64,000 bases of DNA from Acidobacteriota bacterium (lineage in GTDB: Bacteria; Acidobacteriota; UBA6911; RPQK01; JAJDTT01): NCBI GenBank assembly GCA_965217775.1, contig CBDCJH010000002.1, positions 672,001-736,000 of the forward strand, in the 5' to 3' direction. The notes beneath the pieces are model-generated. The model worked only from the letters and a program-made list of their open reading frames with translations. It was not told the origin of the DNA and made no database searches. Shown here in pieces: positions 1-64,000 of this stretch. The first letter of the stretch is position 1; every line of letters begins with the position of its first letter. A program made the position numbers and the translations under genes.

Positions 1-591
1 ATCCTCGAGTACGCCCTCATGGTTCTGCTCGTAGAAACCGCCCACGGTGGAGAGGATGAGCAGCAGGTCGGCCTGAACCAAAACCGCCACCTGCGCCGAG
101 AGGTGGTCGTTGTCCCCGAACTTGATCTCGTTGACCGCCACCGTGTCGTTCTCGTTGACCACGGGGAGTATCCCGGATGCGAGCAGGGTCTCCAGCGCGT
201 TCCTGGCATTGAGATAGCGCTCCCGGTTGTTCATGTCGTCCCGGGTGAGAAGGACTTGCGCCGTGTGCCGGCCGCGCCCGGAGAAGAGTCGTTCGTAGAG
301 GGACATGAGGAGGCTCTGCCCCACGGCGGCGCAAGCCTGCAACTGGGGGATGGTCTTGGCTGCTCCGGTCAGGCCCATGACCGGAGCCCCGGCCGCCACC
401 GCTCCCGAGGTGACAAGAACCAATTGGCGTCCCTCCCCCAGGAGCCGGGTCATGCTTCCCGCGAGCCGGCCGATCCGCTCCGTGTCCAGACGTTGATCCG
501 AATCCACCAGCACGCCGGACCCCACCTTGACCACGATGCGGCCGGCTCCGGCCAGCGAACGCCGCACGGATTGTTCGCTACTTTCCGCCAT
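1..591 (-). CDS. proB: glutamate 5-kinase (5' part; runs off the window edge)
   Basis: Manual translation from ATG at 591: MAESSEQSVRRSLAGAGRIVVKVGSGVL...GILPVVNENDTVAVNEIKFGDND, which carries the ProB motifs. It is not in the ORF track because its stop codon lies outside the window. Confidence 0.95.
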   Translation of the reverse strand, partial: MAESSEQSVRRSLAGAGRIVVKVGSGVLVDSDQRLDTERIGRLAGSMTRLLGEGRQLVLVTSGAVAAGAPVMGLTGAAKTIPQLQACAAVGQSLLMSLYERLFSGRGRHTAQVLLTRDDMNNRERYLNARNALETLLASGILPVVNENDTVAVNEIKFGDNDHLSAQVAVLVQADLLLILSTVGGFYEQNHEGVLED

Positions 592-766
592 GTCCGGCGC
601 CTATCTTCCGGGCTTACCGGCGTCAAATCAAGCCGCTCGCAGGACCGTGGTTCGTCAGCTTGGACTCCGTGCGTCTCGAAATCCGTTCCATCACTAAAAA
701 TGATGTTTGACGAAGTATGTTATCGTCCGATCCGGCGAGGATACGGACGGTCGCCGCGGGATCCGT

Positions 767-1241
767 CAGGGTGACAAGTTCGTCATCGGCCTTTTGCCCA
801 GCATCGTGGTCTTCAAGGAGATGGCGCCCTCGCCAGACCGTTTTCTGAAGCCGAGGAGATCAATTCGTCGATGGTGTTGACACGATCCTGGCTCTTCGTT
901 CCCGGCCACCGGCAGAAAATGATCGATAAATCGGCCGGCCGGGGTTCCGATGCATTGATATACGACCTTGAGGACGCCGTCCCACGGGATGGGATGGACG
1001 CGGCCCGAATGAAGGTGGGCGCGGCCTTGGATGCGGCGCAAGGGGGACCTCACCGATTCGTTCGGATTCACGGCGCCCGGCATGCCGCCCGGAAGCGTTC
1101 GGCTGGGCGGCGATGATCGAGAGCGCCGTGGGCCTGGTTCAGGCGCCGGCCATCGCCGCGTCTTCTCCCCGGCTCGTGGCCCTCAGGTTCGGCGCGGAAG
1201 ATTTTGCAGTCGACCTGGATCTGTTCTCGTTTCGAGAAGGA
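767..1241 (+). pseudogene. degenerate duplicate of MaoC-like tail plus 5' part of the CitE-like lyase gene
   Basis: Aligns to 2871-3482 (SWLFVPGHRQKMIDK...IYDLEDAVP; MIESAVGL...FSFREG). It has an internal deletion of about 134 bp between CATG microhomologies, a +1 G, and truncation at the Fic gene. Confidence 0.9.
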
Positions 1242-2745
1242 CGGCTGCCTCCATCGCGGCGACCTCTGCGTCGTCCAGCTCTGAAAACCGCGGCCGTTTC
1301 GCCGCCGAGAGCCGCCCTCCGTTTTGCATGCAGAGGCGCACGAACAGGGAAGCTCGGCGGTCCGGCATGTCGACGATCTCGCGGACCGCTTCAAAGGCCC
1401 GGTCAAAGACCGCAATGAATTCGAGTTCCTCTTCGAGATCCCGGCGAACCGTGTCGGCCACGCGGTCGTACAAGTACTCAGCGAAGACGGTCGCATCGTA
1501 ATAACGATACAGATCGGCCGTCTCGTTCCCAACGACGATTTCCCGCTCCGCCGTCCAATGCCACTGGATGAATTCGAGTATCGGCCGCGAAAAGGTCTGC
1601 AGCACGTCGTCGTAACTGCGCCGGTCGCGCAGAATGGCCGCGGAGACGGGAAAGAGGACAGCCGGCGGACTGTAGCCCCGCTTGGCCAGCACATGGTGCA
1701 GCAGGAAGCGGTGGATACGCCCGTTCCCATCCTCGAATGGGTGGATGAAGACGAAGGAGAAGGCGGAGACCGCCGCCGCCACGACCGTGTCGACTCCGCC
1801 CTCGACAACGCGCCGGGTCAAGCTCATCCAGGCGTCCATGAGTCCGGGCACGTCTTCAGGCCGCGGCCAGACGAAGTGCACCTCTTCGCGGAACCCCCGA
1901 ACGGTTTGGCCCACAAAGTTCTGGAGGTTGCGCCAGTCAGTTGCCGCGTAACGCGGGTCGACGATCTCACCCTGCAGGCGAATCAGAGCCGTCTTGTCGG
2001 CCGGGTCGAAGTCGGGCGCCGCCCTGAGAGCAGCGATGAACCGCTCGGTGCGCGAGGCGTTGACGGTCTCGCCCTCCAGGGCAAATGAGGAGCGCGTCTC
2101 TTTCGTGTAGAGGTAGTTTGCGGCCCGGGCGAGAGTGAGGGGGTCATGCCTTTCGATCAGGACGCGGGCCGACTCGTCCACCCGCCGATCTATTTGCTCC
2201 ATCAACCGCGGTGTGCGTCTGATCGTGGGACACATGCCGGGACCGCCGAGCAGGTTGTCGGCAACGCGGTGCCGTGGAGAATTGCGGCGTTCCGCGACGA
2301 GGTGCCTTTTGGGATCCAGAGCCATGACGTAGTTGCCGAACCGTACATCCTCCAGGTCCAGTTTCCGGCCGGTGAACATCTCGTAGAAGAACCAGGCACG
2401 CCGACTGAAGGCGCCCGTGGGCTCCGCCCTGACCCAGGCCTCGAGTTCGGCCGGGTCGATCGCCTTGAGAGCCGCCACCAGCACCCCGAGGTCGAAGGCT
2501 TCGTGGCGCAATGCGAACCGGAGGTGTGACACGAGGGATCCGTCCGTGGCATATTGCCGGGGATAAAGCTCCTCGATTCGCGGTCCGCGCATTCGGGTTC
2601 GCCGTGCGCCTGCCACGATGTAGCTCTCGACCTCCGGTGGAGGGACTTTCAAGTTCAGCTCGTGCCTGAGCCAAGCTTGGCCGATGGGAATCCGATCTCG
2701 GTTTGTCAGAGTATTTTTCATTTGGAATCGGTTATGCCGATGCAA
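1183..2745 (-). CDS. Fic family protein (AMPylase motif)
   Basis: 520-aa ORF with canonical HPFEDGNGRIHR Fic motif. The start could be the Met about 8 codons downstream. Confidence 0.92.
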   Translation of the reverse strand: MHRHNRFQMKNTLTNRDRIPIGQAWLRHELNLKVPPPEVESYIVAGARRTRMRGPRIEELYPRQYATDGSLVSHLRFALRHEAFDLGVLVAALKAIDPAELEAWVRAEPTGAFSRRAWFFYEMFTGRKLDLEDVRFGNYVMALDPKRHLVAERRNSPRHRVADNLLGGPGMCPTIRRTPRLMEQIDRRVDESARVLIERHDPLTLARAANYLYTKETRSSFALEGETVNASRTERFIAALRAAPDFDPADKTALIRLQGEIVDPRYAATDWRNLQNFVGQTVRGFREEVHFVWPRPEDVPGLMDAWMSLTRRVVEGGVDTVVAAAVSAFSFVFIHPFEDGNGRIHRFLLHHVLAKRGYSPPAVLFPVSAAILRDRRSYDDVLQTFSRPILEFIQWHWTAEREIVVGNETADLYRYYDATVFAEYLYDRVADTVRRDLEEELEFIAVFDRAFEAVREIVDMPDRRASLFVRLCMQNGGRLSAAKRPRFSELDDAEVAAMEAAVLLETRTDPGRLQNLPRRT

Positions 2746-2867
2746 AATAGATTAGATTATGCTGCCCGCATTCAAATTCAATTACCACACCGAATCCGAC
2801 TTGGGGGCACGTTGGTTCCGTGTTCCAAACAAACGAGGTCCAAGACGTCGCACTTGGCGTAGCGGGA

Positions 2868-2972
2868 AATCAGGACGGCAAGATCGTGATCGAATTCGTG
2901 CGTAGCGTCATGGTCTACAAGCGGGATCGGGCTTCCTCGCCAAATCGTTTTCCCGAAGTCAAGGGAGGTTAG
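2868..2972 (+). pseudogene. C-terminal remnant of a MaoC-family dehydratase
   Basis: Reads NQDGKIVIEFVRSVMVYKRDRASSPNRFPEVKGG*, which resembles a MaoC hotdog-fold C-terminus. It ends 6 bp before the citE-like ATG and has no N-terminal part. Confidence 0.6.
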
Positions 2973-2978
2973 GAATTT

Positions 2979-3857
2979 ATGGAAAGGATGCGGTCCTGGC
3001 TTTTTGTCCCCGGCCACCGGCAGAAGATGATCGACAAGGCGCCTGGCCGGGGGGCGGATGCATTGATATACGACCTGGAGGACGCCGTCCCTCCGAACGA
3101 GATGGACGCGGCCCGGAGGAAGGTGGGCGCGGCGTTGGATGCGGCGAAAGAGGGGCCACGCCGATTCGTTCGGATTCACGGCGCCGGGCATGGGGCCATG
3201 GACGGCGACCTGCGAGCGGTGGTCCGGCCCGGCCTGGAGGGGCTGGTGCTCCCCAAGGTGGACCGCCCGGAGGACGTGCTGACCGTCGATCGTTCGCTGA
3301 CGGAACGGGAGTCCGAGGCCGACATGCGGCCCGGATGTGTTCGGCTGGCGGCGATGATCGAGAGCGCCGTGGGCTTGATTCAGGCGCCGGCGATCGCCGC
3401 GTCTTCTCCCAGGCTCGTGGCCCTCATGTTCGGTGCGGAAGATTTTGCAGTCGACCTGGGTCTGTTCTCGTTTCGAGAAGGAGAACTGATGTCCTACGCG
3501 CGCTCCGCGCTCGTGGTGGCGGCAGCCAGCGCCCGGCTGGAGCCGGTGGACAAGGTCTACCTCGATTTTCGGGATCCGGACGGATTGGCCCGGGAGACCC
3601 AGGCGGCAAGGGGGCTCGGGTTCTCCGGAAAGACCCTGATCCATCCGGCTCAGATCGAAGTGGTTCACCGGGTCTTCCGTCCGACGGATGAGGAGGTCGA
3701 ATCGGCACGCCGGGTGGTAGAGGCCTTCGAAGCGGCTCCCGAGGAAGGGACGATGGCCGTCGATGGACGGATGGTGGATCTGCCGGTCGTCAAGCGAGCC
3801 CGGTGGATACTCCGGTCGGCAGCGAAAAGGGAGATATCCATGAGGAGAGAGGGATAG
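2979..3857 (+). CDS. HpcH/HpaI aldolase/citrate lyase family CoA-ester lyase (CitE/malyl-CoA lyase-like)
   Basis: RSWLFVPG, DLEDAV, LPKV, MIES, FGAED, GKTLIHPAQ and DGRMVDLPV motifs. Confidence 0.93.
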   Translation: MERMRSWLFVPGHRQKMIDKAPGRGADALIYDLEDAVPPNEMDAARRKVGAALDAAKEGPRRFVRIHGAGHGAMDGDLRAVVRPGLEGLVLPKVDRPEDVLTVDRSLTERESEADMRPGCVRLAAMIESAVGLIQAPAIAASSPRLVALMFGAEDFAVDLGLFSFREGELMSYARSALVVAAASARLEPVDKVYLDFRDPDGLARETQAARGLGFSGKTLIHPAQIEVVHRVFRPTDEEVESARRVVEAFEAAPEEGTMAVDGRMVDLPVVKRARWILRSAAKREISMRREG

Positions 3858-3963
3858 GAAGCGCCGCCTTTCCAACCGCCGAACTCTCAGCCGCGCATCG
3901 GGGGAAGCTTTCGCCGCGGGTGTCTTTTCTGCCGAAACGATCCGATCAACGAGGAAGAGGATT

Positions 3964-5175
3964 ATGTCATCCCGGCGTGAGTTCCTGACTGCAGCCACCA
4001 TGGGCGTGGCCGCCACGGCCGTTTCGGCGACTCCGAAATACGTGGGGTACGGGTCGACCAGATCGGACAGGAAGATCCGTATCGGGATCGTTGGAGGCGG
4101 GTTCGGCTGTAACTTCTACTGGCACGAGCATCCGCGGTGTGTCGTCGAAGCGGTGACCGACCTCTACCCGAAACGCCGGAAGAGACTCCAGGAAGTCTAC
4201 GGTTGCGACAACGTCTACGACTCCTTGGAGGAAATGCTGAAGCAGAAGGCGAACGACCTGGACGCCGTGGCGGTCTTCAGCGGGGCTCTCGATCATGTGA
4301 AGCACACGAAGATGTGTTTCGAACGGGGGCTGCACGTGATCGCCGCCGTACCGGCGTGCTTCAGCATGGAAGAGGCGTACGAGCTCAAAGAGCAGAAGGA
4401 AAAGACGGGTCTCCGCTACATGATGGCCGAGACCAGCTACTACAACACGGCCTGTATCTACGCGAGAGACCTGTTTCGGGAGGGCGGCTTCGGAGAGTTG
4501 TTCTACAGCGAAGTCGAGTACTATCACGACGTCTATCGCGAGGAAATAATCAACAATCCGAAGTCCAACTATTATCATCCTGACGGTTCCGTGAGCTGGC
4601 GGCAGGGGTTTCCTCCCATGCACTATCCGACCCATGCCCTGGGCTACATCGTGGGAGTCACGGGCGAGCGCATCGTCAGGACCTCGGCTCTGGGCTGGGG
4701 GGATCCGGAGCAGATGGCGATGTTCCAAGGCAATCCCTACCGGAACCCGTTCTCCAACAGCGGCGCTTGGATGCAGACGGATCAGGGCCACATCGTACGC
4801 TGCAACATGTTCTGGCACATTGCCGCAGGGGGCGAGCGAGCCAATTGGTTCGGAGAGAAGGGAACCTTCTACATGACCCGGAAGGGCATCCATCGCGTCA
4901 TCTGGGACGGGCGGAGAAGCGAGCCCCAAGAGGTGACTCTGCCCGAATACTGGAACACTCGCCGGCTGCCGGCACGGATGCGTCACACCAGCGGTCATGG
5001 CAGCAGCCACACCTTCCTCACCGCGGAGTTCGTCAACGCATTGGTGGAGGACCGCGAGCCGGCCATCGACGTCTACGAGTCGTTGGCCATGACCGTGCCG
5101 GGAATCGTGTCCCACCAGTCCGCCCTCCGGAACGGAGAGCAGATGGAGGTGCCCCAGTTCGACCCGGCAACTTGA
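3964..5175 (+). CDS. Gfo/Idh/MocA family oxidoreductase, Tat-exported
   Basis: SRREFL twin-arginine leader, IGIVGGGFG Rossmann motif, HYPTH; RBS AGAGGA. Confidence 0.88.
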   Translation: MSSRREFLTAATMGVAATAVSATPKYVGYGSTRSDRKIRIGIVGGGFGCNFYWHEHPRCVVEAVTDLYPKRRKRLQEVYGCDNVYDSLEEMLKQKANDLDAVAVFSGALDHVKHTKMCFERGLHVIAAVPACFSMEEAYELKEQKEKTGLRYMMAETSYYNTACIYARDLFREGGFGELFYSEVEYYHDVYREEIINNPKSNYYHPDGSVSWRQGFPPMHYPTHALGYIVGVTGERIVRTSALGWGDPEQMAMFQGNPYRNPFSNSGAWMQTDQGHIVRCNMFWHIAAGGERANWFGEKGTFYMTRKGIHRVIWDGRRSEPQEVTLPEYWNTRRLPARMRHTSGHGSSHTFLTAEFVNALVEDREPAIDVYESLAMTVPGIVSHQSALRNGEQMEVPQFDPAT

Positions 5176-5261
5176 CAGTCTGCGGCCAGGGTCATCGCTA
5201 AACCAGATTCACACAGCCAGTCTGTGTGAGATTGGGGTTGTGAACCGTCCGGACGAAAGGC

Positions 5262-6731
5262 ATGAGGGAAAACGCGCGGTTTGTCGAGACGTTTCAGAGC
5301 CGTTGCCACTTCGGCTTGGCGCAGGCGGATATCACTCCGCCTGTCGGCATCTATCACCGGATGTGGGGCGCGGCCAGCCACGATCGCTCCACGGGCGTGC
5401 ATCGCCCCCTGACGGCGTCTGCCGTTGCTTTTGGGGACCTTGAGGAGACCGGACCGGCTTCGAGGTGCGAGCAGATCCTGATCCTGTTGGACCACGTCCT
5501 GCTGTGGCCCGCCGAGATGGACCTGCTGTTGGAGAGGGCCGGCCGACTCTCCGGGATCAGCCGTGACTCCCTGTTGGTGGTGTTCTCCCATACCCACGCC
5601 GCAGGCCTGATGGGCTCGGAACGAGAGTCCCTGCCGGGAGGTGAGTTGATCCGCGGCTATTTGAGGAGGGTCGCGGCCTCTGTGGGCGATCTGATCTCCG
5701 CGGCCAGATCCCGGTCGCAGACGGCCACCATCACCTACGGCTTCGGCCGCTGCTCGTTGGCCCGAAATCGGGATCTGTGGGACGACCAATCGCAGCAATT
5801 CGTGTGCGGGTACAACCCGGACGGACCGTCGGACGACACGCTCCTGGTCGCTCGGGTCAGCGACGAACGGGATGAGCCGTTGGCGTCAATTGTCAACTAC
5901 GCCTGCCATCCCACGACCCTGGCCTGGCAGAACACGCTCATCAGCCCCGACTTTCCGGGAGCCATGCGAGAGGTCGTCGAGCGGGAGACCGGGGCGCCCT
6001 GCCTCTTCCTTCAGGGCGCGTCCGGAGACCTGGGGCCCAAGGAGGGGTTCGTGGGGGACCTGGAAGTGGCGGACCGAAACGGGCGTCAGCTCGGCTACGC
6101 CGCACTTTCGGCCCTGTGCGACCTGCCGGCGCCCAACCGGCGCTTTCAATACACCGGACCCCGGGAGTCCGGCGCCACCTTGGGAACCTGGTCCTGGACC
6201 CGGCTCTCTCGCGAGGAGGAGAGACGAAGCAGCCGGTGGAAATTGAGGTGCTGGGCCGTGGATCTCCCCTGTCGCCGGACATCGCACACAAGGGAAGAGG
6301 TCCAATCCGAGCTCGAACGATGCAGAGCCGGAGAAGAGCGGGCGCGCGCTGCCGGAGACGAAGCTCGAGCCGCCGATTTCCGAGCCCTGGCCGAACAGCA
6401 GGATCGGCGGTTGCAACGCCTGAAATTCCTTCCGGCGGGAGCGAGCCTCCCCTATTCGATCTGGCTCTGGAGCATCGGGGACGCCTTCTGGCTGGCCGTG
6501 GAAGGCGAACCCTACCAAATGCTGCAACGGTCGTTGCGGGAGCGGTTTCCCGGAGTGCCGATCATGGTGGCTTCCCTGGCCAACGGCGCCCGGGCGAACT
6601 ACCTGATCCCGGCCGGGGCCTACGGAACGGGCCGCTATCCCGACACCATCGCCGTTCTGGCCAAGGGCTCCCTGGAAACCGTCATCGACGAGGCCGGAAA
6701 CCAGATCGAAGAGTGGCTGACGGACCGATAG
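5262..6731 (+). CDS. neutral/alkaline ceramidase N-terminal-domain-like amidohydrolase
   Basis: DITPP, SHTHA, NYACHPT, DFPG and FLQGASGD motifs. Confidence 0.72.
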   Translation: MRENARFVETFQSRCHFGLAQADITPPVGIYHRMWGAASHDRSTGVHRPLTASAVAFGDLEETGPASRCEQILILLDHVLLWPAEMDLLLERAGRLSGISRDSLLVVFSHTHAAGLMGSERESLPGGELIRGYLRRVAASVGDLISAARSRSQTATITYGFGRCSLARNRDLWDDQSQQFVCGYNPDGPSDDTLLVARVSDERDEPLASIVNYACHPTTLAWQNTLISPDFPGAMREVVERETGAPCLFLQGASGDLGPKEGFVGDLEVADRNGRQLGYAALSALCDLPAPNRRFQYTGPRESGATLGTWSWTRLSREEERRSSRWKLRCWAVDLPCRRTSHTREEVQSELERCRAGEERARAAGDEARAADFRALAEQQDRRLQRLKFLPAGASLPYSIWLWSIGDAFWLAVEGEPYQMLQRSLRERFPGVPIMVASLANGARANYLIPAGAYGTGRYPDTIAVLAKGSLETVIDEAGNQIEEWLTDR

Positions 6732-6758
6732 GAGCGGGGGTTTGTAACCCCCGATTCC
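6729..6758. repeat. REP-like palindrome between convergent genes
   Basis: TAGGAGCGGGGGTTTGTAACCCCCGATTCC; same GGAG-stem-AWT architecture as the other units. Confidence 0.6.
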
Positions 6759-6776
6759 GGCGAACGGATCCTCACC

Positions 6777-9700
6777 TCACCGAGGCCGCCGGCGGGCGTT
6801 GCTAAGGAAGGCCAGCAGGCTGGCCAGATCCTCCCGGCTCACCTGCTCCTCCAGGCCGGACGGCATTACGGATACGTTGCCGGGACGGATCTCGCGGATC
6901 TCCGACCGGGCGACCCTCACCTCGGTGTCCGGACCGGTCACCATCTCGACCTCCTCTTGCCCGTCCTCGGTGATCACCCCCTGGTGAATCTCTCCCGATT
7001 CGGTCACCACCACCATGGGTTCGTAGCCTCGCACGAAGCTGGCGCTGGGAAAGAGGATCGACTCCAGCAGATCGCGCCGGTTTCGGACGTCGCCGATCCG
7101 GGTAAGGTCGGGTCCGGACCGGCCTCCCTGGTAGCCGATGGCATGGCACGAGGAACAGGCGGCGCTGTTGCTGTTGAAGACGGCCTGACCCTGGCGAATG
7201 TCCCCTTCGTCCAGAGTCGCCAGCAAATCCTCCAGACGTGCCAGCTGCTCGACCGGATCCATTTCCAGGGATGCCAGGAGTTGCTCCCCTTGGCGTTGAA
7301 CCGGAGGGGGAAAGTTGGCCAGGGCCTGGCTCATGACGTCGGCCCGCAGTCCGTTCAGACCTCTCGAATCCCGTACGGCGGCCATCAGCCGCAGGCCCAG
7401 ATCTTCGTCTCCGCCGTTCCGGTAGGCCCCAAGCAACGGCGAGAGGACCAAGGGTCCCGCAGTCCGCACCGACTCGGCCAACTCCAGCAACTGGTCGCGT
7501 GTCAGCCGGGATCTGCCCAGGACGCCGGCGGCGCCGGTGCGGGCATCCACCGCTGCCGCAGGCCCGAGGGCGGCCTGCAACAATTCGAAGAGACCGGGGT
7601 CGAGTCCGTCCAATTCTCCGGGAACGGCTGCCAACGCATTCACGCGCAGCTCGTCGTCCCGGGTCGAGTCGCGGCCGACGCCAAGCAGGACCTCCTTCAG
7701 GCGCCCGGCGTCCTCCTCCCCCGGGTCCGGCAGGGCGCGAAGAGTGGCGACCGCCTCCCGGATCAGGGCCGCGTCATCTCCGGACAGAACCGCTGCGAGT
7801 CCGTCGACCCAAACGGAGGGTGTCTTCTTGAGGGAGCTGCCGGCCATGGCCCGCAACGCGGTCAGGCGGGACTCGGTCGAGCCGGTGCCGGCAACGGTCG
7901 AAGCCAGGAAGCTCTGAATGGTGTCGTTTCTCCCGAGCTTGGACAGTTGCCGGATCAACTCCGCCCTCTCCTCAGAGCCCACGCCGCGAAGAGCCAGCCG
8001 CCAGCGAAAATACCGGGCCAACTCTTCACCCCACTCCGGATGGTGGCCGGCGATCCAGGAGGCCGTCTGTTTCAAGATCGGCTCGTCGTCCGCGAGAAGG
8101 GGAGTGACGGTCTCGGGCGTCAGTCCGCCGCCCGGCATCTGGTCCAGGGCGATGAGGGCGGCGCGCCGGGTATGGGGAGAAGAGGCTCGTAATCCGTTAG
8201 CCGTGCCGTCGGGATCGGCAATCTCGATCAGCGCGTAGATCAGGGAGTGCTCCAGGATCCGGCCGTTGTTCGCCCCGGCCCGAGCCAGCAATCCAGGAAC
8301 GGCGCGGCGGTCGCCGATGCGTCCCAGCGCCTCGGCGGCCACCCTCTGAATGGACGCGGCGCCCTGCTCCAGAAGTTCCAGCACCCTGGGACCGCTGTCG
8401 GCGTCGCGCCAAACGCCGACCGAATGGAGGGCGGCCTGCCGCACGCTCTCGTCCCCGTCGGAGAGCGCCTGTCGAACGGCTGTGCGAGCCTCGGCGTGAT
8501 CGATTCGGGTGAGCGTCCAGACGGCGTTGCGGCGCGCTTCCACTGAGTCGGACGTCGAAAGCGTCCGGATCAGCACCGGCACCTCCGGACTCCCCTTCTT
8601 GGCCAGCTCTCCGATGGCTCGGCTGCGGACGGCCGGTTTCGGGTCGTCCAGGAGTTCCGTCAGTTGGCCGCCGCCGGCGCTGGCCCAGTCGATGCGCAGG
8701 CCCCTGGGATCCTCGGGTCCGGACGCACCCTTCCGACGGATTCGGTAGATCCCGCCCAGGACATCCGGCTTGTGGAGCTGGGAGGTGGGGCAGCAGAGTT
8801 TGTACCAGCCTCCCGTATCGACCACCAGCAGGCTGCCGTCGGCGTCCTCCAGGACGTCGGTGGGATGGAAGTCGCGATCGCCGGAGACGAGGAAGTCCGA
8901 GTCCCGGGTCGTGAAGGTGGCTCCACTGGGCTCCAGGACGTGACGGGTCACCTTGTTCAAATTGAAGAGACACGCAAACAGGTTGCCCTGATATTCGCCG
9001 CCGAAGACCTGTGAGGCATAGATGGTCTGGGCGCAGGGAGCGGCCGGGCCCAGGTGCAGCATGGCCGGCAGCAGGTTCCCGGTCTTGGCGTGGCCGCCGA
9101 GGACGCCGTGCGTTTTTCCGTAGACGCTCCCATGGACGGCGTGAACGATACCGTCCCGGCGGCCCAGTTTCGGGTGCTGAACGAAAGTGGACGCCAGCAG
9201 CCGTTCTCCCCGGGGCGTGAAGACCACGTCCACGGGGTTGTCCATTCCCCCCGTCAGGACCGGCTCGATCCACGGATCTCCGGGCCGTCGCCGGAAGATG
9301 TGGGCGGCGCGGGTCACCAGGGGAGGACCGTCGGGCCGTTCGTAGGTCTGCTCGGCGAAGGCGCCCTTGGTCCAGTAGATCCAACCGTCCAGTCCCAGGT
9401 AGGGGCCGTGCAGATCGTTGGCGCAACCGGTGAGGGTCTTGCCCGCGAACCATTCCTCCCGCTCGTCGGCGACGCCATCGTCATCCGTATCCGTCAGCTT
9501 CCAGATGCTCGGGGGCGCCGCCACGTAGAGTGAGCCGTCGAACCAGAGCGCGCCCTGGGGGATCATCATGCCGTCGGCAAACGGAGTGCTCCGGTCAAAA
9601 CGGCCGTCACCGTCCGTGTCCTCCAGGCGCTTGACGCGGTGCGGTTTCTGCTCGAGTTGTTGCTTCACCGGGTCGTTGGAACCGGAGGACTCGGTCACGT

Positions 9701-9908
9701 AGAGTCGGCCCTGCTCGTCGAAGTCGGCGGAGATGGGGCGTTCCACCAGCGGCGGCCCGGCGACGAGTTCCAACTCGAATCCTTCGGCCACCGTCAGCGT
9801 GGAGTCGTCGGGCGTTTCGTCAACCTGGACGAGCTGGTATAGCAGAGCGGAAACGGCCAGCAGGACCAGCCCCCAGAAGAGGGAAGAGCGAGGAAATCCG
9901 GATTTCAT
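6777..9908 (-). CDS. PVC-type membrane-bound dehydrogenase domain / HEAT-repeat / c-type heme (CxxCH) protein
   Basis: Signal-like N-terminus (MKSGFPRSS...), beta-propeller with EDTDGDGRFD, HEAT-like helices, CSSCH, GPDLT and C-terminal SVMPSG. Confidence 0.88.
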   Translation of the reverse strand: MKSGFPRSSLFWGLVLLAVSALLYQLVQVDETPDDSTLTVAEGFELELVAGPPLVERPISADFDEQGRLYVTESSGSNDPVKQQLEQKPHRVKRLEDTDGDGRFDRSTPFADGMMIPQGALWFDGSLYVAAPPSIWKLTDTDDDGVADEREEWFAGKTLTGCANDLHGPYLGLDGWIYWTKGAFAEQTYERPDGPPLVTRAAHIFRRRPGDPWIEPVLTGGMDNPVDVVFTPRGERLLASTFVQHPKLGRRDGIVHAVHGSVYGKTHGVLGGHAKTGNLLPAMLHLGPAAPCAQTIYASQVFGGEYQGNLFACLFNLNKVTRHVLEPSGATFTTRDSDFLVSGDRDFHPTDVLEDADGSLLVVDTGGWYKLCCPTSQLHKPDVLGGIYRIRRKGASGPEDPRGLRIDWASAGGGQLTELLDDPKPAVRSRAIGELAKKGSPEVPVLIRTLSTSDSVEARRNAVWTLTRIDHAEARTAVRQALSDGDESVRQAALHSVGVWRDADSGPRVLELLEQGAASIQRVAAEALGRIGDRRAVPGLLARAGANNGRILEHSLIYALIEIADPDGTANGLRASSPHTRRAALIALDQMPGGGLTPETVTPLLADDEPILKQTASWIAGHHPEWGEELARYFRWRLALRGVGSEERAELIRQLSKLGRNDTIQSFLASTVAGTGSTESRLTALRAMAGSSLKKTPSVWVDGLAAVLSGDDAALIREAVATLRALPDPGEEDAGRLKEVLLGVGRDSTRDDELRVNALAAVPGELDGLDPGLFELLQAALGPAAAVDARTGAAGVLGRSRLTRDQLLELAESVRTAGPLVLSPLLGAYRNGGDEDLGLRLMAAVRDSRGLNGLRADVMSQALANFPPPVQRQGEQLLASLEMDPVEQLARLEDLLATLDEGDIRQGQAVFNSNSAACSSCHAIGYQGGRSGPDLTRIGDVRNRRDLLESILFPSASFVRGYEPMVVVTESGEIHQGVITEDGQEEVEMVTGPDTEVRVARSEIREIRPGNVSVMPSGLEEQVSREDLASLLAFLSNARRRPR

Positions 9909-10210
9909 GGATACGGCCTCCCGCGGGTTCAAGGAATGTTTGGAAGCGATTAAAACACCGGTGGGCAAGGATTAGAAGCGGCCCTCGACCCGCCATGCGG
10001 ATGGATTTGACGCCGCCGCTTCCGGATTTCCCCCAAAGGGACGATTATTCGCTATAGGTAGTAAAACAAGGGCCAAAATTTACTATCAATGGACAACTCT
10101 TGCCAAGAGACGTGCATGGGAGAGGGGAGGTTCTTGTCCCCTACGATCCCACGAATCCGCGGTTGACGACCTCCGTCCCCATTCCGTTGGCGCAGGCTCC
10201 TAGGCGAGTC

Positions 10211-10897
10211 TCAGAACAAGCCCCGCTCGGGCGCCGGGGCCAGGATGTCCGGATGGTTGTTCCGGACGCTGTTCACCTTGGTGCTGACGGCGCGCTTCTC
10301 GTAGGGGCCGGCGTAGGGTTCACGGACCAACTCAAGGAGCTTACTCGCCGACGATGACGGATCAAGCCAGTCGTCGAATCGGCCGGGGTCGACGATGGCG
10401 GGTTGACGGTGATGGACGTCCGTAAGTCCGGGAGCGGCCTCCGTGGTGATGATGGTGAACGTCTCGCGGGTTTCCGCCGGACTGCTCCAGCGCTCCCACA
10501 GCCCGGCGAACGACAGGAGAGAACCGTCGCCGAGGGCCAGAAAGTAGGGCTGCTTGTTGCGGCCGTCGCTTCGCCACTCGAACCACCCGTTCGCCGGCAC
10601 CAGGCAGCGGCGGGAACGGAAGGCGGAGGCGAACGACGGCTTGGAGTGCACCGTCTCCGACCGCGCGTTGATCAGCCGGAAGCCCATCCGGACGTCCTTG
10701 GCCCAGGATGGCACCAAGCCCCAGCGCAGCTTGACGACCCTGCGCCGGCCGGCCTCGTCGAGCCGGCAGGCCGCGAAGTCCTGGGTCGGCGCACCGTTGT
10801 ATCGGGGCGTCAGACTCGGCGGCGCGGCCGGTTCCTGATAGCGGTACAGGTCGTGGACCTGACTCCACGACATCATTTGAGTGAATCGTCCGCACAT
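10211..10897 (-). CDS. SOS response-associated peptidase (SRAP/YedK-HMCES, abasic-site crosslinking)
   Basis: N-terminal MCGRF, WGLVP, INARSET, RCLVPANGWFEW, HHRQP. Confidence 0.93.
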   Translation of the reverse strand: MCGRFTQMMSWSQVHDLYRYQEPAAPPSLTPRYNGAPTQDFAACRLDEAGRRRVVKLRWGLVPSWAKDVRMGFRLINARSETVHSKPSFASAFRSRRCLVPANGWFEWRSDGRNKQPYFLALGDGSLLSFAGLWERWSSPAETRETFTIITTEAAPGLTDVHHRQPAIVDPGRFDDWLDPSSSASKLLELVREPYAGPYEKRAVSTKVNSVRNNHPDILAPAPERGLF

Positions 10898-10917
10898 GAC
10901 CGGGCACTCTCCGTCTT

Positions 10918-12393
10918 CTATTCGGGAGGCGAATAGTCGAACTCGTCGAAAGGAAACATCGGCCGGGGCATCCTCACGAACGGGAGGGAGGTCAAGTCGG
11001 GACTGCAGCACCCGGGGCTGTTCACGACGATGATGGAACGAGCGATGGGTTCGTACTCGGTGCGCATCCCCAGGGGTGACTTGACCAACACCAGCTTCAT
11101 GTCCCGAGGTTCGATTCCGTGGCTTCGATACAACTCCGGATCGGTCGTGGGGACGGGCCGCTGGGAAATCAGCAAGCGGATGCGTCCGATCGACAACACG
11201 ACAGCCCTCCCCATCATGACCAACCGGCCGGTGTAGACGCGGCCCTTGTAGCGGAACTCGCCGTCGGAAATGAGCTTGACCTTGCCCGTGACGCGAACCG
11301 GTGTAGCGTAGTCAGGATCCAACTTTCCCCCGACCCGCAGGGTGACGGTATTCCCGACCCCCGCCCGAATCGCCTCCTCGACCGCGCCAGGATCGACGAC
11401 TACGGCCGCCACCGGCGCATCGATTCTTTTTTTCAGAATACCGGCCAGAATACTGGTTCCGTCGCCGGGCGCGCCCCCCATGGTGCCGTCCGCACCCTCC
11501 CCAAGCACCACCGGACCCCCAGGTGTTTTCAGAGCCTGCTCCAAGGCCTCGTCCACCGAGGGAAGGGAAATGACAAAAGACTTCCTGACGGACCAGATGA
11601 AGCGGGCCAGTTCATCGGTCTGCGATTTGGCTCGAGCCGGATCCTTGTCCGTGATGACCAACGAGGCCCAACCCAACTCCTGCACGTCCATCCAGGGTTG
11701 GACTGCAAACACCGAAGCGGAGATCGTTGCTCCTTGGCCCTCCAAGGACCGGACACGGTCATAAATCCGGCGGAATTCGCCCCGGTCGGTGAGCATGTTT
11801 TCCGCTTGGACCACCATCGGGATCTTTACGGCGTGCATGGTGGGGCGGACCTCGCGCCGGAGGCGGGAAACCATCAAGTCACCCGCTCGCCGTCCGGTGT
11901 CGTAGAGATCCACGTGAGGACAGGTCTGATAGCCTACCAGGGCGTCGGCATTCTCCCACATGGTGCGGGTCAGGTTGGAGTGGAGATCCAAGGTCGCGAC
12001 GATGGGAACCGAGGGCCCCAACAGTGCTCTCAGCTCCCGCAGGATGGTGCCGTCGCAACTGTCGATTCCCTCGCCGGCCCAGGCGCCGTGCAGCGCCAGG
12101 AGCAACCCGTCCAGGGGCCGGGCCTTCCTGATTCCCTCCTTGAGGTCGTCAAGCAGCGATTGGAAATCATACGCCTTGATCCTGCCGTAACTTACGGCCC
12201 ACCCACCCAGAATGGGCGCAATCTGCGCCCCCGCCTCGGTCAGGGCATCCACGAATCCATGAATTTCACTGTTTTCCGTTTTGTGGCTTTCGATCAACTC
12301 GTGACCGGGAGTCATCAGGAAATGGCCGCGGACCGTGGCTTGAGGGGAAAAAGTATTCGTCTCTTGCAATAATGCGGCAATTGCCACTTTCAC
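10918..12393 (-). CDS. M81 family metallopeptidase (MlrC-like)
   Basis: QETNTF, LALHGA, DLHSN, PHVD and VKS motifs; GTG start inferred. Confidence 0.9.
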   Translation of the reverse strand: MKVAIAALLQETNTFSPQATVRGHFLMTPGHELIESHKTENSEIHGFVDALTEAGAQIAPILGGWAVSYGRIKAYDFQSLLDDLKEGIRKARPLDGLLLALHGAWAGEGIDSCDGTILRELRALLGPSVPIVATLDLHSNLTRTMWENADALVGYQTCPHVDLYDTGRRAGDLMVSRLRREVRPTMHAVKIPMVVQAENMLTDRGEFRRIYDRVRSLEGQGATISASVFAVQPWMDVQELGWASLVITDKDPARAKSQTDELARFIWSVRKSFVISLPSVDEALEQALKTPGGPVVLGEGADGTMGGAPGDGTSILAGILKKRIDAPVAAVVVDPGAVEEAIRAGVGNTVTLRVGGKLDPDYATPVRVTGKVKLISDGEFRYKGRVYTGRLVMMGRAVVLSIGRIRLLISQRPVPTTDPELYRSHGIEPRDMKLVLVKSPLGMRTEYEPIARSIIVVNSPGCCSPDLTSLPFVRMPRPMFPFDEFDYSPPE

Positions 12394-12478
12394 GGAAAGG
12401 CTCCCTCGTTCTCTATTCCTCAACGGAAAAGTCTAGGGTCATGCCGTTCAACCTACAAGTCTTCCAGGAGTTGTTCCC

Positions 12479-13426
12479 ATGAATCGAAGAAATTTTATCG
12501 AGACCGGTCTGACGGCCGGTGTGGCGGCCGCCTCGACCGGCATTCCCCAGGCGCAAGGGAAGAAAACGGGCCGGCTCACGCTCCCGCAGCCGCGCAAGAT
12601 CGCGCAGGAGGTGTTCGGCGCCGGCGGCTACGATGCCATCTGGTACCTGGTGAACGTGGGATTCGTGGTCCGCCTGGGAGAGGTCTGCATCTTCCTGGAC
12701 CCGATTCTCCAGAGCGGCAATCCCCTGTACGCCAAGTTGCGCCAGCAGCGTCAGCGTGCGGATCGGCTGCCGCCGGAGGTTCGATTCTACGATCCCGGCA
12801 GCCTCTACCTGGAGACCGAGCACTACCCGCTCTCCGGCTCCGACGTGAAGCGGGCCGACTACGTTCTCCTGACCCACGACCACACCGACCACTGCGAGCC
12901 CCGGTCGGTCAAGGCCCTTTCCCGCCACAATCCCAGGATCCTGGCTCCGCCGTCGTGCCACTCCATGTTGACTGAAGCAGGAGTTCCCAAGGAGCAGTTG
13001 CAGCCGGTCGCGCATGGGGAACGCATCCAGGGGGAGGGCTTCACCATTCAGATTCAATACGCCCACCATAGGAATTCGGAGGGCGCTTGCGGATTCCTTC
13101 TGGAGACCCGCTACGGCAACATCTACCATCCGGGCGACGGCCGCTTCGACCACCCCCACAAGGCCGAGAACTGCGGGCTGAAGGTGGACTACCTGCTGCT
13201 TCCCATCAACGACACCAACCTGGGCGTGGGATTCGCGGCCCTCCTGACCCGGATCCTGCAGCCCAAGGTGGTCATTCCCTGCCACTACGGATTCACCTCG
13301 CCGCCGGTACGTTCCCAGGGCGGACACCCGGCCGAGTTCGTCACCGCCCTGGCGGCGCGCAACTACCGGTTGCCGGCCACCGATATCGCGATCCTCAAGC
13401 CGGGAGGGAAGGTCGTCCTGGTCTGA
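12479..13426 (+). CDS. MBL-fold metallo-hydrolase (UlaG-like), Tat-exported
   Basis: NRRNFI Tat leader, THDHTDH (HxHxDH), YHPGD, IPCHY. Confidence 0.88.
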   Translation: MNRRNFIETGLTAGVAAASTGIPQAQGKKTGRLTLPQPRKIAQEVFGAGGYDAIWYLVNVGFVVRLGEVCIFLDPILQSGNPLYAKLRQQRQRADRLPPEVRFYDPGSLYLETEHYPLSGSDVKRADYVLLTHDHTDHCEPRSVKALSRHNPRILAPPSCHSMLTEAGVPKEQLQPVAHGERIQGEGFTIQIQYAHHRNSEGACGFLLETRYGNIYHPGDGRFDHPHKAENCGLKVDYLLLPINDTNLGVGFAALLTRILQPKVVIPCHYGFTSPPVRSQGGHPAEFVTALAARNYRLPATDIAILKPGGKVVLV

Positions 13427-13589
13427 ACCTGGCGGGCCCCCACCGCCCGGGTTGGACCAGCCGGAAGTTGCGGCGGGAATGCCTCAAGCGTACCCTTGCG
13501 ACGGCCTGTGAGTGGTCCTCGGAAGCCGGATCAGTCGCCATTTCGGCCAGACAATCGAGGCAGAACTACCGATCGTGGAAGGAAGGCAC

Positions 13590-15113
13590 ATGAACCGTAT
13601 CGTAACCGTCGTCCTGGTGGGATTCTCGATCACTCTAGGAAGCTGGACCCGACTGCCGGCCCAACACATCCCGCGGGTGACTCCCGAGCACAAGCAGCTC
13701 TTCGTCGACGACTACCTCATCGGGAAGCTGGTCAACGTCAAGCGCACTCTGCATCAGCCCACCAAGCACCCGGACCCCATGGTCCGGCCCGTCCATCCCT
13801 GGGAAAACTTCGTGGTGCAGACACGTACGGCCCCGATCTGGGACCCGGAAGAGAAGATGTGGAAGTTCTTCTACATGGCCTTTGCGAAGAAGGGGAAGGG
13901 GACGAAGGAGCAGCATACCTCCCTGTACGCCATCTCCACGGATGGACTCCGCTGGGACAAGCCGGTGCTGAACCTGATCGAATGGAACGGGTCCAAGGTC
14001 AACAACCTGGTGGCCCACCACGATCGCGGCGACCAGTTCTTGTATCACGTCGTCTACGATCCCCACGACGTGCCGGAACGGCGCTACAAAGGCATGTTCG
14101 GTCTTGGGAAGCGGCAACCGGCGGTATCTCCGGATGGCCTTCACTGGACGCCCCTGGAGGTCTCCGCCGTCCCCAGCGCCGATGAATCGCAGTTGATCTA
14201 CGACGAGCTGGGCAAGCAGTTCCTCTCCACCGTCAAGCACGCCGCACCTTACGGACGGTCGGTCTATCTCACCGTGAGCAAGGATTTCGCAAACTGGACC
14301 GAGCCCAGGCTCATCTTCCATGCCGACGGCGAGGACCAGGTCCTGGGCCGGCAACGGATCGCCGATCGCATGTCCGATCCCCGTTGGGTTCCGATGACCA
14401 TCAACCAGCCCTCGCACTACAACGTGGACATCTACAACATGCCGGTCTTCCCCTACGAGGGCATGTACCTGGGTCTTCCCATGAAGTTCCATCAGACCGG
14501 TCCCACGCCCATCGGCAACCAGGACGGTTTCCACATGGTGGAGATGGTCTCCACCCGGGACCTGATGGAATGGCAACGGGTGGCGGGACGGGCCATCTTC
14601 ATTCCCCTCTCCTACGACGGGTTGGGCCGCTACGACACCGGCACCATCGTTCCGCCGACGCGTCCCATCGTGAGGGAGGGTGAACTCTGGTTCTACTACA
14701 GCGGTATGCGGCGGCGCTTTCAGCCGGACAACATCGGCCCTCTCGTGGACGGAAGACGGCGCTACGTCTCGGTCCCGGACAATGGGGCCATCCTGCTGGC
14801 CAAGTTGCGTCTGGACGGGTTCGTCTCCATGGATGCCGGCCACCAGGAGGGGACTCTTACGACCGTGCGCCTGCACCTGGAAGGCAAACGGATGTTCGTG
14901 AACGCCGACGCGTCCGGCGGCCAGATCCGGGCCGAGATCCTGGGCCCGACCGACACCTTCTCGTTGGACAAGAGCGTGCCGGTCCAGGGAGATCATCTGA
15001 AGGCGGAACTCAAGTGGAAGGGGACTCCCGACTGGGCCGCACTGGAAGGGAAGCAGGTCCGGATCCGCTTCCACCTGCGCCAGGCACGCCTCTTCGCATT
15101 CTGGACCGAATAG
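13590..15113 (+). CDS. secreted five-bladed beta-propeller glycoside-hydrolase-like protein
   Basis: Signal peptide, QLFVDD, SxDG(L/I)xW boxes, C-terminal LRLDGFVS; paralogous to 36498-38045. Confidence 0.7.
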   Translation: MNRIVTVVLVGFSITLGSWTRLPAQHIPRVTPEHKQLFVDDYLIGKLVNVKRTLHQPTKHPDPMVRPVHPWENFVVQTRTAPIWDPEEKMWKFFYMAFAKKGKGTKEQHTSLYAISTDGLRWDKPVLNLIEWNGSKVNNLVAHHDRGDQFLYHVVYDPHDVPERRYKGMFGLGKRQPAVSPDGLHWTPLEVSAVPSADESQLIYDELGKQFLSTVKHAAPYGRSVYLTVSKDFANWTEPRLIFHADGEDQVLGRQRIADRMSDPRWVPMTINQPSHYNVDIYNMPVFPYEGMYLGLPMKFHQTGPTPIGNQDGFHMVEMVSTRDLMEWQRVAGRAIFIPLSYDGLGRYDTGTIVPPTRPIVREGELWFYYSGMRRRFQPDNIGPLVDGRRRYVSVPDNGAILLAKLRLDGFVSMDAGHQEGTLTTVRLHLEGKRMFVNADASGGQIRAEILGPTDTFSLDKSVPVQGDHLKAELKWKGTPDWAALEGKQVRIRFHLRQARLFAFWTE

Positions 15114-15121
15114 GCTGATCC

Positions 15122-16501
15122 ATGACCGATCGGAAATCGCCACAACCGCGTGTGATGCGGGTCTCGGGAGAGACCATCACGGCCCTGGCCTGGATCGGGC
15201 CCATGCTCATGCTCCTGGCCGAGGCCATCGGCAGCGGCGAGATTCTCACCGAGCCCGTCGCCGGCGCCCGCTACGGAGGAGCCCTGCTCTGGCTGATCCT
15301 CCTGACCATCGTCACCAAGGCGTTCTGGAACGAAGCCATCGGCCGGGTCTGCATCGTCACCGGTCAGAACTTCCTGGAGGTGTGCTCCGGGATGGGAGCG
15401 CCCTGCTCCTGGGTGCCCTGGATCTGGTTCTGCGTCAACCTGATCAAGGACTTCCTGCTGCGAGGCGGGATCGTGGCCATCGCCGGGCTCATCTGCCACG
15501 ACATCTTCGGCGGCCTGCTGCCGGGAGCGGGAGAGGTCCAGCAGCAGGTCTTCTGGACCTTCCTCAACTTCCTCCTGGTCTGGGTGATCCTCATCGCCGG
15601 CGGCTACCGGCCGGTGGAGACCTTCAACACGGTCATGTGCCTGCTCTTTACCCTCAGCCTATTGATCTGCGCCAGTTTCGTGGCTCCGGACGTGACCGGA
15701 GAGCTGGGCCGGGGGCTGGTGCCGCGAATGGCCACCGACTTCGACCAGTTGCTGGTCATGATGTCGCTGGCCGGCATCGTCATGGCCGGCTCGGGCACCA
15801 TCAAGTACAGCGCCTGGGCCGAGGAGCGGGGGATGGGCCTTCTGGGCCACGCCCGGGAAAAGGGCCGTTTGACGCGGGAGCAGTTTCAGCCCAACTCACC
15901 GGAGGAGGTGAGCCGCATGCGGGGCTGGCTGCGGATCAACCGGACCAACATCGTCCTGACCTATGCGCTGGGCCTCATCGTCTGCATGTCCACCTTCATC
16001 CTGGGGGTGGGAATTCTGCACCCGGCGGGGATCACGCTTGCGGGTCCCGGCCTGGCGCGGGAGTTGAGCCTGATGATGACGGAGGTGCTGGGACCCTGGT
16101 CCCGGAACGTCTTCTATCTGGGCGCATGGGCCGCCATCATCAGCACCGCCATCTCCATCTTCGACGGCTCCTCGCGCATGTTTCTGCAGCCCCTGCGGAT
16201 GAAGGCGCCGGGGCTGTTCGGCAAGATGTCTCCCCAGGTCTGGCAGAAGCTGATCCTGAGCCTGATGATGGTCGGCTCCTGGGTCGTCTACGCCTTCTTC
16301 CCCAAGCCGATCACGCTGGTCCTGGTCATGGGGGCCATCGATACACCCATGATTGGCATCATGATGGTGGCCTACGCCTTCCTGGGGCGGAAGTATCTAC
16401 CGGCCGAGTACCGCTACGGCAAGGCCTGGTGGGCAAGCATCCTGTTGATGGGGTGCCTCTACCTGGCCCTGGGAGTGACCTACGCGTTTCTGAAGGGCTG
16501 A
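15122..16501 (+). CDS. Nramp-like (APC superfamily) transporter
   Basis: About 11-12 hydrophobic segments. It has an IGSGE motif instead of the canonical DPGN, so the substrate is uncertain. Confidence 0.75.
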   Translation: MTDRKSPQPRVMRVSGETITALAWIGPMLMLLAEAIGSGEILTEPVAGARYGGALLWLILLTIVTKAFWNEAIGRVCIVTGQNFLEVCSGMGAPCSWVPWIWFCVNLIKDFLLRGGIVAIAGLICHDIFGGLLPGAGEVQQQVFWTFLNFLLVWVILIAGGYRPVETFNTVMCLLFTLSLLICASFVAPDVTGELGRGLVPRMATDFDQLLVMMSLAGIVMAGSGTIKYSAWAEERGMGLLGHAREKGRLTREQFQPNSPEEVSRMRGWLRINRTNIVLTYALGLIVCMSTFILGVGILHPAGITLAGPGLARELSLMMTEVLGPWSRNVFYLGAWAAIISTAISIFDGSSRMFLQPLRMKAPGLFGKMSPQVWQKLILSLMMVGSWVVYAFFPKPITLVLVMGAIDTPMIGIMMVAYAFLGRKYLPAEYRYGKAWWASILLMGCLYLALGVTYAFLKG

Positions 16502-16561
16502 CGGCCCGTGGCAAAGTTGTGTGTGAGAGAAAAAGGGGTGTGGCGGGAGAGACGGAGATGC

Positions 16562-19500
16562 TCACGCAGAGGCTCGACTGCTCTGCGAGTCCCAGTCGCC
16601 GTTTACCGTCACCTGGGAAATTGAACTGCCCAGGGTTTGCCGTGCGATTTCCAAGAGGTGGAGGTGGTGGGTGAAAAAGAGCACTTGTGTCTTCTTGGCC
16701 AATTCGCCCAGCACTTGGAAGCCGGCTCGTGCTCGGTCGTTGTCGAAGTTGACGAACAGATCATCGGCGACGAACGGCAGGGGGGAGGCATGCTCGAGAT
16801 AGTCTTCCATGGCAGCGATCCGCAAAGCGAGATAAAGCTGGTCCCCGGTTCCGCTACTCATTCCTGGTACGCGTACAACTTCGCCGCTCGGTCTCAATCC
16901 GGTCAGATGGGCTTTGTCCTTGGCATCGTAATCAACTCTAAGTTCGGTAAAAGAACCTCCCGTGACGGTTGCAAAGAGCTGACCGGCGCGTTGGAGAAGA
17001 GGCGCCTGCTTTTCTCGCCGATAGCGGTCGATTGCCCATTGCAGCAAAAGAGCAGAGGTTTGCACACGGACATAACGCTCGGAAATTTCACCGATCTCCA
17101 CCAGAGCTTCCTGCCGTGTTGATTCGGCTCGGGCTGCCACCGCGTCACCACCGATCGCCTGGAACGCGTTTCTGGCCTCTGCCCGCTTCTCGGCAGCTTC
17201 AGCCAACTGCTCCTGCAATCTCTTCAGCCGTGCGCCGGTGGTGTTTTCCCGGGCCACAATCTGGTCGATATCGACGTGGTCGCATTCTTCTTCCAGTTCA
17301 GCCGCTGTCAGGCCGTCCCCCTGTTGCTTCAGCGTTCGCAGAACAGTGTCCAGCTCAATTTGCACGGCGCGAAGAGAATCGGATTTTTCGATGGCCCTCC
17401 TCAGTTCCTCGCTCGTCTCGACGCCGGCCGCGTCCTTGAGGTAGTTCACTGATCCGCGCGCCGTTTCACGTTTCTCATCCAAAGCACGCAGGTCGTGCTC
17501 GAGTTCTCCCATCTCCTGCTCTTTCTTGGCCTTGATGTCCCGTATGCGTCGAGCTCTCATCAGGCGATTCTCGATCTCCAGGACCGCCTCCTCTGCCGGT
17601 GTGCCGGCAAGGTCTACTGCCACGTCATCGACCATCGTTGCGACAACGGCCTCGAAGTCGATGATGTCGCGCTTGATCTTGCCGATGCGTTGGTAGCGCA
17701 GATCGTTGATCCGCAGGGATTTTTCCCGGATCTGTTCCATGACTTCGATCAGAGCGGAAACCGAATCCGGGTTCGAGCCTGTCGTAAGTCCAACATCGGT
17801 CAAGGCGTCCGACCAGTCTTTCTGCCAGCGCAGCCATGCCTGCCGTGCCCGATCCAGTTCACGGCGCCGCCGCCCCACCGTCTGTTCAGCCTCCTTCAAG
17901 CGTTCTTCCAATTGATTCCTGGTTTTTGCCTCTTCTTCGTAGTCGATTCGTAACCCCTCGGCGCGTTCCAGCAATATCCGAAGTGTGTCGTCTCTCAAAG
18001 TTCCGCGCTCGGCGCCGAGTGACGACAACTCCTTTAAGAGACCCTCCCTCGCTTCGCGTTCCTCTTCTTTCAGGACTTCCATTGCACTGGTGGCTTCGGC
18101 CCGATCTTCAACGGCTTCCAGCAAGCTTGTTCTTGCTCTCAGCCACTCCAGCATGAGGTCGGGAGCAAGCGCAGAAATCGGCGCCTCTTTCCATAGTGCC
18201 TGCCAATCCGCATCCAGGCGTTCGCCCTCCCGGAGGAGTGTCTCCTGCCGCTCGCGCATTTGGGCCACACTCGCCATTTGCTCGTCGATGCTGCGGGACA
18301 TCTCCGTCAGGCGTCCGACCGCTTCGGCGTTGTCGAATCTTCGATCCGCCAAGTCGTCGGCATGGCGTATTGCGGGTTCGAAGGCCGCCGCCAGGTCATC
18401 GAGCGCATCGGCATGGCGATCGGCCTCCTTTTTGGAAATGGGCCGATTGGATATGTGTTTTTTCTTGACCAGTCTCCAGAGGGCGTCACGATCAGCTCGA
18501 GCCTCTTGGAGTGTTCCGACCGAAACAACCTGCTCATCCCGTACAGCGCTCCGGAAATTTCTGCGGGCCCGATCAAGTTCCTCCTCCGAGGTCTCACGTT
18601 GCCGGACCGTGTCGCGGGTGCGTCGTTCCCAATCCTGAAGGCTGTCCCGATGCGCGTGCACCATAGTCTCCGGTGGCACCCGCATTTCTGCGGCGGCTCT
18701 TGCATTTGGGACTGTCGGGTTCATGGAGGCAAGAAGTCGGTCCAGCCGATCCTGCGTATGTTTGACTTCCCGTACCGCCCGGCGCAGGCGCCCGGTAACG
18801 TCGCCATGTTCCCGAATCGTCTTGATGACGGCTCTCAATCCGGAAACGTCGGGGGCCGTACCGAAAGCCTCGATCGTCTGCTCAAAGTCGTCGCGTTCGA
18901 CCTCTGCTTCTTGCAGGCTGCCGGCTCGATTCTCGAGGTCCGAGGCCAGCCTGCCTCGTTGACCAAGAAGGGACCTCACAGCGCGAAGCTTGGTCCGTGC
19001 CGGTATTCGTGCGACCACCTTGCGGGCGTCCTCCCTCCAGCCCAACTCTGTAGACAGATCGCGCAACTCGGCTTCCACCGCTTCGAGTTCGGCCTGCCGC
19101 TTCGGGAGGTCGGCTTTCTCGCGACGGATCTCTATCCGGCGTTCATGGAGGTCCAAGATATCGTGAGAGCGTAGGATCAGCCTATTGTCGAAGGTGAGGT
19201 TCGCCAGTTCTTCGCGCGCCTTTGCCAAATGATCGGAAAGCGTGTCGATTCGGGTCGACAACTCGTTGTCCCGGCGCTCGGCTTCTTCGAGGACACTGCG
19301 GGCATCATCAGGCAGTGAGATGACCCTTTCAAGATCCGCGATATCTGTCTCCTCTCTCAGTACGGCCATGCGACAGACATCGAGATACACTCTCCGGATT
19401 CGGCTCAGCCGTCGACCTTCGGCAGATAGTTTCTCGAACTCGGACTCGATTTCCCCATAGGCCTCTTCCGCACGCTCGTACGCCTTTTTCGATTCCTGCC

Positions 19501-20122
19501 ACATGTTGGCCGTGAGGGTCTGCTGCCGCAGCTCCGTTCCTGCATTTGTAAACCGGTCGTGCGCTTGATAGTACCTTCTATACTTCGCTCTTCTTGGCGC
19601 CCAGAGTTCATTGGCTTCTTGGGTGAGTTCTCCGAGCAGATCTCGCAGACCTCCGATTCCGGCGCCCACCGAAAACAGCATCTGGCCGATGTCGTCCTCC
19701 GCATCCAATATCTCCCGGCCGCCGGTTTCGAGCCGAACGTGGTCCAGACTGAACATCCGTTCGAAGAAGGAACGATCAGCGCCTGCCAGTAGAGGTTGCA
19801 ACGCGGTCTCGCCGCCCGGAATCGGCAGATTGTCAGTTCCGAGAAGCGTATCCTTCGAACCCTTGCGGCGAACCACCTCCAGGGAAACCTGGCCATTCTC
19901 GAGAACTGCGCCGATTCGCAGACTCGCGTAGTCGTGCAGAAAATTGTAGGGCGATCTCACGGGGACGCCGAACAGGAGATCCTCGATAGCGGCCAGGGCA
20001 GTGGATTTTCCGGCCTCGTTGGGACCGAACACGATGTGGAGATCGACGTCGCCTGCCGGAAGCTCGAAGGAACGATCCGTGAAGTGCCCGTAGCGAAGAA
20101 GGTCAAGGCGTCTCACCCGCAT
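16562..20122 (-). CDS. yhaN: YhaN-family SMC/Rad50-like coiled-coil ATPase
   Basis: GPNEAGKST Walker A, long coiled coil, MSSGTGDQLYLALR signature, FVADDLFVNFD Walker B, FTHH. Confidence 0.9.
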   Translation of the reverse strand: MRVRRLDLLRYGHFTDRSFELPAGDVDLHIVFGPNEAGKSTALAAIEDLLFGVPVRSPYNFLHDYASLRIGAVLENGQVSLEVVRRKGSKDTLLGTDNLPIPGGETALQPLLAGADRSFFERMFSLDHVRLETGGREILDAEDDIGQMLFSVGAGIGGLRDLLGELTQEANELWAPRRAKYRRYYQAHDRFTNAGTELRQQTLTANMWQESKKAYERAEEAYGEIESEFEKLSAEGRRLSRIRRVYLDVCRMAVLREETDIADLERVISLPDDARSVLEEAERRDNELSTRIDTLSDHLAKAREELANLTFDNRLILRSHDILDLHERRIEIRREKADLPKRQAELEAVEAELRDLSTELGWREDARKVVARIPARTKLRAVRSLLGQRGRLASDLENRAGSLQEAEVERDDFEQTIEAFGTAPDVSGLRAVIKTIREHGDVTGRLRRAVREVKHTQDRLDRLLASMNPTVPNARAAAEMRVPPETMVHAHRDSLQDWERRTRDTVRQRETSEEELDRARRNFRSAVRDEQVVSVGTLQEARADRDALWRLVKKKHISNRPISKKEADRHADALDDLAAAFEPAIRHADDLADRRFDNAEAVGRLTEMSRSIDEQMASVAQMRERQETLLREGERLDADWQALWKEAPISALAPDLMLEWLRARTSLLEAVEDRAEATSAMEVLKEEEREAREGLLKELSSLGAERGTLRDDTLRILLERAEGLRIDYEEEAKTRNQLEERLKEAEQTVGRRRRELDRARQAWLRWQKDWSDALTDVGLTTGSNPDSVSALIEVMEQIREKSLRINDLRYQRIGKIKRDIIDFEAVVATMVDDVAVDLAGTPAEEAVLEIENRLMRARRIRDIKAKKEQEMGELEHDLRALDEKRETARGSVNYLKDAAGVETSEELRRAIEKSDSLRAVQIELDTVLRTLKQQGDGLTAAELEEECDHVDIDQIVARENTTGARLKRLQEQLAEAAEKRAEARNAFQAIGGDAVAARAESTRQEALVEIGEISERYVRVQTSALLLQWAIDRYRREKQAPLLQRAGQLFATVTGGSFTELRVDYDAKDKAHLTGLRPSGEVVRVPGMSSGTGDQLYLALRIAAMEDYLEHASPLPFVADDLFVNFDNDRARAGFQVLGELAKKTQVLFFTHHLHLLEIARQTLGSSISQVTVNGDWDSQSSRASA

Positions 20123-20123
20123 T

Positions 20124-21398
20124 TCAGTCCTGCCCTCCCAGAAGCCGCGCGGACAGGAACGGAGTCACTCCGGCAATCAGGGCAGCGTGGTCGCCGTCGA
20201 TTGCGGCTTTCAGCACCGTGTCCTCGACGTCGGATCGCACTGCAGAGGGAAGTCGACGGACCATCCCTCCGATATCGGTCTCAAGCCGGCGCAGCAGTTC
20301 CGCATCGGAGCCTGCTCCTTGCAGCGTCCTCAGCAGCTCGCCGACCGCGTCCTCGCGACTCTCCATGGTCTCTTGGGCGATCACCGGTTCGGTCGCAACG
20401 ACGACCTTTTCTACCCAGGCCGTGTCATCCCCCAGGCCCAGGGCGATCGAGCGTGCCTCGGCGAGGAGTTGCTCTTTGTCCGTCAGAAGTCGACCGTGGA
20501 CTTCGGTGCGGCCCCGGAGCACGACGCGGCACGCCAGCAGGCGATCGCCGGCGCTGGTGGCAACGGCACCTTCGACGGCGTCTCCTATGCGATCGACGGC
20601 CTCTCCGAAACTGGTGACGCTCACCAAATCGACCGGTACGACGGTCCAACGCACGACGTCGCAATGCAAGGCGGCAAGATCTACGATTTCGTTGTGATCG
20701 ACCGTGACCAGGTAGGCGCCTTTGGGGCCGGTCTCCCGCACGTGCCGTCCCTGCAAGTTTCCGGGAAATACGACATGAGGCCTTTTGTGGAGCACTTCCG
20801 CCCGGTGAACGTGGCCGAGTGCCCAGTAGTCGTAGCCCTTGTTGATCAGGTCGACGGGAGAACACGGCGCGTAATTCTCGTGCCCGCCCATGCCCCCAAG
20901 TCCGGTATGCAAAACACCGATGTTGAAGGCTCCGCTGACGGGTTCCGGATACTTTAGCGCCAGATTGTCTGTGATGTCTCGTTGCCTGAAGCTCTGTCCG
21001 TGTAGTGCAACGTTCAGGTGCTTGATTTCAAAGGATTGCGGGCTCCGTGATCCAAAGATGTGCACATTTGCCGGATGGGTGAGGCGGCGCGTGATCTGAC
21101 TTCTGGCGTCGTGATTGCCATAGAGCAGATAGACCGGAATTCCGGACTTATGGAGGCGGCCCATCTGGCTGACGAAAAACAGACCCGTCCTGTAGTCGCG
21201 CCAGTCGCCGTCATAGAGGTCGCCGGCGATGATCAGGAAGGAAACCTGCTCCTCGATGGCAAGTCCCACCAGCCGATCCAAAGCTTCACGGGTGGCGGTG
21301 CGTATGGACTCCGCAGACGGTCCCTGATGCTTGGCGAGCCCCTTCAACGGGCTGTCCAGATGAATGTCCGCCGCGTGAAGGAAGCGAAATGAAGTCAC
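20124..21398 (-). CDS. yhaO: YhaO/SbcD/Mre11-like metallophosphoesterase DNA exonuclease
   Basis: ADIHLD, AGDLYD, GNHD, LHT, ALGHVH, PGNLQGR; lies 1 bp upstream of yhaN. Confidence 0.92.
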   Translation of the reverse strand: MTSFRFLHAADIHLDSPLKGLAKHQGPSAESIRTATREALDRLVGLAIEEQVSFLIIAGDLYDGDWRDYRTGLFFVSQMGRLHKSGIPVYLLYGNHDARSQITRRLTHPANVHIFGSRSPQSFEIKHLNVALHGQSFRQRDITDNLALKYPEPVSGAFNIGVLHTGLGGMGGHENYAPCSPVDLINKGYDYWALGHVHRAEVLHKRPHVVFPGNLQGRHVRETGPKGAYLVTVDHNEIVDLAALHCDVVRWTVVPVDLVSVTSFGEAVDRIGDAVEGAVATSAGDRLLACRVVLRGRTEVHGRLLTDKEQLLAEARSIALGLGDDTAWVEKVVVATEPVIAQETMESREDAVGELLRTLQGAGSDAELLRRLETDIGGMVRRLPSAVRSDVEDTVLKAAIDGDHAALIAGVTPFLSARLLGGQD

Positions 21399-21521
21399 TG
21401 AAGAAACGTACCTGTCGGTTCAGGACTAAGGGGCCGGGTCGGCGTTGGAATAGCCGAATACGATCGATTATGACGGGGACAAGCCTCCGTCTGCCTTTTC
21501 CCAATCGTTGGTTTCCGTGAG

Positions 21522-23345
21522 CTACTCCTCAGACATCATTTCATCCCCGGAAGGCATCTCGACCTCCAGAGGAATCACCGGCAGCGTGGTGAAGACTTTC
21601 CTGTCTTCCAGCTCCAAGGCGACGGCTGTGAATTGTTGATCCCCAGGAGGCGCCATGCAGCGAACCGAACCCGTGAAATCCGAGGTATCGGTTTCTTCGA
21701 ATATCTGGTTGATAAATTGGGGCCTCTGACCGTTGGCCGGTAGGTCGACGGGTTGTTCTTCGAGTACTTCTCCACCCATCATCAATCGGCACGTGAGCTC
21801 CATTCGGGACTCGCTCAGATTGCGGAACGCCGCCCCGGTGTTGATCCCGCCAGCCACGCGGCGGGCCGGAAAGATGGCGTCCCGGACCGGCTGGCTGGCC
21901 CCGACGCCGGCCACGCCCGTGCCTTCAAGGTCGAAGCGCAGGACCCCACCGATCGGGCTGTCCGGAGCGTCGGAAACTACTTTGACCGATCCGACGACCA
22001 GATCTCCTAGCCCGTGGGTAGAAATCGTGAGCTCTCCCAGTGGGGGTATTCCATCCTGGACGGTCAGAGCCCCGTAGCTCTTGACTTCCAGGTTGTCCAT
22101 TACATCCACCACCGACGTCGGGTCGACGAGTTGGCCCATCTGGTCGTAGAAGTAGATGGCCGGCCGGACCGCCTTGGAGGCCGCGTTCACCACCACGATA
22201 TCGGAGGTGATGGGACCCCCGTTGGCGAAGTGCGCGAAGTCGAGAGCCACCTGGTTTCCCTTGTAGAAGCCGGAGCCGGCGACTACGGTCGCGCCGGCGT
22301 GGATCGGATAATCGTTCGGTAGTGTGAAGGTTTGGGCATAACCTACCTTGGCGGACCCGAATTCCTCATCCCCGTCGACTCCCGGATCGTCCCAGTAATA
22401 CTCAACATAGCCACTCTTTTCGGGGTCGACGGCAGCATCGATGAGAGCCTTGACGAACATGAATCCATTCCGGTCTTCCAACTCGTACTGGATCTGTTCC
22501 TCCTGGTCCGGACGCGCGCCGTGAAAGAGCACATTGCCGTCGGTCGTCATCAGGAACATGTAGGTGGAGCCGCTTCTCCAGTGTCCCCCTTCGTTCCTGT
22601 AGATGCTCGCCAATACGTCCAGATCGAAGCTCAATGTCGGCAGGGTCCTGATCGCCCAATCACCCGCCCCTTGGACGAAGGCCTTCAGCGTCTCCCGGTC
22701 CCGGACGTCGCTGGCGGACACCTCCGGGAGTTCAGGGCCGTCGTCAGTTCCATCTCCGGTGTCATCCTCCATACTCATCGCGTGGAGGTGCAAGCCGCCC
22801 ACCAGAACGAATGTCTGGCCGGGCGCCAAGGGATGGCCGGAGGTTATGGCGAAGCACTCCCTGGGACCCTCGACCTCGTCCGTCAGCGGGTCGTCCCACG
22901 AGTACTCGACGAATTTTTCCTCTTCCCCCCCTTCCATTCCGGGTTTCAACGCATCGATGATCTCTTTGACGACCATTTTCCCGTTGTCGTCTGCGGATTC
23001 GGACAGGTCCATTTCATCCAGACTCGGGTCCTCCAGACTCGGGTCCTCGCCGTGAAAAAACACGGAGCCGTCCGAATTCAGGATAACGAGGTACATGGAC
23101 TTGTAGTTCCAGTCCCCACCCTCTTCTCTCGCGTCCATCTGGAATTGGACGTAACCAGGCAAAGAGTTGATGGAGAGCACGTGCTCTTTCGCCGAAAGCA
23201 CGAAGGCCTTCAGTGTGTCCCGGTCCACCACCTGGCTGGCGGTGGTCCGATCTTCGTCGTCGGCAACAGCGGAGGGCATTGCACCGAAGAAGCCGGACAA
23301 TGTCAGCATAGTCCCCCAAAGGATCATCGATCTTGAAAAGTTCAT
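21522..23345 (-). CDS. exported protein with two single-Cache (sCache_2-like) domains and an uncharacterised C-terminal module
   Basis: Signal peptide; two repeats of DRxTLKAFV...W...Y.F..FHG...D.NG...VK.LIDA...VEY.WDDP; C-terminal FAHFANG...FTTLPVIP module. Confidence 0.8.
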   Translation of the reverse strand: MNFSRSMILWGTMLTLSGFFGAMPSAVADDEDRTTASQVVDRDTLKAFVLSAKEHVLSINSLPGYVQFQMDAREEGGDWNYKSMYLVILNSDGSVFFHGEDPSLEDPSLDEMDLSESADDNGKMVVKEIIDALKPGMEGGEEEKFVEYSWDDPLTDEVEGPRECFAITSGHPLAPGQTFVLVGGLHLHAMSMEDDTGDGTDDGPELPEVSASDVRDRETLKAFVQGAGDWAIRTLPTLSFDLDVLASIYRNEGGHWRSGSTYMFLMTTDGNVLFHGARPDQEEQIQYELEDRNGFMFVKALIDAAVDPEKSGYVEYYWDDPGVDGDEEFGSAKVGYAQTFTLPNDYPIHAGATVVAGSGFYKGNQVALDFAHFANGGPITSDIVVVNAASKAVRPAIYFYDQMGQLVDPTSVVDVMDNLEVKSYGALTVQDGIPPLGELTISTHGLGDLVVGSVKVVSDAPDSPIGGVLRFDLEGTGVAGVGASQPVRDAIFPARRVAGGINTGAAFRNLSESRMELTCRLMMGGEVLEEQPVDLPANGQRPQFINQIFEETDTSDFTGSVRCMAPPGDQQFTAVALELEDRKVFTTLPVIPLEVEMPSGDEMMSEE

Positions 23346-23409
23346 TTCGTTCACTCCGTTTCGAATGGTGCGGTCCATGGGCTTGACAAGACCTTTATAA
23401 CAACAAAAA

Positions 23410-23434
23410 GTCCGTGGCAAAAGCTGCCACGGAC
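23410..23434. repeat. perfect 10-bp inverted repeat matching the MITE ends
   Basis: GTCCGTGGCA-AAAGC-TGCCACGGAC; the arms match the termini of the 26485-26650 element. Confidence 0.7.
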
Positions 23435-23507
23435 GTCCGTCGAATCAGTGGGTCAGGCTGGCGTCGGCATGGCGTCGAGAGCCGATTCCTCCGACTCCAG
23501 GTAGAAT

Positions 23508-23535
23508 CGGGCAGGCCGACGCCACGGCCTGCCCG
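23508..23535. terminator. GC-rich hairpin, possible terminator of the pseudogene transcript
   Basis: CGGGCAGGCCG-ACGCCA-CGGCCTGCCCG, an 11-bp perfect stem without a strong U-tract. Confidence 0.35.
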
Positions 23536-23561
23536 GACTCAAATGATAGTTCTGCCTTCGT

Positions 23562-24577
23562 TTATTCCTCCGAAGCCATCTCCTCGTGCGAGCTCATGTC
23601 TCCGTCCAGCGGCACCACCGGCAGTGTGGTGAAGATACCGTTCATGATGTCCATCTCCACGGCCACGCCGGTGAACTCCTGCTCTCCCGGCGGCGCCATG
23701 CAACGGACCGACCCGGTGAAGTCGGACGTGTCGTGCTCGAACAGCTCGCTGATGAGCATGGCCCCCTGACCGTTGGCCGGCAGAGTGACCGGCTTCATTT
23801 CGATCATCTCGCCACCCATCGTCAGGCTGCAGGTCACCATCAACTCGGACTCGCTCAGGTTGCGGAGGGCCGCTCCCGTGTCAATGCCACCGGCTTGGCG
23901 GCGTACCGGGATTATGGCGTCCCGAAGCGGCTGGCTGGCTCCCACCCCGGCCACGCCGACGCCCGGAAAGTCAAATCTCAGGACTCCTCCGATGGGACTG
24001 TCGAGACCCTCGGTGACGACTTTCACCGAACCGGTCATGAGGTCTACCATACCATTCGTCGAAATGGTGACCTCTCCCAGGGACGGCAATTCCGACAGGA
24101 GGGCCAGAGCGCCGAAGTCCGTGGCATACAGATTCCCCATGACGTTCACCAACGATCCCGGGTCAATGAGCCCGCCGTCATTGTCATAGAAGTAGATGAG
24201 AGGCCGGATCGGCGTCGAAGCCAGGTTCACCAACACCACGTTGGAGCTGAAGGAGTCCCCGTTGCCGAAGTGGGCGAAGTCCAAGGCCATCTGGTTTCCC
24301 TTGTAGAAGCCGGAGCCGAAGATCACGGTCTGGCCCGCGAAGACGGAGGAATCATCAGGAAACGTGTACGATTCGGTGTAGCCGACCTTGGCGGAACCAA
24401 TGTCCTCGTCCCCTTCTACCGAGGGATCATCCCAGTCGTATTCGACGTATACCTTTTCCCGAGGTGGCCGCATCGATGAGGGCTTTCACGAATTTGAATC
24501 CGTTACGGTCCCGGCGCTCGATCTGAATGTGACCTTGCTGGTCCGGTCAAGCCCCGTGAAAGAGGACATACCCCTCA
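23562..24577 (-). pseudogene. truncated paralogue of the Cache/C-terminal-module protein
   Basis: GYVLFHGA*PDQ...DRNGFKFVKALIDAA contains an in-frame TGA and a frameshift near 24455, then continues YVEYDWDDP into an intact C-terminal module. The 5' part is missing. Confidence 0.85.
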
Positions 24578-24628
24578 TGGAATGCGGCTCCGGCACCGGC
24601 GCCGGCACCGAACTCCGTACGGTCCCGT

Positions 24629-26101
24629 TCACGAATCCTTCCTTGCGGACACCGCTTCCGACCCAAATCGCTCGGCGGCCTCCAGCGTCTCCCGGACATC
24701 GTCCCAGGTCGTGGTGTGGTTGACGATGCACATTCTGAGCGAAAAAGTCCCATGCAGGAGCGTCGAGGATATGAACGCCCGGTCTTCCCAGAAGACGCGC
24801 GCCAGCACGGTGCGGTTGATCTCTTTCAGCGAATTCTCGTCGATACCGCCGGCCGCCGGGTTGACCCGGAAGCAGACGATCCCCAGCGAAGCCGGGTTCA
24901 TGACCTCCAGAACCGGGCTCGCTTCGATGTATTCCTCGGCCCGAGCGGCCAACTCCATTCCCTTTGAAACGGCCTGGCGAAAGGCGTCCATGCCGAAGAT
25001 CCGGACCGAGACCCAGATCTTCAAGGCCCGGACCGACCGGCTCAATTGCAGGCCGCGGTCCGAGAAATTGGGGTGTTTCGCGCCCCAGATCGTGTCCTGC
25101 AGCATGTCGTGGGGGATCCGGAACGCGGTGTCGAGCGTCGTGGCATCCTTTACCAGGAGACAGCCCGCCTCGTAGGGTTGGAAGAACCATTTGTGCGCGT
25201 CCAGTCCGATGGAGTCGGCTCGCTCCATTCCGCGCAAAAGCTCTCTACCCCTTTCCGTGATCACCGCGAAACCGCCGTAGGCCGCATCGACGTGGAGCCA
25301 AAGGCCTTCCGCTTCGCAATAGTCCGCCATCTCGACCAGCGGATCGATGGCTCCGGTGCTGCCGGCCCCTGCGTTGGCGCACACCGCGATGGGATTGAAT
25401 CCGGCGGCGCGGTCGGCGTCCACCGCGCGCCGGAGGGCCTCCATGTCCAGCCGGAAGCGGTCATCGCTCGCCACCCTGCGGATGCAGTCAGACCGGATGC
25501 CGATGATCCTGGCCGCCCGGACCTGCGCGCTGTGACTCTGGTCGCCCATGTAGACCGTGGCGCGGCCGGGGTTGCCCGCGGCTTCTCGCGCCGCGACGAA
25601 GGCGTCCAGGCTGGCCGCAGAACCCCCGCTGGTCAGGAGCCCTCCCGCACTCTCGGGATAACCGACCCAGCGCCGGAACCACTCCAGGACCACCAGCTCG
25701 AGCTGGCTGGGACCGCTCGAGGTCAGCCAGGTGCATTGATTGACGTGATAACCGGCGGCCATGAAGTCGGCCACAACGCCGGGCCAGGTGGGCGACGACG
25801 GGATGAACCCGAAGAAACGAGGGTGATCGATACGCGCCGCCACCGGCAGGATGTCCCGGGCGGCCCGTTCAATGACCTGCAGTGCGGGCAGACCGGACTC
25901 GGGGGGATCTTCCAGGAGCTGATCGGCCAACTCCTGCCGGAACTCGCCGTCCCAGGCACCTTCTTCCGCCAGGGACTCGATTCGCTCCACGATGAGCTCC
26001 GCCGCCCGGCGGGCCAGGTCGAGCATGGCTCCGGGGGCCATCCGGAGTCCGTTCTGTTCAGTATCGAAATCTCCCGCAAAGGATTTCTTGTCGCTTTGCA
26101 T
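24629..26101 (-). CDS. group II pyridoxal-phosphate-dependent decarboxylase (AADC/DDC family)
   Basis: HPRFFGFIP, TSGGS, DQSHS, LHVDAAYGG, DAHKW (PLP lysine), LQLSR. Confidence 0.92.
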   Translation of the reverse strand: MQSDKKSFAGDFDTEQNGLRMAPGAMLDLARRAAELIVERIESLAEEGAWDGEFRQELADQLLEDPPESGLPALQVIERAARDILPVAARIDHPRFFGFIPSSPTWPGVVADFMAAGYHVNQCTWLTSSGPSQLELVVLEWFRRWVGYPESAGGLLTSGGSAASLDAFVAAREAAGNPGRATVYMGDQSHSAQVRAARIIGIRSDCIRRVASDDRFRLDMEALRRAVDADRAAGFNPIAVCANAGAGSTGAIDPLVEMADYCEAEGLWLHVDAAYGGFAVITERGRELLRGMERADSIGLDAHKWFFQPYEAGCLLVKDATTLDTAFRIPHDMLQDTIWGAKHPNFSDRGLQLSRSVRALKIWVSVRIFGMDAFRQAVSKGMELAARAEEYIEASPVLEVMNPASLGIVCFRVNPAAGGIDENSLKEINRTVLARVFWEDRAFISSTLLHGTFSLRMCIVNHTTTWDDVRETLEAAERFGSEAVSARKDS

Positions 26102-26484
26102 CGAATTTTATTACCTTTTCAGCATTTCTTCGATTCGGGCCACAACAATCCAACCAAGGGTGTATCAATGGACGTATTTTCCGGAACCGGCATTGCGAGA
26201 TATGGGAACTGGAGAGAAGGTGCCGCAACCCGTTGAATCGTTCCGATTGGTAAAGTTCTTACGAGTGAACGCTCTTGATTGCCCGAACCGAAAGACACGA
26301 ATACGCGAAATCAGGGTCATACTCCCCAATGGAGTGGTGTAGACAATCGGGGGTATGCATGGGCCCGAAAGTCCCCCTTTCAGTTCCAGTCCTGCGCCCA
26401 GTTATCTCGCGGATTCGATTGGACTCGGAGACACCTCTGGGTCTCCGGACGACTCCGCAATCTGTCCCCGGACCCTCAGTCGCT

Positions 26485-26650
26485 TTAACAGCCCGTGGCA
26501 AAAGTCGTCACGGCATTCGACCGTCCCTGCATCCCGGCGGACTGCGTTGCGACTCGGTCACATACTCCCGGTATGCTCCCTCATCGCGCCTTGTCCGGCG
26601 GGCGCAGGAACGGTCTCGGTGCTCGCGCGACTTTCACCACGGACTGTTAA
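26485..26650. mobile_element. MITE-like non-autonomous element (~166 bp)
   Basis: Imperfect terminal inverted repeats TTAACAGCCCGTGGCAAAAGTCG ... CGACTTTCACCACGGACTGTTAA, internal dyads, no credible ORF. Confidence 0.78.
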
Positions 26651-26730
26651 GTTAGAGTTCCGTTCCGTTGTTTCGGCCGATTTTTCGGGCCCATTGGCCC
26701 CGGGGTCAACCGGCCCGATGAGCCCAAACC

Positions 26731-27393
26731 CTACTCGGAGGGCTGATCGACGAAACGGATGTAGGGCTTGGGGGAATCCCAACCCTGAGGGTACTTTTCA
26801 CGGGCGGCGGCGTCCGAGACCGCAGGCAAGATGATGACCTTGTCCCCCTCGTTCCAATTCACGGGAGTGGCCACCTTGTGCTTGGCGGTCAACTGAACCG
26901 AGTCCAGCACCCGCAGCACCTCGTCGAAGTTGCGGCCCGTGCTCATGGGGTAGGTGATGGTCAGCTTGATCAGCTTGTCCGGTCCGATGACGAACACGGA
27001 TCGGACCGTGGCGTTGTCCATGGGGGTTCGGCCCTCGGACGTATTCCCGGCGTTCGCCGCCAGCATGCCGTAGTGCTTGGCGACGGCCAGCTCGGTGTCG
27101 GCGATGATGGGGTAGTTGGGGGCATGGCCGGTGGCGTCCCGGATGTCCTGCGCCCAGGCCCGGTGACTGTCCGCAGGGTCCACGCTCAACCCGATGATCT
27201 TGCAGTTGCGCTTGTCGAACTCCGGTTTGAGGCTGGCCATGTATCCCAATTCCGTGGTGCAGACCGGCGTGAAGTCCTTGGGGTGGGAAAAGAGAATCGC
27301 CCAGCCGTCGCCGATCCACTCATGGAAGTTGATGGGCCCCTGGCTGGTATCGGCCGTAAAATCAGGTGCGGTGTCTCCGACGGTAAGGGACAT
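26731..27393 (-). CDS. 1-Cys peroxiredoxin (Prx6 family)
   Basis: FSHPKDFTPVCTTE, GRNFDEVLR, ATPVNW. Confidence 0.95.
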   Translation of the reverse strand: MSLTVGDTAPDFTADTSQGPINFHEWIGDGWAILFSHPKDFTPVCTTELGYMASLKPEFDKRNCKIIGLSVDPADSHRAWAQDIRDATGHAPNYPIIADTELAVAKHYGMLAANAGNTSEGRTPMDNATVRSVFVIGPDKLIKLTITYPMSTGRNFDEVLRVLDSVQLTAKHKVATPVNWNEGDKVIILPAVSDAAAREKYPQGWDSPKPYIRFVDQPSE

Positions 27394-27493
27394 TGGATTC
27401 CTCCTAATGGACTGTAGGCAAACGAAATGACCGCCTCCAAGAATGGCCCAAAGCGGCCGCAAGTTCAACCGCGGGGGCGAGGAGCGGCGGCCG

Positions 27494-27557
27494 GGAGCGG
27501 CGACTTTCTTGTCGCCGATTCCGGGGGAGAAATGGGAGACTACAAGTCCCCCCTCCT
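27494..27557. repeat. pair of REP-like palindromes in inverted orientation
   Basis: GGAGCGGCGACTTTCTTGTCGCCGATT ... AATGGGAGACTACAAGTCCCCCCTCCT. Confidence 0.75.
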
Positions 27558-27572
27558 GATGATCCGGCGGGA

Positions 27573-28598
27573 TCACTGCGGCGAAACGGGAAGTTGCACC
27601 ACGCGGCCCGTGCGGGACGATGCGTAGACAGCTTCAACGATCTGCTGGGCTCGGATGCCGTCTTCTATCGTGATAGAGGGCGCTCTGCCCTCGGCGAGTG
27701 CGGCGGCGAACTCCTCCAGGACCAGGGCATGGGTGCTCTGGTCGAATTCGTACGACGTTTCACCCTCTTTGGTGGCCACCACCAGCCGCCCTCTGGAGAA
27801 CTTGTCGTGCAGGGGAGAGGAGAGGATCACGCCGTCGGTGCCCAGGACCTCGACGTACGAGTTCCGATGCTCGTCCGGGTCCCCCGTGCTCCAGTGGGCC
27901 GTGGCCACGCCTTGGGCGCCGTTGGCGAACTTCAGGATGGCGCTGGCCGTGTCCTCGACGGCATAGCTCTCCACCAGCGTGTCCACGAAGGCGGCGACGG
28001 CTACGATCTCTCCCACCAGGAACCGCATGAGGTCGACGCCGTGGGTTCCCAGATCGGTGAAGGGTCCTCCGCCGGCCCGTGCCGGATCGTGCTGCCAGAT
28101 TTCCTGACCCGAGGGATAACGCCCGGAGAAGTTCCAGCGGACGGCGGTCACGCGGCCGATGCCGCCCCCCTGAATGATCTCCCTGATCTTGCTGTGCCGG
28201 GCGCTGAAGCGCTGGTAGTAGCAGGTCATGAAGGTGACCCCGGCATCGCGGCAGGCTTGCCGCATGGCCTCTCCCTCGGCGACGCTCAGGGCCAAGGGCT
28301 TTTCGCAGAGCACGTGTTTCCCCTGAGCGGCCGCCGCCAGGGTGTTGGGGCAGTGTTGATCCACGGGGGTCGAGACGTAGACGGCCTCCACCTCCGGGTC
28401 CCGGACCAGCGCCTCCACGTTGTCGTAGGCGCGCCGGGCCCCGTGCTCGTGGGCGAACTCTTCGGCGCCGGCTTGCGTGGTCCGCATCACGGCCACCAGC
28501 TCGCTGCATTCGGTGGCGCGCATGGCCGGCGCCATCACCCGGTGGGAGATGTCTCCGGCACCGATGATGCCCCATCTTACAGGCGGTTTCTGCTGCAT
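27573..28598 (-). CDS. Gfo/Idh/MocA family oxidoreductase
   Basis: WGIIGAGDI, HVLCEKP, DLGTH. Confidence 0.92.
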   Translation of the reverse strand: MQQKPPVRWGIIGAGDISHRVMAPAMRATECSELVAVMRTTQAGAEEFAHEHGARRAYDNVEALVRDPEVEAVYVSTPVDQHCPNTLAAAAQGKHVLCEKPLALSVAEGEAMRQACRDAGVTFMTCYYQRFSARHSKIREIIQGGGIGRVTAVRWNFSGRYPSGQEIWQHDPARAGGGPFTDLGTHGVDLMRFLVGEIVAVAAFVDTLVESYAVEDTASAILKFANGAQGVATAHWSTGDPDEHRNSYVEVLGTDGVILSSPLHDKFSRGRLVVATKEGETSYEFDQSTHALVLEEFAAALAEGRAPSITIEDGIRAQQIVEAVYASSRTGRVVQLPVSPQ

Positions 28599-28623
28599 GG
28601 ATCGTACTCCAAATTGACTACGC

Positions 28624-28740
28624 CATATTGACATATTGATTTATATATAATCGCATATAAATATATCAAAATATCATGACGTTTAATATTATATGCGTAT
28701 ATAAATTAATGCATAATTAAATACGTTAAATATTAATAGA
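28624..28740. promoter_or_regulatory. extremely AT-rich intergenic tract with dyads
   Basis: About 16% GC over 28631-28740 (manual count 18/110); CATATTGA twice; inverted pair CGCATATAA (28652) / TTATATGCG (28689). Confidence 0.5.
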
Positions 28741-28788
28741 TCGATAGAGATTCTCTTCCGTTCTCGTATTTCCAGTCACGAATCGTAA

Positions 28789-30813
28789 TTATTTCAAGAG
28801 CTGGATTTCGGCCAATTCGGAGCCTACCAGCCATTCTTCCCGGCCTTCCGCCGTCGCCAGTACGAGACGCCATGGATCCTCCTCTCGCCAGCTTCCTTTC
28901 ACGTTCCGGACCGGCGGCTCCTGACTCTCATTGCCAAGGGAGAATACGGAAACAAAGACCGATCGAGTGGCCCGCCGGTGCCGGATGACGGTGGAGAGCC
29001 GCCGGCTGGCCGGGTTGGAGGGGGAATCGCCCACCAGCAGACATCCAAAGGGACCGGCCAGGTGCAAGTCCAGCCAGCCGTCGGAATGACGCCAGCGCAA
29101 TCGGGTATCCGGGGACTCCGGAGTTTCCCCGTCCAGCCGGACGTGACGGAGCCCGCCTCCTCCGGAAAGCGGTTCGGCGGGACGCAGCACTGAATCTCCG
29201 AGCACCCGTTCGCCTTGAACGTGGCAGACCCAGTAGAGGTCCCGTTCCGAAGGGCAGAGGACCTCGAAGAGGTCGGCGAAATGGGTATCCCGCCAGAGGA
29301 TGATGCGCCGCATCCGGACCCCGGCGTAGGCGCCCTCCTCCCAGGAGGCGGAAGCGTCGACCAGCGTGAATCGTTTTCCGGTGTAGAACCGGTCGAGTCG
29401 TCCTTGGGTCGGAGGCTGCGGCTCGCCGTCCACCAGGACCGTGGCGTGGCTGGCGGTCTGCTGGTACCAGGTGTGGTTGAGATCGATGCCGTACCCGGGC
29501 GTCCCCAGGTCCGGAATGAGAGACGATCCGGAGCTGGCGAGCTGGATCCGCAACTGGTCCCGGTGCCCGTGGACGCCTCCGTGGTGACCCGCCTTCAGGA
29601 GCAGGCAGTGGTGACGTTCGTGGGACCCGCCTCCGCGAAGGACGGCGAGCCCGGCCTCCGGGAGCGGGTGGCTGTCCCGGGCAGGAGGATCGCCGTCGGG
29701 AATCACTGGAACTCCGTCCAGGAGGGATTCGAAGCAGGAGCGGGGGCGGGACCGGTAATTCTGGCGGAGGATCCAGGCGAACGCCGTGTCCCGGAACCAA
29801 GCGTAGGCGGTCTCGTAAAAGCCGTCGGCGTCGGGGATTCCATGGCCTACTTTTGCTTCGAGTCCGATGAAGTGCCAGCAGTCGTTGACGGAAGGCAGCT
29901 TCAGATCGGGAAGGGAGACCAGAATGGGGGCCAGGAACATGCGTCTCAGGACGCCGCCGTCGTCGAAGGACTTGCCCGTGGCTTGGAGGATGCGCAGCGT
30001 CCGGACGATGGCGTCCAGGCTGTAGTAGTGGTAGCTCAGGGAGACTTCCCACCAGAGCCCTTCCTCGGTGACCCCGTGCTCCAACTGGGCTGCCAGACCC
30101 AGATGCCCCTCCAGGGCCTCCTCCAGGAGCTGGTCATCCTCCAGGACCCGGGCCAGCGTGACCAGGGCGGCATTGTTCCAATTGCTGACGTTGTGAATCT
30201 CTCGGCACCGGACCCGGCGGATGTGCCGGGCCGCCGGCCGGAAAAGCCGCCGGACCAGGTTTTCCCGGAGTGCATCCGGCAGCGTCTCCCAGAGCAGGGC
30301 GTACGCCCAACAGAGCCGGACGATCCAGACCGATTCGTCCAGATTCTGCCAGGTGGCGATCCCCGGTTCCTCCTCGTAGACCGTGGGCGCCGGCTTCAGA
30401 TGAAGATACCGCCGGGCGTAGGTCTCCAGGATCCGGGCCGCCTCGGTGGCGTCGGCACGAGCCCGGCCCGTGCCCTTCTCCAGGTGCCATCGAAAGGCGA
30501 ACTTGAGGGCCGCGTCGCTGAGCATGTCGTTGACCGACCAGAGCCAGGCGCTGTCGTAGGGCTCGCCGCTGAAGACGGCGCCGTCCACGGGGCAGACATG
30601 GCGCCGGGGGCTCCGATGGTCGAACCGGAGCTGGGTGGCGTGCTCGGCGCAGAAGAAGTCGTGGTAGTAGCCCGCCTGTTGGTCCGGCACCGGAGGGAGC
30701 GAGTCACGGTAGGCCTCCAACTGATCGTCCAAGGCTTGTCTGGCCGCGGCCAGATTGGGGTGAGACGCTCGAACCCGAAGGTCTCGGCTCCATTCCTGGG
30801 TCAACAGGGTCAC
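28789..30813 (-). CDS. heparinase II/III family / oligo-alginate-lyase-like polysaccharide lyase
   Basis: HNVSNW, WWEVSLSYHYY, HGHRD, DLGTPGY, SHATVLVDG; no signal peptide. Confidence 0.85.
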   Translation of the reverse strand: MTLLTQEWSRDLRVRASHPNLAAARQALDDQLEAYRDSLPPVPDQQAGYYHDFFCAEHATQLRFDHRSPRRHVCPVDGAVFSGEPYDSAWLWSVNDMLSDAALKFAFRWHLEKGTGRARADATEAARILETYARRYLHLKPAPTVYEEEPGIATWQNLDESVWIVRLCWAYALLWETLPDALRENLVRRLFRPAARHIRRVRCREIHNVSNWNNAALVTLARVLEDDQLLEEALEGHLGLAAQLEHGVTEEGLWWEVSLSYHYYSLDAIVRTLRILQATGKSFDDGGVLRRMFLAPILVSLPDLKLPSVNDCWHFIGLEAKVGHGIPDADGFYETAYAWFRDTAFAWILRQNYRSRPRSCFESLLDGVPVIPDGDPPARDSHPLPEAGLAVLRGGGSHERHHCLLLKAGHHGGVHGHRDQLRIQLASSGSSLIPDLGTPGYGIDLNHTWYQQTASHATVLVDGEPQPPTQGRLDRFYTGKRFTLVDASASWEEGAYAGVRMRRIILWRDTHFADLFEVLCPSERDLYWVCHVQGERVLGDSVLRPAEPLSGGGGLRHVRLDGETPESPDTRLRWRHSDGWLDLHLAGPFGCLLVGDSPSNPASRRLSTVIRHRRATRSVFVSVFSLGNESQEPPVRNVKGSWREEDPWRLVLATAEGREEWLVGSELAEIQLLK

Positions 30814-31877
30814 GCGCGATACGCCTCCAGGGTCAGCTCCGCGATCCGGTCCCAGTCGAATCGCCGAACGCTCTCCAGAGCGGCGGCCGATGTGGTTTGG
30901 CGGTCCCAGCCTCGAATTTCCTCCATAGCTTTCAGGATTGGATCCTCCTGTTCCGGATCATAAAGCAGACCGGCCCCCGGAGAAACGACGGTCGGAAGGC
31001 AGCCCAGCGCCGGAGCGATGACGGGGCGGGCCCGCGACAGGGCCAGGATGACGCTTCCCGAGGTCATGGTGGCCCGGAAGGGGAGCACTGCCACGTCGCT
31101 GGCCTCCAGGAACAGCAGGAGATCCCGGTTCGTCGCCTGCATGTCTCCGTCCACGATCCGGGAGACGATTCGGGGTCGCCCCGCGATTCGGCGCCGGACC
31201 CGCTCCGGATAACCGCCGGGTCCGCCTCCGGCCAGCAGCAGCCAGGAGTCCTGCGTCGAGAGCCGCTCGAACGCGGAGATCAGCTCCTCGATCCCCTTGT
31301 AGGGCAGGATGCCGCCGATGAAGCCGTACGCGAAGGCGTCTTTCGGGATCTCCAACTCGCGCCGGGCCCCGCTACGCGTGAAGTCCGTCCGGTAGACGTC
31401 GATGAAATGCCCGTGAGGGATGATGAAGACCCGCCGAGTGCGTCCGAAGCGTTCCTTCAACCCTTGGGCGTTGAACGGGCAGTGGGCGATGACGGCGTCG
31501 GCCAGACGGCAGATCTCGAGGCGGAACTCGTGGTCGATGGAACGATGAAGCCGGTTGTGGGGATAGATGTTGTGGGCGGTCCAGACGATCTTGTAGCCCA
31601 GCTCGCGGGCCAGCTCCAACGAGGCCGCCATCTCCCGCATCCGTTCCTCCATGATCCGGCGTTCCGGGTGGAAGTAGTCATGGTGGGGCCAATGGAAATG
31701 AAGCGCCTGGATCCGGCCGCTGTTCCGGCGCAGGTATTCGGGGCTGTAGTCTCGAGTGTACTCCACGTGAACACCGTGGCGCTCCAGGGCCTCGGTGAGC
31801 AGGGCGCCGTAGGGATTGCTCCCTTCATGATCGGGAGGAAGGGGACGGTCCTGATGGTAGTAGAACGCGATACGCAC
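30810..31877 (-). CDS. glycosyltransferase family 4
   Basis: NPY, HFHW, WTAHN..PH, IPHG, GILPYKG, SDVAVLPF, TSGSVILA; GTG start inferred; overlaps the lyase start. Confidence 0.88.
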   Translation of the reverse strand: MRIAFYYHQDRPLPPDHEGSNPYGALLTEALERHGVHVEYTRDYSPEYLRRNSGRIQALHFHWPHHDYFHPERRIMEERMREMAASLELARELGYKIVWTAHNIYPHNRLHRSIDHEFRLEICRLADAVIAHCPFNAQGLKERFGRTRRVFIIPHGHFIDVYRTDFTRSGARRELEIPKDAFAYGFIGGILPYKGIEELISAFERLSTQDSWLLLAGGGPGGYPERVRRRIAGRPRIVSRIVDGDMQATNRDLLLFLEASDVAVLPFRATMTSGSVILALSRARPVIAPALGCLPTVVSPGAGLLYDPEQEDPILKAMEEIRGWDRQTTSAAALESVRRFDWDRIAELTLEAYRA

Positions 31878-31906
31878 GTCCGGGGAGCGCTCCTGGTCCG
31901 GGGATG

Positions 31907-32845
31907 TCAGCCGAAGGTGGTCGGATCCGAGATCCGGTCCAGCCGGTCCCGCAGTTCCGGGCTCAGGCCCGCGGCCAGGCTGTCGAAGGCCTGGTCGATA
32001 TGGCCGGGCCGCCTGCCGCCGATCAGGACTGAAGTGATCTGAGGGTGGAACAGCGCCCAGGCCAGGCACAGATCCACCATGGACCGCCCCTCTTCCCGGG
32101 ACACGACTCTCAGGCGCTCCACCAGCGAAAAGGCGCGCGGGTGGAAGTAGTCGTCCATCCAGTCATTGGCCAGATCGAAACGGGTTCCCGGCGGTAGCGG
32201 CCCCTGAGGCGAGTATTTGCCGGTCAGAAAACCGCCGCCCAGGGGGCTGTAGGAGAGGATGCCCAGGCCCTGGTCCCGGCAGAGCGGCCCCATCTCCGCT
32301 TCCATCGACCGGTCCGAAAGGTTGTACTGGGGCTGGATGGACTCGAATCGGGCCCAGCCGTTGGTGTCCTGGGTCCAGAGCGCCTTGCACAACTGCCAGG
32401 CGGCCGAGTTGCTGAGTCCCAGGTACCGCACCTTGCCCTGCTCCACCGCTCGTGAAAAGGCCTCCAGGATCTCCTCCACCGGGTCCCCTTCCAGGGGCCA
32501 GTGATGAAGCTGGAAGAGGTCGATGACGTCGGTCTGCAGCGTCCGGAGGCTCTGCTCGATCTTCTGCGTCACCTTCGGTCCGTCCAGCGGTCCGGTGAAG
32601 CCGCACTTGGTGGCCAGGACGATCTGCTGCCGCGTGCCTCGCTCCCGGAGCCACCCGCCGATCATCCGCTCCGACTCCCGCTTGCTGTAGGACTCGGCGG
32701 TGTCGATGAGGGTGATCCCCCGTTCCAGGGCCCGGTCCAGCAGTGTCCAAGCCGTGGACTGATCGATCTCGCGGCCGAAGGTGGCGCCGCCAAAGCCGAT
32801 GGAGCTCACCGTCAGATCAGTCTTTCCAAGGCGTCGGTATTCCAT
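31907..32845 (-). CDS. aldo/keto reductase
   Basis: MEYRRLG, DTAESY, LATK, IDLFQLH, GKVRYLGLSN, YSPLGGG. Confidence 0.95.
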   Translation of the reverse strand: MEYRRLGKTDLTVSSIGFGGATFGREIDQSTAWTLLDRALERGITLIDTAESYSKRESERMIGGWLRERGTRQQIVLATKCGFTGPLDGPKVTQKIEQSLRTLQTDVIDLFQLHHWPLEGDPVEEILEAFSRAVEQGKVRYLGLSNSAAWQLCKALWTQDTNGWARFESIQPQYNLSDRSMEAEMGPLCRDQGLGILSYSPLGGGFLTGKYSPQGPLPPGTRFDLANDWMDDYFHPRAFSLVERLRVVSREEGRSMVDLCLAWALFHPQITSVLIGGRRPGHIDQAFDSLAAGLSPELRDRLDRISDPTTFG

Positions 32846-32879
32846 CGATTTCAGCTTCCGGGAGCGGTCGGCTCCGTCC

Positions 32880-34490
32880 TCACGAGGTCAACCAGGTCTT
32901 CTCGTGGCGGGTCTTCCAGGTCAGCCCGGCCAGACGGTCCTGGTTCCGGTTGGGGAAGATCAGGCTCAGGATCCAGGCCGTGCCGAAGCTGGCAACGAAG
33001 GAGGTGGGCATGATCCAGGTGAACCCCATCCCTTTCTCGATCAGCCGCGGGCCGAAGCTGTCTCCCAGCAGTGATACCAGCGTTTGCTGGGCCGAGGGGC
33101 CGAGAGACTGGAGCAGGGGCTGGGAATAGGCAACGGCGAGGGACGTCAGGAAGCCGATAATGGCCGCGGGCCAGACGGTTCGACGGCCGGCGCGGGGAAG
33201 AAACATTCCGGCCAGAAAGAGCCCGCCCATGGGTCCGACCAGGGCGTTGAAGGTCTTGGGCAGGATGGTGAGGATGTCGTCGGAGCCGGTGAAGTTTTCC
33301 AGGGAGAGAGCTCCCATCATCACCGCCAATCCCACCACCAGGGTGATGATGCGGGCCTGGCGGACCTCGTCCACGGGTTTTTTCTTCTTACGCAGGCGTC
33401 CGAAATCCACGGTGGCCACGGTGGCGAAGGAGTTCACCCCCGAATCGATGGTGGACATGGCGGCCGCCAGCAGGGCGGCGAAGATGGCGCCGGCGAGGCC
33501 GGCCGGGACTCGGGAGGCCACGAAGAACGGAAAGATGCTGTCCCGGTCCTTGCCGCTGGCCAGGTCGATGTGACCGGGAAGGGGCTCGGGTCCCTGGGTG
33601 AAGTAGTAGACCAGGCTGGCGCCCACGATGGTGAGGACCAGGATGATGATGATTCCGGTGACCGCTCCGGTGACCATGCTCCGTTTGCTGGCCGCGACAC
33701 TCACGGTGCTGAAGTAGCGCTGCATGGTCATCTGGTTGGCGCAGTGGGCGACGACAATCCAGAGCGCGTCGGTCAGGGTGAAGGTGACCACCGTCGCCGG
33801 CAGGGTCGGGTCGGGGGAGAAGAAGGTGAAGCTCTCGTTGTCCCGGGCGTTGACCACCTCCATCCAGTCCCAGAGGTTGGTGCCGGTGGCCCAGGCCACG
33901 TAGCCGATGGTGAAGAACCCGCCCCCCAGGAGCAGCGCCACCTGGATCACGTCGGTCCAGACCACGGCCCGGATTCCGCCCATCATGGTGTAGACCGTGG
34001 CCACGACGCCCACGGTGAGGATGATGATGATCAGGGGAATTCCGGTGGCCACGGCCAGGGCCCGGGAAGAGACCAGGACGATCACCATCATCAGCACCGA
34101 CACGAACACCAGGAACATGGAGGCGCCCAGGAGCCTCGCCGAGAGGCCGTAGCGGTGTTCCAGGTACTCGTAAGCGGTGGTGAAGCGGAAGCGGACGAAG
34201 AAGGGAATGGTCAGCAGCAGGATGAAGGCCACGTGGATGGGAAAACCGAGGAACGTGCTCAGCAGGTTTCCGAAGCCGAATCGCCAGACCACGCCCGGAT
34301 AGGCCAGGAAGCTGATGCTGGAGAGCAGGGAGGCGATGATGCTTATGCCCACGGCGAACCAGGGAAGCTGCCGCCCGCCCAGGAAGTATTCCTCACCGGT
34401 CTTTTGGCCCCGGGAGAGGCGCCAACCCAGAAACATCATGGCTCCCAGGTAGCCCACCAGGACCACGTGGTCGGCGAAGTGCAGTTGCAT
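32880..34490 (-). CDS. sodium:solute symporter (SSS family)
   Basis: YFLGGR, TAYEYLE.RY, GGIRAVVWTDVIQ, QRY, AAAMSTIDS. Confidence 0.94.
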   Translation of the reverse strand: MQLHFADHVVLVGYLGAMMFLGWRLSRGQKTGEEYFLGGRQLPWFAVGISIIASLLSSISFLAYPGVVWRFGFGNLLSTFLGFPIHVAFILLLTIPFFVRFRFTTAYEYLEHRYGLSARLLGASMFLVFVSVLMMVIVLVSSRALAVATGIPLIIIILTVGVVATVYTMMGGIRAVVWTDVIQVALLLGGGFFTIGYVAWATGTNLWDWMEVVNARDNESFTFFSPDPTLPATVVTFTLTDALWIVVAHCANQMTMQRYFSTVSVAASKRSMVTGAVTGIIIILVLTIVGASLVYYFTQGPEPLPGHIDLASGKDRDSIFPFFVASRVPAGLAGAIFAALLAAAMSTIDSGVNSFATVATVDFGRLRKKKKPVDEVRQARIITLVVGLAVMMGALSLENFTGSDDILTILPKTFNALVGPMGGLFLAGMFLPRAGRRTVWPAAIIGFLTSLAVAYSQPLLQSLGPSAQQTLVSLLGDSFGPRLIEKGMGFTWIMPTSFVASFGTAWILSLIFPNRNQDRLAGLTWKTRHEKTWLTS

Positions 34491-34566
34491 GTCGATCGTC
34501 TCCGTATCCGTCCGGAAGAAAAGCAGTGGAGATCGTATTCGTTCGGGATTGGAGGCGCAAGAGCGT

Positions 34567-34763
34567 TAGGAGGGGGAACTGCCAGTCCCCCATTGGAGGG
34601 GCGACTTTCTTGTCGCCCACTGGGAGCCGGCGGCTTTCTTGCCGCCTGCTCTTCTTGCCGGAAAGCGTAGAGTGGGGACTCCGTCCCCCCTACCCCCCTG
34701 TTCGGCGACAAGAAAGTCGCCGCTCCACCCCCCTTGTTCGGCGACAAGAAAGTCGCCGCTCCA
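34567..34763. repeat. cluster of six REP-like palindromes (BIME-like), including a 36-bp tandem duplication
   Basis: Three units in one orientation (34567, 34595, 34622) and three in the other (34671, 34701, 34737); core GGCGACTTTCTTGTCGCC. Confidence 0.8.
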
Positions 34764-34772
34764 TGTCGCCGC

Positions 34773-35045
34773 CTACAGGAGCACGACCGACTGCTGGCTG
34801 GGGATTTCGAAGCGCCGGCGGCACCTGGGGTTGGTGCAGAACAGGTATTCGTCTTCCCGGACCATGTAGGACCGGAGGTTGGCGAATCGGCGCCGGTCCG
34901 CCGGGTTGGCTCGATAGGGCAACCGGCCCTTCTTTTCCCGCACCAGCCACCGGACCTGGAAGTCACCCAGTTCCCGGCAGTAGGGACAGGTAACTCGAGC
35001 CCTCTTGGTCTCACGCCGTTCCCGGTAGAAGTCTCTCTCGCGCAT
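34773..35045 (-). CDS. small basic putative zinc-ribbon protein
   Basis: 90 aa with CPYC...CTNPRC; starts 3 bp after the aminotransferase stop. Confidence 0.75.
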   Translation of the reverse strand: MRERDFYRERRETKRARVTCPYCRELGDFQVRWLVREKKGRLPYRANPADRRRFANLRSYMVREDEYLFCTNPRCRRRFEIPSQQSVVLL

Positions 35046-35048
35046 GCC

Positions 35049-36392
35049 TCATTCCCTCTCGATCTGGTGCCGCACTGCCGTGAGCGACTCGTCCAACATC
35101 TCCACCATCTCGTCGATCTCCGCCCGCGTGATGACCAGGGGAGGAAAGATGCGGACGCTGTCCCCCGGGCTCCCGTCGCCGGGACCTCCCGTCGCTGAGA
35201 TCGATAGTCCCCGGCGAATCAGGTGCCGGTGCACACGCTCATTGACCTTCAGAGTGGGGGGGAAGTAGGTGTAAGGCTTGCGGGAGCTCACCAGTTCGAA
35301 CCCCACCAGCATTCCCAGGCCCCGGACGTCGCCCACCATGGGATGGCTGCGCAGGGTCCGGATCCGCTCCAGCAGGTATTCCCCCATGGCGGCCGATCTC
35401 TTCACGACGTTCTCCTCTTCCATCAGGTCCAGGACGGTGAGCCCGACCCGGGCGGCGAGAGGATTGTTCACATAGGTGAAGACATGGGGGAGGGGATCCT
35501 TCTTGTCTTCCAGTACCTGCCGGATCTCGTCGGTGAACAGGGCTCCTCCCATGGGGAGATAGCCGCTGCTGACGCCTTTGCCGAAGGCCACGATGTCGGG
35601 AACCGCGTCCCAGTGCCGGACGGCGAAGAATCGTCCGGTGCGGCCAAACCCGGTCACCACCTCGTCGGCGATCCAGAGCACGCCGTGGCGGTCGCAGATC
35701 TCGCGAATCCGGGGGAAGTAGTCGGCCGGTGGGATGCCCGGGGCGCCGCCGGCCATGGAGACCGGTTCGGCCACGAAGGCGGCCACGTTCTCCGGTCCGG
35801 CCCGGACGATGGCCCGTTCCAGCTCGTTCGCACAGGCCAGGGTGCAGTTTTCGCCGCAGCCGTCGAAGAGGCACGCCCGCGGCAGGCAGGGGTCGATGTG
35901 CTCGAACCCGGCAAGCCAGGGACTGAAGGCATGCCGGGTTCCGGATCCGGTGGTCGAGAGCGCGCCCAGCGTGGCTCCGTGATAGCTGCTCCAGCGGGCG
36001 ATGACCTGATGCTTCTGGCCCTGGCCCCGCCGCAGGTGGTAGAGCCGGGCCAGTTTCAGCGCGGTCTCGACTCCTTCCGAGCCGCCGGAGACGAAGTAGA
36101 CGTGGTTCAATCGGCCCGGAGCCTTTTCTGCCAGCCGGCCGGCCAGCTCGCCGGCCACCGGATTGGTGAAATGGGAGGTGAATACGAAAGCCAGAGTCTC
36201 GGCCTGACGCGCCATGATCCGGGCGATCCGGCCGCGCCCGTGGCCCAGAATGACGTTTCCGGCTCCGGCGGTCCCGTCGATGTAACGCTTGCCGGTGCCG
36301 TCATAGACGTAGATTCCCTTGCCTCTCTCCGCCACCGGATAGTCGTAGGCAGGGTCCTGAAGCAACAGGGAACCTGAAACCGGCTGGCTCAT
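35049..36392 (-). CDS. class III aminotransferase (PLP)
   Basis: SGGSEGVE, SYHGAT, IADEVVTGFGRTG, FGKGVSSGY. Confidence 0.94.
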   Translation of the reverse strand: MSQPVSGSLLLQDPAYDYPVAERGKGIYVYDGTGKRYIDGTAGAGNVILGHGRGRIARIMARQAETLAFVFTSHFTNPVAGELAGRLAEKAPGRLNHVYFVSGGSEGVETALKLARLYHLRRGQGQKHQVIARWSSYHGATLGALSTTGSGTRHAFSPWLAGFEHIDPCLPRACLFDGCGENCTLACANELERAIVRAGPENVAAFVAEPVSMAGGAPGIPPADYFPRIREICDRHGVLWIADEVVTGFGRTGRFFAVRHWDAVPDIVAFGKGVSSGYLPMGGALFTDEIRQVLEDKKDPLPHVFTYVNNPLAARVGLTVLDLMEEENVVKRSAAMGEYLLERIRTLRSHPMVGDVRGLGMLVGFELVSSRKPYTYFPPTLKVNERVHRHLIRRGLSISATGGPGDGSPGDSVRIFPPLVITRAEIDEMVEMLDESLTAVRHQIERE

Positions 36393-36497
36393 GGTCGTCC
36401 TCCTCGACCGCCATCCTACCAGTTGGATCACCCGTCTACGAATCTGAAGTCGTCCCCGGCTTGGCGACTTCTCGCTGGGATTGATAGAGTCTCAATC

Positions 36498-38045
36498 ATG
36501 TTCAAGAAGGTCTGTTTGCTGGTCTGGCTGGGTCTGTGGTCGGGAAATGCCGTCGGGGGCGGAGCGGAGCAATCCAAGCCCGTCGACATCGGGTCACGGC
36601 TTGAACTTTTCGTGGACGACTTCCTCATCGAGCGGATGTCGGGCGTGGAATTGAAGCTCCAGCGGCCCCGCTCAGCGGGAAAAGTCCTCATCTTCGACCG
36701 GCCCTGGGAAGGGAATACCAGCTTCTACGTCAGCGTCGTCAAGGATGACGACCGGCTGCGCATGTACTTCCGGGGGAGCAACAACTCCGGATACATGGAC
36801 CCGGGATTGCTGAAGCCCGGAGAAAAACAGGTCGAGGACCATCCCAATACCATTGGCTACGCCGAGAGCCGCGACGGCATCGTCTGGGAGCGTCCCTCGC
36901 TGGGGCTCTACGAGTTTCAGGGATCGCGTGAAAATTCCATCGTCTGGCTGGACAAGCCGGGAGACCAGACGGTCACCGACTGCATGAGTGTCTTCAAGGA
37001 CGGCAATCCGGCGGCTCCCGACTCCCAGCGCTACAAGGCGTTGGGGGGAAGCAGTTATCCGTTGATCGCGCTGGTCTCTCCCGACGGGCTTCACTGGACC
37101 GAGTTGCAGGGCCAGAAGTCGCTGATCCGGAAGGGGCTCCACCGGAACGCCTTCGACGCCCTCAACGTGGCCTTCTGGGACACGTACCGGAAACGTTACA
37201 GCATCTTCTTCCGCGATTCGGACCGCGGGATCAGCCCTCACTCGCTCCCGTTCGACGCCACGGCCGGGCCTCCGTACAACTACGGCAACCGCAGCTTCAA
37301 GTTCGCCACGTCGAAGGACTTCGTCAACTGGGACATGCCCCAGTGGGTCGATTTCGGAGGAGCCGCCACCGAGCACCTCTACACCAACGGAACGACGCCC
37401 TATTACCGGGCGCCCCACATCTACATGGCGTTTCCCAAGCGCTTCCAGCCCTGGCGGAAGCGGTTCGCCTCGACCCCCTATCCCGGCGCCTCCGAGGCCG
37501 TCTTCCTGACCAGCCGCGACGGTCTGCACTGGGACCGGCGCTTCATGGAGGCCTTCGTCCGTCCCGGCCGGGACCAGCGCAACTGGACGCACCGGAACAA
37601 TCTGGTCGGGGTCGGAGTGCACCCCACGGCTCCCGATGAGATCTCCCTCTACGTGGTTCGCAACTACAATCTGCCGAGCTGCCATGTGGAACGGATGGTC
37701 CTGAGGACCGACGGATTCGTGTCCGTCCACGCCGGGTATCCCGGAGGCGAGCTGGTGACCAAGCCCATCGTGTTCCAAGGGGAGAACCTGTTCCTCAACT
37801 ACGCCACCTCGGCGGCGGGAAGCATCCGCCTGGAAATTCAGGACCTGGCGGGGAATCCGCTGGCCGGTTTCGCCCTGGAGGAGTCTCCCCTGATCTGGGG
37901 CGACGAGATCGAGGAGAAGGTGAGGTGGGTGCGGACCCACGCCAAGGGCACGTCGGACCGCCCCCTGCGCCGGATCGCCGGAAGCCCGGTGCGGCTCCGT
38001 TTCGTGATGAAGGACGCGGACCTCTACTCCATACGCTTCAAGTGA
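36498..38045 (+). CDS. secreted beta-propeller glycoside-hydrolase-like protein
   Basis: Signal peptide, ELFVDD, repeated SRDG.W boxes, LRTDGFVS. Confidence 0.7.
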   Translation: MFKKVCLLVWLGLWSGNAVGGGAEQSKPVDIGSRLELFVDDFLIERMSGVELKLQRPRSAGKVLIFDRPWEGNTSFYVSVVKDDDRLRMYFRGSNNSGYMDPGLLKPGEKQVEDHPNTIGYAESRDGIVWERPSLGLYEFQGSRENSIVWLDKPGDQTVTDCMSVFKDGNPAAPDSQRYKALGGSSYPLIALVSPDGLHWTELQGQKSLIRKGLHRNAFDALNVAFWDTYRKRYSIFFRDSDRGISPHSLPFDATAGPPYNYGNRSFKFATSKDFVNWDMPQWVDFGGAATEHLYTNGTTPYYRAPHIYMAFPKRFQPWRKRFASTPYPGASEAVFLTSRDGLHWDRRFMEAFVRPGRDQRNWTHRNNLVGVGVHPTAPDEISLYVVRNYNLPSCHVERMVLRTDGFVSVHAGYPGGELVTKPIVFQGENLFLNYATSAAGSIRLEIQDLAGNPLAGFALEESPLIWGDEIEEKVRWVRTHAKGTSDRPLRRIAGSPVRLRFVMKDADLYSIRFK

Positions 38046-38106
38046 TCCGGCTTCAGTTCCAACCGCATTGACCGCCGGCAGTGCCGGAAGACTTCGGGGC
38101 TCAGGC

Positions 38107-39279
38107 TCAACGGACTCCCAGCAGCAGGTCCACGGTGAGTTGGTCCAGGCGTTCGTGGCGCAGTTTTCGCTGTGCCAGTTGGTGGCGGTCCAGCGGGGCG
38201 CCCAAGATGGTCCGGGCGGTCTCGGGCGTGTAGCTCTGCATGGTTGTGGCGGAGACCAGGGAATCATTCTTTCGCAGGTCCGCCAGGATTTCCTGGATCT
38301 CCTGATCCTCAGCGAACCGTCGCGCCTTCTCCTTGAGGATCAGGTAGGTGCGCATGCAGCCGGCGGCAAAGTCCCGGACCCCCTCTTCGTCCTCTGTCCG
38401 GTAGGCGTGGGCATCGAAATGCCGCGGCCCTGAATATCCCACCTCCTCCAGGAACTTGACCAGGAAGAAGGCCGCCTTCAGGCCCTCCGATCCGAACCGG
38501 AGATCCTGGTCGAAGCGATTCGGCTTCTGGTCGTTGAGGTCGATGTGGAACAACTTGCCGGCTTCCCAGGCCTGGGCCACGGCGTGGTAGAAGTTCAGTC
38601 CGGCCATGTGCTCGTGGGCCAGCTCCGGATTCACGCCCACCATGTCCGGATCGTCCAGCGTGTAGGTGAACGCCAGCATGGCGCCGGTGGTGGCAAAGTA
38701 GATGTCTCCCCTGGGCTCGTTGGGTTTGGCCTCCAGGGCGAACTTGAGGTCGTAGCCGTTGTCCTTGACGTAACCGATGAGGAAATTGAGGCACTCCCGC
38801 ATGCGCTTGATGGCTTCCGAAGCGTCCTTGGCGGCGTCCACCTCGGCCCCCTCCCGGCCTCCCCAGAAGACGTAGATCCGGGCTCCCAGTTCCACCCCCA
38901 GGTCGATGGCCCGCATCGTCTTCTGGAGCGCATAGGCACGCACGTCCGCGTCATGGGACGTGAAGGCCCCGTCCTTGAAGACCGGTTCGCTGAAGAGGTT
39001 GGTGGTGGCCATGGGGACGCAGACGTTGTAGTCGGCGAGGGCCTGCCTGAAGTCCTTCAGAATCCGGGCTCGCTCCCGGGGTGTGGCGTCGATGGGGATC
39101 AGGTCGTTGTCGTGGAAGTTGACGCCGTAGGCTCCCTCTTCCCCCAGCAGCCGAACCAGCCGGTGCGGAGGAATGGACGACCGGGTCGCGGCGCCGAAGG
39201 GATCGCGGCCCGGATTGCCCACCGTCCAGAGTCCGAAGCTGAACTTGTCCTCCGGGGTCGGTCGATAGTCGCCGTTCAT
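38107..39279 (-). CDS. xylA: xylose isomerase (short class I type)
   Basis: [46 protein letters not shown]; 390 aa. Confidence 0.96.
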
Positions 39280-39282
39280 GGA

Positions 39283-40806
39283 TCAGTCCTTTCTGTGGAT
39301 CAGTTGTCGATGGCCGGGAAAGACGGGGCTGTCGATCAGCGTGTCGCTCAGGCTCCGGTAGACGGAATAGACCTGCTCGTAGAGTTCCAGGCCGGATCGA
39401 GAAGGAATCCGCCGCGTGTTTTCATCCAGCCGGACGTATCGGTCCACCCAGGTCTCGAGACTCTCCTCTTCGCGGCACCATGCCGCCTGAAGCGCGGCTC
39501 CGAAGGCTGGGCCTTCCTCCTGGGTCAGGGTGACCACGGGACATCCGAAGACGTCGGCTGCGATCTGCCGCCAGACCCGGCTCCTGGAACCTCCTCCGAT
39601 GAGCCGGATCTCGTCCGGCCGGGCGCCCAGCTCCCGGAGGCGGTCCAGCCCGTAGCGGAGCCCCAGCGTGACGCCCTCCATGCTGGCCCGGGCCAAGTGG
39701 CCGGGCCGGGCGGTCCGGGGACGCAGACCCAGGAGCACGCCCGTCCCCTCGGGGACGTTGGGCATCCGCTCACCCTCCAGGTAGGGAAGCAGGATCAGCC
39801 CTTCGGCGCCGGGAGGAACCCCCTCGATCCGGCGGTTGAACTCTTCCAGCGTGTCGGATGAGAACCCGGACCGAACCATCTCGGTGGCCACTGTCACGTT
39901 CATGGTGCAGGCCAACGGCAGCCAGCCTCCGGTGCTGTCGCAGAAGGCCGCGATCTCGCCCTGAGGATCCAGCACCGGAGTGGAACTGTAGCAGTAAAGG
40001 GTTCCGGAGGTTCCCAGGCTGACGGTGACCTTGCCGCCGGAGACGTTGCCGGAGCCGATGGCGCCCATCATGTTGTCGCCACCGCCTGAACTGACCCGGA
40101 CGTCGCCGGGAAGGCCCCACTTGCGAGCCAGGCTCGGCCGCAACTGTCCCGCCGGATCGCGGGCGCCGATGAGACGGGGCAGGCAGGCGCGGAGGTCGCG
40201 TTGGGGATCGAGCCATCCCAGGGCGCGGTCCGACCAGGACCTCCGGGCCACATGGAAGTATCCTGTCCCGGAAGCGTCGCCTGCTTCGGCCGTCTTCTCT
40301 CCGGTCAGGTACAGGTTCAGGTAGTCGTGGGGCAAAAGAATGGAGCTGATCCGGCGGTAGGTGTCGGGCTCGTTCTCCTTGACCCACAGGACTTTGGAGG
40401 CGGTGAAACCGGGGGGCAGACTGTTTCCGATCTCCTCCCTGTAGGTGTCGAGTCCGCCGGCCGCTTCCAGAATCCGCCGGCACTGGTCACCGGTGCTGGT
40501 GTCGTTCCAGAGCTTGGCCGGCCTCAGGATCCGGTCCGAGCCGTCCAGAAGCACCAGACCGTGCTGCTGGCCGGAGACACCGATGGCTCGTACCCGGGAC
40601 AGGTCCGCACCCAGGCCGGCGAACCGGTCCATGCAGGCGTCCAGGGCGTCGATCCAGTCTTGGGGATGCTGCTCCTTGTGTCCGGGAGGAAGTCCCGAAA
40701 TCAAGTCGCAACTCTCGGAACTGGAGACCAGCGATTCGGAATCCGGGTCCCAGCCGACGACCTTGAGGCTCTGGGTACCGCAATCCACACCGAGATACAT
40801 CGCCAC
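39283..40806 (-). CDS. xylB: xylulokinase
   Basis: GVDCGTQS, SGQQHG, LWND, GGGDN, SLGTSGT, GERMP; directly upstream of xylA. Confidence 0.95.
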   Translation of the reverse strand: MAMYLGVDCGTQSLKVVGWDPDSESLVSSSESCDLISGLPPGHKEQHPQDWIDALDACMDRFAGLGADLSRVRAIGVSGQQHGLVLLDGSDRILRPAKLWNDTSTGDQCRRILEAAGGLDTYREEIGNSLPPGFTASKVLWVKENEPDTYRRISSILLPHDYLNLYLTGEKTAEAGDASGTGYFHVARRSWSDRALGWLDPQRDLRACLPRLIGARDPAGQLRPSLARKWGLPGDVRVSSGGGDNMMGAIGSGNVSGGKVTVSLGTSGTLYCYSSTPVLDPQGEIAAFCDSTGGWLPLACTMNVTVATEMVRSGFSSDTLEEFNRRIEGVPPGAEGLILLPYLEGERMPNVPEGTGVLLGLRPRTARPGHLARASMEGVTLGLRYGLDRLRELGARPDEIRLIGGGSRSRVWRQIAADVFGCPVVTLTQEEGPAFGAALQAAWCREEESLETWVDRYVRLDENTRRIPSRSGLELYEQVYSVYRSLSDTLIDSPVFPGHRQLIHRKD

Positions 40807-41021
40807 TTCCTACCGGATCTCATCCTACACTCTACGGGAGTCGTGCGCCCATACATCCGGCGACACGGCGTGCTCTCGCGGAGATTCAGATTTTTGTATG
40901 GTCTAAGTTCTTGTTTTCTATTGGTTTAGGAGAAACGTGGCGGATCTCTGAACCAGATAATTGGATTTTCGCCCGGCGGCTGGATCCGGAGGCGCTGTTC
41001 CCGATACGTGTTTCTGTTTGA

Positions 41022-41070
41022 TATCAAATGGTTTACGGGGTTCCATAGGGTTTTCGGCACGGGACTTGCT
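41022..41070 (+). promoter_or_regulatory. sigma54 (RpoN) promoter with an upstream IHF-like site
   Basis: CGGCACGGGACTTGCT at 41055-41070 matches the -24/-12 consensus TGGCACG-N4-TTGCW. TATCAAATGGTTT at 41022-41034 is a near match to WATCAA-N4-TTR. Confidence 0.7.
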
Positions 41071-41080
41071 AGACAATACG

Positions 41081-41179
41081 CCGAAAGCAGCACTGGGAAG
41101 TGGCCGGGGTTCCATTACGAATTGAGCCTGGGATGCAACTAGTAACTTGGATATTCCCCGGCACCTTCCCGCTGCTTCG
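41081..41179 (+). ncRNA. candidate ~98-nt hairpin sRNA
   Basis: Begins at the predicted sigma54 +1. The arms pair as AAGCAGC/GCTGCTT, GGGAAG/CTTCCC, GCCGGGG/CCCCGGC, TCCA/TGGA and TTAC/GTAA. Confidence 0.5.
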
Positions 41180-41259
41180 TTCCTGACCGCCCCGCGCCGG
41201 CAAAGTCCCTTGAATCCTCCGAGTCCGGGAATTATCGTGCAGACCGCCGGGAGCGGAAG

Positions 41260-41853
41260 GTGAGCGAGGATCTGTACCAGGAAGCTTTGGAGGAATTCGG
41301 CCGCCGGCTCCGCCGGGGGCGGGAAGAGGGGCTGATTCTCCAACCCACGGCCATGACGCTGGCCACGGCGGATGCTCGGGGACGACCCTCGGCCCGAACC
41401 GTCCTGCTCAAGGACTTCGGCCGGGACGGCTTCGTCTTCTACACCAACCGGGAGAGCCGCAAGGGCGAGCAACTACTGTCCAATTCCTGGGCCGCCCTCT
41501 GTTTCTATTGGGACCCCTACTGGGAACAGGCCGTGGTGGAAGGTCCGGTGCAGGAAGTGAGCCCGGTGGAGGCCGATCTCTATTGGGTCACGCGTTCCCG
41601 CCTCAGCCAGTTGGGAGCCTGGGCCTCGCGGCAGTCCCGGCCCCTCGCCAACCGTGACCAACTGATCTCCGACGTCACCGCATACGAAACGAAATATCGG
41701 GGTTCGACCGTCCCGCGTCCGGAGTACTGGTCCGGATTCCGGGTGATCCCGCATCGCATCGAGTTCTGGACCGGACGCTCCTTCCGCCTCAACGACCGGC
41801 TGGTCTACGAAAAGACGGGCCGGGGCTGGACGGTGCAACGACTCTACCCCTGA
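41260..41853 (+). CDS. pdxH: pyridoxamine 5'-phosphate oxidase
   Basis: MTLATAD, PSARTVLLK, FYTNRESRKG, SQLGAWASRQS, RPEYWSG, EFWTG, RLYP. Confidence 0.96.
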   Translation: MSEDLYQEALEEFGRRLRRGREEGLILQPTAMTLATADARGRPSARTVLLKDFGRDGFVFYTNRESRKGEQLLSNSWAALCFYWDPYWEQAVVEGPVQEVSPVEADLYWVTRSRLSQLGAWASRQSRPLANRDQLISDVTAYETKYRGSTVPRPEYWSGFRVIPHRIEFWTGRSFRLNDRLVYEKTGRGWTVQRLYP

Positions 41854-41867
41854 TTGCAAGGGTGTGT

Positions 41868-41945
41868 GCGGGCGGCTTTGGGTCGCCCTCTCCCTGCTCG
41901 GCGGATTGTTTCTCCGGAGTTCGGCGGCTGGAAGCCGCCGCTCCT
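41868..41945. repeat. REP-like palindromes between pdxH and the tRNA
   Basis: TTCGGCGGCTGGAAGCCGCCGCTCCT (41920-41945), plus a degenerate unit near 41868. Confidence 0.6.
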
Positions 41946-42007
41946 CGCCGCCGCTTTAAGTCCGGCCGGCAAACGTGCTAGAGTTCCCTTTCCTGACTCT
42001 TCAGCGT

Positions 42008-42083
42008 GGGGCTGTAGCTCAGTTGGAAGAGTACCTGAATGGCATTCAGGGGGTCGTGGGTTCGAATCCCATCAGCTCCACCA
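42008..42083 (+). tRNA. tRNA-Ala(GGC)
   Basis: GGGGCTG/CAGCTCC acceptor stem with a G3-U70 pair, anticodon arm CCTGA-ATGGCAT-TCAGG, GGTTCGAATCC T-arm and encoded CCA; 76 nt. Confidence 0.98.
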
Positions 42084-42501
42084 ATCCCATCCTGATTCCT
42101 TCCGGATATTTCGGCCGTATCCTCTGAAAAATACCGATTTAGGTCCCCCCGCCTGACACCGGGCGATTCACCGGCCATGTCGCCCTTGGGTGGGATAATG
42201 AGTGCCCGCCGTAAGGTGGAATTCGTCGGATTCAGTGAAGTAGACGGAGGGTGGATCCTGACGGTTTTTTGCTCTTTGATGACGTTGGGACGCGAACCGG
42301 TCACCGTTACGTCCGCGCCGAAACCTCCGTTCACCTTTCAAGCCTACTCTCTCGAATAGTCATTCAAAAATGTCGACCGGCGACCAACCAGCGCAAGAGT
42401 TTTCTATCCGCCTTTTCCTCTCGCACTCCGCTCTCGTCGCAGCTCGTTTCCCGGATGTTTTTTGAGATGGTCCGTGGAGGCATGTCCCCAACGGCCGGAA
42501 G

Positions 42502-45500
42502 ATGAAAAAACGGGACTACCCATTAGGCATCGCGTCAACCTCGGGCGCCCGATGGCGTGGACTGCTCGGGGCTTTCGCGGTTATCTCCCTGCTGGTTGAG
42601 CCGATTCAGACCCAGCAACCACAAGCGGTGGCTGGCGGCGCCTTTGCGAGGAAGGCGGGGCCGGAGGACCCGGCCTTATGGCAGGAGTTCCGGTCCGCTG
42701 CCCGGGTGAGTGTGCGGGACGTTCGGAGGATTCCGGGAGGCGGCCCGTCCCGAGGCAGCGTCCTCCGGCAAACGGCTGCGATGCGCCGGACTCACGGTGT
42801 CGACGGCACCGGGATTGGGATCGGCGTGATCTCCAGTGGCGTAGCGCCGCTGGAGACCGGTGACGCACCCGACGACCTTCTGGACCGGGTGACGGTGCTG
42901 CCAGGGCAAGCAGGAGAGGGCGACGCCGGGATGGCGGCTCTCGGGACCCTCCGTGATCTGGCTCCGGGCGCCGAACTCTACTTCGCGACCGGGTTGGGTG
43001 GGCCGGCGCGGTTCGCGGCCAACGTCGAGGCGCTCTGCCGGGCCGGCGCGGACATCATCGTCGACGAGGTCTTCGACTTCCAGGAGACCATCCACCAAGG
43101 CGGCGTCAAGGCACAGGGGATCGCCCGAGCGGTGCGAGACGGCTGCGTTTATGTCTCTGCTGCAGGGGACCGGCCGGGTGCCGATTCGCGATCCGCCGCC
43201 CGGACGTGCGTGACCGCGACGACTCCGGATTTTTCGACCCTTTGCGGCAGTGCGGCCACACCGGTCCAAGCGTCGGCGCTGGCGGCTCTGATCCTGGAGG
43301 CTGCCGGCGGCCGCCACAGCGTCACGGCAGGAGAACTCCGCGCGGCAGTCTCGGGCGCGGCCCTTCGGATCGCGTCTCCGACCGCCGCGATTGAGGGCAC
43401 GAAACGACCAACGGTGAGCAAGATCGAGATGAGTTCGATTCCTCCGGACGACCGGGAGGTTTACGGCGTCGGCGACTCGATCGAAATCACGGTGACCTTC
43501 AGCGAGATCGTGAACGTGATCGGGACACCCCTTCTGGGGCTGGACGTGGGGAACGTCACCCGGCACGCGGTCTACACCGGTGGCACGGGAACGGCAGCAC
43601 TGACTTTCTCCTACTCCGTAGCCGAGGGCGACGAAGACACCGACGGAGTGAGTCTGGAGGCCGACAGCCTGTCCCTGGGTAACGGAGTGATCGAGGACGG
43701 TTCGGAAAATCCCGCGGTGTTGGGCCACGCGGGATCGGAGGATCAGGCCGGCCAGAGGGTGGACGGCATCAGGCCGTCGCTCGTGACCGGCGATGAGGCT
43801 ACCGTGACCGGGGCCAGACTGACGCTGAAGTATGACGAGCCGCTCGACCGGTCATCGGCGCCTCCGGCCGGGGATTTTAGAGTGACCGTCGGGGGCGAGG
43901 GACGGGAGGTCACCGCAGTCGCCGTGGCCGGGAGCACAGTGGCGCTGAAGCTGGCCTCGCCGGTGGGTCGGGGCGAGCCGGTGACGGTGAGCTACGCCGC
44001 GCCCGCGCCAGGAACGGCGGAGCCGATCCGGGACCCGGCCGGCAACGAATCCACGGCCTTCAGCAACCAGTCAGTGGCAAACCGGACCGGTGAGGCAACG
44101 GATCAGGCCGGGCGGAAACTGTCAGCGAAGACCGCAAAGCAGATACAGGCCATCCTGGCCGCGAAGGCGCAGCGGACCCCCGCCCAGAAAAAGGTGAGTT
44201 CGGAGCTTCTGGACGCGCGGCGGATGGCCGGCGGGGTCATTGTCTCGGACAAGGCCGGCAAACGGGCGGCTCCGGGCACAGACCCCTTGAAGGAGCCGGT
44301 GACGGTGGACATCCGGGCGGACGTGACGCCTGAGGTCCTGGACCGCATCCGGAGCCTGGGGGGCACCGTGATCGACAGCGTGCCGCGGTACCGGTCCATT
44401 CGGGCCCGGCTTCCCTTGGGCGCCGTAGAGACATTGGCGGAGCTCGACGCGGTTCAATCGATCCGCACCGCCGACAAAGCGATGACACGCGGCCCAGTGA
44501 AACGCCTCCCATCGGCCCTCCGGGCGGTCGCCGGAGATCGACCCGTGACCCGCAAGGTCAACACGACCCAAGGCGACGTCGCCCACCAGGCGAAATTGGC
44601 GCGCGACACCCACAAGGTAGACGGCACCGGCATCGGGATTGGAGTCCTCTCGGATGGGGTCGGCTCTCTGGGGGCGCGGCAGGCTTCGGGCGACCTGCCG
44701 GACCGGGTGACGGTGTTGCCGGGAGAAGCGGGTGAGGGGTACGAAGGGACGGCGATGCTGGAGATCGTCCATGACCTGGCCCCGGGTGCGGAACTTTACT
44801 TCGCCACGGCGCTCGGTGGGCAAGCCCGGTTTGCAGCCAACATCGAGGCGCTCTGCGAGGCTGGAGCGGACGTCATCGTCGACGATGTCGGCTATCTTTT
44901 CGAAGGCGCGTTTCAGGACGACATCGTTGCAAAAGGGGTGAACGTAGCGGTCGCCGACGGCTGCTATTTCTTCTCGGCCGGCGGCAACAACGGCAATCTG
45001 AACGACGGCACCGCAGGGGTCTGGGAGGGCGACTACGCTGCGGGGAGTTCCATCACTCTGGACGGAACTACGTTTGTGGCGCACAACTTCGGCGAAGGCG
45101 TCATCCAGAACGAGATCACGCAGGAAAGCGATTTCGGGACCTACATTCTCCAGTGGGCCGATCCGCTGGAGGCCTCGGGTAACGATTACGACCTCTTCCT
45201 GATCGACGAGCACGGCAACGTCCTGGACAAGTCGACCTCCACCCAAGACGGCACACAGGATCCGTTCGAAACCGTCTATTCGGATGAAGCGGATCATGCC
45301 GGTGCGCGGCTCGTCATCGTCAAGACCTCCGGTTCGAATCGGTACCTCCGTCTGGACACCCTGGGAGGCCAATTGGCCGTCGCGACCGCCGGCAACCTTT
45401 ACGGCCACTCGGCAGCGGAGAACGCGATCGCGGTTGCTGCAGTCGGCGTCCACACCGCTGGTGGGACCGGCGGCGTCTTTGACGGAACCGAGTCGGTCCG

Positions 45501-48500
45501 AACCTCCAACTCCGACGGGCCGCGCCGGATCTTCTTCGAGCCGGACGGCACCCCCGTCACGGCGGGAAATTTCTCCTCCACAGGGGGGGATCTGCTGCAG
45601 AAACCGGATCTCGCTGCGGCGACCTGCGTCCGCACGGCGACGCCCGGTTTCTCGATTTTCTGCGGGGTGTCTTCCGCGGCGCCGCACGCGGCGGCAATCG
45701 GCGCCTTGATGCTGGAAGCGGCCGGCGGGCCCGGCAACCTCACGCAGTCGGAGCTGGTCACCGGCATGACCGGGGCGTCCCTCGATATCGAGGCCACCGG
45801 AGTCGACCGTGACTCCGGCGCCGGCATCGTCATGGCGCCGGGCGCCGTGGATGCCGTCGACGTCGCGGCGGCGGACCGCAACGGGGCGCCGACTGAGATG
45901 GGCACTCTGCCCGACCGGACCTTCGGTCCGGGCGACGCCGCCGTGACCATCGATCTCTCAACCAAGTTCACCGATCCGGACAGCGACCCGCTGACCTACG
46001 AGGCACTGTCCAGCGACGACCGGGTGGAGGTCGTTGTCACGGATTCCGATCTGACCGTGACGCCACGGCTGCCCTCGGCGGCCACGGTCTTGGTGCGTGC
46101 CGTCGATCCGGACGGCCTGGGCGCGGTTCGAGACTTCTCCGTCTCCGTCGCGTTGGGGAACCGGGACTACGACGGCGACGACGACAACCTCATCGATGTT
46201 TCCAATCTGGCGCAGCTCGACGCCATACGTTACGACCGGAACGGCGATGGGGTCGTGGACGGAATGAACTGGCAGCCCTATTACGACGCCTTCGAAGAAG
46301 CTGCGGAAAGCATGGGATGCCCCGACCGGTGCATCGGATACGAGCTGAGGAGCGATCTGGACTTCGACACCGACGGGGATGGCGGCGTCGACTCAGACGA
46401 TACCTATTGGAACGGCGGCGACGGTTGGGAACCCATCGGGGACTCGAGCGATCCGTACACGGCGATATTCGAAGGCAACAGTCAGTCCATCGCCAACCTG
46501 TTCATCGACCGGGCCTCGGATGACGGGGTCGGTCTGTTCGGCTATGTCGACCGGGGACTGTTCGGTTTGGCCGAGATACTGGACGTCGATCTGGTCGCTG
46601 TCGACGTCGCCGGCGAAGATCTCGTCGGTGGTCTTGCCGGTGAGGTCAAGGCAGCACTGGTCGTTGGCAGCCGGGCTACCGGTCAGGTCTCCGGCGGAGA
46701 TGATGTCGGTGGCCTCGTGGGCTGGTCTGACAGTCTCATCGCGGACAGCTTCGCCGCCGTCCAGGTGTCGGGGACAGAAGCGGTCGGCGGATTGGTCGGC
46801 AATCAGTTCGACGGCTGGATCATCCGAAGCTATGCCAACGGGGACGTGTCCGGCGACTACGCTGTCGGCGGTCTGGTGGGGTCTTCCAACGATCCGATCC
46901 GGGCTTGTTACGCCACCGGGCGCGTTTCCGGCGAAGGGGTCCGCCGAACGGGCGTGGACAATTGTGAGTTCGGCGGCGTCGGTGGATTGGTTGGCAATGC
47001 CTGCAGCTTGATTCGAGCCAGCTACGCCACAGGAACCGTTTCCGGCAACGCGGTGGTCGGTGGACTGGCCGGCGCCGTCTCTTCCGAGGTCAGGTTTCGT
47101 TATAGCTACTGGGATCTCGAGACCTCGGGCCTGCGCGTCGGGGTGGGCGAGAACGACCTGAACAGCAACGGCCTGATCGACGGTTCGGAAACGCAGATGG
47201 TCGGCCTTGCAGGCCAAACCACTGCCAACCTGCAGGCGCCCACGGATTACGACGGCATCTATGAGAACTGGAACCTGGACGTGGATCTGGACGGGAAGCC
47301 GGACACTCCCTGGGATTTCGGGACCTCCAGCCAATATCCGGTATTGGCCACCGACCTGAACCGGAACGGGAGATCCACGTGGCAGGAATTCGGCTACCAG
47401 GTTCGGCCGGGCTTGACCCTGACAGCGGCGACGACCGATGGCCAAGCCCAAGTGGACCTGAGCTGGTCTGCGGTTTCGACGAGTCCCTGGAGTCCCGCGC
47501 CGGACGTCAGCTACGACCTCATCCGCGACGACGGAACCATGGAAGAGACTCTCGCGGAGGGCACTACGGCGCGCCAGCATACCGATACCGACGTGACCAC
47601 CGGCAATACCTACACCTACCGGGTGACGGCCCTGCTCGACAGCGGTGAAGTGGCCCGCAGCCGGCCGGTATCGGTGATCGTGGGTGAGGCCAGCCAGTCG
47701 CCCGTGGCGGTAGGGGCCTTGGAAGATCTGACCCTGCGAGTAGGTGAGGGTACGAAAGATGTGGACATCTCCGGGGCGTTCATGGACCCCGAAAGCGACA
47801 CGCTGACTTATGGGGCGTCCTCCTCGGCGACGGGCGTGGCCACGGTCACCCGCTCGGCGGCCCGGCTGACCATCACACCAGTGGCCTCGGGCCGGACGAC
47901 GATCACTGCAACGGCGACCGACACGAGCGGCTCCAATACGGCCGCCACGCAGCGCTTCACCGTAGAGGTCTGGTCGGCCACCGAGGTCGACTACGACAGC
48001 GACGAGGACGGGCTCATCGAGATCGCGACACTGGCGCAGTTGGATGCCGTCCGCCACGATCTGGACGGCGACGGAACTCCAGTGGCCAATGGGAAAACCT
48101 CTTACGATGCGGCGTTCGCGGATGCCGTGGAACGGATGGGATGCAGCCGGCTCGGCGGGTGCGTGGGCTACGAACTGGCATCGGACCTGGATTTCGACAC
48201 CGACGGGGATGGAGATGTCGACTCAGGCGATGACTACTGGAACGGCGGCGACGGCTGGATTCCCATCGGTGGGGACGGCTCCATCTTTACTTCCGCGGCG
48301 TTTGCGGCGGCGAATCCGTTCCTGGCGATCTTCGACGGCAATGGGCATACCGTGAGCAACCTGTTTATCGACACCGATAATCCGATTCTAGTGGGTCTGT
48401 TCGGCTATTCCTTTATCGGCATCGGGAACCTCGGATTGATCGATGTCGATGTGACAGGAGCCGAGCTCACCGGCGGGTTGGTCGGTTTCAACCGCGGATT

Positions 48501-51500
48501 AATTCTCGGGTGCTACGTTGCGGGACGTGTTTCCGCGGCCGACAACGTGGGCGGTCTGGCCGGGATGAACTTTTCCGATGGGGCGATTCGCGGCAGCTAT
48601 TCCACAGCCTACGTGTCGGGAGACGACGACGTGGGCGGGCTGGTGGGGGACAACCGCAACGAGATCTCCGCCAGCTATGCCACCGGCCGGGTGTCCGGGA
48701 ATACCGATGCGGGTGGGCTGGTAGGGAACAACAAGTCCGCCGGCGAAATCACGGCCAGCTACGCCACGGGTCCTGCGTCGGGTGACGCCAATGTCGGCGG
48801 CCTGGTCGGTTCCGACGAGGGCGGAACGATCACCAACAGCTATTGGGATACGCGAACCTCGGGCCTCCGTTCCGGGTCCGCCGGTACAGGCAGGACGACA
48901 GCGCAGTTGCAGTCGCCCACAAGTTACGGCGGCATCTTCCGAAACTGGAACCTGGATTTGTACGGAGACGACGACAAGGATGATCTCTGGGACTTCGGCA
49001 CGTCCAGCCAGTACCCGGTCCTTTCCATTGACGTGGACGGAAACGACGACACGACGTGGGAGGAGTTCGGCTACCAGCTTCGTAAGGGACCGGTCGTGAC
49101 GGCGACGTCCACGACACGGTCCCCCGACCCGGCCCAAGTGGTGGTGACCTGGACCGAAGTGGCTGTAAACAGCGAGTGGATGCCGGCGCCGACTGTGAGC
49201 TACACCGTGACCCGCGTCGACGGCGACACCGTCGAGACCCTGGCGGAGGACCTCTCCGTGCGGACGTACACCGACTCCGACGTGACGGCCGATGAAGACT
49301 ACACGTACCAGGTCGCGGCGGTCGTCTTCGGCGGAGAAGCAACGCGTAGCGCAAGAGTCACGGTGAAGGCGCGAGGCAACGGGGCGCCGATGCCGGTGGG
49401 GTACCTGCCGGACCGGACGTTGCGCGTGGGCGACTCGGCCATGACGGAATTTTCGGGGGCGTTCCAGGACCCGGAGGGAGACGCGATCATCTACGGGATC
49501 TCGTCGTCGGATACGAGTGTTGTCCTGGTCACCCGTTCGGGGACGCGTTTGACGATGACTCCCGTCGGCGAAGGGGATGCCGTCATCACGGTGACGGCCA
49601 CCGACGACGGGTCCAACCGGAGTTCGACCCAGGAGTTCAAGGTGGTGGTGCTCTCGACATCCACGACCGACTACGACACCGACGACGACGGACTCATCGA
49701 GATCAGCAATCTGGAGCAGCTCGATGCGGTCCGTCACGATCTGGACGGGGACGGTCTTCCGAGCAGCGGATATGCCACGTATATCGCGGCGTTCTCCGGC
49801 GCCGGCGATGAATTGGCCTGCGGCGGCCTCTTCGGGTGCGTGGGGTACGAACTCCGCGCCGATCCGGACTTCGACACCGACAACAGCGGCGCCGTCGACA
49901 GGGGCGACAACTACTGGAACAGCGGAGCCGGGTGGGTGCCCATCGGTGACTCATCCAGCAGCTTCGCGGCCATCTTCGAAGGGAACGCGCGGACCATCAC
50001 CAATCTGTTTATCGATGGTAGTGGAAACGACGTCGGATTGTTCGGTGAGACCACGTCGTCCGCAGTCATCCGGAACCTGGAGATGGTCGCGGTCCAAGTG
50101 ACGGGAACGGACCAGGTCGGCGGTCTGGTGGGTTCCAACAATGGCGCCGTCAGCGGGTGTTTTGCCACGGGTAAGGTGTCCGGCGACGACGATGTCGGGG
50201 GCCTCATCGGAGCCAACCTGAGTGACGGGGCCGTGACCGTCAGTTACTCCACCGTCCACGTGACGGGGGACGACCGCGTCGGCGGGCTGATCGGGTCCAA
50301 CAGCGGAGTCGTGACCGCCGCCTACGCGACGGGCCGAGTCGTGGGGGATTTCGAGGCCGGAGGATTGATCGGCCGGAACACCGGTGACGTCAACATCAGC
50401 TATGCCACCGGTCTCGTATCGGGCCGCAGCACCATCGGTGGCCTGGTTGGCCGCAACAGCGGGGGCGGCAGGATCACCGACAGCTATTGGGACAGCGACA
50501 CCTCGGGGCGCACCACGGGATCCTACGGCCAACCCCAGAACACGTCAGCGTTGCAGATGCCCACGGACACCAGCGGCATCTATCAAAACTGGAACGTGGA
50601 CCTGAACGGCGACAGCATGAACGACGACCCCTGGGTCTTCGGAACCTCCAGCCAGTACCCGGTCCTGTCGGTGGACACGAATGGGGTCGGCGGGGCGACG
50701 TGGCAGGAGTTCGGCGAACAGATTCGAAACAGCCCGGCCCTGATGGCGACCCCCGCGCTGGGCCAGGTGACGCTGACCTGGTCCGCCGTTTCGAATGTAA
50801 CCTACAACCTCTACCGCACCTCCGGAAGCACCGTCGAGATCATCTCCGAGAACACTTCAAGCCGCGCATACGTCGACACCGACGTGACCGCCGGCGCCAC
50901 CTATGTCTATCAGGTGGCGGCCGTGATCAATAGCGGCGAAGCGAGCCGAAGCATGCGGGTTTCGGTGGTCGTGCCGATCCCGGATGTGACGGATCCGACG
51001 GTCAGCAAGGTGGAGATCACGTCGGACCCGGGATCGGATTCAACCTACGCGCTCCGGGATGTGATCGAGGTGACGGTGACCTTCAGCGAGGACGTCTTCG
51101 TGACGGGGTCGCCGGAGTTGACCCTGAGGGTGGGGGACGAGGATCGAACGGCGGACTACCAGAGCGTTACCGACGAGGAGATGTTGTTCCGCTACCGGGT
51201 GGACACCGGCGACGTGGACACCAACGGCGTCAGCATCGCGGCGAATAGCCTGTCGGTCAATGGAGGGACCATCGAGGACGGATCGGACAACGAAGCCGAT
51301 CCGGATCATCGCGCATTGGGGAACAATTCGCGGCACAAGGTGGACGGGATCAGGCCGGAGTTGGCGCCGACGCGCGGGGCCGTGGTGAATGGGACGACGT
51401 TGACGCTGACCTATACCGAGCCTCCGGACTCGACATCGATGCCGCCGTCCAGCGCGTTCTTCGTCTCGGGGGGCGCTTCGTCGCGCACCGTTTCTGGTGT

Positions 51501-54500
51501 CGCGTTTAGGGGCAGTGCGGTGGATATGACTCTCTCCTCCGCGGTGGCGCATTGGGAGACGGGGATCCGTGTGAGCTACACGGTCCCGACCGGGATGGGG
51601 GCGATGCCGATTCAGGACCGGGCCGGCAACGACGCGGACGGACTGAGCAGCGTGCCGGTGATAAACGAGACGCCGGACCGTATCCCTCCCACGGTCACTT
51701 CCATCGAGATCACCTCGGATCCGCCGGACGGCCGGGATGTCTACGGCATCGGCGAGGAGATCGAGGTGACGGTGACGTTCAGCGAGACGGTCACGGTGTC
51801 CGGGAACCCGGGAGTGACGCTGAAGGTGGGGGCACGGGATCGATCGGCGACCTACGAGAGCGTCACGGGGGCGGTGGTCGTGTTTGCCTACACGGTGGCC
51901 GTCAACGACAGCGACACGGACGGGGTGAGCATCGAGGCGGGCAGCCTGTCGGGCGGGACGATTCGGGACATCGCCAGGAACAATGCGGTCCGGACCCACT
52001 CGGCGGTAGCGGCCGATACGGGACAGCAGGTGGACGGCATCAAACCCGTACTGGCGACGACCGACGGGGCGGTGGCGAACGGAACGATGCTGACGCTGGC
52101 CTACAGCGAGCCGCTGAATTCGTCGTCGGAGCCGGACAACGACGCCTTCTCCGTGACGGGAGGGAACGAGACGCGAACGGTCACCAACGTCCAGGTAAGC
52201 GGGAGTGCAGTGGAGCTGACCGTGGATCCGGCGGTGGAGCATGGAGAGACGGGGCTGCGGGTGAGCTACACGATCCCGACGGGAACGGGAGCGAACCCGA
52301 TCCAGGACCAGGCGGGCAACGACGCGGACCGGTTGAGCAACCGGAGCGTCACCAACGTCACGGGAGACACGACGGGACCGGCGGTGCAGACGATGAGGAT
52401 CACCTCAAGTGCGGTTTCGGATTCAACTTACGCCAGAGACGATTCCATCGAGGTGACCGTGACGTTCAACGAGACGGTGGTGGTGACGGGTACACCGCGG
52501 TTGACGCTGAACGTAGGCGGACGGAATCGAACGGCGGAGTACCTGAGTGTCTCGGGCTCGGCCGTGAAGTTCGAGTACAAGGTCGTCTCGGGCGATCGGG
52601 ACCGGGACGGGGTGAGTATCGACGCGGACAGCCTGTCGCGGGGCGGGGGGACGATCCGCGACGGAGCGCGGAATGACGCGACCCTGACTCACGCGGGGGT
52701 GGCGGCCGATTCGCGGCACAAGGTGGACGGAGTGCGCCCGATGCTGGCCACGACGGACGGGGCGGTGGCGAACGGAACGACATTGACGCTGGCCTACAGC
52801 GAGCCGTTGAACTCGTCCTCGCGACCGGCGGCGAGCGCCTTCACCGTGACGGGGGGCAGTGAGACGCGAACGGTGACGCGGGTGTCGGTGAGCGGGAACG
52901 CCGTTTTCCTGACGTTGAGCCCGGCGGTGCAAGACGGAGAGTTCGGCCTCGGTTTGAGCTACCAGCCGGGATCGAATCCGATCCGGGACGTGGTGGGCAA
53001 CGCGGCGGACGAGTTGAACAACGAACCGGTCACGAACCGGACGGGAGACACGGCGGGGCCGAAGGTCGAGACGGTGAGGATCACGTCGAACGCGGGGTCG
53101 GATCAGACCTATGCCATCGGCGAGACCATCGAAGCGACAGTGGCATTCGACGAGACGGTGTTGGTGACAGGCACGCCGCGCCTGACGTTGAACGTGGGAG
53201 GCCGGAGCCGGACGGCGAACTACCAGGACGTCACGGGGGCGGCCGTGAGGTTCGCATACCAGGTGGTCTCGGGCGACACGGCCGCGTATGGGGTGAGGAT
53301 CGATGCGAACCGCCTGTCGGGCGGGACGATCCGCGACGGCGCTCAGAACAACGCCGTGCTGAACCACGCTCCGGTGGCGGCCGATACCCAACACCAGGTG
53401 GACGGGGTCAAGCCGACGCTGGCGACCAGCGACGGAGCGGTGGCGAACGGAACCACGTTGACCCTGGTCTACGGCGAGCCATTGGATACCTCTCCGCTGC
53501 CGTCGACGGACGACTTCACCGTTACGGGAGGGAGCGAGACCCGGACGGTCACGTTGGTTCGGGTCGACGGGAGTGCCGTTTTCCTGACGCTGAGTTCGGC
53601 AGTAACGGACGGAGAGAGCAGCCTGCGAATGAACTACGAGCCGGGATCGAACCCGATCCAGGACACGGCCGGCAACGATACGGATCGGTTGAGCAACCGA
53701 AGCGTCGCGAACAAGACGGGAGACACGTCGGGCCCGACGGTGTCGACGGTGCGGATCACGTCAAGTGCGGGGTCGGACCGGACCTACGGGAAGGACGAGA
53801 CCATCGAAGTGACGGTGACGTTCAACGAGACGGTGGTGGTGACGGGGACGCCCGAAGTGACCCTGAACGTCGGCGGCCGGAACCGAACGGTGGAGTATCG
53901 GAGCGTCTCGAACCGGGCGGTGAAGTTCACCTACCGGGTGGTGACGGGCGACGAGGACGAGGGCGGCGTGAGCATCGAGGCGAACCGGTTGTCGCGAGCC
54001 GGTGGGACGATCCGGGACGGGGCGGGCAATGACGCCACCTTGGACCATACGGCCGTGGCGGCCAGTACGAGCCACCAGGTGGACGCGGTGGCTCCGGCCC
54101 TGGCCCTCACCGACCCGGCGGTGGTGAACGGGGCGACGCTGACGCTGACCTACCACGAACCGCTGAATACGTCCTCCCGGCCGGCCGCGAGCGACTTCAC
54201 CATCGCTGGGGGCAACGAGACGCGAACCGTGACCGCGGTCCGGATCGGCGGGAGCACGGTGCAGTTGACGCTGAGTCGCCGGGCGGAACACGCAGAGATG
54301 GGGATCCGGGTGAGCTACGAGCGGCGATCGAATCCGATCCGGGACCGGGTGGGCAACGACGCCGAGGGGTTCACAGATACGTTCGTAGACAACCAGACGC
54401 CGGACACGACGGCGCCGTCGATCGAAGGGATCGAGCTCAGTTCGGACCCGGGGACGGACGAGACGTACGCTATCGGAGACCTGATCTCGGTGACGGTGCG

Positions 54501-57228
54501 TTACGACGAGACGGTGACGGTGGACACGGTGCGGGGGACGCCGACGCTGGATCTTCTGGTGGGGACCTGGAGGAAGCGGGCCAGCGCCAGTGTGGGACCG
54601 GACCGACCGGCCGTGGTGTTCGTCTACACGGTGGAGAAAGGGGACGAGGACGAGGATGGAGTGAGCGTCCCGCGGGGGAGCATCGCGCTCAACGGCGGGA
54701 AGATCCTGGACCTGTCGGACAATGCGGCGGCGCGCAATTATGAGGCGCTGGAGGCGCAGGCGGACCACAGGGTGGATGGGGCGGAACCGGAACTGGAAGA
54801 CGTTACGGTGTACGGGTCGCGGGTGGCACTGACCTACGACGAGGCGCTGGATGAGGGCTCGATACCGTCGAATTCCGACTTCGAGGTGACGGTGGAGGGG
54901 AATGATCGGCCGGTGGTTCAGGTCGAGGTCAGAGGCAGCATCATCATCTTGACGCTGGCCTCAGCGGTGGGGGCCGGCGAAACAGTAACGGTGAGATATA
55001 CGCCGGGGTTGGACCCGATCCAGGACAAGGTGGGGAATGGGACCGAGGTGTTGACCAACCGACGGGCCGACCCGCCGCTGGTGACCATCGAAGCCAGGCA
55101 GGGATCGGAGACGGTGACGGAAGGCACGACGGTGGAGTTCACGCTGACGCGGGGGCCGCCTACGGAAGCGTCATTGACGGTGAACGTGGAGGTCACCGAA
55201 AGGGGGTCGGTGATCGAGACGTCGGGGTCATACGAGCCGCCGGAAGAAGTCGTTTTCCAGGCCCGGCAGGAGGCGGCGACGCTGTCGGTGCTGACCGATG
55301 ATGACGACGTGGCCGAATCCGCCGGAAGAGTCACCGCCCGGCTGCAGCCAGGAGACGAGTACCGGCTGGGACCGACGTCGACGCAGAGCGCCCAGGTGAC
55401 GGTTCAGGACAACGAAGTCGCTCCCCCTCCGCCACCACCCCCACCGCCGCCTCCTCCGCCTCCTCCACCGCCTCCTCCGCCACCGCCCCCACCGCCACCG
55501 CCCCCACCGCCTCCTCCTCCGCCCGCCCAGACGGCGCCCACGGCGCCCTTGAACCTGCAGGTGGAGGCCGGGGAGAGTGAGGTGACGCTCTCCTGGGAGG
55601 TGCCCGAGAGCGACGGCCGCTCGGTCATCATCGATTACGAGGTCCGGATCGACCGGACGGGCGAGTGGATCTCCACCGGGTCGGCGGACCGGACTCACAC
55701 CGTGAGCGGACTGACCAACGGCCGGACCTACGTCTTCGAAGTGCGAGCGGTGAACGCAGTCGGTCCGAGTCCTCCGTCCGACCCAGTCGAGGCCACGCCC
55801 ATAGCGGACGAGGTGATCCTGGAATTCGCCCATTTCGGAAATGGGTATTCGAGCAACGACGTGCTGATCACCTCCGACTTGGTCTTGGTGAACGTCGGTG
55901 AGGATGAGATCCGTCCCGTCGTCTATTTCCATGGCCGGCCGGGAGATCTCTTGGCGGCCGAATCATTGGTGGATTTGGGGAACGATCTGAAAATTCAAGA
56001 GGACGGAGGACTGTCCACCGGCACGGCAGTGCCCCCGTTGGGCGAACTGACGATCTCGACCCACGGACGGGGAGAAGTGGTCACGGGATCGATCCAGGTC
56101 GTGTCGGATGGACCCATGGGCGGCGTGGTGCGCTTCGACATCCCCGGAATCGGGGTCGCCGGCGTGGGCGCCAGCGAACCCACCGGGGACGCCCTGTTCC
56201 CGGCTCGGCGGCAGGCGGGAAGGATCCGCACGGCGGCGGCGATCCACAACTTGGGGATGGAGGCCGTGGACGTGCAGTGCCGGTTGATGAAAAACGGAAT
56301 GGTGCTGGAAGAGGGGGAGATTCCGTTGAGCGCCAACGGTCAGGACGCCAAGTTTCTCGAAGAACTGTTCACCGTGACAGACACGACGGACTTCGTGGGG
56401 TCGGTGCGCTGTACGGTCCCGGCAGGCGAGTCGTTTACGGGCGTGGCGGTGGAGATGGATGACGGCAACGGGATCTTCACCACCCTGCCGGTGGTCCCGG
56501 TGAATCCTCAGGGCTCCCAAGGGGAGGGAACGACTCTGACTTTCGCGCACTTCGCCAATGGGACTTCCGACGACGGGACCTTGATCACGTCGGGTCTGGT
56601 GCTGGTGAACGTGGCCGCTTCGACGGCCCGTCCCGCCATCTACTTCTACGATCAGCGCGGCGAACTGCTGGAGCCGGAATCGACGGTGGACGTCGGAGAG
56701 GATCTTCGAGTCCGAGAGGACGGAGGACTGACGGTCCGAACGGCCATGGCTCGACTGGGCGAGCTGACGGTCTCGACGCATGGCCGGGGAGCGGTGGTGA
56801 CGGGATCGGTGCAAGTGGTGTCGGCGGGGGCTATGGGCGGTGTCCTGCGTTTTGACATCCCCCGCGTCGGCGTTGCCGGGGTGGGCGCGAGCCGACCCAC
56901 GAAGGACGCGCTGTTCCCGGCGCGCCGGCAAGCGGGAGAGGTCCGCACGGCGGCGGCGATCCGCAACCTGGAAGCGGAACGGACGACGGTTCGCTGTTGG
57001 CTGATGCGCGGGGGGTTGGAACTGGAATGGGTGGACATCCATCTCGCCGGCAACGGGCAGCACGCCGGGTTCATCGAAGAGCTGTTCACACGAACGGACA
57101 CGACGGACTTCGTGGGTTCGGTGAGATGCAGGGCGCCCGGGGAAGAGATGTTCACGGGAGTTGCGGTGGAACTGGACACCGGCAACCGGATCTTCACCAC
57201 GCTACCGGTGGTTCCAATTCAACCGTGA
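42502..57228 (+). CDS. giant (4908 aa) secreted/surface protein: S8-like protease, GLUG-repeat modules, FN3, SwmB/Ig-like repeats, Calx-beta-like domain, poly-Pro tract, two C-terminal modules
   Basis: Uninterrupted ORF with a signal-like N-terminus. It contains GIGVLSDG/EGTAMLE/GVSSAAPH, VGGLVG repeats, LTLxYxExL...DxAGN SwmB-like units, a 34-Pro run, an FN3 domain (YVFEVRAVN) and a tandem FAHF...FTTLPVVP module. Confidence 0.9.
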   Translation: MKKRDYPLGIASTSGARWRGLLGAFAVISLLVEPIQTQQPQAVAGGAFARKAGPEDPALWQEFRSAARVSVRDVRRIPGGGPSRGSVLRQTAAMRRTHGVDGTGIGIGVISSGVAPLETGDAPDDLLDRVTVLPGQAGEGDAGMAALGTLRDLAPGAELYFATGLGGPARFAANVEALCRAGADIIVDEVFDFQETIHQGGVKAQGIARAVRDGCVYVSAAGDRPGADSRSAARTCVTATTPDFSTLCGSAATPVQASALAALILEAAGGRHSVTAGELRAAVSGAALRIASPTAAIEGTKRPTVSKIEMSSIPPDDREVYGVGDSIEITVTFSEIVNVIGTPLLGLDVGNVTRHAVYTGGTGTAALTFSYSVAEGDEDTDGVSLEADSLSLGNGVIEDGSENPAVLGHAGSEDQAGQRVDGIRPSLVTGDEATVTGARLTLKYDEPLDRSSAPPAGDFRVTVGGEGREVTAVAVAGSTVALKLASPVGRGEPVTVSYAAPAPGTAEPIRDPAGNESTAFSNQSVANRTGEATDQAGRKLSAKTAKQIQAILAAKAQRTPAQKKVSSELLDARRMAGGVIVSDKAGKRAAPGTDPLKEPVTVDIRADVTPEVLDRIRSLGGTVIDSVPRYRSIRARLPLGAVETLAELDAVQSIRTADKAMTRGPVKRLPSALRAVAGDRPVTRKVNTTQGDVAHQAKLARDTHKVDGTGIGIGVLSDGVGSLGARQASGDLPDRVTVLPGEAGEGYEGTAMLEIVHDLAPGAELYFATALGGQARFAANIEALCEAGADVIVDDVGYLFEGAFQDDIVAKGVNVAVADGCYFFSAGGNNGNLNDGTAGVWEGDYAAGSSITLDGTTFVAHNFGEGVIQNEITQESDFGTYILQWADPLEASGNDYDLFLIDEHGNVLDKSTSTQDGTQDPFETVYSDEADHAGARLVIVKTSGSNRYLRLDTLGGQLAVATAGNLYGHSAAENAIAVAAVGVHTAGGTGGVFDGTESVRTSNSDGPRRIFFEPDGTPVTAGNFSSTGGDLLQKPDLAAATCVRTATPGFSIFCGVSSAAPHAAAIGALMLEAAGGPGNLTQSELVTGMTGASLDIEATGVDRDSGAGIVMAPGAVDAVDVAAADRNGAPTEMGTLPDRTFGPGDAAVTIDLSTKFTDPDSDPLTYEALSSDDRVEVVVTDSDLTVTPRLPSAATVLVRAVDPDGLGAVRDFSVSVALGNRDYDGDDDNLIDVSNLAQLDAIRYDRNGDGVVDGMNWQPYYDAFEEAAESMGCPDRCIGYELRSDLDFDTDGDGGVDSDDTYWNGGDGWEPIGDSSDPYTAIFEGNSQSIANLFIDRASDDGVGLFGYVDRGLFGLAEILDVDLVAVDVAGEDLVGGLAGEVKAALVVGSRATGQVSGGDDVGGLVGWSDSLIADSFAAVQVSGTEAVGGLVGNQFDGWIIRSYANGDVSGDYAVGGLVGSSNDPIRACYATGRVSGEGVRRTGVDNCEFGGVGGLVGNACSLIRASYATGTVSGNAVVGGLAGAVSSEVRFRYSYWDLETSGLRVGVGENDLNSNGLIDGSETQMVGLAGQTTANLQAPTDYDGIYENWNLDVDLDGKPDTPWDFGTSSQYPVLATDLNRNGRSTWQEFGYQVRPGLTLTAATTDGQAQVDLSWSAVSTSPWSPAPDVSYDLIRDDGTMEETLAEGTTARQHTDTDVTTGNTYTYRVTALLDSGEVARSRPVSVIVGEASQSPVAVGALEDLTLRVGEGTKDVDISGAFMDPESDTLTYGASSSATGVATVTRSAARLTITPVASGRTTITATATDTSGSNTAATQRFTVEVWSATEVDYDSDEDGLIEIATLAQLDAVRHDLDGDGTPVANGKTSYDAAFADAVERMGCSRLGGCVGYELASDLDFDTDGDGDVDSGDDYWNGGDGWIPIGGDGSIFTSAAFAAANPFLAIFDGNGHTVSNLFIDTDNPILVGLFGYSFIGIGNLGLIDVDVTGAELTGGLVGFNRGLILGCYVAGRVSAADNVGGLAGMNFSDGAIRGSYSTAYVSGDDDVGGLVGDNRNEISASYATGRVSGNTDAGGLVGNNKSAGEITASYATGPASGDANVGGLVGSDEGGTITNSYWDTRTSGLRSGSAGTGRTTAQLQSPTSYGGIFRNWNLDLYGDDDKDDLWDFGTSSQYPVLSIDVDGNDDTTWEEFGYQLRKGPVVTATSTTRSPDPAQVVVTWTEVAVNSEWMPAPTVSYTVTRVDGDTVETLAEDLSVRTYTDSDVTADEDYTYQVAAVVFGGEATRSARVTVKARGNGAPMPVGYLPDRTLRVGDSAMTEFSGAFQDPEGDAIIYGISSSDTSVVLVTRSGTRLTMTPVGEGDAVITVTATDDGSNRSSTQEFKVVVLSTSTTDYDTDDDGLIEISNLEQLDAVRHDLDGDGLPSSGYATYIAAFSGAGDELACGGLFGCVGYELRADPDFDTDNSGAVDRGDNYWNSGAGWVPIGDSSSSFAAIFEGNARTITNLFIDGSGNDVGLFGETTSSAVIRNLEMVAVQVTGTDQVGGLVGSNNGAVSGCFATGKVSGDDDVGGLIGANLSDGAVTVSYSTVHVTGDDRVGGLIGSNSGVVTAAYATGRVVGDFEAGGLIGRNTGDVNISYATGLVSGRSTIGGLVGRNSGGGRITDSYWDSDTSGRTTGSYGQPQNTSALQMPTDTSGIYQNWNVDLNGDSMNDDPWVFGTSSQYPVLSVDTNGVGGATWQEFGEQIRNSPALMATPALGQVTLTWSAVSNVTYNLYRTSGSTVEIISENTSSRAYVDTDVTAGATYVYQVAAVINSGEASRSMRVSVVVPIPDVTDPTVSKVEITSDPGSDSTYALRDVIEVTVTFSEDVFVTGSPELTLRVGDEDRTADYQSVTDEEMLFRYRVDTGDVDTNGVSIAANSLSVNGGTIEDGSDNEADPDHRALGNNSRHKVDGIRPELAPTRGAVVNGTTLTLTYTEPPDSTSMPPSSAFFVSGGASSRTVSGVAFRGSAVDMTLSSAVAHWETGIRVSYTVPTGMGAMPIQDRAGNDADGLSSVPVINETPDRIPPTVTSIEITSDPPDGRDVYGIGEEIEVTVTFSETVTVSGNPGVTLKVGARDRSATYESVTGAVVVFAYTVAVNDSDTDGVSIEAGSLSGGTIRDIARNNAVRTHSAVAADTGQQVDGIKPVLATTDGAVANGTMLTLAYSEPLNSSSEPDNDAFSVTGGNETRTVTNVQVSGSAVELTVDPAVEHGETGLRVSYTIPTGTGANPIQDQAGNDADRLSNRSVTNVTGDTTGPAVQTMRITSSAVSDSTYARDDSIEVTVTFNETVVVTGTPRLTLNVGGRNRTAEYLSVSGSAVKFEYKVVSGDRDRDGVSIDADSLSRGGGTIRDGARNDATLTHAGVAADSRHKVDGVRPMLATTDGAVANGTTLTLAYSEPLNSSSRPAASAFTVTGGSETRTVTRVSVSGNAVFLTLSPAVQDGEFGLGLSYQPGSNPIRDVVGNAADELNNEPVTNRTGDTAGPKVETVRITSNAGSDQTYAIGETIEATVAFDETVLVTGTPRLTLNVGGRSRTANYQDVTGAAVRFAYQVVSGDTAAYGVRIDANRLSGGTIRDGAQNNAVLNHAPVAADTQHQVDGVKPTLATSDGAVANGTTLTLVYGEPLDTSPLPSTDDFTVTGGSETRTVTLVRVDGSAVFLTLSSAVTDGESSLRMNYEPGSNPIQDTAGNDTDRLSNRSVANKTGDTSGPTVSTVRITSSAGSDRTYGKDETIEVTVTFNETVVVTGTPEVTLNVGGRNRTVEYRSVSNRAVKFTYRVVTGDEDEGGVSIEANRLSRAGGTIRDGAGNDATLDHTAVAASTSHQVDAVAPALALTDPAVVNGATLTLTYHEPLNTSSRPAASDFTIAGGNETRTVTAVRIGGSTVQLTLSRRAEHAEMGIRVSYERRSNPIRDRVGNDAEGFTDTFVDNQTPDTTAPSIEGIELSSDPGTDETYAIGDLISVTVRYDETVTVDTVRGTPTLDLLVGTWRKRASASVGPDRPAVVFVYTVEKGDEDEDGVSVPRGSIALNGGKILDLSDNAAARNYEALEAQADHRVDGAEPELEDVTVYGSRVALTYDEALDEGSIPSNSDFEVTVEGNDRPVVQVEVRGSIIILTLASAVGAGETVTVRYTPGLDPIQDKVGNGTEVLTNRRADPPLVTIEARQGSETVTEGTTVEFTLTRGPPTEASLTVNVEVTERGSVIETSGSYEPPEEVVFQARQEAATLSVLTDDDDVAESAGRVTARLQPGDEYRLGPTSTQSAQVTVQDNEVAPPPPPPPPPPPPPPPPPPPPPPPPPPPPPPPPPPAQTAPTAPLNLQVEAGESEVTLSWEVPESDGRSVIIDYEVRIDRTGEWISTGSADRTHTVSGLTNGRTYVFEVRAVNAVGPSPPSDPVEATPIADEVILEFAHFGNGYSSNDVLITSDLVLVNVGEDEIRPVVYFHGRPGDLLAAESLVDLGNDLKIQEDGGLSTGTAVPPLGELTISTHGRGEVVTGSIQVVSDGPMGGVVRFDIPGIGVAGVGASEPTGDALFPARRQAGRIRTAAAIHNLGMEAVDVQCRLMKNGMVLEEGEIPLSANGQDAKFLEELFTVTDTTDFVGSVRCTVPAGESFTGVAVEMDDGNGIFTTLPVVPVNPQGSQGEGTTLTFAHFANGTSDDGTLITSGLVLVNVAASTARPAIYFYDQRGELLEPESTVDVGEDLRVREDGGLTVRTAMARLGELTVSTHGRGAVVTGSVQVVSAGAMGGVLRFDIPRVGVAGVGASRPTKDALFPARRQAGEVRTAAAIRNLEAERTTVRCWLMRGGLELEWVDIHLAGNGQHAGFIEELFTRTDTTDFVGSVRCRAPGEEMFTGVAVELDTGNRIFTTLPVVPIQP

Positions 57229-57265
57229 TTCCTCAAGGGGAGTGACGACCGGCGGGGCGACTGGA

Positions 57266-57312
57266 GGCGACTTTCTTGTCGCCCTCTTGGGAAGGGCGAC
57301 TTTCAGTCGCCC
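57266..57312. repeat. two REP-like palindromes between convergent genes
   Basis: GGCGACTTTCTTGTCGCC and GGGCGACTTTCAGTCGCCC; the second overlaps the stop codon of the 57303 gene. Confidence 0.72.
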
Positions 57313-57755
57313 GCGAACCTCTCCCCGGCCCAGCCCATGGCGGCTCCTCCCAAGACGAACAGAACCAGGCCATCGACGCCCCACCAGACCACGATCGTCA
57401 TGGGCAGGGCGATCACTCCCGAATAGCCCAACAAAGTGACGAAAGAGAAAATGCCCATATAGAGCCCCCACGTCATCCCGCATTTCCAGCCGGGACCCTC
57501 GAAAGCCTTGCGCAGACAACTGTAAAGGCCGGCTACGACCAGACTGCTGATCAGTGACACGACGATCCAACGCGGCATGACGGCCGCCAAATCGGGTGGG
57601 TCCTGCCGCAGGGGTTCGATCCACAGCATCTCGGTTGCTCTGTACATCGGGTCGAGGATTGAGTTGTGGATGATGGGGCCGGTGACACCCAATCCCAAGA
57701 TGTTGGTTACCAGCCAGAAGACCAGTCCACCGATAACGATCAGTTTCCAGTTCAT
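57303..57755 (-). CDS. small 4-TM membrane protein (DUF1761-like)
   Basis: 150 aa with four hydrophobic segments; strong AGGAGG RBS. Confidence 0.75.
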   Translation of the reverse strand: MNWKLIVIGGLVFWLVTNILGLGVTGPIIHNSILDPMYRATEMLWIEPLRQDPPDLAAVMPRWIVVSLISSLVVAGLYSCLRKAFEGPGWKCGMTWGLYMGIFSFVTLLGYSGVIALPMTIVVWWGVDGLVLFVLGGAAMGWAGERFAGD

Positions 57756-57847
57756 TCGCCTCCTCCTTTACTCGGTCTCGGATATCCGGTTCTTCCGCAC
57801 GATCAGCGCTATTTCCGGGGACCGTCCTCGTCGTAGATCACGCCAAT

Positions 57848-58288
57848 TCATGGACTCGATGACTCGGCGAACCACCGTTCAACGTGCCCCGCGAACTCCT
57901 CGAAGTCATCGAGTTGTCCGGAGAGGATCTCGGCGATCAGGTCGAGGTCGACATCCAGGTAACCATTGACAAGCACCTTCCGGAAACCGGCGATCCGCCG
58001 GAACCGTTCCCCGAAGCGCGGCGGCAGGACCTCGGCCTCGACCAGGCAGTCGATGGACGATCCGTACGTCACCGGGTCGAAGCCCAAGGCTGAACCGAGA
58101 TGAGTCGCGATGTCGAGGGCCGCTTGAGCGGCTAGTTGAAGCCCGTGTTCGATGGCCCAGCGGCGGTCGATATCGGCGCGAAGCTCCTGCGGCGTGCATC
58201 CGGCGTGTCGGCGCAGTACGGTAGCGGCCCGCCGCAGCGCGATGAGCCGTCTCTCCACGGCACGGTGATCCGGGCGGCCGGGAGTCAC
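57848..58288 (-). CDS. hepT: HEPN/DUF86 (HepT-like) toxin with a degenerate RNase motif
   Basis: WAIEHGLQLAAQAALDIA; GFRKVLVNGY in place of RNxLxHxY; GTGA overlap with the MNT gene. Confidence 0.85.
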   Translation of the reverse strand: MTPGRPDHRAVERRLIALRRAATVLRRHAGCTPQELRADIDRRWAIEHGLQLAAQAALDIATHLGSALGFDPVTYGSSIDCLVEAEVLPPRFGERFRRIAGFRKVLVNGYLDVDLDLIAEILSGQLDDFEEFAGHVERWFAESSSP

Positions 58289-58740
58289 CGCCGATCCTCG
58301 TTGGCGGTGCCGGCGGCATGCCGTCGTGCACGGTCCATCTTGTCCAGTTGCGGCAGGAAATCGAAGTAGCGGGAGAGCGCCTGTCCTGCACGTGTGGTCG
58401 TCGCCCGGAGGTCCCGCGACAGAAACCGGACACCGTCACGCAGAACCCGGTGGTACAAGAGAATGGAGGCCCTGTTGAGCACGACGACGTCGACGTCGTT
58501 CGTGCCGAGCGCCACCATGAGGTCGGTCGTGAGTTGCGCCTGATAGCCCCAAGCGCCGTCATCGGCCACGCCGTCATCGATGTAGACGGCGACGTCGATG
58601 TCACTGTGCGGTTGCGCCTCACCACGGGCATGAGATCCGAAGAGGTAGGCTTCGAGGATCTCCTCCCGTCCCTCCAATGCATTCGTGAGCCGCGCGAGGA
58701 GATCGCCGTGCAGTTGGTCGCGTCCCAGAGTGCCCATCAT
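58285..58740 (-). CDS. mntA: minimal nucleotidyltransferase antitoxin (MntA-like)
   Basis: YLFGSHARGEAQPHSDIDVAV (GS-X10-DXD), VDVVVLN. Confidence 0.9.
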   Translation of the reverse strand: MMGTLGRDQLHGDLLARLTNALEGREEILEAYLFGSHARGEAQPHSDIDVAVYIDDGVADDGAWGYQAQLTTDLMVALGTNDVDVVVLNRASILLYHRVLRDGVRFLSRDLRATTTRAGQALSRYFDFLPQLDKMDRARRHAAGTANEDRR

Positions 58741-58873
58741 GATGCCCTCGACTCATTGACCAGGGTTCGATGCCGCGTCGGATCGACCATATCCTCTCGA
58801 GCCCCTTCTATCTACCGCCAGGAGTCTTGGACGGTGTTGAACGGAGCCGGATATGGGTTTCTCCGGTTTTCCA

Positions 58874-59316
58874 TCATTGTCCGGGCCGCCCCGAGCCGAT
58901 GACCTCGACCAGCTCCGCCACCACTGTCACGGCATCCTCATCCTCGGTCGTCAGTTCGATGGGCTGGAATTCCGGATTGACCGGTTCGAGCAAAATCCTG
59001 ACATGTCTCCAAACCTCCTCATCGGCCGTCTTCTCGCTCCGATAGCGCTTCACCGTGAAACGCTGGCCCGTATCGGGATCCACTTCATCCCGTCGAGATA
59101 GAGGCAGATACCCTCGTCCGGCTCGTCGTCCTCGGCACGGTAGATGACGTCCGGCGTGGTGGCCGGCTGCAACGGTGGTATGTCGTGGTCGAAGGACAAA
59201 CGGCGTCCCCACTCGTCGAATCGAAGGATCTTCGGTACACCTTCACCTCGCGATTCGAGGAATACCTGACCGGTGCGCCGGCTTCGAATCCTGGACCCGA
59301 AACTGACCGGGAGCTG
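58874..59316 (-). pseudogene. mosaic of three gene fragments (S24-like C-terminus; helicase/endonuclease-like piece; Schlafen-ATPase tail)
   Basis: 58874-59080 reads DPDTGQRFTVKRY...LEPVNPEFQPI. 59086-59220 reads TTPDVIY...GICLYLDG. 59224-59316 reads SRIRSRRTGQVFLESRGEGV, homologous to about 62304-62396. Confidence 0.6.
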
Positions 59317-59401
59317 GTCCGTTCTGAGTAGAGGTCGGAGAGACCTTGGAGGGGGCGCCAGAAACTTGTGATTTCCGACCCGCCCGGGTTCTGGCGTTCC
59401 C

Positions 59402-60688
59402 TCAGACAGGTGTCGGCGCGTCCTCCCCATCTCCACCGGCTGCATGGATCGTCAGCAGCAGTTCCGCATCGCCGATCAGGCGGTACTCCGGCGTTCTACC
59501 GGACAAGCGTTCGCTGTTGTCCAAGATGATGGGCACACCTTCTCCACGCTTCTCCGTCAGGGTTCGCCGATCCGTGTGAAGCCAGGGCTCATCCGGTGCG
59601 GGGCACTTCGTCACCAGGCTGCAGAGCGCTTCGTTCCGGGCCGACTGCATGAAGGGGAGACTCTCGATGGTCATGGAGTTGGCGATCGTCCCTGGAGAGT
59701 AGAGTTCCAGTCGGTTCTCGAACAAGCGCAGCCGGACCTTGGACCCGTACACCGAATAGTCACGATGCACGACGGCATTTACGACCGCCTCGAACACGGC
59801 CGTCATGTCGAACTGCGGACGGTCGATGCGCCCCTGGTCCTTGAACGCGGCGATCCTCATGTTTTTTGCGACGAACCGACAGGTCTCGATCACCTGACGG
59901 TCCAACGGCCCGGAAAGGTTCGCGGCGTCCAATTGATAAATGGCCCCCGGGTGGGCTCGAATCCTGTTTCCCCGATATGCGACCGCTTGAACGTAGGCGT
60001 TGGGCAGCCATCGCTGCGGGTCCTCACTGGCCATGAGCACACCGGCGACAGTGGGCCTCCACACGCCCTCCTCGTCCACCTGCGCCAGGTTGAGCTTTTC
60101 CAGAAAAGCCTCCCGGTCGTCGCCGGAGCGGGCGGTTCGAAAACGCTTCCAGAGGTGGGAGGAGAGATCGTCCAAGCGCGCCCGCGGAACGACCTGCTCG
60201 TCGAATCGGATAAGGCGAGTCTGGCTGCGTTGTTGAAAAAGTCGGGCGAGGTACTCCGTGGACATCCGCCGCTTGGCGTTGGCCATGCGGTGCAGATAGC
60301 CTCCGGGACTGCGGTGGACGAACAGACTGCGCGGCACGTCGATCTTGACCAAGGCGAGCTCTTCACCCGTGCGCGCAGGCAGTCGCAGATGTTCGACGAC
60401 AAGGGGCTCTACGGGCGGGTCGATCAAGTCGATGCACACTTCGCGGACAAAGTCCGTCACCGTTTCAAGACGATCGAGAGGAATGCCGACGACGTCATGC
60501 GTCTTGGCCTCGATTCCCAGGACGAGCCCGCCGCCGCGCGTGTTGGCGAAAGCGGCGATGGAGTCGGCAAGTGAGTCGCGGTGTGGTGCGGTGACCCGAT
60601 GACCGGCAAACCGCACCTCTTTGACTTCAAGGTAGGAGTCTTCTCGCAGTCGAATCTTGTCCAGCAGTTTCTTCCTGCCATTGAACAT
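59402..60688 (-). CDS. Schlafen/AlbA_2 domain plus RecG-C-like (HATPase_c_4) ATP-binding protein
   Basis: LEVKE, AFANTRGG.LVLGI, EAVVNAVVHRDY, ELYSPG, RNEAL, EKRGEG. Confidence 0.88.
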   Translation of the reverse strand: MFNGRKKLLDKIRLREDSYLEVKEVRFAGHRVTAPHRDSLADSIAAFANTRGGGLVLGIEAKTHDVVGIPLDRLETVTDFVREVCIDLIDPPVEPLVVEHLRLPARTGEELALVKIDVPRSLFVHRSPGGYLHRMANAKRRMSTEYLARLFQQRSQTRLIRFDEQVVPRARLDDLSSHLWKRFRTARSGDDREAFLEKLNLAQVDEEGVWRPTVAGVLMASEDPQRWLPNAYVQAVAYRGNRIRAHPGAIYQLDAANLSGPLDRQVIETCRFVAKNMRIAAFKDQGRIDRPQFDMTAVFEAVVNAVVHRDYSVYGSKVRLRLFENRLELYSPGTIANSMTIESLPFMQSARNEALCSLVTKCPAPDEPWLHTDRRTLTEKRGEGVPIILDNSERLSGRTPEYRLIGDAELLLTIHAAGGDGEDAPTPV

Positions 60689-60926
60689 CCTGAAGCTCCC
60701 GGGGACTCGACACGGGGATTCTCGGACCCACGAGCCTACGTCGTCGCCGCCGGAATGCCGGAGGGACGCATGGAACGGAAAGTATGCCAGCAGAAAATGA
60801 AGACTTCAGCCCCTGCGGGACGAGTCGTCAGGTCTTTTCGGCGTGGGATGGCCCTGCGTCGACAGGCTCGCAAGTTGACATTCGGTAGCGGTCGACCTAT
60901 GGTCGCGATCCATCGGAGACTGAAGG

Positions 60927-61376
60927 ATGAAAACAGTCGCAACCATCTGCAGACTCGGCCCGGAAGAGGCGGCCGAGCAGGTATTCAGAGCGCACGAGCA
61001 CGAAAGCGCCTGGCTCGACGCTTTTGCCAACAGCCTTGATCGCCGGCGCGCGGGCGGGTCCTTGGCGCGAACCCTCGAGGTATGGGATCTGAGCCAAGCC
61101 GAAGCGGCCCGTCTTTTCGGGGTGAGCCGCCAGGCGGTCGGCAAATGGCTGCGACGGGGCGTGCCCCCGGAGCGCGCTGGTGCAGTCTCGGACTTGGCGG
61201 CTGCCACCGACCTCCTCGTGCACTATCTCAAACGTGACCGAATCCCGGCCGTCGTGCGCAGGCCGATCCCGTCGCTTGGTGGCGTGTCCCTGGTGAACCT
61301 GCTGGCACAGGGTGACACGCGAGCGTTGGTGGCGGCATGCCGCGACATGTTCCGGTTCGAGCGAGTGCAGGCGTGA
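60927..61376 (+). CDS. HTH/Xre antitoxin (MbcA/ParS-like) of a RES toxin
   Basis: LSQAEAARLFGVSRQAVGKW HTH and C-terminal RRPIPSLGGVSLV; GTGA overlap with the RES gene. Confidence 0.82.
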   Translation: MKTVATICRLGPEEAAEQVFRAHEHESAWLDAFANSLDRRRAGGSLARTLEVWDLSQAEAARLFGVSRQAVGKWLRRGVPPERAGAVSDLAAATDLLVHYLKRDRIPAVVRRPIPSLGGVSLVNLLAQGDTRALVAACRDMFRFERVQA

Positions 61377-61969
61377 CCCAGGAACTGCGGCGTGAAACGG
61401 TTCCGGATGTCCACGTCTGGTGGCGTATCGCCGATCCGGCATGGACCGATCCGCTGGATCCGAGTTTGGCGGGGAAGCAAGGTGGACGCTGGAACCCGCC
61501 GGACAGTTTCCCCGTGCTCTACCTGAACGAAGACATGATGACGGCGCGCCTGAATCTTCGGGCTTTCATCGCCAAGTGGCCATATGAACCGGAAGACCTT
61601 CGCGATGACACGGGTCCGATTCTGCTGGGCTGCGTCCTGCCGCGCCGGCAGGTCGTCTGTGACGCACATTCCCAGGTTGGTGTTCGCGCTCTCCGGCTAC
61701 CCGACACCTATCCGTTCGAAGCGGACGGAACACTGGTGCCGCAGGTTCGCTGTCAGTCCATCGGAGTGCGGGTCAAACCGGCGCGTCTACGCGGCGTTCA
61801 CGCACGATCGGCGCAATCCCGGGACCCTTCTGATCGCGAGTTGGCCTGGTTTCCCGCCTCTGTTCGCAGCGTTGCTCGACGGGTGCGAACGCTCGCGTTC
61901 GCGGCGTGGTATCGGGGTTCGCCTCGGCAGAATCGATCTGTTCAATCGGCGCGCCAGTTGGACAGGTGA
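61373..61969 (+). CDS. RES domain toxin (NAD+ phosphorylase/ART-like)
   Basis: WWRI, GGRWNPP, PVLYL, GVHARSA; GTG start at 61373. Confidence 0.82.
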   Translation: MTQELRRETVPDVHVWWRIADPAWTDPLDPSLAGKQGGRWNPPDSFPVLYLNEDMMTARLNLRAFIAKWPYEPEDLRDDTGPILLGCVLPRRQVVCDAHSQVGVRALRLPDTYPFEADGTLVPQVRCQSIGVRVKPARLRGVHARSAQSRDPSDRELAWFPASVRSVARRVRTLAFAAWYRGSPRQNRSVQSARQLDR

Positions 61970-62004
61970 TCCTTCAGGTCCTCCAGCAACGGTTGGAGGT
62001 CGCT
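61942..62004 (-). pseudogene. diverged remnant of the 3' end of the ATPase/TOPRIM gene
   Basis: SDLQPLLEDLKDHLSNWRAD* versus SDLQPFLENLKDHLSKWRTD* at 63550-63612. Confidence 0.8.
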
Positions 62005-62034
62005 CTGGAGAAAAACATCGGGACGCCCAGGACA

Positions 62035-62092
62035 GGGACATCCTTGTCCCCCACACTCCCCCCGGAATCGGCGGCAAGAAAACCGCCGCTCC
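62035..62092. repeat. REP-like palindrome pair
   Basis: GGGACATCCTTGTCCC and GGAATCGGCGGCAAGAAAACCGCCGCTCC. Confidence 0.65.
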
Positions 62093-62202
62093 CCCTGCCA
62101 CTCTTCTTTCTCACGGTTTTCCTCCGGTCCCCGGTGTAGTGGTCCTGACGGCACAAGAAAGTGACCGCAAGAAAGTGAATGTCCCCTTCTACACGATCGA
62201 AG

Positions 62203-63420
62203 TCAGGCGATGGGCTCGGGGTCCTTTGCCCACAGCGTCAGTCGAAGCTCGTCCCCGAACAGCTCGTACTTCGGGCGGCGCCCCGAGTGCGCTTCGCCGT
62301 CCTTGAGGATCTTCCGCACGCCCTCGCCTCGCGATTCCAGGAATACCTGTCCCGTGCGCTTGCTCCGGATCCTGGACAGGAAACTGACGAGGAGTTGGTT
62401 GCGGGTGAATGTCCGGTAGGGCATGTCCTGGAGCGTGATGGTATTGGGCAGCTTGCCCGGGCTGTACAGTTCCAGCCGGTCAGCGAACAGGAAGAGACGG
62501 ATCTTGGAGCCGGCGATGGCGTAGTCTCGATGGGCGACCGCGTTGACGATGGCTTCGTCAACGACGTCGATGTCGTACCGGGCACCAGCACCGGCGGAGA
62601 CTCCGGTTGGCATGAAGCGGGCGACGAAGGCGATTCCGGCGTCGATCTGATCGGATACGGGACCGGCCAACCGCTCCGCGTGGATCAGATCCTCCGAGGA
62701 CAGGCGGGTTCCGTGGTAGCATGCGGCTTCGATGGACCCGGAGGCAAGAAACTCGGTCGGCTCCGTTGCGAAGACGAGCAAGCCGGCAACGGTCGGTCGG
62801 TCCACCCCATCCTCGTCCCGGGACACGACTCGCGTATTGCGCAGCAGGTCGAGCCAGGGGATGATCGGCGACCGCCCGAAAAACGCTTCGAGTCGATTTC
62901 GGCTGAGATCTCCCACGGTCGCGGCAAGCACGAGCTGTTCGTCGAATACGTACTCCCGGCCGCGCTGCTGGAAGAGCCGGGCCAGTTCCGAGGGCGCCAG
63001 ATCCCGTTTCGTGGACCCGACCCGCGTGTAGTAACGGCCACCCGAAGTTCGGTGAACATAGAGGCCCCGGGCAACCTCCACCAAGACGATCCGCTCATCT
63101 TTCGCACCATCGCCTGGCAGCACCGCCTTGCGGACCAGCGGCCGGATCGGCGGGTCGCAGTTGTGGGTCGCGACGTTGAGGAGCCAGTGCTCGACGACGT
63201 TCATTTTCGCCAACGGAATCCCGGTCACTGCACCCGAATCATCAACGCCAAGGAATACGACGCCGCCCTCGGCGTTCGCGAACGCCGCCAACTCGCCGGC
63301 GAGTTCTTCGGTGTTGGGAGATAGGACGCCTCGATCACCGAAGCGCACCTCCTTGAACTCAGTCCGACCGTCTTCACCGGCACGAAGTTGGTCCAGAATC
63401 TGGTCTCTCGTGTCGAACAT
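62203..63420 (-). CDS. second Schlafen/AlbA_2 plus HATPase_c_4 protein
   Basis: TEFKEV, AFANAEGGVVFLGVDD, YYTRVG, EAIVNAVAHRDY, ELYSPG, RNQLL, ESRGEG. Confidence 0.9.
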   Translation of the reverse strand: MFDTRDQILDQLRAGEDGRTEFKEVRFGDRGVLSPNTEELAGELAAFANAEGGVVFLGVDDSGAVTGIPLAKMNVVEHWLLNVATHNCDPPIRPLVRKAVLPGDGAKDERIVLVEVARGLYVHRTSGGRYYTRVGSTKRDLAPSELARLFQQRGREYVFDEQLVLAATVGDLSRNRLEAFFGRSPIIPWLDLLRNTRVVSRDEDGVDRPTVAGLLVFATEPTEFLASGSIEAACYHGTRLSSEDLIHAERLAGPVSDQIDAGIAFVARFMPTGVSAGAGARYDIDVVDEAIVNAVAHRDYAIAGSKIRLFLFADRLELYSPGKLPNTITLQDMPYRTFTRNQLLVSFLSRIRSKRTGQVFLESRGEGVRKILKDGEAHSGRRPKYELFGDELRLTLWAKDPEPIA

Positions 63421-63549
63421 CGATCTACTCTCCAAGTCGTCCGGTATGAGGTCGGCATCGGTCAGTCACAGGTAGCGCTGAGCCATAGCACAGGTCGTTA
63501 CGATTGTGGAATCGGCGGGACGCTTGTTGTCGGAAGGAGGGCCATCGAC

Positions 63550-63999
63550 TCAATCGGTGCGCCATTTGGACAAGTGATCCTTCAGGTTTTCCAGGAAAGG
63601 CTGGAGGTCGCTCGTTTCGTCGGCAGCTTCGATCCGGGCGATCAATCGGCAGACTTCGGGACCGGTCCGGTTTTGTGCTTCCGCCAAGTTGTAGAGCTTG
63701 GTCTTGGCAATTGCAGATTCGATATCGGTCGCGGTGCTGTAAAGTGCGTCCAAGCGCCGGATTTCTCTGGCCAGGCTCTCCGAGTCGATTCCCAGCTCTT
63801 GGGCATAAACGTGGGGCGCCTCTTTCAAACGTCTCCAGATCCAGATTTCCGGAGCATGTTTGCCGGGTAGATACAAGATTGGGACACGGATTCTGTCGGC
63901 GCTCTCGCGTATTTTCCGAGCCACATCGCTCTTTTGCTGATCACCGTCAAGGACGAACACGAAATTGTCCAGCAAGCCGAACTTCCTGAACGCCGCGGC
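63550..63999 (-). CDS. C-terminal part of a probable AAA-ATPase/OLD-like TOPRIM nuclease (start outside the window)
   Basis: The frame is open to the window edge and contains FVFVLDGD (TOPRIM-like DxD) and LPGKHAPE. No ATPase motif is visible in the window. Confidence 0.55.
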   Translation of the reverse strand, partial: AAAFRKFGLLDNFVFVLDGDQQKSDVARKIRESADRIRVPILYLPGKHAPEIWIWRRLKEAPHVYAQELGIDSESLAREIRRLDALYSTATDIESAIAKTKLYNLAEAQNRTGPEVCRLIARIEAADETSDLQPFLENLKDHLSKWRTD

Positions 64000-64000
64000 G

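Follow-up and report, generated by a model that had tools for sequence, protein, structure and literature searches.

A tandem C-terminal beta-sandwich module on unrelated exported Acidobacteriota proteins: a distant ASRAH/DUF5719 branch and candidate glycan-binding anchor

The described proteins closest to the module reported here belong to the ASRAH superfamily, which includes ASRT/TM1070 and whose members are predicted to bind sugars (De Souza, Iyer and Aravind 2009, PMC2739507). The cleft for a sugar or other small molecule was predicted from bound ethanediol and from gene context. Extracellular ASRAH domains are always grouped into dyads or tetrads, and the dimer interface contributes to the ligand cleft; TM1070 is a tetramer, and ASRAH tetrads fused to muramoyl-alanine amidases have been linked to peptidoglycan (PMC2739507). 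In our reading, the Pfam family DUF5719 (PF18986) probably corresponds to the two-ASRAH lipoproteins of the actinobacterial cell surface treated in that study (PMC2739507). Our literature searches found no paper on 'DUF5719', returned the 2009 paper as the single relevant one for 'ASRAH', and found nothing combining Acidobacteriota, sponge, eukaryotic-like proteins and a C-terminal domain.

The window, by which we mean the whole 64-kb stretch of DNA analysed, carries four copies of the module, which we located through the translations and the positions of conserved motifs (Table 1). They lie where the original prediction had placed them, as both the translations and a profile built from the four copies confirm, except that copy 2 begins at 23610 and not at 23605. 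The profile recovers all four with E values of 1e-125 to 1e-138, far above chance. The copies are 52-63% identical (63, 52 and 55% to copy 1, with a mean column identity of 70%), and their alignment holds 90 or more invariant columns, among them the two cysteines that had been seen in all four, C158 and C202. The claim that the two intact carriers have unrelated cargoes also holds: the 632-aa protein has Cache domains, and the 4908-aa protein matches SWM_repeat seven times, fn3 and Glug. The latter is laid out as two subtilase-like regions, the 7 SWM repeats, GLUG, a 34-Pro linker and fn3, followed by the tandem module pair, and it terminates 3 residues past FTTLPVVP; its subtilase match is sub-threshold (Peptidase_S8, 20.2 bits against a cut-off of 21.8). 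The signal-like N-terminus described for both proteins is borne out by a Kyte-Doolittle heuristic and by an ortholog that starts at the same Met, the likely start of the double-Cache carrier being the Met at ORF residue 26 (about 23345), as in ortholog P0128. Copy 2, in contrast, had been assigned to a pseudogene, whereas we find an intact ORF of 303 aa with near-identical truncated forms in relatives (P0253, with 52 member sequences, and P0268). This ORF is a 5'-truncated paralog of the Cache carrier, composed of the final ~60 residues of the Cache part, the module and the acidic tail, without a signal peptide; decay is not proven.

Table 1. Module copies, their carriers and adjoining features in the 64-kb window (coordinates are positions in the window).
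Feature	Position	Strand	Evidence
Double-Cache carrier, exported, one module, ORF of 632 aa as listed	21522..23420	-	dCache_2 E 2.7e-19, sCache_2 E 2.6e-15
Module copy 1, two beta-sandwich halves, ORF residues 391-617	21570..22250	-	profile E 2.8e-138; model pLDDT 91.3
Acidic 15-residue tail after module copy 1	21525-21569	-	
Truncated paralog of the Cache carrier (5' end gone), 303 aa	23562..24473	-	no Pfam family matched
Module copy 2	23610..24290	-	profile E 1.2e-134
Giant exported protein, 4908 aa, signal-like N-terminus	42502..57228	+	Pfam matches and N-terminus heuristic
fn3 domain, residues 4348-4431, immediately 5' of the module pair	55543..55794	+	Pfam match
Module copy 3, position A of the tandem	55813..56499	+	profile E 9.6e-125
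Module copy 4, position B of the tandem	56533..57219	+	profile E 5.3e-126

Short contig pieces of the stretch are present in RNA libraries, two of them labelled sponge metagenome and two being runs guessed to be RNA. Most of these pieces are 90-95% alike, which assigns them to relatives; a few match exactly (X17 at 55000-55088 and 57175-57400, X20 at 55563-55713), and such contig matches do not show transcription.

Genome-wide, we counted 51 strong copies of the module in 29 ORFs that make up 3.3% of the genome. It stands at the extreme C-terminus in 26 of these 29 carriers, and 22 have the pair. Two full-length carriers have the pair in mid-protein, followed by 386 or 1662 further residues. 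A protein library yielded 2105 cluster representatives with the module; among the best 149, two copies are present in 126, the module is the end of the protein in 122, and tails of more than 15 residues follow it in 27. The statement that the module always occupies the extreme C-terminus is thus right for the window and too strong for the genome and the database. Carrier proteins stop 2-4 residues past FTTLPVVP. None of the relatives listed is named, and none has a Pfam family over the module. Within the phylum, the module occurs in 27/27 of the same-order genomes sampled and in 49/401 overall, and a single class of Acidobacteriota accounts for essentially the whole family. Outside the phylum, 2 of 33 genomes from the phylum of a 'Latescibacterota' MAG have one carrier each (E 1e-102), one of which sits on a contig of ~7 kb; we read these as mis-binning or recent transfer. 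In 113 of 125 tandem pairs, the A copy is nearer to an A from another protein than to every other B copy. We found no sign of an ancient specialisation of A and B: no column separates them at 70%, and the best clade groups 48 B with 7 A copies. Therefore, the pair travels as a unit, with no fixed division of labour.

The cargo of the carriers is diverse and includes SWM_repeat, fn3, cadherin, Calx-beta, LRR, NHL, Spondin_N, reprolysin, trypsin, GSDH, arylsulfotransferase, sulfatase, M14 and Cache families. Some carriers reach 3000-6000 residues and are built of cadherin, fn3, SWM, LRR and Calx-beta repeats. The giant carriers usually end in a cassette of an fn3 domain followed by the module pair, with an identical junction in 13 giant paralogs, and fn3 is also present in 24 of 42 sampled relatives. 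The N-terminus is signal-like in 24 of the 29 carriers of the genome, as judged by the Kyte-Doolittle hydrophobicity heuristic only.

We then compared the module with known families. The window copies have no direct match in Pfam or NCBIfam, which agrees with the earlier statement that no named family was recognisable. ASRT (PF07100) matched neither the window proteins (E<=1), nor the 49 members of our alignment (E<=10), nor anything in the whole genome, while the positive control from Thermotoga maritima was matched. With DUF5719 (E<=10) the window copies were also unmatched, and one of the 49 alignment members, the divergent one, matched with E 0.0035. The link to this family runs through such divergent members. 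A subfamily of the same genome, L106, aligns to the module profile with a probability of 100% and E 1.3e-45, and four L106-type proteins score 24.7-25.9 bits on DUF5719 against a gathering cut-off of 26.2. A same-order relative found with the module profile (E 6.8e-52) has a module that passes the same cut-off of 26.2, with 36.6 bits and E 3.6e-9. Since members fall above and below the cut-off, the module family straddles the edge of the Pfam model. Detection is reciprocal, as 7 DUF5719-positive acidobacterial proteins were found with the module profile; in DUF5719-positive proteins the homologous domains also take other positions and form internal arrays. In the ESM Atlas, the named clusters closest to the module are DUF5719 and DUF5719/ASRT. 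At the residue level, the Asn at the end of strand 2 is kept in both halves of the module (528/534 non-gap copies in the first and 624/636 in the second), at the ends of model strands 18-26 and 140-148. The Trp that is the ASRAH hallmark at the start of strand 1 is absent; the corresponding strands read LDFAHF and AIFPARR, with Phe or other residues instead. The module is a distant, unannotated branch of the ASRAH/DUF5719 superfamily, so that the claim of an unrecognised family survives for direct matches and not at this depth. It comes nearest to a characterised ligand-binding domain through ASRAH/DUF5719, where ligand binding is itself a prediction. Kinship of the L106 subfamily with the S-layer family Slr4 was also considered and rejected, as the matches, of 23.8-24.6 bits, stay under the cut-off of 25 and fall largely upstream of the module; passages of the Slr4 paper (PMC7821379) gave no domain information.

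The AF2 model of the module (pLDDT 91.3, pTM 0.85), built from the 49-sequence alignment in place of an earlier, poor model from four sequences (pLDDT 60.7), consists of two beta-sandwiches of 8 and 8-9 strands. In this model the second half (residues 124-234) has the TM1070-type eight-stranded beta-sandwich fold: it superposes on TM1070 (1nc7_A) with Z 13.4 and an rmsd of 2.3 A over 105 of 116 residues, and on ASRT (2ii7_A) with Z 10.3 and 2.8 A over 95 aligned residues, the next structure reaching only Z 6.6. The first half, of 8 strands, matches generic sandwiches and CBMs at Z<=6.5, its best neighbours being cellulosomal CBMs (5fu2_B, Z 6.5, rmsd 2.8 A, 83 aligned). Foldseek against the PDB returned nothing (best E 1.2e-3, TM about 0.2), and of two sequence profiles searched against the PDB, A2 had no match and A3 only an irrelevant one at E 0.27. 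An internal duplication was not significant when the halves were compared with hhalign (P 0.055 and 0.057), although they aligned in register. DUF5719 positions 38-135 are covered by half 2 of one relative, and positions 62-213 by halves 1 and 2 of the L106 type; therefore, both halves map to overlapping positions of the profile, which lends indirect support to a common fold.

When the module was modelled as a homodimer, it scored 0.67 (median of 3 runs) against 0.00 for the best of 3 controls, a result that may come from solved TM1070/ASRT tetramers memorised by the model, and that used an alignment we built ourselves. The pass mark, which the module exceeds, is reached by 20 of 30 proteins solved as same-chain pairs and by 1 of 23 solved as single chains. 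The runs have at least 69% of contacts in common, with a partner pLDDT of at least 86, and the predicted interface contains the most conserved motifs (LGELT, GGVLRF, GVAGVG, FP, GSVR, E217 and FTTLPV.P). Pairing of dyad with dyad is what these models predict. Conserved R108, R133, R134, N147 and E216, which do not belong to a purely hydrophobic interface, suggest a polar ligand site. The cysteine pair is present or absent as a whole in 611 of 647 copies, and this co-conservation fits an extracytoplasmic disulfide.

The role we consider most likely is that of a tether between carriers and a shared polysaccharide. We tentatively favour, as the best of the available explanations, a self-pairing, glycan-binding cassette that would anchor Sec-exported proteins on a common polysaccharide of the envelope or matrix. 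Each module would be a dyad of two ~110-residue ASRAH-type beta-sandwich domains, and two dyads would pack into a four-domain unit, within one chain in tandem A-B carriers and through homodimerisation in single-module carriers such as the Cache protein. This unit would bind carbohydrate, as proposed for other extracellular ASRAH proteins. The ligand would most likely be one polysaccharide belonging to the envelope or matrix of the cell itself (LPS O-chain, capsule or EPS), because one near-identical cassette ends 29 unrelated Sec-exported proteins. The cassette would then act as a non-covalent anchor by which enzymes, binding proteins and giant repeat proteins stay attached to the cell surface. 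Several points weigh against this anchor reading. ASRAH sugar binding is itself a prediction of 2009, the mid-protein pair of two carriers suits a binding domain and not a terminal tag, and the crossing of the outer membrane by 5000-residue proteins is left unexplained. A broader form of the anchor reading, possible although rather unlikely as it stands, makes paired ASRAH dyads the docking unit of a lineage-specific surface display, in which about 30 proteins per cell would share one envelope glycan as their receptor, in one class of Acidobacteriota. Many members of the class appear to be sponge-associated, and the eukaryote-like repeat proteins of 3000-6000 residues are thought to contact the host.

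The same fold and family evidence would serve equally if the cassette targeted an external glycan, in the sponge host matrix, prey or a substrate, and not the producer's own surface, a possibility that we find doubtful. The order enzyme, fn3, module is as typical of substrate-targeting CBMs as of an anchor, and layouts with a catalytic domain before fn3 and module are common here (sulfatase, M14, reprolysin, GSDH), with the cellulosomal CBMs (5fu2_B, Z 6.5) as best structural neighbours of the first half; but substrate-targeting CBMs come in many families, each matched to its substrate, whereas the recurrence of one module type on 29 proteins of unrelated function is characteristic of a cell-envelope anchor. 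While the wealth of eukaryote-like LRR, cadherin, fn3 and NHL repeats among the carriers and the exact pieces of the stretch in an RNA-library run labelled 'sponge metagenome' would suit an external target, a Cache ligand-binding protein and pure LRR proteins are also carriers. Similarly, internal copies of the module occur, as a lectin would allow, yet the near-invariant C-terminal placement (26/29) is something that a lectin would not need.

The module could instead be a sorting signal recognised by a lineage-specific outer-membrane translocon or sortase-like enzyme, comparable to the T9SS CTD or PEP-CTERM. These known tags measure ~25 to ~100 residues, and the genome encodes a dedicated machinery that removes them; the T9SS CTD is likewise a beta-sandwich, which counts in favour of such a role, as do the cargo-independent, extreme C-terminal position with a sharp protein end 2-4 residues past FTTLPVVP, the heuristically signal-like N-termini and the restriction to one lineage (27/27 same-order genomes against 49/401 in the phylum). 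The searches for a partner point the other way. Around 69 related loci, we took the +-3 kb flanks and clustered their ORFs of 120 aa or more, and no gene recurs in them: large clusters are purely shadow frames over the module, and no real one exceeds 10 members or 7 loci. The window genes around the carriers are ordinary metabolic ones, with no translocon or sortase candidate among them. The genome has no match to exosortase (PF09721), for which the control was positive, and none to T9SS Por_Secre_tail (PF18962) or SprA_N (PF14349), but neither of these matched any of 14 control genomes; in the Pfam searches with the window proteins and the 49 alignment members, the T9SS CTD family did not come up either. 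Carriers end in ...FTTLPVVPIQR, without a hydrophobic helix or PEP motif. Moreover, a unit of 230-460 residues that is duplicated and predicted to pair with itself, lies internally in 2 carriers, is followed by tails of more than 15 residues in 27 of the best 149 representatives and has homologous domains elsewhere in proteins and in internal arrays of DUF5719-positive proteins does not look like a processing tag. We therefore regard a sorting role as improbable, and the module is probably not a secretion signal. Of the suggested export or anchoring tag, what stands is a cargo-independent, nearly always C-terminal module on proteins with signal-like N-termini, best read as surface or matrix anchoring; a dedicated translocon or sortase was not found, and the analogy to known sorting tags fails on size (230/460 residues, much larger) and on the internal position in two full-length carriers.

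Distinctly improbable, too, is a mainly protein-protein role in which paired dyads would form an S-layer-like lattice or carrier oligomers without a glycan ligand. The homodimer prediction passes (0.67 against 0.00), conserved residues concentrate in the predicted interface and TM1070 is tetrameric (PMC2739507), but pairing in a tandem is most simply intramolecular and gives no lattice, and the conserved Arg, Asn and Glu (R108, R133, R134, N147, E216) suggest a polar ligand site. The weak L106 matches to Slr4 (24.6 bits at best against a cut-off of 25) fall below threshold and cover mainly the region upstream of the module, and SLH matched no window protein and none of the 49 alignment members (Pfam, E<=10). 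Finally, we consider it very improbable that peptidoglycan is the ligand and that the cassette retains carriers in the periplasm, whole or by their C-terminal end, since carriers of 3000-6000 residues with cadherin, fn3, SWM, LRR and Calx-beta repeats are typically extracellular and no amidase cargo was found among the 29 own carriers and 42 sampled relatives, even if amidase-fused ASRAH tetrads are tied to peptidoglycan (PMC2739507), the N-termini are of Sec type with no recognisable outer-membrane export device, and Cache and protease cargoes would suit the periplasm.

The module marks about 30 proteins, 3.3% of the genome's DNA and more than 2000 public protein clusters, and its placement in ASRAH/DUF5719 gives all carriers a testable function, namely pairing and glycan binding. 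It offers a handle for predicting the surface-exposed proteome of an uncultured acidobacterial lineage, and a practical outcome would be a revised Pfam model that covers the module branch. Should the cassette bind a polysaccharide of the producing cell, diderm bacteria would have a new anchoring principle, a counterpart of SLH/SCWP anchoring that draws on a domain hitherto described solely as a predicted sugar sensor of the cytoplasm and as a lipoprotein of actinobacteria; should it bind a host glycan, the carriers would share a symbiont adhesion device.

Compared with known systems, the module shares with the T9SS CTD and PEP-CTERM a cargo-independent position at the extreme C-terminus of Sec-exported proteins and a restricted lineage, but differs in the size of its unit (230-460 residues), in the machinery, of which none was found, and in having no terminal transmembrane helix or PEP motif. 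SLH and CWB2 operate in monoderm walls. With these, LysM and the O-antigen-binding domain of RsaA, the module has in common that it is repeated on many unrelated exported proteins of one organism and is proposed to bind an envelope polysaccharide, an analogy of function only, as the folds are unrelated and no Pfam match links them; their binding to defined polymers is experimental, whereas sugar binding by the module is predicted. The layout of catalytic domain, fn3 and beta-sandwich recalls CBMs, to which the first half is nearest among cellulosomal ones, but a single module type also sits on non-enzymatic cargoes, as an obligatory dyad or tetrad that belongs to no CBM family by sequence. Proteins of the ASRT type are small, cytoplasmic and stand-alone, whereas the module ends large exported proteins and has a conserved Cys pair. 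DUF5719 is probably a lipoprotein with its own N- and C-terminal extensions and a WhiB/glycosyltransferase neighbourhood, absent around the module loci of the window, while the module is a C-terminal cassette on many cargoes; the two share a secreted two-domain form, reciprocal detection and divergent module members near or over the cut-off. ASRAH domains remain the closest counterpart. Although the module has neither a match to PF07100 nor the Trp hallmark, it resembles them in the eight-stranded sandwich of its second half, the Asn at the end of strand 2 and the predicted TM1070-like pairing, and, just as extracellular ASRAH domains form dyads and tetrads, it is a dyad that is usually doubled to a tetrad.

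The original prediction was of a module of about 230 residues occurring four times in the window, and all four copies are present in the translations of the three ORFs it named. Aligned over ~235 columns, they are 52–63% identical to copy 1 and share ~90 invariant columns, among which are the two cysteines described as conserved, and the four-copy profile re-finds its own members at E 1e-125 to 1e-138. As proposed, the two intact carriers (ORFs bearing the module) have unrelated cargoes: a double-Cache protein of 632 aa (dCache_2, E 2.7e-19) versus a giant of 4908 aa with seven SWM repeats, GLUG and fn3. Both also have a hydrophobic, signal-like N-terminus by a purely heuristic measure. The third ORF, which had been called a pseudogene, codes for 303 aa, comprising the last ~60 Cache residues and the module. 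Since relatives have this truncated form too (P0253, which has 52 member sequences, and P0268), we regard the intact ORF as a truncated paralog; decay is not proven.

The Cache carrier has a signal peptide, two Cache domains and the module, and its orthologs P0125 and P0128 have the same build. Pfam recognises no signalling output domain in it, and it resembles a soluble, exported ligand-binding protein that the module tethers. Only Cache-type carriers have a short acidic tail behind the module; it is kept in the orthologs P0125, P0253 and P0268, and giant carriers do not have it. The window's giant has two subtilase-like regions (residues 101 and 707) with a common DGTGIGIG motif; because its Peptidase_S8 score of 20.2 bits is below the Pfam cut-off of 21.8, the protease part looks divergent or degenerate. 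An unbroken run of 34 prolines separates its repeat region from the fn3-module cassette, as we call the C-terminal unit of fn3 and module copies. The window's sole Rfam match is a tRNA-Ala (GGC), 419 bases upstream of the giant carrier gene. The carriers are also flanked by genes for Fic-domain, Polbeta-type nucleotidyltransferase and Schlafen/AlbA_2-HATPase_c_4 proteins, which are typical of toxin-antitoxin or defence islands.

Positions of the module copies and neighbouring features in the window
Feature	Position	Strand	Remark
Module copy 1	21570-22250	-	translation
Module copy 2	23610-24290	-	translation
Module copy 3	55813-56499	+	translation
Module copy 4	56533-57219	+	translation
Cache carrier	21522-23420	-	
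Acidic tail	21525-21569	-	...SGDEMMSEE
Acidic tail	23565-23609	-	...SHEEMASEE
Subtilase-like region	42802-42825	+	
Subtilase-like region	44620-44643	+	
Proline run	55423-55524	+	
tRNA-Ala (GGC)	42008-42083	+	
Fic-domain protein	1183-2745	-	
Polbeta-type nucleotidyltransferase	58285-58740	-	
Schlafen/AlbA_2-HATPase_c_4 protein	59402-60688	-	

A profile search of the window's genome (6.43 Mb, 2 contigs; 38,329 stop-to-stop ORFs with a minimum length of 80 aa) returned 51 strong copies (E<1e-20), spread over 29 ORFs, and one weaker copy. Two copies occur in 22 ORFs, adjacent in 21 and parted by NHL repeats in one. The extreme C-terminal position holds for most carriers, as the last copy lies 0–6 residues from the stop in 26 of 29, typically ending in ...FTTLPVVPIQR, but it is not found always: of the remaining three, one is a fragment and two are full-length trypsin/CARDB proteins, with 386 and 1662 residues after the module pair. 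A signal-like N-terminus was recognized heuristically in 24 of the 29, the other five being four short fragments and an ORF whose start is unclear. Together the carriers total 70,089 codons, or 3.3% of the genome. The SWM_repeat/fn3/Big_5 giants reach 6268 aa and bear further domains (reprolysin, Calx-beta, GLUG, cadherin, Spondin_N, GSDH, arylsulfotransferase or PPDK_N); other cargoes are three pure LRR proteins, an NHL propeller, trypsin plus CARDB, and Cache. Giant carriers are clustered on the minus strand, six in a row within 92 kb (G000:C2:2527446-2619972) and three within 33 kb (G000:C2:24099-56993), and their N-termini as well as their fn3-module cassettes are nearly identical, which points to recent tandem duplication of the genes and shuffling of the cassettes.

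In a library of 1.84 billion cluster representatives, 2105 matched at E<=1e-3 and 491 at E<=1e-30. Among the best 149 of the 2105, two copies were present in 126 and the module was terminal in 122. A Pfam scan of every third of these 149 (42 sequences) added sulfatase, M14 carboxypeptidase, PPC, cadherin-like and other cargoes; fn3 was found in 24 and no Pfam family in 10. None of the 120 short relatives listed by a word-index search is named, and a single one has a precomputed Pfam domain (NHL). Among genomes, the nearest are MAGs with the titles Acidobacteriota, Terriglobia or 'Candidatus Aminicenantes', and in an even sample of the phylum the module was present in 49 of 401 genomes (one of those counted, G049, is marked unpublished): 27/27 in the window's order, 7/10 in the rest of its class, and scattered families elsewhere. 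For the phylum of the lone 'Latescibacterota' match, only 2 of 33 genomes were positive, with one carrier each, near-identical to acidobacterial carriers; we attribute these to mis-binning or a recent transfer. Sixteen runs from 9 studies each contain at least half of the window's sampled words, and two metatranscriptome libraries labelled 'sponge metagenome' contain ~10% each. One of these (X17) yielded two exact pieces of the window; the other yielded only pieces 90–95% alike, which form the bulk of aligned RNA-library pieces and derive from paralogs or relatives. This is consistent with a lineage associated with sponges; the RNA-library pieces do not show transcription.

The window copies had no match in Pfam, NCBIfam or PDB sequences, and the module had not been recognized as a named family. 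An AlphaFold2 model built from a 49-sequence alignment (pLDDT 91.3, pTM 0.85) is all-beta, with two sandwiches of 8 and 8–9 strands. Foldseek found nothing with this model. In a VIA-align exhaustive search, residues 124–234 matched Thermotoga TM1070 (1nc7_A; Z 13.4, rmsd 2.3 A, 105/116 residues) and ASRT, the sensory rhodopsin transducer of Anabaena (2ii7_A; Z 10.3, rmsd 2.8 A, 95 aligned); the third-ranked match had Z 6.6, and TM1070 was top again in a second search. The first half matched generic sandwiches only, with a cellulosomal CBM at the top (5fu2_B; Z 6.5, rmsd 2.8 A, 83 aligned). The ASRAH superfamily of De Souza, Iyer and Aravind, which TM1070 and ASRT define, is an eight-stranded sandwich with predicted sugar binding in a cleft formed partly from the dimer interface, a near-invariant Asn at the end of strand 2 and a conserved Trp at the start of strand 1; its extracellular members 'always occur either as dyads ... 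or as tetrads' (PMC2739507). Likewise, the module is a dyad, usually doubled, its second half has the ASRAH fold in the model, and the Asn is present in 528/534 first-half and 624/636 second-half copies, although Phe replaces the Trp.

Sequence bridges lead to the related Pfam family DUF5719 (PF18986). L106 (G000:C2:1887577-1889658), from a divergent subfamily of the same genome with zincin-like cargo, matches the module profile with probability 100% (E 1.3e-45), and its members score 24.7–25.9 bits on DUF5719 over ~150 residues (cut-off 26.2). A same-order relative (module profile E 6.8e-52) exceeds the cut-off with 36.6 bits (E 3.6e-9). DUF5719 was present in 14 of 251 genomes, and one of the 14 (G024) is marked unpublished; in the reverse direction, the module profile detected seven DUF5719-positive acidobacterial proteins. 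The nearest annotated ESM Atlas neighbours are DUF5719 and a DUF5719/ASRT cluster. One protein aligns to DUF5719 with its second half and others with their first half, at overlapping positions, which indirectly supports both halves being ASRAH repeats; compared directly, the halves align in register, at non-significant P values of 0.055 and 0.057. Given the second-half fold, the dyad and Asn hallmarks and these bridges, the module is very probably an unannotated, divergent branch of the ASRAH/DUF5719 superfamily, so it would have a place among named families. The available text of the 2009 ASRAH paper (PMC2739507) does not cover this branch, and our literature search found no paper on it; Additional file 1 of PMC2739507 might list acidobacterial members. 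L106 and its relatives P0271–P0390 form a sister subfamily without the Cys pair, whose module terminates zincin-like proteins of ~576 aa (HExxH, weak Matrixin match) highly conserved across many metagenome contigs. Two further ORFs of the window's genome, L128 (G000:C2:1787540-1790668, 1049 aa) and L129 (G000:C2:5924387-5927899, 1017 aa), are missed by the module profile, score below threshold on DUF5719 (19.5 and 18 bits) and may be still more distant ASRAH-type proteins.

The module was predicted to form a homodimer with a score of 0.67 (median of three runs; best of three controls 0.00), above a mark reached by 20 of 30 proteins solved as one-chain pairs and 1 of 23 solved as single chains. 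Between runs, at least 69% of contacts were shared, with partner pLDDT of at least 86. Because TM1070 and ASRT tetramers are already solved, likeness to them may explain this pass; it speaks for the same kind of assembly in the eyes of the model, not for binding by these proteins. The symmetric interface (residues 23–27, 72–79, 103–109, 116–121, 130–132, 161–165, 197–201, 217 and 222–233) coincides with the top-conserved motifs of 696 distinct copies (LGELT, GGVLRF, GVAGVG, FP, GSVR, E and FTTLPV.P), and the conserved R108, R133, R134, N147 and E216 lie at or near it. In the simplest reading, the tandem modules A and B would fold back onto one another, giving a unit of four sandwiches, and single-module carriers would dimerise. 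In 113 of 125 pairs, no other B comes as near to A as the A of another protein does, which indicates at the sequence level that the pair is inherited as a unit; we found no fixed A/B differences. The two cysteines, both present or both absent in 611/647 copies, sit in strands 3 and 6 of the modelled second sandwich and plausibly form a disulfide.

Sorting or anchoring had been the original interpretation, and it is supported in part. Its core, a cargo-independent C-terminal cassette of exported proteins, is real, but the cassette falls within a superfamily already known, whose domains are predicted to bind sugars, and most likely the module works through binding and not as a sorted tag. The main competitor to anchoring is a role as lectin or CBM whose target would be an external glycan or one of a host, which the enzyme-fn3-module layouts and eukaryote-like repeat cargoes fit, and which we consider unlikely, if a serious contender. 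A sorting tag recognised by a translocon is quite improbable, since no recurring gene was found in the 3-kb flanks of 69 related loci, the genes around both window carriers are ordinary metabolic and housekeeping ones, the genome has no exosortase match (the positive control matched), the unit is 230–460 residues long and self-pairing in the model, and the module is internal in two carriers and relatives form internal arrays. SprA_N and Por_Secre_tail also had no match in the genome, in searches left unvalidated by equally silent controls. We tentatively favour the cassette as a non-covalent anchor, whose ligand would be a single shared polysaccharide belonging to the cell's own surface or matrix, because of the predicted ASRAH sugar clefts, the conserved polar residues and a pattern of sharing like that of the envelope-anchoring modules SLH, CWB2 and LysM: one cassette on ~30 functionally unrelated exported proteins.
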